Shown here: piece by piece, positions 1 through 33,865 of the stretch
Position numbering within the stretch: the stretch's first letter is position 1
Layout: every line of letters begins with the position of its first letter
Origin: a virus
Strand: one strand, 5' to 3'
Length of the DNA stretch: 33,865 nucleotides
Virus record (IMG/VR): IMGVR_UViG_3300025706_000015
The notes under the pieces: generated by a model
What the model saw: the letters and a program-made list of their open reading frames with translations, nothing else
What the model was told of the DNA's origin: nothing
Databases searched by the model: none
Translations under genes and position numbers: made by a program

Positions 1-127
1 CTGCGTCGCGCTTAATCATTGCTATAGCGTCGTCCGCTGCCTTTGCGCTGCCCAATAGCGTAATAAACCCTGCGCGGCTAGCCTCAAGGTCGCCTGCTAT
101 CTTTGCGCCTGCGCCAACAAAAGTAGC
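1..127. repeat. Terminal direct repeat copy 1 (identical to 33739..33865); circular-contig overlap
   Basis: The 127 nt ctgcgtcgcgcttaatcatt...gccaacaaaagtagc occur exactly at both window ends. The tape measure ORF reads through the junction in frame. Confidence 0.95.
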
Positions 128-271
128 TGCCGCTGCGCCTGCTATTGCAAGGCCTGTGGCAAATTGCTTACTCGCGTCTGCTGTACGCGCTGCATGGTCG
201 CGTACGCCGTCCAAAACCTTACTGGCCTCGTCCTTTGCGGTAATAAGTATTTTTATTAGGTTATCGTTCAT
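1..271 (-). CDS. Tape measure protein, N-terminal segment (gene wraps the circular junction and continues in 31745..33865)
   Basis: ATG at 271..269 (MNDNLIKILITAKDEASKVLDGVRDHAARTADASKQF...). After removing the 127-nt duplicate, the joined ORF is 2265 nt (755 codons) and in frame with 31745..33793. Confidence 0.8.
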   Translation of the reverse strand, partial: MNDNLIKILITAKDEASKVLDGVRDHAARTADASKQFATGLAIAGAAAATFVGAGAKIAGDLEASRAGFITLLGSAKAADDAIAMIKRDA

Positions 272-276
272 AGGCG

Positions 277-914
277 TTAATCTGGTTCAACGGTTTGGCC
301 TTTTGTTCTTGTTCGTTGTTCCTCGTAGGCCGCCTCTTGTTTCCTATTATTTATCTTATCACGCTTATTATCGGCCGCCCATACTGCAATAGCAAACTCT
401 ACTTCGTCCATAGGTTCTTGTTCCATTGCAACTGCACTAAGGTTAAACTTTTCGCGGTATCTAAAGTGCGCTAGCTTTTCCTTAATGTCGTTGTATTCTG
501 GGTCTGGTATCGTTTTGCCGTCGCCAACTGTTAGCGTCCCTGGTAGGTTTTGTACTATCAGGTCGTTTAGTTGGCTTTTGGTTTTGGGCTTACGCTGCCC
601 GCCCCCATTGCGGCGCTAATAAAGGCGTTCATAACCTCAAGCGGCAATTCGGTAACGTTGTCTTTGGTCATAGGTTCAGTACGTGCATTGTCAATAGTGC
701 CGTCGTCGCTTACAAGCCATGCGCCACTAACAAAGTGGTCTTTAATCATGTCTGCAAACGTGTCAATTCCCTGTTCCTCGTTCTCTTTAAGCTGCTTAAT
801 GGCCTGCGCCTCTGCGTAGGTAAATGGGCGGTAACTAATAAAGTGTTCGTCTGTCCACCCGTCCATTAAATGTTCAAAGCTAAAGCGCTTAGTACTTACT
901 ACTGGTTTACTCAT
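277..914 (-). CDS. Tail assembly chaperone, -1 frameshift product (GT-like)
   Basis: The -1 frame is open from the slippery CCCAAAA (582..588) to TAA at 277..279, just upstream of the tape measure ATG. This is the classic G/GT arrangement. Confidence 0.6.
567..914 (-). CDS. Tail assembly chaperone (G-like)
   Basis: 115-aa acidic ORF between the major tail and tape measure genes. SD-like AAAGGAACAACG lies 7 nt upstream of the ATG. Confidence 0.75.
   Translation of the reverse strand: MSKPVVSTKRFSFEHLMDGWTDEHFISYRPFTYAEAQAIKQLKENEEQGIDTFADMIKDHFVSGAWLVSDDGTIDNARTEPMTKDNVTELPLEVMNAFISAAMGAGSVSPKPKAN
582..588 (-). promoter_or_regulatory. -1 programmed frameshift slippery heptamer C CCA AAA
   Basis: X XXY YYZ heptamer in the zero frame, 4 codons before the stop of 567..914. 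The -1 frame continues for about 100 codons. Confidence 0.6.
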
Positions 915-942
915 ATCGTTACGTTGTTCCTTTCGTTATTTT

Positions 943-1914
943 TTAGTAACTTGCTACGTCGTTCACAAGCACTGCGGTAATTGCCTTACCTGTTGCAGTA
1001 CTAAACTCGCCAGATATACCCATAGTTTGTTCAACAATGCCGTCTAGGTCGTTGCTGGTGTCCCAGTCGCTAACGCGCGCCTGTTCAAGCGTAAACTCTA
1101 GGCTAGGGCTAACTGCTGGCGTACCAAAGGTTACGTCTGTGTTCTTAATTCCAAACAACATTGCCTTACTGGTGTTATTAAAGTACATATCCTCGTAACT
1201 GCTGTCGCTGTGGCGGGCTACAACTTCGCCCGTAATTTCAACGGCCATAGCGTGTATTTCTGCTGGGTCTGTGTTGCCTAGTTCAAAGTAAGCGTCTACG
1301 CCCATGTCCATGCTAATTTTAGCGCTTTTAACTGCGCTTGGTGTAGCTGCTGCAAGGCCTGCTACTGCGGTTGCAAACTTAACGTATGCGTGTTTGCTGG
1401 TAAACTCGTACTCGGTTACGTAGGCTACAGTGTTTGCAGTGTCTATGCCCTTTTTACTCATAATGTCGCAACTAAACTTAACGTACTCGCCTGCCTCTAC
1501 GGTAATTTCCATGCTTTTAATCATGGCAAGCGCGTGGCGGCGGTCAGTGTTGCCGTCTTTGCGGCTAAGTGTAAGGCTTTGTGGTGTATTGCTTTGGTTA
1601 ATGGTGTAGGTGTGTGTCCATGCGCCAGTACCGTTGGCTGCGCTGCTTACCGTACCAAATGCGCCTAGCAAAATAAGGCCAATACTCTTGTGGTTTACTT
1701 TACCCTCAAGTTTGCCCTCTGCCCATACCTTAGTAATTTCACTGTCGCTAACTTTTTCACGTACGCCTAGTGCGCTTTCGTTTTGTGCAAGTTCGCCCTT
1801 GCGCTTAAAGTCTAGGCTAAGGTGTCTAACCCAATAAGTCGCCACAACTGCTGTGCCGCGTACTGTTTCTTTACCAATTCCTACCGCAACTTTGCGGCCA
1901 ATGTAGTCGCCCAT
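943..1914 (-). CDS. Major tail (tube) protein
   Basis: 323-aa ORF directly upstream of the chaperone pair and tape measure, matching siphovirus gene order. Confidence 0.7.
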   Translation of the reverse strand: MGDYIGRKVAVGIGKETVRGTAVVATYWVRHLSLDFKRKGELAQNESALGVREKVSDSEITKVWAEGKLEGKVNHKSIGLILLGAFGTVSSAANGTGAWTHTYTINQSNTPQSLTLSRKDGNTDRRHALAMIKSMEITVEAGEYVKFSCDIMSKKGIDTANTVAYVTEYEFTSKHAYVKFATAVAGLAAATPSAVKSAKISMDMGVDAYFELGNTDPAEIHAMAVEITGEVVARHSDSSYEDMYFNNTSKAMLFGIKNTDVTFGTPAVSPSLEFTLEQARVSDWDTSNDLDGIVEQTMGISGEFSTATGKAITAVLVNDVASY

Positions 1915-2096
1915 TATTTTGTACCCTCATTATCTGCCGCTTTTTTGCGTTCGGCTAGTTCTTTTTCTATAACTTCCGTTGCTTGTTCTTGGCTGTCGGC
2001 CTCAACACTCTTACCCAAATCAGGGCTAAAGTACTTAACCTTTTCCGCTACTAGCGGTTTGCTATCTTTTTCGGGTGTTTCTGCGTTCTTAACCAT
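1914..2096 (-). CDS. Hypothetical Lys/Glu-rich small protein
   Basis: 60-aa ORF whose stop overlaps the start of the major tail gene. Confidence 0.55.
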   Translation of the reverse strand: MVKNAETPEKDSKPLVAEKVKYFSPDLGKSVEADSQEQATEVIEKELAERKKAADNEGTK

Positions 2097-2158
2097 ATAC
2101 CTTTATCCTACTATCATATTATTACATTTACAATATCATGGCCATAGTAAATAGTTGC

Positions 2159-2638
2159 CTATTCCCCTAAGCCCTCTACGTCGTGGCTATACCTAATGCC
2201 TACTGTGGCCATAATGCTAAGTATATTGCCCGCGTCAGTTTCTAGTATTTCCCAACCTGCCTGGGCTGGCTTTGTAATAACCGTAAATGGCTGGTTGTTT
2301 TCGTCTTTAGGTTGCAATGCGTCTAGCGCGTCAATTACTAGGTCGTTAAAGTCGTATGCCAAATCAAAGGCTGCGGCCTCGGCCTGGTTAGCAGTTTCGC
2401 CCTCTGCTACCTGTTCATACTTAAAGTAGCTAATAATTAAAAACTCTGGCGTACGTTCGTTCTGTTTGTTCGTGCTAACCTCGTTTGGCTGGCCGTTCAG
2501 TACCACGCGGGCTGCTGGGTAGGTTTCAAATGTTACGCGGGTATCGCTAACAACCTGGCCGTATGCCGTTTCGTCGCCGTACTGTAGCCCAGTTAGTAAC
2601 GCTACAATACTGTTCTTAATCTGTTTTACTTTACCCAT
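2159..2638 (-). CDS. Neck/tail-completion protein (tail terminator position)
   Basis: 159-aa ORF between the gp10-like gene and the major tail gene. Function is inferred from position only. Confidence 0.55.
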   Translation of the reverse strand: MGKVKQIKNSIVALLTGLQYGDETAYGQVVSDTRVTFETYPAARVVLNGQPNEVSTNKQNERTPEFLIISYFKYEQVAEGETANQAEAAAFDLAYDFNDLVIDALDALQPKDENNQPFTVITKPAQAGWEILETDAGNILSIMATVGIRYSHDVEGLGE

Positions 2639-2642
2639 AATT

Positions 2643-3125
2643 CTATTTTAGCCCCGCTATAGTTTTTGCAACTACCTGGTTACTCATTGCCATTACTGCT
2701 GGTTTCATTTTAGCATAGCTTTTTGCTGCAAACTTACTACCCTTAGTACCTTTACGGCTAATGCTGCGCGCTACCAAAAACGGGCTAACGTCTGCGCCCA
2801 TTTTGTCGCGTACCCACTTTTCTAATGGTGTGCCTTTCTGGTAGGGTGGTAGCTTGCCGTTTGGCTTGCGGCCGTACTCTACTGGTATGGCGTACTTTTT
2901 ATCGCTAAAAATAACTACCGTATCTGCGCTTTGCCATTTAGGCCGTATGCTTGCCCGTAGTTCGCCGTCATGTACTGGTGCGTTAAGCCTCATTTCGGCC
3001 TGGGTCATAATGCTGCCCCTGTCCAGTATTTCTTTTTTGGCTGCGGCCACGCTTTTAGCGCCCATTTGCAGTAGGCGTTTAACGTTCTCGCTGTCAATCT
3101 GTATGCCTACGCCTGCGCTTGCCAT
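2643..3125 (-). CDS. HK97 gp10-like head-tail joining protein
   Basis: 160 aa. The N-terminal pattern ...AKKEILDRGSIMTQAEMRLNAPVHDGELRASIRPK resembles the HK97-gp10 family. Confidence 0.6.
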   Translation of the reverse strand: MASAGVGIQIDSENVKRLLQMGAKSVAAAKKEILDRGSIMTQAEMRLNAPVHDGELRASIRPKWQSADTVVIFSDKKYAIPVEYGRKPNGKLPPYQKGTPLEKWVRDKMGADVSPFLVARSISRKGTKGSKFAAKSYAKMKPAVMAMSNQVVAKTIAGLK

Positions 3126-3126
3126 A

Positions 3127-3441
3127 TTACACCCTTAAATTAGCCTCACACTGTATATGCTTAGTAAATATGCCTGGCTGCACTCGTACGCCGCCAATCG
3201 TAAATACTCGGCCGCTTTGGTCGGTTACAACGTCCCCAGTTTTAAGGCCTGCGCTAACATCTGCAAACAAGTCATACGCCTGGCTAAGTTCCATGCCCCG
3301 CTGCGCTGCGCTTTGTGGGCTGCTGGCCAATATCAAGCAAGGCACTGCGGTTTTAATCTCGCTAGCGCCCGTTTTATGGCTGTTCGCAATCTTGCCCGTA
3401 CGCTTTACGCTAATGCGGTCTGTAAGCGTGTTAGCCCTCAT
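3127..3441 (-). CDS. Head closure / head-tail adaptor protein
   Basis: 104-aa ORF translationally coupled between the connector and the gp10-like gene. Confidence 0.55.
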   Translation of the reverse strand: MRANTLTDRISVKRTGKIANSHKTGASEIKTAVPCLILASSPQSAAQRGMELSQAYDLFADVSAGLKTGDVVTDQSGRVFTIGGVRVQPGIFTKHIQCEANLRV

Positions 3442-4014
3442 TTAGCCCACCTTTGGCGGCGTGTATTTAGCAATAACGTTATCAAATACGCCAGTGTCCG
3501 TAAACTCAATACGGTAACTGCCTGTGCTTTCACTTTTAACCCTGCGGCTGTCCTGCCCGCCAGTGCCGCTAAGTTGGTCTGCTGCAAACTGTAATGCTGC
3601 TAGCTTAAGGTCTGCTGGCATTGTTTCGCCCTCTGCGTGGCCGTATACGTAGGTAACGTGTACGGCGTTGTACGCGCTGCGGTTGTAATCGTCGCCGTAA
3701 CTAAAGTCAAGCGTAAGGCGGCCTGTATTGCTGTCGTACGTGTAACTTTTGGTGTCTATCGGGTCTGTTTCGTCCTCTGTGCCGCGCTGGTAAAGGCGTA
3801 CCTCGGTAATGCTTTTAATGCCCATACGGCCTAGCATTACATTGTCGCGGTAGTCCAGTATTTCGCTGCGTGTCTTATCGCTGCCGTAGTTGTAAAGGGT
3901 TTTGTCCTCTACGTACTGGTTAGTAGCGTCCACAAATAACTGTAGCCGCGTATCTTGGCTAGTGTCCCCTGGGGCAATTCCCAGGTATGCTTTTAGGTCT
4001 GCTAGTGTAATCAT
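3442..4014 (-). CDS. Head-tail connector (gp6-like)
   Basis: The N-terminus MITLADLKAYLGI...D..L..Fv.aa is typical of gp6-like connector/DNA-packaging proteins. It is the first gene after the capsid terminators. Confidence 0.65.
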   Translation of the reverse strand: MITLADLKAYLGIAPGDTSQDTRLQLFVDATNQYVEDKTLYNYGSDKTRSEILDYRDNVMLGRMGIKSITEVRLYQRGTEDETDPIDTKSYTYDSNTGRLTLDFSYGDDYNRSAYNAVHVTYVYGHAEGETMPADLKLAALQFAADQLSGTGGQDSRRVKSESTGSYRIEFTDTGVFDNVIAKYTPPKVG

Positions 4015-4042
4015 TTTTAAATAGTTCCTATGGCTTTATTGT

Positions 4043-4073
4043 AAAACAAAACCCCACTAAATAGTAGCGGGGT
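4043..4073 (-). terminator. Rho-independent terminator
   Basis: Sense ACCCCGC-TACTATTTA-GTGGGGT followed by TTTGTTTT, downstream of 4095..4676. Confidence 0.6.
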
Positions 4074-4094
4074 AATTGCATTGCAATAGTTTAC

Positions 4095-4676
4095 CTATTT
4101 TTTAGCGGCTGGCTTTGCTTTGTCGCTGCCCTCTGCTGGTTCGTCTGTGTCGTTTTCCAGTTCAGTAGCGGCCTCGGTTTCGTCGTCGCTTTCGTCGCCT
4201 GTTTCCTCAACGTCGCCTGCGCCTGCTTGGCGGTTAGCCTCGTTTGTAACGTCCTCAACTGGCGTACCCTCTGTGCCTGCGTCCTCGTCAGTAAGTGCGT
4301 CGCCCTCGTCAATTTGGCTAGGGTTGTCGCCCTCTTGGCCGTCTACGGTTTCGCCCTGGGCTTGCTTGTTAGCGTTTTCAATCAACTTATCTGCGGCGGT
4401 TTGTTCGTCGTCGCCCTTAAGTACTATACCCTCGTCGTCGTTTTTAACGTTACTGGTTACGCGGCCACCCTTTTTAAGGCTTTCCTCGCGGGCTTGGTCT
4501 GCAAGGCTAGCTGTGTCGCTGGTGTTGCTAACTTTCTTAGCGCCCTTTGCGTAAGGCTTTTCAATATCGTTAGTTTTTGCGTAAGCGTCTACTCGCTTAA
4601 GTTCTGCTGCGTCAAGGTCTACAACGTCGCCTTTTACGTAGTGGTCAATGTTCTCGTTAAACGTTACTAATGTCAT
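4095..4676 (-). CDS. Hypothetical highly acidic protein (possible head decoration/accessory)
   Basis: 193-aa ORF with a globular N-terminal ~50 aa followed by a D/E/T/G-rich low-complexity tail. It lies between two terminators after the capsid gene. Confidence 0.7.
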   Translation of the reverse strand: MTLVTFNENIDHYVKGDVVDLDAAELKRVDAYAKTNDIEKPYAKGAKKVSNTSDTASLADQAREESLKKGGRVTSNVKNDDEGIVLKGDDEQTAADKLIENANKQAQGETVDGQEGDNPSQIDEGDALTDEDAGTEGTPVEDVTNEANRQAGAGDVEETGDESDDETEAATELENDTDEPAEGSDKAKPAAKK

Positions 4677-4750
4677 AGCTTTGCTACTCCCTTTACATTG
4701 TTTTTAGTTACTTTTCAATAATAGCATATACGTTGTTCTATTTTCAGTAT

Positions 4751-4778
4751 AGCAAAAACGGGGCTGTTACGCCCCGTT
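4751..4778 (-). terminator. Rho-independent terminator after the major capsid gene
   Basis: Sense AACGGGGC-GTAACA-GCCCCGTT followed by TTTGC: an 8-bp GC-rich stem. Confidence 0.75.
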
Positions 4779-4799
4779 CATGTTTGGCTAGCCGTTAGG

Positions 4800-5897
4800 C
4801 TATTTTACGCCTGTAAGCTTGGCAAATGCCTCTGGTAGTACAACTGCGCCGTCTGTGTAGTGAATAACACGTACGCTAGTTTTACTTCGCTTAAAGTCGT
4901 CGCCCTCTGTACCAAAGTCTACACGAATACCGCCGCCGTCAGTAATAACGTACTTGCTGTAGTCGCCGTACCATACTTCGGTTTCGTTCGTACCCGCGCC
5001 CAGGTTAGTTGGGATATTTGGGTCGTAAGCTACTGGTCGGCCTTTAATCTTGTCAGTGTCGCCGTCAAAGTTGTTAAGCAATGGGCGGTTCTGGCTGTCT
5101 TTAAGTCCGTCAAGCAAGCCACCAACGCTGTCGGCTGCAAAAAACGTACCGTTAGCGCGGTATGCACGTGGCAATGCGCGGTAAAGGTTCATTACGTCGC
5201 CGTAAGCAAAGGCTGCGCCTGCTTGGGCTTTAACGTTTGCGCCTGGCAATGTTGCTGTGCGGTAGCCCTTTGGCTTACCTACGCCGTCGCCGTTTGTAAA
5301 GGCTGCGTCCTCAAGTACCTGAATAGCGTAAGCAAACTGGTCTACAACCATTTTACGAATATCAGGGTTGCTAACTGTTTGTGTAAGTACTTCGTCAGTA
5401 AACTTACCAAAGCCAACTGCCTTTTTAGGCTGCAACGTAACGGTTGCCCATTGTGCTGCGCTAAGGGTTGCTGTGTCGCCCTCGGCTACCCAGTAAGCTT
5501 GTACAAGCGCGTCCTCTGCGCCTAGCTTAATCTGGCCAACAACGTTATTAAGCACTGTAGCGTACTTACGTATTTCGCTAGTAGCGTTCAGTTTCTTAAT
5601 AATGGTGCTTTCAACGGTAAGAGGTACTAACCAACCACCCTCGTTAGCGGTTACTGTGTCCTGGCCTGTAAGGTCGGCTGCTTTGCGGCTTTCCACAATT
5701 TCTTTTTCTACTGCGTCAAGTTCGCTAGCGTTCTTAGCTGCAAATGCCTTAAACCATTTTGTTTCAAGGTCTGCTGCGGCTTTCTTAGCTTGTGGGTTTT
5801 TACCACCCTCTGCGCCTGCTGGCACAAAGCCTTTTGCTTTTGCTGCGCGGGCTTGTTCAACTGCCTCTGCAACAATTTCACTCATTTTCTTTTTCAC
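4800..5897 (-). CDS. Major capsid protein, HK97 fold
   Basis: 365 aa with an N-terminal delta-like coiled region, then typical HK97-family sequence (..GGWLVP.., ..KPKGY.., ..VWYGDYSKYVI..). It follows the prohead protease. Confidence 0.9.
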   Translation of the reverse strand: MKKKMSEIVAEAVEQARAAKAKGFVPAGAEGGKNPQAKKAAADLETKWFKAFAAKNASELDAVEKEIVESRKAADLTGQDTVTANEGGWLVPLTVESTIIKKLNATSEIRKYATVLNNVVGQIKLGAEDALVQAYWVAEGDTATLSAAQWATVTLQPKKAVGFGKFTDEVLTQTVSNPDIRKMVVDQFAYAIQVLEDAAFTNGDGVGKPKGYRTATLPGANVKAQAGAAFAYGDVMNLYRALPRAYRANGTFFAADSVGGLLDGLKDSQNRPLLNNFDGDTDKIKGRPVAYDPNIPTNLGAGTNETEVWYGDYSKYVITDGGGIRVDFGTEGDDFKRSKTSVRVIHYTDGAVVLPEAFAKLTGVK

Positions 5898-5930
5898 AAT
5901 GTTACCCTCGTAAAAATTATTAACTAACTA

Positions 5931-6887
5931 TTATTGTTCGTTGTCTTTATCGTCGCCGCCGTCCGTATCGTCTGCAAGGGCTGCTGCCACTGCGTCCGCT
6001 ACCTGTTGCGCCTGTTCCTCGTTAAGGTCGTCTACATCTACCTCTGCGTCGTCGCCCTCGTCCGTTCCAGTCGGTTTCTTACCGTCCTTACCGTCCGCGC
6101 CGTCGTCGTTTTGGTCGTCGTCGTCGCCCTTACCGTCCTCATCATCGCCTGCGTCGTCGCCGTCGCCTGCGTCTTGCAATGTTGCTACCTCTGTTTTAAT
6201 GTCCTCTACTGCCCCAACAAGTCCTGCGTTTTCCTCGCCGTCCCCGTTAATGGTAGTTTCTAGGCTAGCTAGCTTATCGTTAATAGGTTTAAGCGCGTCG
6301 GTAATAAATTGTTGCAGTTGTTCCATATTCTCTAAATTATCATTGTCCTTAAGGTTACGCAAGCCCTCTAGTTCCTTTTCGTAAGCTTTTACCAAAAAGG
6401 CTACGTCCTTTTTCGCAATCAGGCCGTCTTTGGCGGCAAGCACAATGGCGTTAGGGTTTGCTGGTACGGGTACAATGCTAATTTCTAGCAGTTCGTTTTT
6501 GGTCAGTACAATGTTGTCTTGTTCCTGGTTGTCCAGGTACTCTTTGTTAATAAAGCCAACGCTAACCGTATTAAGTATGCCTGCCTTTACCATGTTCCAA
6601 ATGGTCATTGCTTTGTCGTACATTTCGGCGGCAAATTGAATAGTGGCTAGGGTCTTGCCGTCCTCTACGCTAATGTCAATCGTTTTACCAATCGGCAAGT
6701 CGTAGCTATCGTGGCCAAACAAAACTACTGGGTTGTTTAGGTAGTTCTTAAAGTCCCAACCGTCCTGCTGTATAACTTCGCCCTGGCGGTCTACGCTTTC
6801 GTCGCTAATAATAAAGGTCGCCGTATAGTTCTTTTCGTCTATACTGTTCGCCTTTGTCTTAAAAAACTTTGTTAGGTTCTTTTTCAT
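5931..6887 (-). CDS. Prohead protease (HK97/S78 family) with scaffold-like coiled coil and poly-acidic C-terminus
   Basis: N-terminal ..FIISDESVDRQGEVI...NPVVLFGHD...PIGK..EISIVPVPANPNA matches prohead protease motifs. The C-terminal ~100 aa are a D/G-rich acidic tail. Confidence 0.85.
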   Translation of the reverse strand: MKKNLTKFFKTKANSIDEKNYTATFIISDESVDRQGEVIQQDGWDFKNYLNNPVVLFGHDSYDLPIGKTIDISVEDGKTLATIQFAAEMYDKAMTIWNMVKAGILNTVSVGFINKEYLDNQEQDNIVLTKNELLEISIVPVPANPNAIVLAAKDGLIAKKDVAFLVKAYEKELEGLRNLKDNDNLENMEQLQQFITDALKPINDKLASLETTINGDGEENAGLVGAVEDIKTEVATLQDAGDGDDAGDDEDGKGDDDDQNDDGADGKDGKKPTGTDEGDDAEVDVDDLNEEQAQQVADAVAAALADDTDGGDDKDNEQ

Positions 6888-6923
6888 AATTCTATTCTAT
6901 ACCCTCGCTATAATTTTATACTA

Positions 6924-7478
6924 TCATACGCTGCTTAAAATCGGTATTAGTACGCAACGGCAACTGCTGTGTAGCGGTGCGCCTTTAATGCCGTCGTAAT
7001 CAAACTTAAGCGTACTGGTCTTTTCCTCGCCACTGTTCGCCGTATATGTAACGTCCAGGGTGTCGCCTTTGTTAAAAAAGTTGCTGCTAACTTTCTCTAC
7101 TGTGCCGTCCATGTGGGCGCAATACCTGCATACGCGTTCGTCGCGGGCTGTATACCAACGTTTCTCAACTACTACGCCGCTTTGCTGCCAGGCCTGTATG
7201 TCTGCGTACGTCTGGGCGCGGGCGCTTTCTGTACGTGCTATATTATCTGCCCTGCGGGTACTAGCATAGCCTAGCACTTGTTCAACGCGGGCGCGCAACT
7301 CGTAGTTAGTTTCGTTGGCTGCAATGCCGTCTGCTAGCGTTAGGCGTAGCTGCTTTTCAGTTTCCGCGTTTACGTCGCCGCCTACCTTGTTCGCCTTTTC
7401 AATAAACCATTTCTGTATGGTCGCCTTGTACGGGTCAAATGCTGGTACGTTCGCGCCGTTAAATGCTAACTCGGCCAT
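6924..7478 (-). CDS. MuF-like / SPP1 gp7-like head morphogenesis protein (ATG-defined C-terminal part)
   Basis: ..RTESARAQTYADIQAW...WYTARDERVCRYCAHMDG...HSSCRCVLIP matches the MuF minor head domain. The frame stays open upstream to 7814 with no ATG, GTG or TTG. Confidence 0.8.
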   Translation of the reverse strand: MAELAFNGANVPAFDPYKATIQKWFIEKANKVGGDVNAETEKQLRLTLADGIAANETNYELRARVEQVLGYASTRRADNIARTESARAQTYADIQAWQQSGVVVEKRWYTARDERVCRYCAHMDGTVEKVSSNFFNKGDTLDVTYTANSGEEKTSTLKFDYDGIKGAPLHSSCRCVLIPILSSV

Positions 7479-7814
7479 TGCGCTGTAGCCCGTACTCGTA
7501 ATGATATTAAAGTAAAGCGGCTGTAATGCCTTACTTAATTGTTCGGCGTACTCGTCAAAGTTGGCAAAACCAAATAACTTGCTAGGGTCTACGTCTTTAC
7601 GCTTAAGCGCCTTTTGTACTCGCTGCGTGTCCAGTTCTGCTAATAAGGCCTGTTTCTGCTGTTCAAATATGGCGCGGGCTTTAGCAATAAACTGCTGTTC
7701 AAATGCTGCGCCGCGTTCAATGTAGGCCTTGTGCTTGGCCTCGCCGTATTCCTCTAGCCAATCGGCGGGTACGTTAGTTTTTTTTTTGCGCCTGTGGCGC
7801 TGCTTGGCAAACTC
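7479..7814 (-). other. Start-less in-frame upstream extension of the MuF-like ORF
   Basis: 112 sense codons (EFAKQRHRRKKKTNVPADWLEEYGEAKHKAYIERG...) with no canonical start. They are in the -1 frame relative to the portal and overlap its last 20 codons. Confidence 0.6.
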
Positions 7815-9049
7815 TTACCGCTGCCGTCTGCTGCTGGCGGTGTTAGGTTTACTTGGCCTGCCATTTCAATAGGTACGCGGTTAGCCTCAATGTAAAGTAC
7901 CTTGCCCTGGTCGCCTGGTAATGGGTCTAGGCCGTATAGTTCGCGTACTTCGTCAATCGTAGCCCAGTTGTTTACGCTAGCCTCTGCTGCTTTAAGCTTG
8001 GCCTCTACGTCCTCTGGTACTATCGGGTCAGTATAAAACTCTAGGCTGCGGTCTACGGTGTCTACTAATCGGGTGTTAAGCAATTCTAGGTACTGTTCAA
8101 CGCGTGGCTTAACTGCGTACTTAGCAAGGTTGTACTCGCTTGCGTCCATATTGCTGCGGTTTGCCTGGTCTGTGTCGCCTAGCATTGCGCCGCTTACAAA
8201 GAAAAATGCCAGTATTTCTTTACGGGTAAATTGCTGGCTGGCCAAAAAGTCCATTTCCTTTTGGGTAAGCATAAATGGCTTAAGGGTCGCGCCCTCTAAA
8301 ATAATAGGCTTGTGTGCGTTTTCCGTTCCAGTAAAGCTATCGTTAAAACTCTGCTTAAGGCGTTCAAATGCCTTGTCGCTAAGTTCGCCCTTAGTTTCAA
8401 CCGTAACGCTAGGCCTTGCGCTGTTGGCAAAAAAGCGGCGGTTGTATTCTTTGGCCTGGCTGTCAGTATCAAGCGTTGCTGCGGCTGCGGCTACTACGCC
8501 ACGCCCTCTGTATGGGTTCTCTGGGTCTGGGTTAATGTCGCGTAATACCTCAAAGACTGTGTACGGCTTGTTATTGTACTTTACTACGCTGTCGCCCCAA
8601 CTGCCCTTTAGTTCAAACTCGGTGTTTTGTGCGGGTAGTACGTGCAGTGCGCGTGGCACTTTCTTTTGGTCAGGGTCGTACATTAACTCGTACGCCTCGC
8701 CTATCATGTTCATGTAGGTAAAGTGCAGTTTACGTAATTGCTTGCCCGTTAAAAAGTCGCTTGGCTTTTCTATCAGGTCTAATAGTGGGTGGTCGGTTAC
8801 GTCCTCGTATTTGCCGTCGCTTTTCCTGCGGCGCAATTTAATAGGTATGCCTGCTGCGGCAATCGTAATAATTTCGTTAGCCTGCCATACTGCGCCAATG
8901 TTAGCCCTAAGCTGGGCTGCCTTGCTGCCGTATCGGTTAATGCTTGCGCCACCAATAAAGTTGCCGCTGCTAGGCAATGCTGGTATGTAGTCCTTTTTGC
9001 CCGTTGGCTGGCCTTGTAATGCTTTTACTGCGTTCTGTATTCTACCCAT
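7754..9049 (-). CDS. Portal protein (HK97-type)
   Basis: 431-aa ORF immediately downstream of the large terminase. Size and sequence character fit the Phage_portal family. Confidence 0.9.
   Translation of the reverse strand: MGRIQNAVKALQGQPTGKKDYIPALPSSGNFIGGASINRYGSKAAQLRANIGAVWQANEIITIAAAGIPIKLRRRKSDGKYEDVTDHPLLDLIEKPSDFLTGKQLRKLHFTYMNMIGEAYELMYDPDQKKVPRALHVLPAQNTEFELKGSWGDSVVKYNNKPYTVFEVLRDINPDPENPYRGRGVVAAAAATLDTDSQAKEYNRRFFANSARPSVTVETKGELSDKAFERLKQSFNDSFTGTENAHKPIILEGATLKPFMLTQKEMDFLASQQFTRKEILAFFFVSGAMLGDTDQANRSNMDASEYNLAKYAVKPRVEQYLELLNTRLVDTVDRSLEFYTDPIVPEDVEAKLKAAEASVNNWATIDEVRELYGLDPLPGDQGKVLYIEANRVPIEMAGQVNLTPPAADGSGKSLPSSATGAKKKLTYPPIG
7778..7787 (-). promoter_or_regulatory. A10 homopolymer (T10 on + strand): candidate -1 ribosomal or transcriptional slippage site joining portal and MuF frames
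   Basis: Portal frame reads GCA AAA AAA AAA CTA; the MuF frame reads CGC AAA AAA AAA ACT. Confidence 0.45.
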
Positions 9050-9053
9050 TTGT

Positions 9054-10484
9054 TTATAAAGTCCTTACCCGTACAACGTTTTCTTTTTCCCTCATTGTAG
9101 CAAGGCCGTTACTCCAAAAGCTATCGCCATGCCCCTCGGCTGTTTCCATAGCGTTAAGGTCGCTTGTTACTGCTAGTATTTGGCTGGTCTGGCGCTGGTC
9201 GTTAAGCAAAGTAATGCGTTTGCTTGTTATTAGTGCGTCCAGTTCAGTTGCCATACTATTTTTTCTCGTTAAGTTAAAGGTTACTGGTTTAAGTATATTC
9301 TTTTCCTGTGGCGTTGCGTTTTCGTAAAATGCCTCAAACTCGCCTCTGGTATTATCGTACCGTAAAAGTATGATATTGTATAGCGCCACAACATCAAGTA
9401 AATGTTCCCATTGTGCGTTGTAGTTCATGCCGTCTAGCCACTCGCTGCGTAGCTGCCTGTACATATACTGCGGTTCGCCGTTGCGGTCTAATTCCGTTAA
9501 TTCCCAACGTTCGTGTATTACTAAATGGCTAGGGTGGCGGTGCTTACCAATGTCCAGGCCTGCCACAATGTCATGGCTGCCCTCGTAGCCCTCTGCTGGT
9601 TTCATATTAGGGTCAATGCAAGCGTTAAGCGCCTCGCGGTCAATACGGCTTTCCTCGCTATAGGCTGGGCGGGCGCGGTATTCCTGGTTAAATGTTTTCT
9701 CGCCTATGGTTTCCCTAATGTCTAGCAGTTCGTCAAAGCTAGTCCACTCTGGCCACAAGGCAATTTTACTTACTTCGTCTACCATTGCGTCGCGTATCTG
9801 TACGTCCCATTTGTTGCGTAGCTTTTCGTTATAAAAAAAGTCCTCATTTGTTTGCGGCGTACCTACAACGCGGCACTTACCGCCCTTGTTTACCATAGGG
9901 TATATTTCCGTACCAATAATACGGTTAATCTTTAAAATTACCGTTGGCGCTAGCTTGTTCTCTGGGTCGCGTAGCGGGTCGTCAATGTAAATGCGGTCTG
10001 CGTGAATACCACGCTTAAAGGCTAGCAAGCCCGCTGGTGTCATGGTGTACGTTGCGTTGCTGCGTGTGTAGCTAAGTATGCCCTCTGCCTGCGCCTTACC
10101 GTCGTATACGTCCACAAAAAACGGGTTGCGCTTAATCATGCCCTTAAGCTTTTTAAGGTGGTAGCTACTCAAGTCAGTATTGTATGAAAAGTACCACCCC
10201 TCAATGTCGCGGGTCATAGTGAAAATATCGTACATAGCCTCGGCATATAGTCGGGTACTTTTAAAGTGGCCACGTGCTGTAACGTCCATTGTCCAGGGTT
10301 CGTTTTCCATACGTACCGCAATGTCGTCTACATATTGCCCGCCTATAAAGTCGCCGCCAAAGCTTGCGCTAAATACGTGGTTAATAAAAAAGCCAAAGCC
10401 GCCTGGTTTGCGGCACTTACGCCTAACTAACTCAATGCTGGCTAGTACTGCGTCTGCTTTACTCGTCTGTGTCGTCAGTTCCAC
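9054..10484 (-). CDS. Terminase large subunit
   Basis: 476 aa. ATPase-like ..TARGHFKST.. and ..RIYIDDPL.. (Walker B-like), plus a C-terminal RNaseH-like nuclease region ..VAGLDIGKHRHPSHLVI... Confidence 0.9.
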   Translation of the reverse strand: MELTTQTSKADAVLASIELVRRKCRKPGGFGFFINHVFSASFGGDFIGGQYVDDIAVRMENEPWTMDVTARGHFKSTRLYAEAMYDIFTMTRDIEGWYFSYNTDLSSYHLKKLKGMIKRNPFFVDVYDGKAQAEGILSYTRSNATYTMTPAGLLAFKRGIHADRIYIDDPLRDPENKLAPTVILKINRIIGTEIYPMVNKGGKCRVVGTPQTNEDFFYNEKLRNKWDVQIRDAMVDEVSKIALWPEWTSFDELLDIRETIGEKTFNQEYRARPAYSEESRIDREALNACIDPNMKPAEGYEGSHDIVAGLDIGKHRHPSHLVIHERWELTELDRNGEPQYMYRQLRSEWLDGMNYNAQWEHLLDVVALYNIILLRYDNTRGEFEAFYENATPQEKNILKPVTFNLTRKNSMATELDALITSKRITLLNDQRQTSQILAVTSDLNAMETAEGHGDSFWSNGLATMREKENVVRVRTL

Positions 10485-11031
10485 TTAATGCCTCGCCTAA
10501 AGCGCTTGCAATGCGCTGTACGTCCTGGTCGTCCATACGGTCTAGTATGGTTTGGCCATTACTCTTAACGTCAATGTTTTTATTAGGCGTACCAAAGGCG
10601 CGGTTAAGTAGGCTGTCAATGGCCATATTATTAGCTGGCTTGGTGCTAATGTAATAATACTCGTCGCTACCCTGGTCTAGGGTGTCATCTAGGTAAGCCT
10701 TTATAATCTCTGGGTCTGTAATAATCTCTGTCGTAGTAGTACGCTTGCCCTTACTATCCTCGCTGGTGGTCTTACAAAAAAGGTACTGTTCGCCAGTCGC
10801 TAGGTTAGCCTGTGCGTTAAAAAGCCTGTCTGCGTGGCGGCCTACTCGTTCCCTAAACGCCTCTAGTACTTTTTCGCGTTCCTGGGTCTTTTTATTCTTG
10901 CTATGGGCTTTACGGCCTGCGCCCTCACGCTTGCCGCCATGTTGCTTATTATCGCCGCTATTATCTTGATTGTTTTTCAAGCTATCAAGTTTTGCTGCTG
11001 CTAAGTCGCCTGCTTGTTCTGGTTCTGCCAT
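10459..11031 (-). CDS. Terminase small subunit (putative)
   Basis: 190-aa ORF overlapping the TerL start, with a basic GGKREGAGRK motif and an acidic C-terminus. The call rests mainly on position. Confidence 0.55.
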   Translation of the reverse strand: MAEPEQAGDLAAAKLDSLKNNQDNSGDNKQHGGKREGAGRKAHSKNKKTQEREKVLEAFRERVGRHADRLFNAQANLATGEQYLFCKTTSEDSKGKRTTTTEIITDPEIIKAYLDDTLDQGSDEYYYISTKPANNMAIDSLLNRAFGTPNKNIDVKSNGQTILDRMDDQDVQRIASALGEALSGTDDTDE

Positions 11032-11073
11032 ATTACTAATACCCCTTTGTTTCTATTGTAGCGCAATAGCTAA

Positions 11074-11334
11074 CTATAGTAACTTGCCCTGTGTTTCGTT
11101 AAAGCGTTTCTGGTTAGCCTGCTTAATCATTTTGCGTAACATTGCCTTGCAGTCCTTTACGCTTTTAAACGGGTCTATGCGCGTTACTACGTTATCGTAC
11201 ATAACAATGCCCTGGCCTTTAGGTATCTCTATACCTGTGCCTGCTAATTTGTCCCGTAGTTCTGCTGCTGCCGTATCTAAAGTGCTACCCGTCATAGCCT
11301 CTATACTCCAATATGGTTTTATGTACACCTGCAT
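11074..11334 (-). CDS. Hypothetical protein
   Basis: 86-aa ORF. An alternative start at 11295 (MTGSTLD..) would reduce the overlap with the upstream gene. Confidence 0.6.
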   Translation of the reverse strand: MQVYIKPYWSIEAMTGSTLDTAAAELRDKLAGTGIEIPKGQGIVMYDNVVTRIDPFKSVKDCKAMLRKMIKQANQKRFNETQGKLL

Positions 11335-11893
11335 ACGTTGCCCGTCTAGCGTAGTAATACAAAAGGTGCATTTCTGCGCTTACGTTCTTTTTAAACGTTC
11401 CAGGCCAACGCCAACTTTCTGCGTTAATAGGTTCTGGGTTTGGTATGTAGCTGTTTTTAATTTCGCGCAATTTGCCGCTAGGGTATAAATAAATTAGCCC
11501 CCAACCTAGCGGTAGTTCCTCTGGCTTTACCATATCCTTTGGCACTACGTAAAAACGTCTGTCGCCCATGCCTTTGTCTGGGTTACGTCTAAAGCTTTTA
11601 TTCTTGTCGCCCAGGTAATCGCCTCTGCTTACCTTAATTTCGTACACTACGCTATAGTCGTCTTTAAAACCTATAACGTCTGGTAGTTCGGTATTGTGGC
11701 TAAAAAACTCTGGTAGTACAACTGGTAGGCGCTTACTCATATACTCTGCTGCAATCTGCACTAGCATAGTGTGGGTAACTTTAAATGCCTTGCACTTGCC
11801 ACAAAGTACGCCTACCGTATGCGTCATACAGTTACAGTTTTTGCATAGCGTTATGTCTAGTAGGCCGTCGCCGTCGCTGTCATGTGGGTTCAT
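11285..11893 (-). CDS. PD-(D/E)XK-type nuclease with N-terminal zinc ribbon (putative)
   Basis: CKNCNC..CGKCK cysteine cluster, then ..DVIGFKDDYSVVYEIKVSRGDY.. (a D...E-x-K signature). Confidence 0.45.
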   Translation of the reverse strand: MNPHDSDGDGLLDITLCKNCNCMTHTVGVLCGKCKAFKVTHTMLVQIAAEYMSKRLPVVLPEFFSHNTELPDVIGFKDDYSVVYEIKVSRGDYLGDKNKSFRRNPDKGMGDRRFYVVPKDMVKPEELPLGWGLIYLYPSGKLREIKNSYIPNPEPINAESWRWPGTFKKNVSAEMHLLYYYARRATYAGVHKTILEYRGYDG

Positions 11894-12237
11894 TTTGCCC
11901 TGCGCTGCGCCCTGTTTAGGCCTGCGTCCATATCAACGGTAGTGTGTAGCTTTAATGCCTCTGGCCGTACGTTTTCCTCTAATGGTTCAAACTCAAGGTT
12001 GCCTAGCAAAAAGCAAAATGCCCCGTACTCTATTTCGTAGTCCACGCCCAGTACTAGCGTATTGCCTGGTACACCCTCAATGCGGGTAATTTCGTTGCTA
12101 ACTGGCTGGCCAATGCCCCGCGCAAACATAGCTACCATTTGGTCGCCGCTAATATAGGCAAGCTTAAAACGCCGTTCGTCCTTAATCTGCTTGTAAACCT
12201 CTGCTGCGCGTTCCATTTCTCGTTGTTGCGTGTTCAT
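11890..12237 (-). CDS. Hypothetical protein
   Basis: 115-aa ORF with a 4-nt overlap to the downstream gene. Confidence 0.75.
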   Translation of the reverse strand: MNTQQREMERAAEVYKQIKDERRFKLAYISGDQMVAMFARGIGQPVSNEITRIEGVPGNTLVLGVDYEIEYGAFCFLLGNLEFEPLEENVRPEALKLHTTVDMDAGLNRAQRRAK

Positions 12238-12239
12238 GG

Positions 12240-12455
12240 CTATTTAGTCCTGCTGCCTGGTACGTTTGGTATTTGTGCTGCCTCTTTGGCCTCGCTTTTT
12301 TCAATCGCCGCTACGTCCTCGTAAACAAGGTGGGCAATGTAATTTGCTACGGTGCGGTTCTGCGCCTTAGCCACCTTTTTAGCAATGTCGTAAACCTCGC
12401 GGTTCATATGCACTTTTGTATAGTTCTGTCTGTAGTCCTCTGGCTTTGTTGCCAT
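12240..12455 (-). CDS. Ribbon-helix-helix (Arc/CopG-like) DNA-binding protein (putative)
   Basis: ..KVHMNREVYDIAKKVAKAQNRTVANYIAHLV.. shows a beta-strand/helix/helix pattern. Confidence 0.5.
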   Translation of the reverse strand: MATKPEDYRQNYTKVHMNREVYDIAKKVAKAQNRTVANYIAHLVYEDVAAIEKSEAKEAAQIPNVPGSRTK

Positions 12456-12459
12456 ATTC

Positions 12460-12675
12460 TTACCCCTTTATCTCTACGTTAATAATTGCGTCGTCATTGC
12501 CCGCGCTAACAACTATGCTGTTGCCAGTGCGTACAATGGCCAGGCGTTCTACGGTTACTGGCTGCGTAAGCTGCACTGGTAGCGGTTCGCCTGTTATTTG
12601 GCCACTGGCCTGCTTGTACCCGTCGCCCTGTTCTACGGTAATAACCGCTGTACGCTTTCTAAACCAATTAAACAT
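12460..12675 (-). CDS. Hypothetical protein
   Basis: 71-aa ORF, tightly packed in the operon. Confidence 0.7.
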   Translation of the reverse strand: MFNWFRKRTAVITVEQGDGYKQASGQITGEPLPVQLTQPVTVERLAIVRTGNSIVVSAGNDDAIINVEIKG

Positions 12676-12931
12676 TGCCGCGTACCTCTTTTAATACGTC
12701 CAACGTCTTTAACCACTCGGCCTTGTCTACGTCCATACCCAGGGCATTTACGCTATAGCGGCGGTTAATTTCGTCAATCATAAATGTTAGTTCGCTTTGG
12801 CTAAATACGCCCTGGCCTGCAAAAAAGCGTATGTCCTCGGCCGTAGGCTGCACTGCGTACGTCATGCGGCCAACTGCGTAGTTAAACGCGTTTACTAATG
12901 TGGTACTGCTAACTGTTCGTTCTATCTGCAT
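12668..12931 (-). CDS. Hypothetical protein
   Basis: 87-aa ORF. Confidence 0.75.
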   Translation of the reverse strand: MQIERTVSSTTLVNAFNYAVGRMTYAVQPTAEDIRFFAGQGVFSQSELTFMIDEINRRYSVNALGMDVDKAEWLKTLDVLKEVRGNV

Positions 12932-12939
12932 AATGCCCC

Positions 12940-13275
12940 CTAAAATGGTATCTCGCTTAAGTCTATAGGCTGGTCGTCGTTTAAGCTGTCGTTAGTATGG
13001 CCGCCCTGGTTCATGTCGTCCGCTGCGGTTGCCTGGTCGTCTGGCGTAACGTCGCGGCGGTTATCTTTGCGTCCGTTCTCGCGGTCTTTGTCAATAGGAA
13101 AAACAGAGGCGTAGCCGTCCCATGCGCCAATAGGTATGCTGTTTAGCTTAATGCTGGTGCGCTTTTTACCGTCTTTTTCGGTAACAATAATAACGCCAAT
13201 GTTCTGCCAACGGGTCTTTGTTTCGCCGTTGCTTTCGTATTCCTGCGGTACGGTTATGTTGTGGGTAGCTGGCAT
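12940..13275 (-). CDS. Small ssDNA-binding-like protein with SSB-type acidic C-terminal tip
   Basis: The C-terminus ...DDQPIDLSEIPF mimics the SSB DDDIPF tail. The N-terminal ~65 aa are beta-rich and preceded by a disordered acidic linker. Confidence 0.5.
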   Translation of the reverse strand: MPATHNITVPQEYESNGETKTRWQNIGVIIVTEKDGKKRTSIKLNSIPIGAWDGYASVFPIDKDRENGRKDNRRDVTPDDQATAADDMNQGGHTNDSLNDDQPIDLSEIPF

Positions 13276-13277
13276 TA

Positions 13278-13499
13278 CTAGCGCCCCCTATAAGTCGTAT
13301 TGCCATTTTTTGCACGTAAGCGCTTTGCCTCGTTCCACTGCATACGCCTAAAAAAATTAAATAATGGTAATCGTAAACCTAGCCACGCTTTTTTGCTGGG
13401 TGCGTCCTCGTCTAAGTTTTTGCGGCCGCCTTTTGCAAGGCTAGTTACTAAAAAATGAAAAACTATTTGCCGCCTGCTAATTTTTGGTAACTTACTCAT
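13278..13499 (-). CDS. Hypothetical basic protein
   Basis: 73-aa ORF with an ATG overlapping the upstream stop by 8 nt. Confidence 0.55.
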   Translation of the reverse strand: MSKLPKISRRQIVFHFLVTSLAKGGRKNLDEDAPSKKAWLGLRLPLFNFFRRMQWNEAKRLRAKNGNTTYRGR

Positions 13500-13728
13500 A
13501 TCGTCCCTTTCGCTTGTGTACGCCTGGCCGTCGTCCTACGTGGTAGTGTTCGCCAAACTCGCAACGGTAAAACTTCATAGTGCTAAGGCCTGTGCTTTTC
13601 GCTTTGGCTGCCTCTTTGCTATAACGTATTTTACCCTCGCAACTGGCTAAGTACTTTGGGTCAAGGTGTTTGCCCCTGCGCTGCGCCGCTGCAATAGTTT
13701 TACGTATCTTGCTGCGCTTTGCCCCCAT
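13492..13728 (-). CDS. Hypothetical basic protein
   Basis: 78 aa. The motif GGAACAACGA lies 3 nt upstream of the ATG. Confidence 0.75.
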   Translation of the reverse strand: MGAKRSKIRKTIAAAQRRGKHLDPKYLASCEGKIRYSKEAAKAKSTGLSTMKFYRCEFGEHYHVGRRPGVHKRKGRYE

Positions 13729-13801
13729 AGGTCGTTGTTCCCTCGCTTACGTTGTTGTTGTACTACTATCGTACTATAAAAGTAACACTAGCACTATAGT
13801 T

Positions 13802-14125
13802 TTATGGTTCTATTTCGTCAAAGGCTACCCATAAAGTGCTGCGTAATTTCTCATGCGCGTTGCTGCCCTGGTTGCTGCATATCGTTAGGTTTACGTGGCC
13901 AGGGTCATACTGTACGCCAATATGCCCGTCTGCCAATAAAATAGCCCCACTAAAGCCCTGGGGGTATAGTTCATGTTTCACACTGCCAACTACAGTAAGG
14001 CCTGGTAGGTTCGCTAAAATAACGTTCCAAACCTGTAGCCCTGTAATCTGTTTATCAAAGTCAAAGTCTAAGCCGTCCGCAATTATCTGCGTAGTATTAA
14101 CTGTAGCGCGGCCGTTGTTCCCCAT
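13802..14125 (-). CDS. S-adenosylmethionine decarboxylase-like protein lacking the Glu-Ser processing site
   Basis: ..HELYPQGFSGAILLADGHIGVQYDPGHVNLTICSNQG.. parallels the AdoMetDC core F.P.G.SGvvllaESHlsIHTWPE...D.FTCG, but has DG in place of ES. Confidence 0.45.
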   Translation of the reverse strand: MGNNGRATVNTTQIIADGLDFDFDKQITGLQVWNVILANLPGLTVVGSVKHELYPQGFSGAILLADGHIGVQYDPGHVNLTICSNQGSNAHEKLRSTLWVAFDEIEP

Positions 14126-14696
14126 GTACCTTATTGTACTTTTGTTTAAATAATTCTGCTATAGGCTTTTTGCTGGCGTATTTGTCCGTCGCCTTTGTCA
14201 TAATCGTTACTACCCAGTCTGCCTTTTGCAGTGTCTTAAGCGGCAATGCGTAGCCCTGCATTTTGCCAAACTCGCCACCCGCTATAGGTTTCTGTCCTTT
14301 GGCGTATAGGTTGCGGCAAGCCTCGCGTAATTTCTCAAAGTCCATTACATAAATAAACTCGCTAAGTTGCCCCGTCGCTTTCCAGCCGCCGTTTATGGTC
14401 GCCCACTTTTCCACCACAAATACAAAGTATTTAGCCTGGCTGTGCTTTAGGGTATCTATCTCAACAAACACGTTGCCCGTTTTGCCGTACAATTTATCGT
14501 ACTTAACCTCTACCCATGTCTGGCAATGGCCACAAAACATATCGCCGCGCGGTTCGTAGCCCTCGCTATGTACGTACCAACACTCGCGGTTAAGCCGCCC
14601 AAATACTGTTAGTACTAATTCCTCTGCTGGTATCGCGTCTGCCAGGTCGTTAGTAAAGTTGCTGGCTGCGCGTTCCTCTGGCGTATACACCCCCAT
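14097..14696 (-). CDS. Hypothetical protein
   Basis: 199 aa. GGAACAACGA lies 3 nt upstream of the ATG. Contains CGHC and ..WVEVKYD... Confidence 0.8.
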   Translation of the reverse strand: MGVYTPEERAASNFTNDLADAIPAEELVLTVFGRLNRECWYVHSEGYEPRGDMFCGHCQTWVEVKYDKLYGKTGNVFVEIDTLKHSQAKYFVFVVEKWATINGGWKATGQLSEFIYVMDFEKLREACRNLYAKGQKPIAGGEFGKMQGYALPLKTLQKADWVVTIMTKATDKYASKKPIAELFKQKYNKVHGEQRPRYS

Positions 14697-14727
14697 TTGT
14701 CGTTGTTCCCCTCGTTGTTTTTAGGTT

Positions 14728-15360
14728 CTAGTAACATTGTACCTTACTGCGGCATACGCCCCACTGCCCAATAAAGCTGTGGCCGTTCGCTACGTAGTTA
14801 TTGTATGCCCAACGTACGTTTACGGCTGCGTCAATTAGCTGTTCCTGCGGTGGCCTCGTCCTGGCGTTAGCGCCCGCTATGTTCACCTGAAAACAACCAA
14901 TACTGTAGTCGCCTGTGCTTGGCGTATTGTTAATCACGCCTGGGCGGTGCTGGCTTTCCGCTACCATTACTGCCATTGCAACGCTTTGCCCCCAATCGTA
15001 CTTGGCAATCTCTGCGGCACAATCGCCGTAGCCGCCAATGTCATGTACGCCGTATGGTACGGGGTCTGCCTTGCTAGGCGCTGCTGCAACTACTGGCGCT
15101 GGTTCTACGGCCGCTGGTGCGGGCGTTTCTGGCGCTGGCGTAGTTACTGCTGGTTCGTCCTGCTTAGGCTGTTCCTGCTTTGTCTGCGGCGCTAATGCGC
15201 TGGCTGTTTCGGTTACTGTTAAGGTAGCCTGGTGCGGCTTTGGTTCGGTTATGTTTAGTAGTGCAAATATCGCTACAAACACTACTGCAATTACAAGTTT
15301 CATAGTATCCGCAAGCCCTGGTTTACTGTCGCGGCTGCCTGCGTTTTTCGTTGCCCTCAT
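14728..15360 (-). CDS. Membrane-anchored/secreted lytic transglycosylase (SLT/lysozyme-like domain)
   Basis: N-terminal hydrophobic anchor (MKLVIAVVFVAIFALL), a P/A/T-rich linker, then ..AVMVAESQHRPG....DYSIGCFQVN.. (catalytic E-S and G-x-x-Q motif). Confidence 0.7.
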   Translation of the reverse strand: MRATKNAGSRDSKPGLADTMKLVIAVVFVAIFALLNITEPKPHQATLTVTETASALAPQTKQEQPKQDEPAVTTPAPETPAPAAVEPAPVVAAAPSKADPVPYGVHDIGGYGDCAAEIAKYDWGQSVAMAVMVAESQHRPGVINNTPSTGDYSIGCFQVNIAGANARTRPPQEQLIDAAVNVRWAYNNYVANGHSFIGQWGVCRSKVQCY

Positions 15361-15375
15361 TAAGTTAGTGCTTTT

Positions 15376-15570
15376 CTATTTTACTATACTTAGTGCAAAG
15401 TACACGCTTACCACTGCTACGCCGTAGCCTAGTACGTGTGCTACCATGTCGCCTGCGTTCAATAGGCCAGTAAGCTTAAGTGCTGCCAGTGCCATAATCG
15501 CAAGTGCTGCTACCTTTACTACTACTGCTGCTTTTTCGCGCTTTGTCATTTCGTTGTTTTTGTTTGCCAT
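15376..15570 (-). CDS. Small membrane protein (2 TM)
   Basis: Start moved from the track's TTG at 15588 to the ATG at 15570 (MANKNNEMTKREK..), because AAAGGAACAACGACA sits directly upstream of that ATG. Confidence 0.7.
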   Translation of the reverse strand: MANKNNEMTKREKAAVVVKVAALAIMALAALKLTGLLNAGDMVAHVLGYGVAVVSVYFALSIVK

Positions 15571-15628
15571 TGTCGTTGTTCCTTTCAATAGCTGTTAATT
15601 GTTTTGGTGTTGGTAATTGCCAACTGTG

Positions 15629-15648
15629 GGGGCGGGTTGCCCTGCCCC
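15629..15648 (-). terminator. GC-rich hairpin (terminator-like or RNA-stabilising, no clear U-tract)
   Basis: Sense GGGGCAGG-GCAA-CCCGCCCC, 15 nt after the stop of 15663..15848. Confidence 0.35.
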
Positions 15649-15662
15649 GTATCAGTTGCTAA

Positions 15663-15848
15663 CTACGCTGCTAGCAGTTCTTTTACCTTGTCCTGTATCA
15701 AAGTCCAGTGTTCGGTTGCCTCTGCCTCTTTCATTGTCTTAATCAGTTCGTCTTTGTGTTCGTGCATAAATGCCGCTGGGTTAAGTACGTTATTCTTTGC
15801 TAGGGTTTCAATCGCAATGTTTACGCTAATCTTTCGTAGGTTTGTCAT
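15663..15848 (-). CDS. Hypothetical protein
   Basis: 61-aa ORF whose start overlaps the upstream stop. Confidence 0.65.
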   Translation of the reverse strand: MTNLRKISVNIAIETLAKNNVLNPAAFMHEHKDELIKTMKEAEATEHWTLIQDKVKELLAA

Positions 15849-16075
15849 TACTTTGCTACCTTTCCTGTGTTAAATGCTTTGCCCCATGCCTTAAGTGCGT
15901 TTGCGTAGTTCTGGTAGTGCTTGCTGCGTGTACCGTCTGCAAGTTCTACCTCGTAGTGTCGTAGTGTTACGTCGCCTGCTGGGTAGTTCCATGTGCGTAC
16001 AACCTCTACTAGGTGTACCTCGCCCTGGTTGCCCAGGCTGCGGGTTTCGGTTGTGGTTGGTTCGTAAGTATTCAT
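15848..16075 (-). CDS. Hypothetical protein
   Basis: 75 aa. GGAACAACGA lies 2 nt upstream of the ATG, with a promoter-like element upstream. Confidence 0.8.
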   Translation of the reverse strand: MNTYEPTTTETRSLGNQGEVHLVEVVRTWNYPAGDVTLRHYEVELADGTRSKHYQNYANALKAWGKAFNTGKVAK

Positions 16076-16106
16076 GGTCGTTGTTCCTTGCTTATCTTAT
16101 GGTCTA

Positions 16107-16135
16107 ATCATAGCGCAAGTTCTACAGTTTTGCAA
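16107..16135 (-). promoter_or_regulatory. Sigma70-like promoter TTGCAA-N17-TATGAT
   Basis: -35 at 16130..16135 (within CTATTGCAA) and -10 at 16107..16112, about 30 nt upstream of the ATG at 16075. Confidence 0.5.
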
Positions 16136-16215
16136 TAGTTTTCTATAGTTTTTAGTACTACTTTAGTATTCTACCCCTGTTAATATAATGTTGTAAAATA
16201 GTCATGCTTGGGCGG

Positions 16216-16674
16216 TTAAGCCCAAACAATCTTATATTTTTCGTCGTACTTGCCGCCGTTAAACTTGTCGCAACACTTGCCGCAAGCAATGGCCGTACGG
16301 CGGTGGCGCTTAATCACGCGCTTGCAGTTCGGGCATTGCCCCGTTACCTTTTTATCTGGCGTAACCGTACTGGCCGCGCTGTAGTATGTCTGGCCGTCGC
16401 CGCCTATGCTGCGGCAAATAGCTTTCCATACTGCGCTATGGTGTGCCTTACGTCCTGCTAGGGCGTGGGCAATCTCATGTAGCAGTATCGTACGTACTTT
16501 GGTTTCGTCGTTCAGGCTGGTAAGCGTGTGGCTTAGGGTTATGCGCTTAGTGTTGTAGTGGCAAGCGCCAAAACGTCGTACTGCGTTGTCGTAGCTAAAC
16601 GTCCAACCTTTAGCCTTAAGGCCATGTTCGGCCATAAGTTCGTTTGCTATTTTTTGTGCTGCGGCTAGGTGCAT
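16216..16674 (-). CDS. SprT-like zinc metalloprotease with C-terminal zinc ribbon
   Basis: ..ILLHEIAHAL.. HExxH motif plus CPNCKR...CGKCC. GGAACAACGA lies 3 nt upstream of the ATG. Confidence 0.75.
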   Translation of the reverse strand: MHLAAAQKIANELMAEHGLKAKGWTFSYDNAVRRFGACHYNTKRITLSHTLTSLNDETKVRTILLHEIAHALAGRKAHHSAVWKAICRSIGGDGQTYYSAASTVTPDKKVTGQCPNCKRVIKRHRRTAIACGKCCDKFNGGKYDEKYKIVWA

Positions 16675-16694
16675 GGTTCGTTGTTCCTTGCTAT

Positions 16695-17177
16695 TTAGTT
16701 GCTATCTACCTCTGATATTATCATACTTTTCATATCATTGCAACTTTTTTCTATAGCATTTCGTACTAACTCATGCCGTACAACGGTAAACTCTACGCGT
16801 GGGTTGTCGCGGTCTAGTACGTGCAGTATAATTTTGGCCTTAATCTGCCTGTCGTTCACGTACACGCCATTAAAGGTAACTATGCCCGCCTTGTTCTTGC
16901 GTTCCTGTAGTACGTCCATTACTAGGCTTTCGTCTAAGTCCTGCCGTAGGCTTGGGTAGTATATGGTGGCAAATAGCGCTACGTCGCCTTTAAACGGGTT
17001 CAGGTCTGGCGGTATTTGTTCCAGTGCCATACGTTCAAAGGCTAGGCCGTCTGCGCTTTTAATAAACAAACCGCTGCGCGTGGCGCGGCGGCTGTTTGCT
17101 TTACTTACTACCTTGCCAATTATGCTGCCGCTAATTAGTTTCGGTTCGTTCGTCAGGTCTGGTGCTTTCCGTACCAT
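16695..17177 (-). CDS. RusA-like Holliday junction resolvase (putative)
   Basis: ..RQDLDESLVMDVLQ....GVYVNDRQIKAKI.. resembles the RusA D-x-D...K...DD-x-Q-I core. Confidence 0.55.
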   Translation of the reverse strand: MVRKAPDLTNEPKLISGSIIGKVVSKANSRRATRSGLFIKSADGLAFERMALEQIPPDLNPFKGDVALFATIYYPSLRQDLDESLVMDVLQERKNKAGIVTFNGVYVNDRQIKAKIILHVLDRDNPRVEFTVVRHELVRNAIEKSCNDMKSMIISEVDSN

Positions 17178-17457
17178 AGTTGCCTACAACTCGTTTCATT
17201 TCCGTTACGTTTTCTGCCAGGCCTTTTGCTAGCCCCTCAATGCGGTGCAGTGCCAGGTTTGTTTGGTCTAAACTCATATACTGCGGTATGGTCATTTTGC
17301 TGCGCTGGTAGCCCTGCTGCGCGGCCTCGTCATACTGGCGCTGCATATTCTCGTCGTAATCGTACGTTATTTTGCTGTAGCGCTTGCCAATCTCATAGCC
17401 TCGCCCAAACAGTATGCCTAAACATAGTGCTGCAATTATTAAAATAAACGTTAGCAT
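17131..17457 (-). CDS. Hypothetical membrane-anchored protein
   Basis: 108 aa with an N-terminal TM segment MLTFILIIAALCLGILFG. Confidence 0.7.
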   Translation of the reverse strand: MLTFILIIAALCLGILFGRGYEIGKRYSKITYDYDENMQRQYDEAAQQGYQRSKMTIPQYMSLDQTNLALHRIEGLAKGLAENVTEMKRVVGNYGTESTRPDERTETN

Positions 17458-17467
17458 TGTACCCCTT

Positions 17468-17722
17468 TCAAAAAAACGCTATCCATATACGCCAGGCTAT
17501 TACTGCCGCAATGGTACTTAGTGCTATTGTACGCCAAAGCTTTGCCCACCACTCGTACTTGTCTGCTATACGGTAGGCTGCTTTTTTAAGTACATTTTCC
17601 GTATCAAGGTGCAGTTCCAGGCGCTTAACGTCGCGCTGGCTTGCCTCTAGTTCGGCCTGCAATTCCTGGTAGGTTTTTAAGCCCTCGCGGTGCATGGCCT
17701 CTTGTATTGTTTCCGCTGTCAT
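17468..17722 (-). CDS. Hypothetical protein with C-terminal TM
   Basis: 84 aa, coiled-coil-like, then ..TIALSTIAAVIAWRIWIAFF. Confidence 0.7.
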   Translation of the reverse strand: MTAETIQEAMHREGLKTYQELQAELEASQRDVKRLELHLDTENVLKKAAYRIADKYEWWAKLWRTIALSTIAAVIAWRIWIAFF

Positions 17723-17970
17723 TTTTTTGCTTTCTTAATTCTTTTATTTAGTACTGGGTCGCTTGGTAAGTATTCGTACCCTAGCTTAAACTTATCTAAT
17801 TCGCTACGTTTCTTTTTCCACCCGTTCTTAGCGCCCTTAGCGCCTGCGGCTGCGGCGCGGGCTTTATCTGCCGCAAAACCGCGTAGGCCTTTGTGGGGGG
17901 CTTTGCCCCCCTTTCGGCCTGCCTCGGCGCGTTTCATACTTAACGCGTCTTGCATTACTGTATGCGCCAC
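17719..17970 (-). CDS. Basic Lys/Gly/Ala-rich protein (KGG-like motif)
   Basis: ..GRKGGKAPHKGLRGFAADKARAAAAGAKGAKNG... Confidence 0.55.
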   Translation of the reverse strand: MAHTVMQDALSMKRAEAGRKGGKAPHKGLRGFAADKARAAAAGAKGAKNGWKKKRSELDKFKLGYEYLPSDPVLNKRIKKAKK

Positions 17971-18437
17971 TAAAACTTGTCTAAAAAACGGCGTAGTAAC
18001 GGTTTCTTGCCCTCAAGTCGGTACACGCGTGTTACTAGGTTGTCCTCTGGGTTTGCCACTACTAGGCTGGTTAGCGTCTGTAGCCTGTCCTCTAGGTTGT
18101 TCGTGTGTTCAACCAGGCCGTCAATCAGTTGCTTAACTTGCTTTGGTGTGTAGGCGTAACCCAGGTCTTTTACCTTTTCGGCTGCCTTTTCCTGCGCCTT
18201 GTCGTTCTGCTTTTTAGCGGCCTTACGGTCGCGGCGGGCTGCTACCTCTTTGTCGGTGCGTTCCTTAAGCAGTTTTTTAAACTCTGCTACACTGTTAGCC
18301 TTAATCACAAAGCCAATGGTAGTAGGGCTTACGCCGTACTGTGTGGCCAGTTGCTTTTGGCTGTTGCCTGCGCGGTTCTTAGCCTTAATGTCTTTTAGTG
18401 CTGCTGCGTCAATAAACTGTGCGTTATTTTTACCCAT
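17970..18437 (-). CDS. Helix-turn-helix DNA-binding protein
   Basis: ..NSQKQLATQYGVSPTTIGFVI.. is an HTH, followed by a charged coiled region. Confidence 0.6.
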   Translation of the reverse strand: MGKNNAQFIDAAALKDIKAKNRAGNSQKQLATQYGVSPTTIGFVIKANSVAEFKKLLKERTDKEVAARRDRKAAKKQNDKAQEKAAEKVKDLGYAYTPKQVKQLIDGLVEHTNNLEDRLQTLTSLVVANPEDNLVTRVYRLEGKKPLLRRFLDKF

Positions 18438-18476
18438 AATTGTTAATTCCTTATACCCCTATTATTTATTATTACC

Positions 18477-18728
18477 CTAGTTTTGTGGTGCTGGTACGTC
18501 GTCAAACAAGTTAGTTTGCGGGTCGGTAAAATCTACTGCCCCAAACCAATCTGCTATTTCGTCGTCAGTGCTAAACGTAATTTTTTCAAAGGCTACAACC
18601 TTTAGTGTTACGGTGGCCTTAGTGCCAACCTCTACGTTTTCGTCGTCCAGTATCGGCGTATTTACAACCGTTACCTTAACGTTTTCGTTCGGTTCGTATA
18701 CGGTTTGGCTTTTTAATGCTTTTTTCAT
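18477..18728 (-). CDS. Hypothetical acidic protein
   Basis: 83-aa ORF. Confidence 0.7.
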   Translation of the reverse strand: MKKALKSQTVYEPNENVKVTVVNTPILDDENVEVGTKATVTLKVVAFEKITFSTDDEIADWFGAVDFTDPQTNLFDDVPAPQN

Positions 18729-18739
18729 GCGTCCCCTTT

Positions 18740-19351
18740 CTAAAGGTCAATGCTGTTAAATGTGCCGTTGTCGCGGCGCTGGTTGTCCTGCAAATACCAC
18801 TCGTATTGCTGTATAAACTCGCTTGCGTATGTCCGTATAAACTCTATGCCCCTTTCTCGCTGTTCAGGCGTTAAGTGTATGCGCGCTACGGTCAGTTGGT
18901 CTATAAATGGGTGCTTTACGCGGTACTCAAATAGTTCTGCCTCTGGTACAAGTACTTTGTAAACGCTGTGCTGGTAACTGCCAGTGTAAACGGTCGCGCT
19001 GCTGGTGCTTAGTTTCCAGTCGCGTAGCGTTGGCATATCAACGGCGTTAGGTTCGTAGTTGTCGTACACGCCCACAAACTCTACTATGTTGTCGCCTAGC
19101 TTAAACCGCTTAACTAGCTTTTTCTCTACCGTCCAACCGTCTGTAAGTTCCTGGCCGCCTAGCATTTCTGGTATTTTGCCTGTGGCTAGTATCTGCTTTT
19201 CCCAAAGCGCGTGGTACTTTTTGCCTAGTTCCATTGCTGGGGTGGCGGGCAATCGTACGCGGTTAAACATATTTATTGCCTCGTCAATGTACCCTAGCCT
19301 TACCTTGTCCAAAATACTAAAGCTTAGGCGGTAAACTTTAGCGGCCGCCAT
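18740..19351 (-). CDS. PD-(D/E)XK family nuclease (putative recombination exonuclease)
   Basis: ..FVGVYD....LRDWKLS....YQHSVY.. gives a D / D-x-K / QxxxY pattern. It lies adjacent to the annealase gene. Confidence 0.5.
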   Translation of the reverse strand: MAAAKVYRLSFSILDKVRLGYIDEAINMFNRVRLPATPAMELGKKYHALWEKQILATGKIPEMLGGQELTDGWTVEKKLVKRFKLGDNIVEFVGVYDNYEPNAVDMPTLRDWKLSTSSATVYTGSYQHSVYKVLVPEAELFEYRVKHPFIDQLTVARIHLTPEQRERGIEFIRTYASEFIQQYEWYLQDNQRRDNGTFNSIDL

Positions 19352-19770
19352 TACTCTACAACCTTTATGGCCATGCGGTATTTACGGTTGGCTGGCACTA
19401 CGTCTGCTGGCAATTCGCCGTTAGCCTCTGCGTAAGCCTCAATGGCTTTGCTGTTCAGTCGTAGCGTAACACTCTTGCTTACAAAGTCCTCTGCAATGTT
19501 AGCAATCTCTACGCCGTCTTTTGGCGCGTATACGCTGCCTGTTAGGCTGCGCGTAATCTTAATCTTATTGCCTACAATGCTGGTAACTGCTGGGTTGTTA
19601 TCGTTAATAACTGCCTGCAAGTTTGCCTGCGCCAGTCCCATAGCCTCTGCTAATTCGGCCTGGTATTGTACTAATAGTTTTAGGTGCTTTTCCGCGCCAG
19701 GCTTAAAGTAAAAGTTACCTGCCTCGTCTACGGCTACTTTAATTTTGTCGGTGTCAATCGTTACTATCAT
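19351..19770 (-). CDS. Hypothetical protein
   Basis: 139-aa ORF between the annealase and the nuclease. Confidence 0.75.
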   Translation of the reverse strand: MIVTIDTDKIKVAVDEAGNFYFKPGAEKHLKLLVQYQAELAEAMGLAQANLQAVINDNNPAVTSIVGNKIKITRSLTGSVYAPKDGVEIANIAEDFVSKSVTLRLNSKAIEAYAEANGELPADVVPANRKYRMAIKVVE

Positions 19771-19771
19771 G

Positions 19772-20386
19772 CTATTTAAGTTCCTCTAGTTCGTTATCAA
19801 CTGCTGCTGCTGCGTCCTCGTACTTTTTATCTTTAGCTGTTTTGTCGTCCGCCTCGTCTGGGTTCTTTTCGTAAAATGCCAATTCGCGGTACTCGTCTGC
19901 TGCGTAAACGTCGCGGCCAATACCTAAGTCGCTGGCACACTTTTTAAGCGCGTCAGTAGTAGCGGCCTTTAGGTCGTTACCAAAGTCCAGTGCCTTAGTT
20001 TTATCTGCCTTAAGTCGCTTAATGTCTGCGCGTCCAAACTGTTCACGTACCAGGGTCGTTACAATCTTGCCGTCGCCGTCGCGTACATTGCCAGTTAATC
20101 GGCCGTACACAATCGCCTGGTCGCCCTTAACATCAAAGCTTTTTACCTCAAAGTTCCAGTCGTAGCCAAAAAAGCGGTCTAGCTGGCTTTTAACGTATGC
20201 GCCAGTAATAAACTTAAAGCGCCCGCCGCCTTTGCCTGGCTTTTCGTGTACGTGCTGCGCTGGCGTACGTTTGTATAGTAGGTTCATGTGCTTAGTATCT
20301 AGCACGTTAAAGCCTACGGTCGCTGCGCGCTTTGGCACAACAATACGGCTGTCCGTATTCTCGTTGTTGTTGTCGTTGTTATTCAA
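19772..20386 (-). CDS. Rad52/Sak-like single-strand annealing protein
   Basis: ..RFKFITGAYV..LDRFFGYDWNFEV....GNDLKAATTDALKKCASDLGIGRDVY.. is Rad52-like. The start is set at TTG 20386 because AAAGGAACAACGACC precedes it; the track's 20548 start runs through two terminator hairpins. Confidence 0.65.
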   Translation of the reverse strand: MNNNDNNNENTDSRIVVPKRAATVGFNVLDTKHMNLLYKRTPAQHVHEKPGKGGGRFKFITGAYVKSQLDRFFGYDWNFEVKSFDVKGDQAIVYGRLTGNVRDGDGKIVTTLVREQFGRADIKRLKADKTKALDFGNDLKAATTDALKKCASDLGIGRDVYAADEYRELAFYEKNPDEADDKTAKDKKYEDAAAAVDNELEELK

Positions 20387-20503
20387 GGTCGTTGTTCCTT
20401 TCGTTGTTACTATCGTAGTACTATTTTTGCTTATGCTGGCCACAAAGTCAATACATTTTTGCAACTTTTTTCTATACCCCTGTGCATAACAGTTTGCTAT
20501 ACT

Positions 20504-20542
20504 AAAAATGGCCGCTATGGTTTCGTTGTTCCAATAGCGGCC
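20504..20542 (-). terminator. Rho-independent terminator (second of a tandem pair)
   Basis: Sense GGCCGCTAT-(15-nt loop containing GGAACAACGAA)-ATAGCGGCC followed by ATTTTT. Confidence 0.55.
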
Positions 20543-20546
20543 AACC

Positions 20547-20579
20547 AAAAAGCACTACATAAGTTCAGTAGTGCTTTTT
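20547..20579 (-). terminator. Rho-independent terminator, bidirectional shape
   Basis: AAAAAGCACTAC-9 nt-GTAGTGCTTTTT: a 12-bp stem flanked by A and T runs, 15 nt after the stop of 20594..21133. Confidence 0.75.
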
Positions 20580-20593
20580 CTATTTGGCGGGGT

Positions 20594-21133
20594 TTATAGC
20601 CCTACGTATTTGCATATACTCCAATCGGCATTGCAAACAATGTCTTTAGGTGGCCAACAACCTTTGTCGCCTGCCATTTCGTAAAATGGGCATTGCCCAA
20701 CCGTACCTACGTAACTAAGCGGGTCGCCTGGCGTTACGGGTATGTTCGTAAATGGTATGTGGCCGCCGTCCTGTTTTGTAGCCCCTAGCGGGTCGCTAGC
20801 TGGTGCTGGTTGCATAGGCTGCGTATTTGCTGGTTGTGGCGCTTGCGCCTTGCTAGGCGCTGCCTGCGGGGCATAAGTCGTAACGGTCTGTGTGCCGCCC
20901 GTTTCTTTTACTGCGCCGCCCTCGTCGCGCTGCGTTTCCTTTACGGGTTGTTCGCTTACGCTGTCTACCTGGTTAAAGCTATTAGCTGGCTGCGCGCCAA
21001 ATGCTTGCTTTGCCTGGTTGCTTTGGGCTGCCACAAATACGCCCAGTGCCAAAACCAATGCAATACCTAGCCCCGTAGTAACGGCGCTAATTGCAAGCGT
21101 CTGGCGTTTTGTCAGTTCTAATAGGTTAATCAT
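20594..21133 (-). CDS. Membrane-anchored/secreted protein with P/A/Q-rich linker and Cys-rich C-terminal domain
   Basis: TM segment ..AISAVTTGLGIALVLALGVFVAA.., a low-complexity linker, and 4 Cys in the last 45 aa. Confidence 0.75.
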   Translation of the reverse strand: MINLLELTKRQTLAISAVTTGLGIALVLALGVFVAAQSNQAKQAFGAQPANSFNQVDSVSEQPVKETQRDEGGAVKETGGTQTVTTYAPQAAPSKAQAPQPANTQPMQPAPASDPLGATKQDGGHIPFTNIPVTPGDPLSYVGTVGQCPFYEMAGDKGCWPPKDIVCNADWSICKYVGL

Positions 21134-21306
21134 TTCTGTAGTTTATCCTCATCTACAACTATACCTTTTTCCTTTGCGTCGTCCAATATCAAAACCGTTA
21201 GGTAATTCTTAATGTTCCTGTGGTCTTTTTTGGCCAACTGCTTTAGTAAGTCGTGTAGGTACGGTTCAAGTTGTACCGTTTTAACATCTCGTTTATTGTC
21301 TGGCAT
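21130..21306 (-). CDS. Ribbon-helix-helix protein (58 aa; not in the ORF track)
   Basis: MPDNKRDVKTVQLEPYLHDLLKQLAKKDHRNIKNYLTVLILDDAKEKGIVVDEDKLQK. SD GAAAGGAAC lies upstream, and the TGA overlaps the next ATG (ATGA). Confidence 0.6.
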   Translation of the reverse strand: MPDNKRDVKTVQLEPYLHDLLKQLAKKDHRNIKNYLTVLILDDAKEKGIVVDEDKLQK

Positions 21307-21321
21307 ATCGTTAGTTCCTTT

Positions 21322-21567
21322 CTAATTCTCGCCTAGTAATTTCTTAATATCTGTAAGGGCGCGGCTAGTGCTGTTAATCACTTGCAAACTCATTGCGTCG
21401 CCTATAATCTCGTAACCCTCGCGGGCTGCCTGCAATGCGGTTAGTATATCGCCCAGGCACTCGGCCGCTAAGTCCACGCGGCCTGTGTACTTTTCCAGTA
21501 CTGCCGCTGCGTCCTCAAGCGTTAATGCGCCACGTATCTTTGCTGCCATAAGTTCTTGTGCTGTCAT
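21322..21567 (-). CDS. Hypothetical protein
   Basis: 81-aa ORF. Confidence 0.75.
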   Translation of the reverse strand: MTAQELMAAKIRGALTLEDAAAVLEKYTGRVDLAAECLGDILTALQAAREGYEIIGDAMSLQVINSTSRALTDIKKLLGEN

Positions 21568-21569
21568 GT

Positions 21570-21842
21570 TTACCCCACTACCATTAACGGCTGCATATAG
21601 TCGCTATATGGCTGCATTATTTTTACTGCCTCGTTTACATCAGATGAAAACTCAATCTTGTGCGGTAGGTCGTAAATATGGTACTGCTTAGGTGCGCTGT
21701 CTACGTCTGCCGTTTTCTCAATTCTCTTAAAACCCGCCGCCTCTAGCTTGTTCATCATTTCAAGCATTTTTTCTTTGGCCTCTGGTTTTTCAGGGTTGTT
21801 AGTATAGTGCGGGTAAGGCAAGTTACCAAATGATACTTGCAT
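21570..21842 (-). CDS. Hypothetical protein
   Basis: 90-aa ORF whose start overlaps the upstream stop. Confidence 0.75.
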   Translation of the reverse strand: MQVSFGNLPYPHYTNNPEKPEAKEKMLEMMNKLEAAGFKRIEKTADVDSAPKQYHIYDLPHKIEFSSDVNEAVKIMQPYSDYMQPLMVVG

Positions 21843-22090
21843 TATAGCTTAACCCCAACTTTTTTAAGTTCCTCTACAAGTACAAAGTTTGCCTGCTGTA
21901 GTAGGCTGGCGCTACCTGTAAACGCCACTGTGTCTTTACCCAACGCCTTAGCGTTTTCTTTTACGTATGCAATATACTTATCGCCGTCCCTAAACTCTTG
22001 TACGTTTTCGCCTGTTCCGCGCCAACTAATCGGCATTTTGGTTTCAGGGTCGCGTACAATGTCCGTTGCCTTTTGCAAAATAATATACAT
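21842..22090 (-). CDS. Hypothetical protein (first gene of an early operon)
   Basis: 82 aa. GGAACAACGA lies 3 nt upstream of the ATG, with the promoter just upstream. Confidence 0.8.
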   Translation of the reverse strand: MYIILQKATDIVRDPETKMPISWRGTGENVQEFRDGDKYIAYVKENAKALGKDTVAFTGSASLLQQANFVLVEELKKVGVKL

Positions 22091-22124
22091 AGTTCGTTGT
22101 TCCTTTCGTTATCTTTACTACTCT

Positions 22125-22152
22125 ATTGTACTACAATGGTACTACATTGCAA
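22125..22152 (-). promoter_or_regulatory. Sigma70-like promoter TTGCAA-N16-TACAAT with tandem GTAGTAC repeats in the spacer
   Basis: -35 at 22147..22152 (within CTATTGCAA) and -10 at 22125..22130. The spacer is TGTAGTACCATTGTAG. Confidence 0.6.
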
Positions 22153-22186
22153 TAGTTTTTTGTTGTAAAAGTGTAAAGCACTAGGG

Positions 22187-22223
22187 TAATAAAAAATAGG
22201 CTACCCTCGCAAAGTAGCCTATT
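22187..22223 (-). terminator. Rho-independent terminator
   Basis: Sense AATAGGCTAC-TTTGCGAGG-GTAGCCTATT followed by TTTTATT: a perfect 10-bp stem. Confidence 0.75.
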
Positions 22224-22322
22224 AGTCCTGGCCGTACGCCCCGTATGGTTTGTCGTTTGCTGCGTCTTACGCCCTGTTTCAGGTTCGCGCCACCAGGCAA
22301 AACACCCTTGAAAATCCCGCCT
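22187..22322 (-). ncRNA. Candidate small non-coding RNA (~135 nt) bounded by promoter and terminator
   Basis: An extended -10 (TGCTAATAT, 22330..22338) lies downstream of terminator 22431..22465. There is no ATG with an SD, and the unit ends at the 22187..22223 terminator. Confidence 0.35.
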
Positions 22323-22329
22323 CAAAATC

Positions 22330-22338
22330 ATATTAGCA
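22330..22338 (-). promoter_or_regulatory. Extended -10 promoter element TGC-TAATAT
   Basis: TGn plus a TAATAT hexamer. It has the same TGC-TAnnAT architecture as 23629..23637. Confidence 0.35.
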
Positions 22339-22430
22339 TAAGTACTATGTCGGGTGCTACTATTTAGTTAGGCGGTTCAACACCTGGCCGCCGTCCACTT
22401 AAAACAATAAATAAACATCTGCTTAAAACA

Positions 22431-22465
22431 AAGAAAAAGCCCCGCGCAATGTGGGGCTTTTTTAT
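22431..22465 (-). terminator. Rho-independent terminator, bidirectional shape
   Basis: AGCCCC-GCGCAATGT-GGGGCT flanked by A and T runs, downstream of 22584..22799. Confidence 0.7.
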
Positions 22466-22583
22466 TACCAGAGGCTAGCTGTTGTTCTACCATGCCGTCG
22501 CTTGTAGTGTCATAATTTTACGCTTGGTTTTTGTTTTGTAAGGGTTCGTTGTTCCTTACTGTTTATATAATAGCACAAGCGCT

Positions 22584-22799
22584 TTAATTTGTCAATACTT
22601 CCCAAAAGCCACCGTTGTTGTAGTGGTCGCAAACCTTGCGCCCCTCGGCTGTCATTTCGCCCACGTATATTTTGCATTGCCAGGTGTACGCTGCTTTCAT
22701 TGTCAGGTAACTATAGGCCACCACGTAATAAAGCACTACGGCTAGTATCGCGGCAATTAAGGTTAGTATTATGCGTTTTAGTATCGTTGTTTTACTCAT
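22584..22799 (-). CDS. Small single-pass membrane protein
   Basis: MSKTTILKRIILTLIAAILAVVLYYVVAY... The ATG at 22799 is preferred over the track's TTG at 22844, which overlaps the upstream gene. Confidence 0.65.
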   Translation of the reverse strand: MSKTTILKRIILTLIAAILAVVLYYVVAYSYLTMKAAYTWQCKIYVGEMTAEGRKVCDHYNNGGFWEVLTN

Positions 22800-22819
22800 A
22801 GCCCATTTATAGCATAGTG

Positions 22820-23059
22820 CTATTGCTTTGGGCAATCGTCGCAAGGTTTTGGCGTAAACGCCGTCTGTATGTGGCCAGGTAGGTTGGCACTCATAAAGCC
22901 TAGTACATTGAAAAACTTAGCCTCGCCGTCCTGGGTCTGCACAATAGCGCCCGCTGCGTTAATGGCTTGTGCAATGCCCTCTTTGTATAATTCCTCAATC
23001 TGCGCTAGGTTCATTGTGTCTAGCATAACGTCTTTTGTAAGTGGTTTATTCTGTTCCAT
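22820..23059 (-). CDS. Hypothetical early protein
   Basis: 79-aa ORF; the first ORF after the large non-coding region. Confidence 0.7.
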   Translation of the reverse strand: MEQNKPLTKDVMLDTMNLAQIEELYKEGIAQAINAAGAIVQTQDGEAKFFNVLGFMSANLPGHIQTAFTPKPCDDCPKQ

Positions 23060-23480
23060 GTATTTATAATACCCCCGCCGCCAATCACTGCATATAGTAG
23101 TTTGTTACTTGTAAAAATTACCACGCCTAATAGCCTGGGCGTTTTTTCGTGTTCCGCTACCAGGCTACCTACCATAATGCACACTACCTGCATATCATGC
23201 GGTCAGTGCGCGCCTTGTGGGGTTGCCTTAATTAAGCGGTTGTTCCAACGTTCAATTTAAAGCCCTTGTTCTATCGTCTGGCCAAATATCATAATAAGGC
23301 CGTCCGTTATTCTAAGTTCCCCTATTTGTTAAAGTACTCATAATGCTATGCAGTGCAGTGGGCGTATAACAGGCCATACGCCTAGCCAATGTACTACTTG
23401 TGGCCGCTGGGGCTTGCGGTGTGTGCCAGGTTCTTTAAAGCGCCCTGGTGGGTAGTAGTAACCCTGCCTACGCTGTCAAA

Positions 23481-23502
23481 CAAAAATACCCCTTGCGGGG
23501 TA
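23481..23502 (-). terminator. Rho-independent terminator (GCAA tetraloop)
   Basis: Sense TACCCC-GCAA-GGGGTA followed by TTTTTG. Confidence 0.65.
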
Positions 23503-23622
23503 AGTCTGTATAAGTATCTGGTTATCACTAATCTATTTAAGAATAGCAAATAGCCCACTACTTTACAAGTGTTTACCCTCGCTTTTTTGCTACGGGCAAA
23601 ATGATTAGTAATAACCTGTAGC
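23481..23622 (-). ncRNA. Candidate structured small RNA (~140 nt)
   Basis: Extended -10 TGCTATGAT (23629..23637). A 14-bp long-range stem pairs 23603..23616 with 23520..23533 (one G-U). An internal TTTTGC-CCGTA-GCAAAA hairpin is present, and the unit ends at the 23481..23502 terminator. Confidence 0.4.
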
Positions 23623-23628
23623 TTTCTT

Positions 23629-23637
23629 ATCATAGCA
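23629..23637 (-). promoter_or_regulatory. Extended -10 promoter element TGC-TATGAT
   Basis: Lies directly after the U-tract of the late-operon terminator. Confidence 0.35.
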
Positions 23638-23638
23638 C

Positions 23639-23670
23639 AAAACAAAACCGCCCCACAATATGCAAGGCGG
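23639..23670 (-). terminator. Rho-independent terminator ending the structural/lysis operon
   Basis: Sense CCGCC-13 nt-GGCGG followed by TTTTGTTTT, about 105 nt after the stop of 23777..24010. Confidence 0.55.
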
Positions 23671-23776
23671 CTGTTGGTACTCGTTCTGTGTACAATCTGT
23701 TTAAAAGTTCCCCGTACACACCCAGGCTACCGCTGGCACGTACCCATTAGTACGCTTTTCCACAATATAACAACTG

Positions 23777-24010
23777 CTAAAAAGGTACAACGCCGTTGGC
23801 TGTAGTTGCGTCGCTTTCGTGTACGTATTTGTCCCAGGCTTTACCAATCGCTGTAAGCGCTGCGCCTGCTACTGCTGCCCAAATAGGGTCAAGTAGTCCA
23901 ATTAGTACTGTAGCGCCTGCCAGGGCTGCGCTAACGGCCGCAATAAACACAATGCGGGCAAACTCAAGTGCTGCCTTTTTAAATGCTGCTGGGTCTTTTA
24001 CTAATGCCAT
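23777..24010 (-). CDS. Holin-like membrane protein (2 TM)
   Basis: 77 aa. ..IVFIAAVSAALAGATVLIGLL.. and ..IWAAVAGAALTAIG.., with a charged C-terminus. It lies in the lysis cassette after the endolysin. Confidence 0.55.
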   Translation of the reverse strand: MALVKDPAAFKKAALEFARIVFIAAVSAALAGATVLIGLLDPIWAAVAGAALTAIGKAWDKYVHESDATTANGVVPF

Positions 24011-24021
24011 ATTCTACCTTT

Positions 24022-24243
24022 CTAAAGCCCTAAAGCTTTCTTATTCTTATAGTCTACCATGCTAATTACGTTGCTAGGTTCGGGTACAGTCGGTACTATA
24101 CCGCGTAACGCTGCATGGCCTATGGCCTCGTCAAGGTCGCGTTCCGCGTGGTATAGCCGTTCTGTAAAGTAATCTACCGTTTCAATAAGTTGCTGGTCGC
24201 TTAACTTATCGTAATCGCCGCTGCCTACTAACTCGCCCGCCAT
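24022..24243 (-). CDS. Hypothetical acidic protein in the lysis cassette
   Basis: 73-aa ORF. Confidence 0.7.
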   Translation of the reverse strand: MAGELVGSGDYDKLSDQQLIETVDYFTERLYHAERDLDEAIGHAALRGIVPTVPEPSNVISMVDYKNKKALGL

Positions 24244-24247
24244 AGCA

Positions 24248-25351
24248 CTAACTTACAAAAATTGTGTTACCTGCGTAAATCAGGTTAGGGTTAGCAATTC
24301 CATTTAGGCGCTGCAATGTCGCAACGTCTGTACCAAACTTGGCTGCAATACCGCTTAAGCTGTCGCCGCTAACAATCTTGTATGTTTTGCGCTGCGCTGG
24401 TGCTGGGGCTGCGCCAGTTACCTTAAGCTTTTGGCCAACTCGTATAAGGTTAGGGTTTGCAATGCCGTTAATAGCTGCAAGCGTCTGGTAGTTCGTACCG
24501 TATCGCTGTGCAATCGCGCTTAACGTGTCGCCTGGCTGTACGGTGTATTCGCCCTGTGCTGCTGGCGCTGGTGCGCTGCCGCTAAGTTGCAATACCTGGC
24601 CTACGTTAATTAGGTTAGGGTTAGCAATACCGTTTGCTGCTACAAGCGCCGCAACGGTCATGCCGTATCGCGCTGCAATGCCGCTTAATGTATCGCCGCT
24701 GCGTACAGTGTACGTGCCTTGCGCTGGTGCTGGCTGGCTAGGTGTAGGTACACTTGGCGCAATGCTGCCTGCCTTGCTTACCTGGCCGTAGTTGTCCAGG
24801 CTAGTACGGTTGTAATCTACCGCGCCGTTAAGGTTCTGGCCGTTCAAGTACTGGTAAAGGTGTATACCCTCTTGTACGCGCCCTCTACTCCAGGCGTATG
24901 TTTGCCAAAACCATTTAGCTGTGCCGCTAGCCATAGTGCGCTGCATTACGTCTGCGCTACCATAAATACCTACGCGTTCGCGGCCAATTACACTGGCTGC
25001 GCCGTTCAAAAAGTCGTCAATCGCTGCCTGGTCGCGTGGCTGTGCGTCAAAGTCTGCCGCAAAGTATACTACGCTTTTCGCTGGTAGCCCTAAGCGGTTA
25101 ATTTCGCGCTGTGCGTCTGCGGCTTGCGCCTTACCAACTTGCGCGCCACCCATAACGGTATTAGCGCCTGCTTGGTATACAAGTACAATTTCCAAACCAT
25201 TGTTTACTAGGTCTGCTAATTCTGCTGCGTCCAGGCCTTTACCGCCCTCGCCGTCAGGCCATAAGTAACGTACCACAAACTGTTTGCCTGCGTTTTTAAT
25301 GTTTCGTCCGCCAGGCCTCGCCCAACTATAGTCAATTCCCTCTGTTGCCAT
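24248..25351 (-). CDS. Endolysin: glycoside-hydrolase TIM-barrel domain (GH25-superfamily / DUF1906-like) plus three LysM repeats
   Basis: N-terminal ..[20 protein letters not shown]...GLEIVLVYQ... C-terminal 3x YxVxxGDxLSxIAxxxG....L...[13 protein letters not shown].L separated by AP-rich linkers. Confidence 0.85.
24254..24712 (-). repeat. Three tandem LysM-coding repeats (domain repeats within the endolysin gene)
   Basis: Residues ~214-256, 269-311 and 324-366 share GIANPNLI and GDTLS cores. Confidence 0.8.
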
Positions 25352-25391
25352 AACTTGCGTTATTCCTTTCCTTAGTTATTGCCTTACAACA

Positions 25392-26237
25392 TTATTGTAC
25401 TACAAAGTTGTTACTACGTAGTACCTGGGCTATCGCCGTCTTAGCGTCGCCAACTGTTGCTGTAATGCGTAATTCTAGCCTACACTCGCCGTAAATACCC
25501 TCTGGTACGGTAACGGTTTTGTTCACGCTGTCTTTTTCGCCTGCTGTCGTCCGTCCACTGTAACTGTCAATAAAATAATCTTTGCTGCCGCAAACTAGGT
25601 GGCGTTCCGTAATTCCAAAGTAATCTACCCCCGCTGTGCCTTTAAATGCGTACTCAAGGTTATTGCCAGGGCTGTATATAGCCTTGCCGTCAATCGTCCC
25701 GTCTGTTTCTAATACCGTTAGGCTGTAGTCGCCGTAAATGTTCTCTGGGGTGCTAACCGTAAATGCGTTCGTTTCAAAGGTGGCCGTTTTCTCTACGCCA
25801 AATGGTAGCGTAACGCGGGCTGTATAAAATATCTTGTAATCGCCTGGGGCGGTTGGCTTGGTCGCTACCTCGCGGCTAACACACCCGCTACCCTCTGGTA
25901 TTGTGCTAGTTACCTGGTATTGCTGCGTATATACGGGCGGTTCTACCTTACGTACTTGTGCGTCAATTACTACTGGGTACGTTCCGTTACTCATGCGGCA
26001 ATAGTCAAGCACTGGGGTTTTGCCTAGTTCTACGTTGCTTACGTGCGCTGGGCTTTTGTAACTAAAAAAGTAGTTACCAGGTAGCAAGTTAAAGTATAAA
26101 AACTGGCCGCCAATCAGTAGGCCAGTGCTTACCGTACTCCAAAATACAATGCTAGGTAGGCGGCTAATAATATAGTTCATGCCACTTTTACTAAATGCCA
26201 GGCGTGTTTGTGTATACAATTTCTTTATTCTGTCCAT
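25392..26237 (-). CDS. Membrane-anchored beta-rich protein of unknown function
   Basis: 281 aa with an N-terminal TM ..IVFWSTVSTGLLIGGQFLYF... Confidence 0.75.
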   Translation of the reverse strand: MDRIKKLYTQTRLAFSKSGMNYIISRLPSIVFWSTVSTGLLIGGQFLYFNLLPGNYFFSYKSPAHVSNVELGKTPVLDYCRMSNGTYPVVIDAQVRKVEPPVYTQQYQVTSTIPEGSGCVSREVATKPTAPGDYKIFYTARVTLPFGVEKTATFETNAFTVSTPENIYGDYSLTVLETDGTIDGKAIYSPGNNLEYAFKGTAGVDYFGITERHLVCGSKDYFIDSYSGRTTAGEKDSVNKTVTVPEGIYGECRLELRITATVGDAKTAIAQVLRSNNFVVQ

Positions 26238-26241
26238 AGCA

Positions 26242-26487
26242 TTAGCCTCGCCTCTTAAAGTAGTCGCGTATATCCTCTGGGCTTAGTCCAATCACAATAC
26301 CCATAAGTATACCTAAAACCCATACTGGGTAATCAAATGTAGGTATAGTAGCGTCAAATACAAACAACGTTATAGCGCCTACCAAACAAACCACCCTAAA
26401 AAAGGTAGTTGCTGCCTTTGGTTCGGGCTGTTTACGTACTGGTTGTTTTGGTATACGTTTTACGTCAGTTTTTCTTTTGGCCACCAT
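26242..26487 (-). CDS. Small membrane protein (2 TM)
   Basis: 81 aa: a basic N-terminus followed by two hydrophobic segments. Confidence 0.7.
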   Translation of the reverse strand: MVAKRKTDVKRIPKQPVRKQPEPKAATTFFRVVCLVGAITLFVFDATIPTFDYPVWVLGILMGIVIGLSPEDIRDYFKRRG

Positions 26488-26593
26488 GTGTAATGTCTTT
26501 CAGTCTAAAATCAAGCTTATGTATAGCGCCGCGTAGTAGCCAACCTGCCACTATGCCAAACTCAATGCCTAGTATAAACTCCATTATTTCCAT
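26465..26593 (-). CDS. Possible 42-aa membrane peptide (not in the ORF track)
   Basis: MEIMEFILGIEFGIVAGWLLRGAIHKLDFRLKDITHGGQKKN. AAAGGAA lies upstream. It overlaps the next gene by 23 nt. Confidence 0.35.
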   Translation of the reverse strand: MEIMEFILGIEFGIVAGWLLRGAIHKLDFRLKDITHGGQKKN

Positions 26594-26658
26594 AATTCCT
26601 TTTGTTGCGCCGCTATAGCTTTCTACATTACTTATGTTAGCATATTCCCTATTTAAGC

Positions 26659-27006
26659 TTAACCCTCTTGTTCAATACTTGCTGCGTTATATTTCACAAG
26701 TTCTGTACGCGCCTCGTCGGGCAAATAATTGCCACAAATAAAGCAACGGTAAGGGTCTACGTTATCCACCATGCCGCAATACTGGCAATTACTACAATTA
26801 GGGCAAGTAGTAAACCATTGCCCGCCTGCTGTCGCGCCACACCATACACACTTATTTACGGCGCAAACCTTGTGCTGCGCGTCCATAAGCTTTGCCTCAA
26901 ACTCTGGCTGCTTTTCTGGGTTAATAACCTTTTCCCTGCGCTTGCGGCCAGGGTTCGGGGCAATTACCGTATTCCCTGGGTAGTATATACTAAGTCCATT
27001 TTCCAT
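26659..27006 (-). CDS. Cys-rich (multi zinc-ribbon-like) protein
   Basis: 115 aa with 13 Cys arranged as CxxxxC, CxxC, CxxCxxCxxC and CxxC. Confidence 0.7.
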   Translation of the reverse strand: MENGLSIYYPGNTVIAPNPGRKRREKVINPEKQPEFEAKLMDAQHKVCAVNKCVWCGATAGGQWFTTCPNCSNCQYCGMVDNVDPYRCFICGNYLPDEARTELVKYNAASIEQEG

Positions 27007-27422
27007 ATTTCTATTGTAGCAATCTGGCTTAAATATGTTGGGTGCAAAATGCCTATGCCCACAAAGCCCTGGGCTGCTAGGCTAGCGTCATTTATAATTA
27101 ACTGTTTAATAATCTGTGTCAGGTCGGCCGTAAAATCTATGCGGCGGTTTGCGTCTGCGGTCAGGTTAAGCGGTTTCATTAGCGGCTGGTTAAAGTCGTC
27201 CGTACTAAATTGCCTTGTACCTATACCTATAATTTTCTGGTTGCCTACTGGTTCGCTGGCATGAAAAACAATACGTATATGCGCCCATAGGTTTTTAATC
27301 TCTAGTAGGTTACTTGGCAAGTTAAAGTTAAGCGTTGCGCCTGCGCCACAATCGCGGGCGTTTTGCAGTGCAATGGTTTTGTACTGGTATCTGTATTCCT
27401 GGTGTCTACTTTCTGCGCCCAT
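26964..27422 (-). CDS. Hypothetical structural protein
   Basis: 152-aa ORF in the distal tail cluster. Confidence 0.75.
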   Translation of the reverse strand: MGAESRHQEYRYQYKTIALQNARDCGAGATLNFNLPSNLLEIKNLWAHIRIVFHASEPVGNQKIIGIGTRQFSTDDFNQPLMKPLNLTADANRRIDFTADLTQIIKQLIINDASLAAQGFVGIGILHPTYLSQIATIEIWKMDLVYTTQGIR

Positions 27423-27423
27423 A

Positions 27424-27954
27424 TTAAAGCCTTTCGTCGTAATCGTAGTCTACGGTTTTAAGTACCTGGGCTGTCTGTGCGCGGCCACGTATCATACGCC
27501 CCGTAGCTTTCAAGTCAATAATTACCAAAAAAATGCCGTTCCAACGCGGGTCTGTAGGCTGCGGTATTTGCAGTTCGTTAAACTCTAGTTCAAATGGTAG
27601 TGTTTGCCCCGCTGGTATGGTTATGCGGGTAAGTTCATTTGCGGCCGTAATGTTCAACGGGTCGCTGGCGTAGCTAAGTACAACGTCGTAAGGTTGGCTA
27701 GCGCCCTCGCTGTTAGGGCAAATACCGTCGTTTCCTGCGTTCAAATAGCTTTTAAAGTCAATGTTTTGTAATACTAGGCGGCGGTTTCGTACTACAAAGT
27801 TAGTAGCAAAAATACGCCACCATAGGTATGTAAAGTTAGCTGGTAAATAACAAGCGCCTGCGCCGCTGCCGCCACACCCAGGGCTAAAACTAAAGTCGCT
27901 ACCACGTACTAGGTTCTTTGGGTAGCCCATTACCTCTATATCTTGCGCGCCCAT
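27424..27954 (-). CDS. Hypothetical structural protein
   Basis: 176-aa ORF, translationally coupled. Confidence 0.75.
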   Translation of the reverse strand: MGAQDIEVMGYPKNLVRGSDFSFSPGCGGSGAGACYLPANFTYLWWRIFATNFVVRNRRLVLQNIDFKSYLNAGNDGICPNSEGASQPYDVVLSYASDPLNITAANELTRITIPAGQTLPFELEFNELQIPQPTDPRWNGIFLVIIDLKATGRMIRGRAQTAQVLKTVDYDYDERL

Positions 27955-28646
27955 TATGCTACCCCCGTCATACTTTGCACTACCCTAAAAAACTCAAAAG
28001 CAAAGTTGCTGCCGCCAAATGCGCCTGGTATACCTGCGCCACTTGGGGCAAATAATATAGTGCCGTCTGTGCTGCCAAACGCCAGTATTAAGTTAAACCC
28101 GTCCTCAACAAATAGCGGGTTGCCGTTCTTTTTCAGTTGCGGTAATAGGTTTATGCGTCGCGCAATAATACGCCAGTCGCCACCGCCGCTACTCATGGCA
28201 ATAGGCGTACGTGTGCCGCTAATCTTTTCCCAACTGTCCTGTATTTCTTTTAATGTGTAGCTGGTTCGCGGTGTCGTAAAGTCATTGTTCGTAAAGTCGC
28301 CAATCGCAATATACATACCCAGGCCGCCTTTTTCTGTAGTACCGCCCGTCGTACCGTCAATAGCGCTGCGTATCTGTAAATAGTCAATATAGCACTCTAC
28401 TAACTCGCCCTGGTGTGGCTGCAATATGCGTATGCTGTTAATTGCCTGCGGGGTAGGTGTAACCGCGCCGCCCACGCCGTCTATTGTACTAATGCCAACA
28501 AGCGGGCATAAGTCGCTATACCCGCCGCTAATTGTGTACGCCCCCTTTTTAAGGTCGTACTCGGTTTCGTCCATGTAGTTGTGGCCAAAAACATTAGCCC
28601 TCATGGTTACGGCCTCGTTGCGTACCGCGCGGTCAAGTCCGCCCAT
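27954..28646 (-). CDS. Hypothetical structural protein
   Basis: 230-aa ORF whose start overlaps the upstream stop. Confidence 0.75.
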   Translation of the reverse strand: MGGLDRAVRNEAVTMRANVFGHNYMDETEYDLKKGAYTISGGYSDLCPLVGISTIDGVGGAVTPTPQAINSIRILQPHQGELVECYIDYLQIRSAIDGTTGGTTEKGGLGMYIAIGDFTNNDFTTPRTSYTLKEIQDSWEKISGTRTPIAMSSGGGDWRIIARRINLLPQLKKNGNPLFVEDGFNLILAFGSTDGTILFAPSGAGIPGAFGGSNFAFEFFRVVQSMTGVA

Positions 28647-28647
28647 T

Positions 28648-29172
28648 TTACGTACCTATAGCTATCCAGTTGTAGTAGCCAAAGCCGTTACCACCCCAGT
28701 TAGTACCGTTCGGCTTAGCAAAATAAACTTGAAAACCTGTGGTAGTAATGCTGTGTACCTTGCTTACTACAATACCCTCAATAGTGTTACCACCGCCGTT
28801 AGCTGTATTGCTTAGGCTGTCGCCGCTGTATTGTGCTAATACAATCGGCTTGCTAGTAAATGCCCCGTTAAACGTAATTCCCTCACCGTAAATAGACTGG
28901 CCAGTACTTACAGGTATAACGCCCCAACCTGTCAAAATGCGGGCTGCGGTTTCCGTACTGTTCGTAGTGTCGTCTTGTCGCAACGTCTTATAGTTGCTAA
29001 TCTTATCGCCAGTTACGGCGTTTGCTGCTAAGTGGCGGTTAATAATTACCGCGTCCTCAAGCCCAGTACCTAAGTTAAAACTACTGTCGTTACTACCAAT
29101 TAAGTTCCATTTTGCCGTTGTAGGCTGTTCGTTCGCTACAAACGTAATAGCTGTATATCCGCTACTGGCCAT
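28648..29172 (-). CDS. Receptor-binding / tail fibre protein with H-type-lectin-like C-terminal domain (putative)
   Basis: ..ITFNGAFTSKPIVLAQ....VHSITTTGFQVYF....NWIAIG resembles the H-type lectin pattern. Confidence 0.55.
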   Translation of the reverse strand: MASSGYTAITFVANEQPTTAKWNLIGSNDSSFNLGTGLEDAVIINRHLAANAVTGDKISNYKTLRQDDTTNSTETAARILTGWGVIPVSTGQSIYGEGITFNGAFTSKPIVLAQYSGDSLSNTANGGGNTIEGIVVSKVHSITTTGFQVYFAKPNGTNWGGNGFGYYNWIAIGT

Positions 29173-29173
29173 A

Positions 29174-29761
29174 CTACTTTACCCTTTCCAGTTTAAATGT
29201 TTCGTAGCGTTCCATAGTTCCCTGGGTTTCGTAGTCCGCTTTTTCGCCTTTGGCTTGGTTCTCTGCAATGCGCGCTGCTGCCTGGGCTACCTCGTATGGT
29301 GTACCCATACTTACTGCGCCAGTGTCGCCTATAATATCCTTGCCGTCTTTAATAATGCCGCGTATAGGCACAATACCCATTTCAACCGCTGCAAGCGTGG
29401 TGCGGTTGCCACAAGCACACTCATAGCCGTACATAGGTTCGTTATTCTCGTTTAAGTCCTCGCGTCGCCTAATCGCTAGGCAAAGGTCGTTATAGTTGTA
29501 AAAGGTGCGGCCTTTCTCAAGTACCACGCCGTCTGCAAACTGCCCTGCTACCTCAATACCTATAACATGGTCATTAGCTAAACAATGCAGTACGTAAACC
29601 TCTGGGTAGTTGGCCTTATACCAATCTACCATTTTTTGTACCTCGGCCTCGTCCTGTTCCCAACTTACGGGTTCTGGTTCGGCCATTTCAACAGGCACAA
29701 TAGCCATTTCGGCTTGTGTGTCGTCAATCTCTTGTTTATCGTCTTTGGCTTTTTTCATCAT
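29174..29761 (-). CDS. Hypothetical protein
   Basis: 195-aa ORF with an acidic N-terminus. Confidence 0.75.
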   Translation of the reverse strand: MMKKAKDDKQEIDDTQAEMAIVPVEMAEPEPVSWEQDEAEVQKMVDWYKANYPEVYVLHCLANDHVIGIEVAGQFADGVVLEKGRTFYNYNDLCLAIRRREDLNENNEPMYGYECACGNRTTLAAVEMGIVPIRGIIKDGKDIIGDTGAVSMGTPYEVAQAAARIAENQAKGEKADYETQGTMERYETFKLERVK

Positions 29762-29801
29762 TACAATAATTTCCTATACCTTTAATATACAATACAACAG
29801 T

Positions 29802-31385
29802 CTATGGCGCTAGGTAGTCGCTGCCGCCAATTCTACTTACACCAATCGTAAAGTACTGGTAAGTGCTGCGTTGTTCAAGGCTTAATGTCTGCGCTAGCTT
29901 ACCATTTTGCGTTACCTCTATATCGTTACCAACTACAACCATTGCTAAGGTTTGCCCCGTCGTTTCCTCGTTTACGGTTACAAAGTCGCCTAATTGTAGC
30001 TGCGGCACACCAAATACCGTTGCCTTAAGGCGCTGCAATGGCGTACTAAATAGCTTTACATAAATGTATGCCAGGGCGTTTGCCGTAGCCGCGTCTTGTA
30101 CTAGGTTATTGTCAATGGTTACAATCTGGCCGTTGTTATCTGGGTTAATTCCGTAGTTGGCTATGCTGGTCGCGTCCGTCTGTTCTTTGCTGTCCACCAC
30201 TTGCACTTTGGCTGGCGTACCATATAGCTGTATCTTGGTCAGGTAAATTACCGCGTTCGTAGTATTTGCAAACGTCATGCGGTAGCGTTCACCAAATAAG
30301 TAGGTGCTGGTAAGCGCTATGCCGCTGTTTACCTCTGCGCCTGTGCCGTCCTGGTTCTGGTTGGCCTGCCAACTACTCGTAACGGCCGTCGTAATGTTTA
30401 CTGGCGTTACTATACTAATTAAAGGAAAACTACCTATGTCGTCCCTAAAATCTGCAAATACATCTAGGCTGCTGTTTGGCTGTACTGCGTAGCTTTGCCC
30501 GTTTTCCCAAACCTTGTTAAAGGCGGCAATCTTAAATGGCTTTGCCACTACTATTGCGTCGTTCACTATAGGCGTATTGTCCCAGTCTACGTTAGTCATA
30601 TTGCTATAGTTAAACGTCCACTTGCTAGTACTGTTATTGTTTAAGTGTATTCTGTTCCAAAAGTTAATTACGCCGTTTTCGTCGCAAAACATTAGCGCGC
30701 CCTCGGCCTCGCAAATCTGCTTAAAAATGTCCGTTACAATCAAGTCTTGTACGGGTAGGTAGCCAATTTTATTTTGGGTGCTTGGTTCAATGTTGTACTG
30801 GCCTACGCCAAAGCCCTGTTCTTGCAGTAGCGCAATAATAATTTGGTCTGCACTGGTATTTACAAAGGCCTGCAAACTACTCTTTTTATTACTCAAAAAC
30901 TTAAGCGCGTCCCATGCTACAATGGTTGTCTTGCGGCTGCTAATGCTACTCTTAGGCATTTCGCTATAGCCCGTAAACAAGTTAATGTACTCATCGTTAA
31001 TACCCACACCCAGGCGTATAGGGCGGTCAGGCAAAATATAGTTGCCAATCGTAGCGTCATACTTAGGCGTAAAACGGTTATTTGCGTTCAGTAAGGTAAT
31101 GTTTGCCGTACCCATAATAACGCCCCAGGGTAGGTTACTCATTTTGCGGCTAATAGTATAGCTTTCTACGTTAGCGGTTTCGTTAGTGTACTGGTATTTG
31201 TCGCTAAACGTTACGCTGCCGCCTGCGCCCTTAAGTACGTCTGCGCCACCAATCTTACTTTGTCCAATGGTAAAAAACTGTACGCTGGCATTAGTCGTTT
31301 TTTGCCAGGCAATCAAAACACTAGCCCCAATACGTTTGTAGGCTGCTGCGGTTGCGGTAGTAAATGCGCTACTAACCGTTTGCAT
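29802..31385 (-). CDS. Tail tip / baseplate hub protein (Tal position)
   Basis: 527-aa ORF, the second gene after the tape measure. Function is inferred from position only. Confidence 0.7.
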   Translation of the reverse strand: MQTVSSAFTTATAAAYKRIGASVLIAWQKTTNASVQFFTIGQSKIGGADVLKGAGGSVTFSDKYQYTNETANVESYTISRKMSNLPWGVIMGTANITLLNANNRFTPKYDATIGNYILPDRPIRLGVGINDEYINLFTGYSEMPKSSISSRKTTIVAWDALKFLSNKKSSLQAFVNTSADQIIIALLQEQGFGVGQYNIEPSTQNKIGYLPVQDLIVTDIFKQICEAEGALMFCDENGVINFWNRIHLNNNSTSKWTFNYSNMTNVDWDNTPIVNDAIVVAKPFKIAAFNKVWENGQSYAVQPNSSLDVFADFRDDIGSFPLISIVTPVNITTAVTSSWQANQNQDGTGAEVNSGIALTSTYLFGERYRMTFANTTNAVIYLTKIQLYGTPAKVQVVDSKEQTDATSIANYGINPDNNGQIVTIDNNLVQDAATANALAYIYVKLFSTPLQRLKATVFGVPQLQLGDFVTVNEETTGQTLAMVVVGNDIEVTQNGKLAQTLSLEQRSTYQYFTIGVSRIGGSDYLAP

Positions 31386-31387
31386 TG

Positions 31388-31741
31388 CTATATTTCCTCA
31401 ATCACACAATTAGCGTCTACTAATTTGCTAGTACCTACGCTGTACGGTGTGCTTGCATTAAAAGTAGGTAGCCCCGTAAAGTTAAACGTTCCGCCTGGTT
31501 TGTTCGTAAAATCGTTAGCATAGGCCACTGCTGCGCCCGTATTAAGTAATGCTAACAATGCCTGGTAATCGGCAATGCTTAAGCGCGTCCATTTTAGCTG
31601 GGCGCGTTTCTTTTGTCCTGCGCGGGTGCGCTGCTTGCCGCCGTTAATTGCTACAAGCGTAGTTTCGTAGTTTACGTAGTCCTCAACAAGCCCGTCTGCG
31701 TCAGGTAGTTTAATTGCTGTTGCGTTAATCGTTAGTGCCAT
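31388..31741 (-). CDS. Minor tail protein (distal tail protein position)
   Basis: 117-aa ORF immediately after the tape measure stop. Confidence 0.7.
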   Translation of the reverse strand: MALTINATAIKLPDADGLVEDYVNYETTLVAINGGKQRTRAGQKKRAQLKWTRLSIADYQALLALLNTGAAVAYANDFTNKPGGTFNFTGLPTFNASTPYSVGTSKLVDANCVIEEI

Positions 31742-31744
31742 AGT

Positions 31745-33865
31745 TTACCCTCTTAAAGCCCCTATTTGTGTCATGTCCAGGCCTTGCGCCCGTAGTGCGT
31801 CGCGTATCTGCTTTGCCATGTCTACTGCGTCGCCCTGGGTAAACTGGCCGCGCCCCTCGTATTTAATCGTAAGGTTAAAGTCGCCGCCGCCGTTACCGCC
31901 TGGTGCGTTCGCTAGCATACTCTGGGTGTTTCGGTTGCTAACAACCTCTGCGCCCGCTGGTAGCCAAACGTTTTCTTTACCGTTCTCGCCCACCGTAGCC
32001 CAACCGCCCTGCGTTACCTGGCCACCTGTATACAATCGTGGCAATGTTCCTAGCTGCGGTACGCCTGGTAGCTTGCCCGCCGTATTGTTAATGCCGCGTA
32101 TAAAGTCGTTAATCTTGTCAATAACCCAGTTCAAGGCGCTTTTAATTCCGTTTGTAATGCCGTCAAATACGCCGCTTACGCCGTTCCTAATGCCGTTGGC
32201 AATGTTGCTAATAAAGCCGCTAATGCGTCCCCACATACCAGAGAAAAAGCCAACTACGCCGTCAATGGCTGCGCCAAAGGCGTTACGTATGTTATTTATA
32301 ATCGGGCTAATAAAGCCCCATATTGCACTAAACACGCTTACCGCTACATTGCGTACGTTATTAAATACGTTGCCAATAAAGTTGCCTACGGTCTGTATGC
32401 CGCTGCCTATCGCGTCAAATATCGGGCTAATTTTCGCCCAAATTGCGTCCCATACCACTATTACAATGCCGCGTATAACGGCAAACACGTAGCTAAATAT
32501 ACTCATAATTATATTTATGCCTGTACTAACCACGTTAAACCAGAATTGAAAATACCCTACCAAAAAGTTAATTACTGGCTGGGCTACTGCCATTACCGCG
32601 TTAAATGCGCCCGTAAGCACTGTGCCAATCAGGTTGGCCACCCAGGTAATCGCGCCCACAATTCCCTGCCATGCGCTAATCATAAAGTTTACATACCCTG
32701 TAAATACCTGTATCAGTACGTTAATCACGTTCACAAGTAGCCATACCGCCCCAACTACTACGCCGCCAATAATTGCGCCAATCACTTGTAGCGCTGGCAA
32801 TAGCACTGGGCTTAAAAAGTTCCATAGTCGCTGCAACGTCGGTAATAGGTTTGTGGTTATGGTATTCCAAAGCGCCTCAAAGCTAGGCCGCAAAAACTCA
32901 ATGGCCTTTTTAACTACGTCTATGCCCGTTGCAAGTGCGCCCTTTAAAAAGTTGCCCACGTTCGTTAGCACTGGCTGTATAGCTTTCATTACGTTACCCC
33001 AACCGCCCATGCTTTCTACAAGCTTTTGTATTCCTAGTGCCACAAGTGCGCCTGCTGCCATAAATGGTAGCAATGGTGCTAATGTTGCCCAAACGCTTGC
33101 CGCAAGGCTAGCAAAGGCTGGTACAAGCGCGCCCAGTATCACGCCTGCAATAACGGGTGCGTTGTCGCCTATCCACTTAAACATTGTCTGTATGCCCGCT
33201 ACAATGCTGTCTTTGTTCGCGCTTATCCAGTCGCCTACGCTTTTCATAGCGTTTTTAATAATTTCAAACATACCGCTTTTAGTTACAATATCTGCCATTG
33301 CAATAGTTACGGTGTCCTGTAGGTTCGCCCAAATCTGGTTAAACCCGCCTGCCTGGTTAGCAAATGCGTCTGCAAAACGGCCGCCCGCTGCGCCCGCCTG
33401 GTTAAACATTTGTTCAAGCATACTAAACGTTACGCCGCCGCCGCTAATAAAGTCCTCTAGCGCCTGCCCTGTCTTGCCCGTTGCCTGGCTTAACATCTCA
33501 AAAATAGGTATACCTGCAAAGGCAAACTGGCGTACGTCCATCATGGTTGCCCGCCCAGTCGCGCCAATCTGCTGCAAGTTCACAATAATGCGGTCTAGTT
33601 CAGGTTGTCCTTTGCCCATTGCCGTAAGTGCTTTACCTACGTTCATAAGTAGGTTTTCACTCTGGCCTGCATTTTTCGTAACGCTGGTAAGTAACTGGTT
33701 GGCCGCAATCAGGCCTGGTAGTTCAAATGGTGTGTTAGCTGCGTCGCGCTTAATCATTGCTATAGCGTCGTCCGCTGCCTTTGCGCTGCCCAATAGCGTA
33801 ATAAACCCTGCGCGGCTAGCCTCAAGGTCGCCTGCTATCTTTGCGCCTGCGCCAACAAAAGTAGC
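31745..33865 (-). CDS. Tape measure protein (main part; N-terminus continues at 271..128 across the circular junction)
   Basis: ..AMIKRDAANTPFELPGLIAANQLL...MDVRQFAFAGIPIFEML.. is a tape-measure core. A long run of hydrophobic G/A/V/I repeats follows. There is no stop between 33793 and the window end. Confidence 0.9.
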   Translation of the reverse strand, partial: ATFVGAGAKIAGDLEASRAGFITLLGSAKAADDAIAMIKRDAANTPFELPGLIAANQLLTSVTKNAGQSENLLMNVGKALTAMGKGQPELDRIIVNLQQIGATGRATMMDVRQFAFAGIPIFEMLSQATGKTGQALEDFISGGGVTFSMLEQMFNQAGAAGGRFADAFANQAGGFNQIWANLQDTVTIAMADIVTKSGMFEIIKNAMKSVGDWISANKDSIVAGIQTMFKWIGDNAPVIAGVILGALVPAFASLAASVWATLAPLLPFMAAGALVALGIQKLVESMGGWGNVMKAIQPVLTNVGNFLKGALATGIDVVKKAIEFLRPSFEALWNTITTNLLPTLQRLWNFLSPVLLPALQVIGAIIGGVVVGAVWLLVNVINVLIQVFTGYVNFMISAWQGIVGAITWVANLIGTVLTGAFNAVMAVAQPVINFLVGYFQFWFNVVSTGINIIMSIFSYVFAVIRGIVIVVWDAIWAKISPIFDAIGSGIQTVGNFIGNVFNNVRNVAVSVFSAIWGFISPIINNIRNAFGAAIDGVVGFFSGMWGRISGFISNIANGIRNGVSGVFDGITNGIKSALNWVIDKINDFIRGINNTAGKLPGVPQLGTLPRLYTGGQVTQGGWATVGENGKENVWLPAGAEVVSNRNTQSMLANAPGGNGGGDFNLTIKYEGRGQFTQGDAVDMAKQIRDALRAQGLDMTQIGALRG
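33739..33865. repeat. Terminal direct repeat copy 2 (identical to 1..127)
   Basis: Exact 127-nt duplicate of the window start. Confidence 0.95.

Follow-up and report, generated by a model that had tools for sequence, protein, structure and literature searches.

The window analysed here is the whole 33,865-nt stretch of IMG/VR virus record IMGVR_UViG_3300025706_000015. It is the circularly closed genome, ~33,738 bp, of a small tailed phage, with the tape-measure gene crossing the junction; the contigs of its relatives are 32–34 kb. All of the family-supported ORFs (tape measure, tail, endolysin, Rad52-like, TerL, portal, protease, MCP and tail tube) are on the - strand, where the original prediction had placed every credible gene. 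The features of the window are:

1..33865, - strand: whole phage genome; TC near-absent from the coding strand, genes co-oriented
4800..5897, - strand: MCP gene, Phage_capsid family; densest surviving TC, 6 sites
7754..9049, - strand: portal gene, by family match; served as clade marker
12940..13275, - strand: small protein, conserved in the clade; its acidic C-terminal tail has DLSEIPF as last residues
14097..14696, - strand: 199-aa early protein, the most conserved early protein; invariant D52...E63-V-K65 motif
16216..16674, - strand: SprT-like zinc metalloprotease (PF10263, 1.7e-12); conserved in the clade
18740..20548, - strand: recombination module of annealase, 139-aa protein and 203-aa protein
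21570..23645, - strand: cluster of surviving TC, 9 of 38 sites in ~2 kb; non-coding DNA and small ORFs of low conservation
22596..23776, - strand: longest stretch with poor or no coding, lying between lysis and early genes; TC-poor
24248..25351, - strand: endolysin, Rv2525c-like glycosidase with 3 LysM; 0 TC
33739..33865, no strand: terminal repeat of 127 nt identical to positions 1-127; assembly overlap

The annealase of the recombination module (19772-20548) is Rad52/Erf-like (PF04098 Rad52_Rad22, 4e-10). Of its partners, the 139-aa product has no assigned function and the 203-aa product carries a D...DWK motif and may be an exonuclease. This module implies single-stranded DNA intermediates in replication or recombination. 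The 12940..13275 product had no match in family searches, and its DLSEIPF tail resembles that of bacterial ssDNA-binding proteins (SSB). Within 22596..23776, two hairpins (23672-23646 and 23502-23487) look like terminators, and the sequences at ~23640 and 22595-22567 look like promoters.

On the + strand GA is found 38 times in the dinucleotide tally of 33,865 nt, against ~1,528 (1,527.6) expected (odds 0.025), while TC on the same strand over the whole window numbers 1,964 (odds 0.71). GA is thus far from expectation and TC is not equally depleted. An exact recount agrees with the 38 sites and the GA-free intervals reported from the first reading, as it does with the estimate of some 2,000 TC: the first GA is at 1013, and there are none between the sites at 16714 and 21643 or between those at 23603 and 27263. 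GA on the + strand is TC on the - (coding) strand, and with the genes co-oriented the mRNAs are nearly TC-free. The exclusion is uniform along the genome in 500-nt windows. It holds in codon phases 1-2, 2-3 and 3-1 (9 vs 261, 9 vs 799 and 17 vs 399 expected), and in intergenic DNA (3 vs 118), including the stretches 22596-23646 (3 vs 53) and 23060-23776, where the two sites already noted compare with 36 expected. When synonymous codons were shuffled genome-wide, with proteins and codon usage held constant, 336±14 T|C junctions were generated and never fewer than 300; the 14 observed exclude chance and bear out the avoidance of NNT|CNN. This is a strand-specific dinucleotide rule and not a codon rule, as had been proposed. 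Among its side effects, GATC, TCGA, GANTC, GAATTC and 12 further GA-containing palindromes each have a count of 0, and the antisense ORFs lack Asp and Glu, both as foreseen. The abundance of TC on the other strand does not fit a symmetric reader of dsDNA, which had also been argued from the first reading.

The codon choices match those first described (Ser as AGY, Phe as TTT, Ile as ATT/ATA, GTC and CTC unused). Serine is AGY 494 times and TCN 9 times, and the counts for TTC, ATC, GTC and CTC are 6, 2, 1 and 0. Wherever Ser is retained, the TCN serines of outgroups are AGC or AGT in the clade to which the phage belongs. When the preceding codon ends in T, Leu is TTR by 66:1 and Arg is AGR by 22:2; when it does not, the same ratios are 165:490 and 46:370. 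The dipeptides Phe-Gln, Phe-His and Phe-Pro, for which no TC-free encoding exists, are about five-fold depleted (6 vs 32.6±5.3), with the reversed dipeptides normal, and this depletion is present across all clade genomes. Ser content is also lower in the clade than in the outgroups. The serine recoding, the base-dependent choice of Leu and Arg codons and the dipeptide depletion support the view, preferred from the start over simple mutational bias, that TC loss reflects selection and not drift alone, and that it reaches the protein sequence.

Could the pattern instead be a footprint of mutation, in which a TC-preferring ssDNA deaminase (APOBEC-, DddA/SsdA-like) turns TC into TT and a mutation-selection balance results? 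TT is the most over-represented coding-strand dinucleotide (odds 1.65-1.79), NTC codons are partly replaced by NTT, and among polarised synonymous changes C>T leads with 94/387, a count not normalised for base content. However, T is the rarest coding-strand base (20%) and Val and Leu favour A-ending over T-ending codons, which argues against plain C-to-T pressure. Selection is needed to account for the dipeptide depletion, for the change from TCN to AGY and for T|C junctions losing their T rather than their C, and a synonymous TTC in the portal gene is conserved clade-wide. In human DNA viruses TC depletion has been attributed to APOBEC3, a TC-preferring ssDNA cytosine deaminase. Those footprints are mild and are not known to be limited to one strand across a genome, whereas the depletion here is ~40-fold and confined to one strand, with Ser recoded and dipeptides lost; we know of no APOBEC3 footprint with either of the last two features. 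We consider a mutational origin improbable.

The relatives, checked for the skew as the original prediction had suggested, form a discrete clade from independent metagenomes. All of its members are TC-depleted (226 TC in 185 kb, where 8,126 are expected). The clade loci come from JGI, ENA, NCBI and Logan and have odds of 0.01-0.04 at identities down to ~65% amino-acid; at least 15 diverged natural relatives have the exclusion. TC is at normal levels in syntenic outgroups and in phages whose endolysin is related. The exclusion is natural, heritable, old and confined to one clade, and we found no published description of such an exclusion in the literature. Sequencing or assembly error, a misread base modification and synthetic recoding, for which we found no supporting point, are refuted: independent assemblies with 6-35% protein difference share the trait, the proteins are intact with standard family matches, and AGY stands at conserved serines, which systematic misreading of TC cannot yield. 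An unrelated TC-normal phage (L046/L047) has a 1,291-nt TC-free island holding an 82%-identical copy of the endolysin, a cassette acquired from the TC-free clade. One relative was binned in a Saccharimonadales MAG, a weak host lead. The confinement to one clade, the gene exchange with TC-normal phages and the existence of further short banned words go beyond the first reading.

GAGC, CCGG and GCTG are likewise excluded. CCGG is found 0 times against 69 expected, and the coding strand has 1 GCTG against 384 CAGC. GGNCC is avoided at strain level, being absent just in the window and in its nearest relative, and GGAG is missing from the coding strand, ribosome-binding sites included. The avoidance of CCGG and GGNCC is the mark of host restriction; motif content is therefore clearly under pressure from the host. 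Here, as in the restriction-site avoidance known from phages, immunity comes from absence of the target. Restriction sites, however, are duplex words of 4-8 bp avoided symmetrically on both strands, whereas here a dinucleotide has been cleared from one strand at ~1,500 sites, with protein sequences altered. A likeness is also found in T7, which keeps all its EcoP15I (CAGCAG) sites in one orientation, Type III enzymes requiring sites in inverse orientation. Strand asymmetry this extreme confines each asymmetric site that contains GA or TC to a single strand, which would disarm such enzymes here too. GCTG is a second asymmetric word banned from one strand only, and the clade clearly evolves through motif avoidance (CCGG, GGNCC, GAGC). 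But the EcoP15I site is 6 bp long and numbers in the tens, and selection motif by motif would not empty TC from all contexts uniformly. GAGC and GGAG were purged although already in one orientation only, which Type III logic does not need, and we know of no enzyme with a comparable 2-bp recognition site. An explanation of this kind is very unlikely.

The residual TC sites have the context TTTTCW, and 22 of the 38 are TNTC. This context arises from coding constraints, namely TTT|CAx junctions and TTC codons interrupting T-runs, so the survivors are neither for nor against an extended motif such as TNTC or YTCA. The portal TTT TTC TTT at 8202 retains its TC in 8/8 clade members compared, probably to interrupt a T9 run. 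The capsid gene retains ATT|C or ATC|C at places for which the remaining genes use ATA|C; before a codon starting with C, its Ile is ATT/ATC 5 times and ATA once, against 2 and 85 elsewhere.

The best explanation, to which we give a probability of about 0.4, is that the phage avoids an activity directed at TC in single-stranded nucleic acid, with the ssDNA of replication a likelier substrate than mRNA. Strong and long-standing selection would keep TC off the mRNA-like strand, and so GA off the template strand. We infer an enzyme that would act on TC in single-stranded nucleic acid only, with one genome strand regularly exposed, such that only that strand needed cleaning. The exposed strand might be the one displaced, or used as lagging template, in a unidirectional (rolling-circle or recombination-driven) replication that is presumably codirectional with the genes. 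Each TC hit would carry a small cost, and ~1,500 sites would be ruinous. The enzyme could be a TC-directed ssDNA nuclease, a thymidine ADP-ribosyltransferase or a cytosine deaminase. T4 endonuclease IV, DarT2 and, for dinucleotide recognition by a defence enzyme, CmdT (all described below) are precedents for such a target. Family and profile searches of the phage's proteins found no deaminase, ADP-ribosyltransferase, DarT/DarG, RNase toxin or methylase. The rule, strandedness and selection of the first interpretation stand; none of its candidate agents was found in the phage. As to the owner, we lean towards the host, for defence, over the phage, for a weapon to be kept off itself, at a little under two to one. 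A host agent would require that the TC-normal phages sharing or exchanging the endolysin evade it differently.

Is it then DNA or RNA that is attacked? In these genomes one and the same sequence is that of the mRNA, of the non-template strand and of the strand displaced in replication, and the three are inseparable on sequence alone. UC-free phage transcripts would escape a UC-directed endoribonuclease or RNA modifier. Candidates are abortive-infection or toxin RNases of the host, HEPN-type nucleases, CmdT-like ADP-ribosyltransferases and RNases with which the phage shuts off its host; a Cas13b is known to prefer UC. With the genes on one strand each mRNA is UC-free, leaders and intergenic spacers included, and the untranscribed strand is constrained by complementarity alone. 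The coding-strand bans on GGAG and on GCTG, with CAGC abundant, would suit sequence-specific RNases, and the density of survivors is somewhat raised in the poorly coding 21.6-23.6 kb. CmdT, of the CmdTAC system, is a defence enzyme that truly recognises a dinucleotide in a single-stranded substrate, its target being GA in ssRNA/mRNA (PMC11618068); CmdT itself is excluded, as these mRNAs are GA-rich and UC-free. Against RNA, the capsid mRNA has more UC sites than any other. Avoidance is overridden in that gene alone, presumably the most expressed, which fits a per-site cost independent of transcript abundance; this argument, drawn from a single gene whose expression level is assumed, leans towards DNA. 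So does the continuation of the exclusion past the terminator-like hairpins, though read-through may occur and there is a promoter-like site beyond the terminator. The SSB-like and Rad52-like functions lean the same way. A DNA-strand rule bars opposite-strand genes, for which no Asp or Glu could be encoded, and this matches the clade, in which no genome examined has such genes. TC-normal phages exchanging genes with the clade would face the same RNase, and we found no literature precedent for a UC-specific bacterial RNase. RNA as the target is possible, but we think it unlikely.

A shade more doubtful is self-immunity, in which the clade itself would produce a nuclease or modifier aimed at TC in single strands, to destroy the nucleic acid of host or competitor, and be protected by lacking the target; it cuts across the question of DNA or RNA. 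The limitation of the trait to one clade with normal outgroups speaks for it, as does the TC-free cassette in a TC-normal phage, which places both in one gene pool. The logic is supplied by T4 endonuclease IV (DenB), which cuts only ssDNA, 5' of dC with a preference for TCA, and to which T4 DNA is immune (PMC1635256, PMC2095790). T4 owes this to hydroxymethylcytosine; here sequence loss would replace the chemical modification. The 199-aa protein, whose close relatives (65-100% identity) are on clade contigs only, has a PD-(D/E)XK-like signature and an AF2 model (pLDDT 77.8) resembling a restriction endonuclease. It is a candidate phage nuclease with a putative connection to TC. Its association with the trait is, however, fully confounded with phylogeny, and its distant relatives (phrog_13596, a family without assigned function) occur in other phages. 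The Foldseek matches are weak, mostly to REases (DpnI prob 0.90) and none below E = 0.001, and REase-like folds usually read duplex sites of 4-8 bp. Similarity to DenB is absent (hhalign probability 0.2%), the phage having no homologue of it, and the restriction signature described above points to the host.

Another known enzyme with its target in ssDNA is DarT, from which phages can escape by polymerase mutations. DarT2 (of DarTG) ADP-ribosylates thymidine, the third base of TNTC in ssDNA (PMC5179494, PMC11543638), and the modification blocks replication (PMC5179494, PMC11543638, PMC11825919). Although its motif ends in TC, it is four bases long, whereas TC is lost here with any flanks and TNTC is common among the survivors; TT, too, is enriched, and some DarT variants use TTT or TCT (PMC7003065). 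Reported escape also involves antitoxin-like enzymes (PMC11825919), and no report of escape via motif loss was found in the literature. In this phage clade, the near-total loss of TC points to an enzyme attacking TC in single-stranded DNA or RNA.

The window ends in an exact 127-nt repeat of its own start and is a circularly closed genome of ~33.7 kb, with the tape-measure gene split across the ends. It belongs to a siphovirus-like phage. Every ORF supported by a family match lies on the - strand, as had been predicted for every credible gene. These encode the tape-measure protein, tail proteins, a LysM endolysin, a Rad52-like annealase, TerL, an HK97-type portal, a prohead protease, the major capsid protein and the tail tube. 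TC/UC is therefore almost absent from the coding strand and from every mRNA. Scans of the window for tRNA and Rfam families returned no match. The features that recur below are:

1-127 and 33739-33865: terminal direct repeat
4800..5897, - strand: major capsid protein gene
7754..9049: portal gene
24248..25351, - strand: endolysin gene

A recurring translation-initiation cassette, (A/G)GGAACAACGA(A/C)C, immediately precedes the ATG start in six or more - strand genes (upstream of the starts at 22090, 16674, 16075, 14696, 13728 and 914). The ribosome-binding sites of the window are AGGA, GAGG or AGGG, and the canonical GGAG is used once only.

GA occurs 38 times on the + strand, against 1,528 expected from base composition (observed/expected odds 0.025), and on recount both the number and the positions agreed exactly with the original prediction. 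TC on the same strand numbers 1,964. Symmetric avoidance of Type II restriction sites, which predicts equal depletion on both strands, is rejected by this difference (GA 38 vs TC 1,964). Is the exclusion then a property of codons or of the dinucleotide itself? It was proposed to be a dinucleotide rule, and TC is depleted on the coding strand in all three codon phases (odds 0.03, 0.01 and 0.04) and in intergenic DNA. Along the genome TC is excluded uniformly, and in no segment does the excluded strand switch.

TC on the coding (-) strand by position, observed and expected
Codon positions 1-2: 9 observed, 261 expected
Codon positions 2-3: 9 observed, 799 expected
Codon junctions (3-1): 17 observed, 399 expected
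Intergenic DNA: 3 observed, 118 expected

Codon use follows the pattern first described, with serine encoded 494 times by AGY and 9 times by TCN, and GTC and CTC near-unused (1 and 0); TTC occurs 6 times and ATC twice. When synonymous codons were shuffled genome-wide, keeping proteins and codon usage (300 shuffles), 336±14 T|C junctions were generated, with a minimum of 300, against 14 observed. After a T-ending codon the ratio of TTR to the other leucine codons is 66:1, and otherwise 165:490; for AGR among arginine codons the ratios are 22:2 and 46:370. Codon-usage or translational bias is excluded by the depletion in every phase, by the intergenic count (3 vs 118) and by the shuffle (14 vs 336±14). 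Coding-strand G|A junctions, which are TC on the other strand, number 466 against 670±15 in the synonymous shuffle, and NGA codons, with odds of 0.20-0.25, are used less often than in outgroups (0.40-0.96). TC may also be avoided, more weakly, on the second strand, but several outgroups share part of this trend.

The relatives of this phage were identified through the portal. Its homologues form a tight group of 68-94% identity, from genomes of 32-34 kb, followed by a gap to 48% and below. This group, here called the clade, consists of 25 portal clusters from many samples, and every locus examined is TC-free, with coding-strand odds of 0.01-0.04. Pooled, the clade loci (from IMG/VR, JGI, ENA, Logan and one NCBI MAG) hold 226 TC against 8,126 expected in 184.6 kb. 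The skew is not shared by syntenic outgroups, where TC odds are 0.68-1.12. Wherever serine is kept, the TCN codons of outgroups are AGC or AGT in the clade. Such true recoding is incompatible with a base-calling artefact or a synthetic origin. A synthetic or recoded design, a provenance that the original prediction had kept in view, is also contradicted by the 25 diverged natural portal clusters, in which all examined loci are TC-free. The trait is natural, heritable and confined to one clade. No near-identical DNA was found in INPHARED.

No opposite-strand gene was found in any clade genome or locus examined. The entire early region of L048, a compared contig with a syntenic tail and lysis module and a 64% identical endolysin, is on the opposite strand (L048:12058-21086) and is TC-normal on both strands. 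One 8-kb clade contig (L005, JBBSJF010000051.1) was deposited within a 'Candidatus Saccharimonadales' MAG, and the clade GC of 44-49% would be compatible with such a host. The contig is wholly phage, and Saccharimonadales as host is a weak lead, a hint at the level of binning.

Selection against TC extends to protein sequence. With TTT and TTC as the only phenylalanine codons, coding for Phe-Gln, Phe-His or Phe-Pro always creates a TC. The genome has 6 such dipeptides, whereas shuffling within proteins gives 32.6±5.3 (minimum 16 among 2,000 shuffles); Tyr-Gln/His/Pro and the dipeptides in reverse order have normal frequencies. The depletion is seen in every clade genome and is weaker or absent in most outgroups, with two of the seven (L007 and L023) also below expectation. 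Serine content is 4.2-5.3% in the clade vs 5.7-8.8% in outgroups.

The 38 surviving TC sites share a TTTTCW context, which is accounted for by their coding setting; the sites were rejected as a guide to an extended recognition motif, the context reflecting coding constraints. Unavoidable TTT|CAx or TTT|CCx junctions make up 6 to 8 of the survivors, several surviving TTC codons interrupt long T runs, and in the portal gene the TC of TTT TTC TTT is retained in 8 of the 8 clade members compared. The capsid gene is an exception, with ATT/ATC before C in 5 of 6 cases, whereas outside it isoleucine before C is encoded by ATA in 85 cases and by ATT in 2. The cost of one TC would thus seem similar to that of a single poor codon in what is presumably the most highly expressed gene, and the harm done by TC would then be cumulative rather than lethal per site.

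Could the loss be purely mutational, the footprint of an APOBEC-like deaminase converting TC to TT? TT is enriched (odds 1.65), and C>T is the commonest polarised substitution in counts that are not normalised. However, T is the rarest base of the coding strand, valine and leucine favour A-ending codons (GTA exceeds GTT), serine has been recoded to AGY, and at codon junctions it is T rather than C that has been replaced. Such an origin is unlikely, and these features bear out the earlier argument for selection rather than simple mutational bias.

TC is not the only word shunned. On the coding (-) strand of the window and of the compared loci L001-L006, L013, L015, L018, L045 and L050-L053, several longer words were counted, which are rare or absent clade-wide and normal in outgroups.

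Other banned words on the coding (-) strand, observed and expected
GAGC: 0 observed, 116 expected; zero in 10 of 10 clade loci
CCGG: 0 observed, 69 expected; a palindrome
GAATG: 0 observed, 21 expected
CTTGG: 0 observed, 25 expected; its complement CCAAG occurs 29 times
GGAG: 7 observed, 57 expected; shunned even in ribosome-binding sites
GATG: 17 observed, 66 expected
GCTG: 1 observed, 63 expected; its complement CAGC occurs 384 times
GGAT: 15 observed, 47 expected

GAAG is variable (11 vs 135 in the window, 84 vs 130 in L018), and the glutamate codon is chosen by context, GAG before G and GAA before C. The exclusion of GCTG is the second strand-specific one, complete in the window, L013, L018, L045, L015 and L052 and weaker in L006 and L001; the asymmetry between GCTG and CAGC resembles the one-orientation CAGCAG bias of T7. 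Only the window and L013, its nearest relative, lack all of the GGNCC words GGGCC, GGCCC and GGACC. GGGCC and GGCCC are normal in the remaining clade members, and GGACC is also absent from L018, L045 and L006. This loss of GGNCC looks like strain-level restriction avoidance. In L047, from an unrelated phage, nearly all of these words are normal, the exceptions being GGACC (0 vs 7) and a mild deficit of CCGG. An orientation bias of the Type III style was rejected, GAGC (0 vs 116) and GGAG (7 vs 57) being purged though already in a single orientation; that asymmetric sites occur in one orientation only is trivial here. The lineage evolves by motif avoidance generally and appears to have no modification genes, and at least one further exclusion besides TC is strand-specific; together these raise the prior for a defence-driven avoidance of TC. 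The other banned words leave the uniform, context-independent loss of a dinucleotide unexplained.

What molecule, then, is being read? The strand asymmetry is inexplicable by a symmetric reader of duplex DNA, and therefore the target must be a single strand. The exposed molecules with coding-strand sequence would be mRNA, the non-template strand in transcription bubbles, and the strand displaced, or used as lagging template, in unidirectional replication with transcription. These are inseparable because no clade genome has an opposite-strand gene. Our tentative preference, at a probability of roughly 0.4, is avoidance of TC as a target in single-stranded DNA. Several soft arguments would favour this. 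As the capsid exception may indicate, the cost seems not to scale with expression, which would suit replication ssDNA. Nor does the exclusion stop at terminator-like hairpins: DNA beyond the late terminator is still poor in TC, although a promoter-like extended -10 is directly after that terminator, so the stretch is not decisive as a test of untranscribed DNA. In addition, a DNA-strand rule would forbid opposite-strand genes, because neither Asp nor Glu could be encoded in them, and the clade has none. Lastly, concrete precedents exist for enzymes that target TC in ssDNA, the TC-preferring deaminases among them. T4 endonuclease IV prefers TCA in ssDNA (PMC1635256), and DarT2 acts on TNTC in ssDNA (PMC5179494, PMC11543638).

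The DarT2 motif is of four bases (TNTC, with TTT/TCT in other variants), whereas here all NNTC contexts have been cleared. Such clearing would remove every TNTC, yet TNTC accounts for 22 of the 38 survivors, as a result of coding constraints. Far from being avoided, TT and TTT are enriched, which excludes a DarT of the TTT/TCT type; a TC-core DarT2 variant is a possible agent. An agent acting at the RNA level, on the nearly UC-free mRNA, is a serious rival to the ssDNA reading, if an unlikely one. Defence by dinucleotide specificity on single strands has a precedent in CmdT, whose target is GA in mRNA (PMC11618068), but CmdT is not the agent because GA is abundant in the mRNA here. Also rejected, all on reasoning alone, were Rho rut sites (avoidance does not extend to CC), UV 6-4 photoproducts (the strand would be wrong and TT is enriched), PAM avoidance (not strand-specific) and primase sites.

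Might the phage encode the agent itself? This explanation, which cuts across the DNA and RNA readings, we consider doubtful and rank below an RNA-level agent. Among the 40 proteins, searches with Pfam, PHROGs, NCBIfam and PADLOC found no deaminase, ADP-ribosyltransferase, macrodomain, methylase or RNase toxin. The early genes of the clade core do include a candidate nuclease:

Rad52-like annealase, adjoining a probable exonuclease
Small protein whose acidic, SSB-like tail ends in IPF
SprT-like protease
13802-14125, - strand: 107-aa AdoMetDC-like protein
14097-14696, - strand: 199-aa protein, the best-conserved early protein

The clade-conserved 107-aa protein matches small prokaryotic S-adenosylmethionine decarboxylases (PDB 2iii, E = 0.004; TIGR03330, E = 0.002), and this was the only match in PDB profile searches with four core early proteins. 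Set against what we take to be the SpeD motifs, it has Asp-Gly in place of the self-processing Glu-Ser, the processing serine apparently being replaced. It may bind SAM or counter restriction.

All close relatives of the 199-aa protein belong to the clade; its distant relatives are in phrog_13596, with no assigned function, and it has no match in Pfam, NCBIfam or PDB sequences. The residues D52...E63-V-K65 are invariant. The PD-(D/E)XK core has the order alpha-beta-beta-beta-alpha-beta, in which strand 2 opens with D and strand 3 carries (D/E)xK. In a moderately confident predicted model (pLDDT 78) the adjacent strands 52-55 and 60-67 carry D52, E63 and K65, the correct placement for this core. 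Foldseek matches are weak, all with E above 0.001, and mostly to restriction endonucleases and resolvases. The protein is a candidate nuclease, and its link to TC is putative and confounded with phylogeny, every locus found being a clade member. Homology of the family to T4 DenB was rejected (hhalign probability 0.24%), and no PHROG or Pfam match in the phage points to a DenB homologue.

A 202-aa protein (11285-11893, - strand) has a nuclease-like D...E-I-K motif, with hits to phrog_631 (1e-41) and to a PHROG annotated 'DNA repair protein'. Of the clade genomes compared, the window alone carries it, yet its gene is wholly TC-free, which implies either a TC-free donor pool or rapid amelioration. 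An accessory MmcB-like gene, used as a probe for other TC-free lineages, had no IMG/VR relatives, and scans for such lineages with the Rad52-like and tail proteins found nothing.

The TC-free signature can also trace gene flow. Phages with endolysins 64-67% identical to that of the window (L021, L022 and L048) are TC-normal. An unrelated phage, represented by contigs L046 and L047 (NCBI WBZP01000915), is TC-normal overall and has an endolysin 82% identical to 24248-25351. Its endolysin gene is covered by a tract of 1,291 nt with 0 TC against ~60 expected (L047:1884-3173 and L046:9103-10392), flanked on both sides by ordinary TC density. The cassette therefore came from the TC-free clade, an origin recognisable from composition alone. 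The clade and TC-normal phages are in one gene pool and probably overlap in host range. This recipient does not need to avoid TC, so the phages of that pool are under unequal constraint: the agent is bound up with the clade's own biology, or other phages have another way of evading it. L047 has a cytosine-methylase fragment, and the outgroups L007 and L010 have PAPS-reductase/ParB or Vut_1 genes, all of which we assume could be related to DNA modification.

Self could also be distinguished from non-self by composition, the phage encoding or depending on a TC-specific single-strand enzyme that would disable the nucleic acid of the host and of rival phages, with no target on its own exposed strand. 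We rate this as improbable. If true, it would be an 'immunity by dinucleotide exclusion' that has forced all genes onto one strand and reshaped the proteome.

Motif avoidance is a known route of phage escape, seen for restriction sites of at least 4 bp and symmetric on both strands, and the principle of escape by target absence is not new. A full-text literature search found no published description of a genome such as this. To our knowledge the scale is without precedent: two bases, one strand, ~40-fold depletion, a cost at the level of the proteome and stability across a lineage. A two-base word has been cleared from one strand genome-wide and kept out across a diverged lineage, at the price of serine recoding, context-dependent codon choice and the loss of whole dipeptides. 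The implied agent would be a dinucleotide-specific enzyme on single-stranded DNA or RNA, strong enough to dominate genome evolution. Its activity would fit a class recently recognised in bacterial immunity (DarT, CmdT), and a TC-specific enzyme of this kind would be of interest for base editing and nucleic-acid tools. The phage sequence itself reveals the word such an enzyme must read, and the lineage offers a clean experimental handle on what kills the phage.

Follow-up and report, generated by a model that had tools for sequence, protein, structure and literature searches.

The window analysed here, a stretch of 33,865 nucleotides (positions 1 to 33865), is a complete circular phage genome with a 127-bp terminal overlap, whose sense strand has almost lost the dinucleotide TC. 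This raises the question of why a few TC sites survive, and whether their flanks reveal what the agent that penalises TC recognises. The phage is linked to Saccharibacteria, the host assignment being drawn from metagenome bins.

Extent of the TC ban

All genes are carried by the minus strand, which is thus the sense strand, and the whole genome is transcribed one way. An exhaustive count of the plus strand gave 1,964 TC and exactly 38 GA, the number of surviving sense-strand TC reported in the initial annotation. The observed/expected ratio is 0.02 for sense TC and 0.71 for sense GA, which is retained. The ban spans the entire genome and spares CC (observed/expected 0.90; 3.55 per 80 nt). It is blind to reading frame: the fraction of C at the third position is 0.00-0.02 in NTY codons versus 0.71-0.83 in NAY codons, TCN makes up 2% of serine codons, and T|C codon junctions have an observed/expected ratio of 0.04, and depletion amounts to 25-50-fold in each of NTC, TCN and NNT|C. 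The ban is also strand-specific, as NGA codons are not avoided and the G|A junction is reduced only to 0.55-0.67.

The ban extends to the protein sequence. Encoding phenylalanine followed by histidine, glutamine or proline requires a TC. These dipeptides number 8 versus 34.4 expected in the window, and 2 versus 21.6, 2 versus 9.2 and 0 versus 7.6 in relatives (a 4-10-fold depletion). No such depletion was found in relatives with ordinary TC. The loss of these dipeptides, together with depletion in all three codon phases, indicates that the motif itself is under negative selection.

Flanking bases of the surviving sites

All 38 positions listed, as approximate, in the initial annotation exist, although ten needed a shift of 1 nt and one a shift of 9 nt (Table 1). 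Its tallies were reproduced exactly, both for the following base (TCA 20, TCT 13, TCC 3, TCG 2) and for the upstream context (TTTTC 15, TTTTCA 10, ATTC 8, TATTC 7, [AG]TATC 6). The survivors occupy all three codon phases, as had been stated (TCN 9, NTC 9, NNT|C 17), with three lying outside called ORFs.

Table 1. Surviving TC sites on the sense strand, with the major capsid gene
Position	Strand	Sequence context	Gene or region	Remarks
1013..1014	-	TCT Ser; ATA-TC-T	tail tube gene	this lineage alone
4800..5897	-		major capsid gene	6 TC; 5 at Ile codons (ATT|C x4, ATC x1)
4862..4863	-	GTT-ATT|CAC	capsid gene	kept in 4/4 lineages
4925..4926	-	GGT-ATT|CGT	capsid gene	
5013..5014	-	ATC Ile; ATA-TC-C	capsid gene	
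5321..5322	-	GCT-ATT|CAG	capsid gene	common to L005
5357..5358	-	GAT-ATT|CGT	capsid gene	
5621..5622	-	CCT|CTT	capsid gene	minor CC-TC-T class; listed earlier as 5630
6638..6639	-	ACT-ATT|CAA	prohead protease gene	
7503..7504	-	AATA-TC-A	start-less upstream part of MuF frame	outside called ORFs; also L053, L005, L052
8201..8202	-	TTT-TTC-TTT	portal gene	kept in 6/6 lineages; C breaks would-be T9 run
8555..8556	-	GTC Val	portal gene	atypical context; this lineage alone
9372..9373	-	ATC Ile; ATA-TC-A	large terminase gene	
10004..10005	-	GGT-ATT|CAC	large terminase gene	common to L052
10186..10187	-	TTT-TCA (Phe-Ser)	large terminase gene	kept in 3/4 lineages
10221..10222	-	ATT-TTC	large terminase gene	common to L052
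10968..10969	-	AAT|CAA		common to L055
13098..13099	-	GTT-TTT|CCT, Phe-Pro		code-forced; T at -3
13106..13107	-	TCT Ser; GCC-TC-T		8 nt from site 13098
13457..13458	-	GTT-TTT|CAT, Phe-His		code-forced; T at -3
14889..14890	-	TGT-TTT|CAG, Phe-Gln		code-forced; common to L055
16714..16715	-	TCA Ser; ATA-TC-A		
21643..21647	-	TTT-TCA-TCT (Phe-Ser-Ser)		TC pair, 3 nt spacing
21832..21833	-	TCA Ser	small early ORF	codon 4
22310..22311	-	GAT-TTT|CAA	doubtful small ORF or ncRNA region	
22433..22434	-	TTTT-TC-TTT	non-coding	within terminator T-run
22471..22472	-	GCC-TC-T	non-coding	
22910..22911	-	TTT-TTC (Phe-Phe)		
23541..23542	-	CTA-TTC	ncRNA candidate or doubtful ORF	
23603..23604	-	AAT|CAT	same region as 23541	
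27263..27264	-	GTT-TTT|CAT, Phe-His		code-forced; T at -3
28731..28732	-	GGT-TTT|CAA, Phe-Gln		code-forced; T at -3
28895..28896	-	TCT Ser; CAG-TC-T		atypical context
30425..30426	-	AGT-TTT|CCT, Phe-Pro		code-forced; T at -3
32241..32244	-	TTT-TTC-TCT	tape measure gene	overlapping TC pair
32543..32549	-	TAT-TTT|CAA-TTC	tape measure gene	one TC forced, other 1 of only 2 V[AT]TTC in clade

Compared with the genome background, the T/A-rich contexts lie far above expectation. TTTTC occurs 15 times, whereas the contexts of all T predict 1.2 (P=2.5e-13) and an origin of all survivors by TT>TC predicts 1.3 (P=1e-12). TC is followed by A or T at 33 sites out of 38 (chi-square P=1e-4), and 24 of the 38 conform to WWW-TC-W, versus 3.6 expected (P=7e-16). 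The effect is local, the composition beyond -4 and +3 being that of the background. Though strong, the rule has exceptions: ten sites break it, for example GCC-TC-T and CAG-TC-T. The survivors also tend to occur in pairs, with four gaps of 10 nt or less versus 0.44 expected, which is not predicted by a flank-rule model. Predicted RNA accessibility is equal for survivors (0.371) and controls (0.378), so that nothing points to RNA structure as a shield.

The proposal that tolerance of TC between T/A-rich flanks and a following A or T is a footprint of the agent is supported by composition, mutational, synonymous and replication controls. The context bias is real and represents a testable footprint of a TC-attacking agent.

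Contribution of the genetic code

The context bias is partly forced by the genetic code. The unavoidable Phe-His, Phe-Gln and Phe-Pro junctions account for 8 of the 38 sites (about a fifth) and for 8 of the 15 TTTTC sites, and Phe or Ile codons figure in most of the remaining survivors. The bias might accordingly be a mere by-product of code and base composition, the T-rich flanks coming from Phe (TTT/TTC) and Ile (ATT). This reading is highly improbable and already contradicted by tests on synonymous flanks. Position -3 of such a junction coincides with the third, synonymous base of the codon before it, and this base is T in 11 of 11 code-forced sites (3.2 expected) and in 27 of 36 of all NNT|C survivors (7.8 expected). 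T stands at -3 in 11/11 surviving TTT|C, versus 16% of TTT not followed by C (P=3e-9), and in 12/12 surviving ATT|C, versus 34% of ATT not followed by C (P=3e-6). It is this bias of synonymous flanks, 23 of 23 in the two junctions, that reveals a real context rule, independent of coding. Nulls based on composition fail at least 10-fold, and in a sister lineage a related effect at -2 is confined to NTY codons. Overall, T[AT]TTC was observed 52 times versus 241 expected and V[AT]TTC twice versus 505, a roughly 54-fold better survival of the former, although even this best context is depleted 3-5-fold.

Isoleucine codons in the capsid gene

The six sites reported for the major capsid gene are present, and the enrichment claimed for them amounts to a modest excess over the 1.2 (1.23) expected, which is statistically weak: the nominal P of 0.0017 becomes 0.03 in a permutation over 66 genes and 0.16 in a 1.1-kb sliding window. 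Its cause is isoleucine codon choice. ATA makes up one of the 13 Ile codons of this gene versus 36% elsewhere, and before a codon starting with C the ratio of ATT/ATC to ATA is 5:1 in the capsid gene versus 2:91 elsewhere (P=1.7e-6). Across four lineages ATA has a 20% share of the Ile codons of capsid genes and a 39% share elsewhere (P=0.003). ATT|C is thus kept because the escape codon ATA is disfavoured there, and the enrichment is uninformative on the motif of the agent.

Replication in other lineages

Six lineages were compared, the window and five others with 70-83% nucleotide identity; at least 25 further clusters exist. The five others contain 63 TC sites with the same pattern (TTTTC 19, TATTC 11), followed by A in 30, T in 24, C in 5 and G in 4 cases. 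TTT-TC has nearly the same survival ratio in the window (0.31) as in the other lineages (0.30).

Retention at orthologous positions, a comparison proposed in the initial annotation, gave a divided answer: some sites are kept, such as 8201 in all six lineages, while of about 55 TC columns that could be aligned, 41 are confined to a single lineage. Most sites are therefore transient, as would be the case if the survivors were recent, unpurged mutations whose context marks where new TC arise, for example by T>C inside T runs. Such an origin is nevertheless improbable, given that any donor dinucleotide (TT, TA, TG, CC, AC, GC) has TTT upstream in at most 3.7% of cases versus 39% observed, that T>C at NNT|C junctions would be non-synonymous, and that independent lineages share the same contexts and equal survival ratios.

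Conversely, the retention of sites 8201 (6/6), 4862 (4/4) and 10186 (3/4) at about 70% nucleotide identity, and the grouping of survivors in pairs, would suit positively selected signals, such as TTTTCA acting as a processing or regulatory site. We consider this unlikely too, as the majority of sites are not conserved and the best context is itself still depleted. Moreover, avoiding a T9 run accounts for the full conservation of 8201; T runs longer than seven were found in none of the lineages examined.

In the sister lineage (L006/L007/L012) TC is only mildly depleted (observed/expected 0.65), with hundreds of TC left. There the choice of NTC versus NTT follows the base at -2 (OR for W versus S 2.4-3.8, P 1e-8 to 5e-11), an effect absent from N[AG]Y codons and from most unrelated phages examined, and TTT/ATT|C is associated with T as the third base of the preceding codon (OR 2.85, P=0.005). 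An unrelated phage binned with Saccharimonadales, G118:C8, also has a graded ban (TC observed/expected 0.39).

Proposed origin of the survivors and nature of the agent

The survivors are probably the remnant of a very strong, strand-specific and frame-blind penalty on sense TC, shaped by three factors. The code forces TC wherever Phe precedes His, Gln or Pro; counter-selection keeps ATT|C where ATA is disfavoured, as in the capsid gene, and one TTC that breaks a would-be T9 run; and the penalty itself depends on about five neighbouring bases. TC is tolerated with T at -3, T or A at -2 and -1, and A or T at +1, each position protecting in the order T > A > C > G, and G or C at any of these positions leads to almost complete removal. 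Every hit would be costly in any codon phase, so that the phage removed the target even by altering its protein sequence.

The agent is most likely an enzyme that reads the sense strand in single-stranded form, as mRNA or as non-template DNA, over roughly -3 to +1 around TC. The substrate could quite possibly be mRNA, attacked by a UC-directed endoribonuclease or an RNA-modifying enzyme; displaced non-template DNA, attacked by a TC-specific cytosine deaminase or similar, is a more tentative candidate. Known flank preferences, which the initial annotation had suggested comparing, did not provide a match. DarT does not fit with its TNTC motif, nor do T4 endonuclease IV or PAM avoidance. APOBEC3A/B favour TTCA/TTCT-like contexts, precisely those that survive here, and an APOBEC3A/B-like preference does not fit either. 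A TC-specific deaminase was not found in the candidate host bins.

Instead of enzyme specificity, the flank effect may reflect shielding by a T/U-rich single-strand binder, SSB on DNA or an S1-like protein on RNA. SSB prefers oligo-dT, the protective order T > A > C > G holds throughout -3 to +1, and the phage encodes a Rad52-like annealase and a RecE/Cas4-like exonuclease, so that it must handle single-stranded DNA. Shielding is still rather unlikely, as the all-or-none T at -3 with A allowed at -2 resembles a binding pocket more than a general affinity for T tracts.

The enzyme may also be encoded by the phage, as a UC/TC-specific nuclease directed against the host to which target-free phage transcripts would be immune. 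A uniform ban, and an old one since lineages at 70% identity have it in common, suits an ever-present selective agent, and the early genes include a clade-only PD-(D/E)XK-fold protein (14097-14696). A precedent, as outlined in bioRxiv 10.1101/2022.07.08.499385, is influenza PA-X, a shut-off RNase with a cut motif that spares viral mRNAs. We regard a phage origin as unlikely: the fold matches of the PD-(D/E)XK protein are weak (PvuII, DpnI and Hjc, with Foldseek E no better than 1e-3), a junction resolvase fits equally, and the graded bans of the sister lineage and G118:C8 point to something in the host group.

Comparison with known systems

Animal RNA viruses avoid CpG against ZAP and UA/UU against RNase L. 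As in this phage, recoding removes a dinucleotide, which in those viruses is read on single-stranded RNA by a sensor or nuclease of the host, and flanks modulate its recognition. However, these depletions, in eukaryotic hosts, are 2-5-fold and are not known to reach the near-complete exclusion or the protein-level recoding seen here. Restriction-site avoidance by phages occurs in this genome as well (CCGG 0 versus 108 expected), but it concerns words of 4-8 bp, usually palindromic and avoided on both strands, unlike a 2-nt word on one strand only.

In human viruses, APOBEC3 has left an evolutionary footprint in the form of depleted TC and NTC (Poulain et al. 2020, PMC7449416). It involves the same dinucleotide and the change of NTC to NTT, can be limited to one strand (adenovirus E1A/E4, coronaviruses), and is interpreted as the answer of these viruses to an enzyme whose substrate is single-stranded nucleic acid. 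In human viruses, however, the depletion is mild and peaks in NTC, in which C>T leaves the amino acid unchanged, whereas here it is of comparable strength in all phases.

Avoidance of Rho-dependent termination might also underlie a TC ban. Rho recognises nascent RNA through a primary site that binds YC dinucleotides, and genes rich in purines escape it (PMC13323073), which is likewise a strand-specific, frame-blind loss of pyrimidine-C words; the sense strand here is 57.5% purine. This explanation is extremely unlikely, since TC alone is banned and CC is normal, the survivors are clustered in T-rich tracts, a Rho-favouring setting (PMC13323073), and the dipeptide depletion argues for harm by each site, not by density. 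The Rho RNA-binding domain was above the cut-off in 0 of 201 genomes of Saccharimonadales, the candidate host order, with 9 of 9 expected bacterial controls positive. Rho avoidance is thus largely refuted if the host belongs to Saccharimonadales.

In the CmdTAC defence system, CmdT ADP-ribosylates the adenine of GA in single-stranded RNA (PMC11618068), showing that bacterial antiviral effectors acting on mRNA at a plain dinucleotide exist. Its target is GA of the message, whereas here sense GA is kept and UC is banned. GA is not recodable, being required in Asp and Glu codons, but UC is, which makes such an escape possible.

Genome organisation and probable host

The identity of its two ends over 127 bp shows that the record is the circularly closed assembly of a complete, siphovirus-type genome, with about 33.7 kb of unique sequence and the tape measure gene spanning the junction. 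All of the 65-66 ORFs are encoded by the minus strand (see the table below). Long plus-strand ORFs, of up to 414 aa, are artefacts, because a strand without GA can contain no TGA stop. No replicase was recognised in the window; the RecE/Cas4-like exonuclease is the best-conserved early protein, being 85% identical to its copy in the related lineage L055. At the portal/MuF junction exactly one A10 run occurs in each of the six lineages compared here, all other A runs being of 7 or fewer, which fits the programmed slip proposed for this junction in the initial annotation.

Nothing in the INPHARED phage collection corresponds to this genome. Its terminase has close and distant relatives on contigs that were binned with Saccharimonadales/Saccharibacteria or with other candidate-phyla genomes, and this binning makes a host from among these bacteria probable.

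Gene groups of the window and conserved or paired surviving TC sites (plus-strand positions)
Feature	Position	Strand	Description	Kept in lineages
Identical ends	1-127 = 33739-33865		127 bp	
Tail, terminase and head genes		-	tape measure protein, tail genes, terminase, portal, MuF, prohead protease, HK97-type capsid, tail tube	
LysM endolysin and ~40 small early genes		-		
Recombination module	18740-20548	-	RecE/Cas4-like PD-(D/E)XK exonuclease, adjoining 139-aa ORF and Rad52-like annealase	
SprT-like metalloprotease domain protein	16216-16674	-	early gene	
Protein of predicted PD-(D/E)XK (restriction-endonuclease-like) fold	14097-14696	-	early gene; 199 aa; D...E-x-K motif	
Portal/MuF junction	near 7777-7814		A10 run	
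Surviving TC	8201		portal, TTT-TTC-TTT	6/6
Surviving TC	4862		capsid, GTT-ATT|CAC	4/4
Surviving TC	10186			3/4
Surviving TC	14889		forced Phe-Gln	2/2
Surviving TC	7503			4/6
Paired survivors	13098/13106			
Paired survivors	21643/21646			
Paired survivors	32241/32243			
Paired survivors	32543/32548			
Paired survivors	22433/22471			

Extent of the TC ban

The plus strand contains 38 GA and 1,964 TC. On the sense strand TC thus occurs at 0.02 of its expected frequency, evenly along the genome, while TT is in excess (observed/expected 1.65). The positions listed in the initial annotation were correct to within 1 nt, except for 5630 (correctly 5621), and every one of its context tallies was exact on recount. 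Among NTY codons the fraction ending in C is 0.00-0.02 (TTT:TTC 372:6, ATT:ATC 410:2, one GTC and no CTC); codon pairs in which no TC is at stake favour the C-ending form (71-83% for GAC, AAC, TAC and CAC). Serine is encoded by 494 AGY and only 9 TCN codons (2%), and a codon-final T before C is almost absent (junction T|C observed/expected 0.04). The depletion amounts to 25-50-fold in each of the three codon phases, and whatever causes it therefore takes no account of the reading frame.

The ban is almost limited to one strand. A mildly low G|A junction (0.55-0.67), with an odds ratio of 0.3 for K/E/Q codons, is poor evidence for avoidance on the second strand, since there is no avoidance of NGA codons and the junction bias is shared by some unrelated phages. 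The pattern is no artefact of sequencing or assembly and no product of hypermutation: the ORFs are intact with strong Pfam matches, serine content is normal by means of AGY codons, and the ban recurs in independent assemblies. CCGG is also missing from the whole window (108 expected), which is ordinary restriction-site avoidance; the absence of GATC and TCGA is a by-product of the TC ban.

Because phenylalanine is encoded only by TTT and TTC, any Phe before His, Gln or Pro makes a TC unavoidable. Such forced dipeptides account for 8 of the 38 surviving sites, about half of those in TTTTC, and are themselves depleted, with 8 in the window (34.4 expected) and 2 (21.6 expected), 2 (9.2) and 0 (7.6) in relatives; the depletion is not significant in the more distant lineage L006/L007/L012. 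Thus TC itself is selected against, even at a cost to protein sequence. Plain C>T mutation bias could not have removed Phe-Gln, because TTT-CAA would turn into a stop codon.

Sequence context of the surviving sites

The context bias of the survivors exceeds chance. Against a null drawn from the contexts of all T, TTTTC occurs at 15 sites (1.2 expected, P=2.5e-13), TATTC at 7 (1.3 expected) and [AG]TATC at 6 (1.4 expected), while G is nearly excluded at -1 and -2. The base after TC departs from the background of C contexts (P=1e-4), with a relative survival of 1.5 for A, 2.1 for T, 0.4 for C and 0.2 for G. A fresh origin of all survivors by TT>TC would place TTT upstream of only 3.5% of them, and no donor dinucleotide would give more than 3.7%. 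TC with A or T at -3 to -1 and at +1 makes up 24 of the 38 sites in the window (3.6 expected, P=7e-16) and 41 of 63 in the five other lineages (6.7 expected, P=5e-25). Survival relative to opportunity is also closely matched between the window and these lineages, at 0.31 and 0.30 for TTT-TC, 0.22 and 0.16 for ATA-TC, and 0.13 and 0.14 for TAT-TC, and 41-52 of the 64 upstream triplets lack survivors altogether. Protection declines in the order T > A > C > G at -3, -2, -1 and +1 alike, and composition returns to background past about -4 and +3. Shielding by RNA structure does not account for the survivors, whose predicted unpaired probability equals that of controls.

The flanks were also separated from the codons in which they lie. 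The codon before a retained Phe-His/Gln/Pro dipeptide has T at its synonymous third position in 11 of 11 cases (3.2 expected); among all survivors at NNT|C junctions the preceding codon ends in T in 27 of 36 (7.8 expected). TTT is preceded by T in 11 of 11 cases when C comes next and in 16% otherwise (P=3e-9); the corresponding values for ATT are 12 of 12 and 34% (P=3e-6), and both tests hold when the window and the other lineages are taken separately. In the six lineages together there are 52 T[AT]TTC against 241 expected but only 2 V[AT]TTC against 505, so that a single base changes survival 54-fold. Tolerance therefore truly depends on the T/A flanks, which do not simply reflect Phe and Ile codons. 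The proposal that TC is tolerated in T/A-rich flanks with A or T next was thus correct, composition nulls having failed to explain it, and this part of the initial annotation proved worth more than was claimed for it; its capsid part proved worth less.

Survivors in the capsid gene

An enrichment of survivors in the major capsid gene had been noted as well. Its 6 sites exceed the 1.23 expected (nominal P=0.0017; P=0.03 by gene permutation), but the excess was not upheld by a sliding window (P=0.16), and the capsid genes of relatives contain 4 TC (1.2 expected), 4 (1.7) and 1 (1.3). Five of the six sites lie in Ile codons. Before a codon starting with C, Ile is encoded elsewhere by ATA 91 times and by ATT twice, and in the capsid gene by ATT or ATC five times and by ATA once (P=1.7e-6). 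Across four lineages the share of ATA among Ile codons is 20% in capsid genes and 39% elsewhere (P=0.003). The escape codon ATA is thus disfavoured in the most heavily expressed gene, where TC in the tolerated context T-ATT-C would be the lesser evil. This presumes that ATA is a poor codon, as the capsid genes themselves suggest; it is common in the candidate host bin G001.

Conservation and clustering of survivors

About 55 TC columns could be aligned, and 41 of them occur in a single lineage, so most survivors are transient, as mutation-selection balance would predict; the exceptions are listed in the table. Since no T run exceeds 7 in any lineage, the C at the universally retained portal site plausibly prevents a run of T9. 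Survivors also pair up, four gaps being of 10 nt or less (0.44 expected, P=0.0007).

Distribution of the ban among related phages

The five other lineages (L001, L052, L053, L055, which stands for L002-L004, and L005, a contig of a Saccharimonadales bin) are 70-83% identical to the window in nucleotide sequence, and their sense TC is at 0.03-0.05 of expectation. The remaining contigs of the bin with L005 have ordinary TC (0.8-1.05), and unrelated phages range from 0.73 to 1.4. The near-identical contigs L002-L004 and L055 offered only 5 differences for a polymorphism spectrum. The clade is larger than this sample: the proteins of one early gene fall into at least 25 clusters at 90% identity, and the contigs that carry them, in Logan, ENA and NCBI, measure 31.6-34.3 kb.

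The next relatives, L006, L007 and L012, are mutually 91-94% identical and were counted as one lineage. Their terminase is 46% identical, they are binned with Saccharibacteria, and their TC depletion is mild (0.62-0.66), leaving hundreds of TC. In this lineage the base at -2 influences whether NTC or NTT is used (odds ratio for A/T versus G/C 2.4-3.8, P from 1e-8 to 5e-11), an influence absent from its control codons N[AG]Y (odds ratio 1.0-1.2) and from five of six unrelated phages. A third-position T also precedes TTT or ATT more often when C comes next (odds ratio 2.85, P=0.005), an excess that six control sets lack. The simplest reading is that the same agent acts here at lower intensity. 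As to whether the ban follows gene orientation, most minus-strand ORFs of these contigs are antisense artefacts, the single Pfam-matched one is ambiguous, and the depletion there is too mild to be decisive. L065, one of several negative controls, belongs to the unpublished genome G263; none of the conclusions rests on this control.

In G118, a second Saccharimonadales bin, an unrelated phage contig (G118:C8, L062 and L063, 28.4 kb) has all of its genes on one strand, with TC at 0.39 and junction T|C at 0.46 of expectation. On the G118 chromosome (L064, L067-L076) NTC codons are used 3-4-fold less than NAC and NGC codons (C3 fraction 0.06-0.21, compared with 0.43-0.49 in NAY), but junction T|C stays close to normal at 0.80, as under a C>T mutation bias. 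Its flank dependence is opposite to the phage rule, NTC being least frequent with T/A flanks. In view of this reversal the chromosomal bias is treated as a separate phenomenon, neither attributed to the same agent acting mutationally on the host nor counted as support for a deaminase.

The agent behind the ban

The penalty on TC is one-stranded, blind to frame and uniform across a genome whose transcription runs one way only. Lineages at 70% identity have it in common, so it is old; it is strong enough to remove a dipeptide and reads about five flanking bases. These properties suggest that an enzyme would meet the sense strand while it is single-stranded. Its substrate may be mRNA, the most economical choice because total strand asymmetry then comes free; the non-template DNA strand is a somewhat less likely one. 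We tentatively propose, at a little under even probability, that Saccharimonadales-group cells of the candidate phyla radiation possess an undescribed activity that attacks TC or UC on exposed single strands, be it a deaminase of APOBEC-like type or an RNA-targeting enzyme specific for a dinucleotide, which drove the whole phage clade to a TC-free message strand, proteins included. If so, the survivors give the specificity of the enzyme directly: non-T would be needed at -3 and G/C preferred at -2, -1 and +1. The flank rule serves as a specification, by which the enzyme should attack G/C-flanked TC and spare TTTTCA and TATTCA, and it opens the way to a biochemical or metagenomic search. The weaker rule in the sister lineage suggests that the pressure is tied to a poorly known host group for which few phage-host mechanisms have been described.

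It is improbable that the agent is phage-encoded. Searches of the early proteins (Pfam, PHROGs, PADLOC, ESM Atlas and one fold search) yielded only the recombination module, the SprT-like protease and the PD-(D/E)XK protein. The last, the one phage-encoded candidate and a weak one on its predicted fold, is restricted to the clade: its family comprises 26 matches, all of at least 65% identity, beyond which there are two distant phage matches at 34%. Enzymes of the SprT-like family remove DNA-protein crosslinks, and a tie between this protein and the TC ban is a matter of speculation.

Among known activities, a Thermus-type DarT, whose motif is TNTC, is contradicted by the enrichment of survivors for TNTC (T at -2 in 22 of 38); PF14487 (DarT) had no match in the incomplete candidate host bins G001, G118 and G170, in a search whose control was also empty everywhere. 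T4 endonuclease IV recognises TCA in single-stranded DNA, and an enzyme of this type is a poor fit because TCA is the commonest survivor (20 of 38). Avoidance of a CRISPR PAM such as TTC would affect both strands and make that word the least tolerated one; the ban is one-stranded, and TTC is the best-tolerated trinucleotide (23 of 38). Avoidance of UV photoproducts would be at odds with the enrichment of TT, with the tolerance of T-rich flanks and with the strand protected, which is the wrong one for transcription. Avoidance of Rho (rut) sites (PMC13323073), which would lower UC and CC alike, was rejected, since CC is near expectation (0.90, with a mean of 3.55 per 80 nt), survivors cluster in T-rich tracts and the Rho domain was not found: the RNA-binding domain PF07497 was above the cut-off in none of 201 Saccharimonadales genomes (the order of G001) but in all 9 bacterial controls, a result whose bearing depends on the host assignment.

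Comparison with known systems

Polynucleotide cytosine deaminases classically act on TC. The scarcity of TC with an excess of its product TT resembles an APOBEC-type footprint; however, such a footprint would be expected to deplete NTC beyond TCN and NNT|CNN, whereas the three phases are equally affected here. Moreover, APOBEC3A/B prefer TTCA and TTCT, the very contexts that are tolerated in these phages. In human viruses, TC footprints limited to one strand are on record (PMC7449416). In the bins G001, G118 and G170 no match to the DddA-like family PF14428 was obtained, the control search being likewise empty in every genome; G001 has one generic ORF of the CDA fold. That dinucleotide-specific antiviral RNA effectors exist is shown by CmdT, which ADP-ribosylates GA in single-stranded RNA (PMC11618068); CmdT itself does not fit, as sense GA is kept at 1,964 copies.

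Motif avoidance is an established way of reading the enemies of a virus from its sequence. Of the avoided motifs in the window only CCGG qualifies as restriction-site avoidance, and the TC ban is of another kind. A description of such a ban was not found in the literature. With its specificity rule replicated across lineages and independent of coding, it is an unusually extreme case of motif avoidance, and a near-complete one-strand dinucleotide ban that reaches into protein sequence goes far beyond the cases found in phages and animal viruses.
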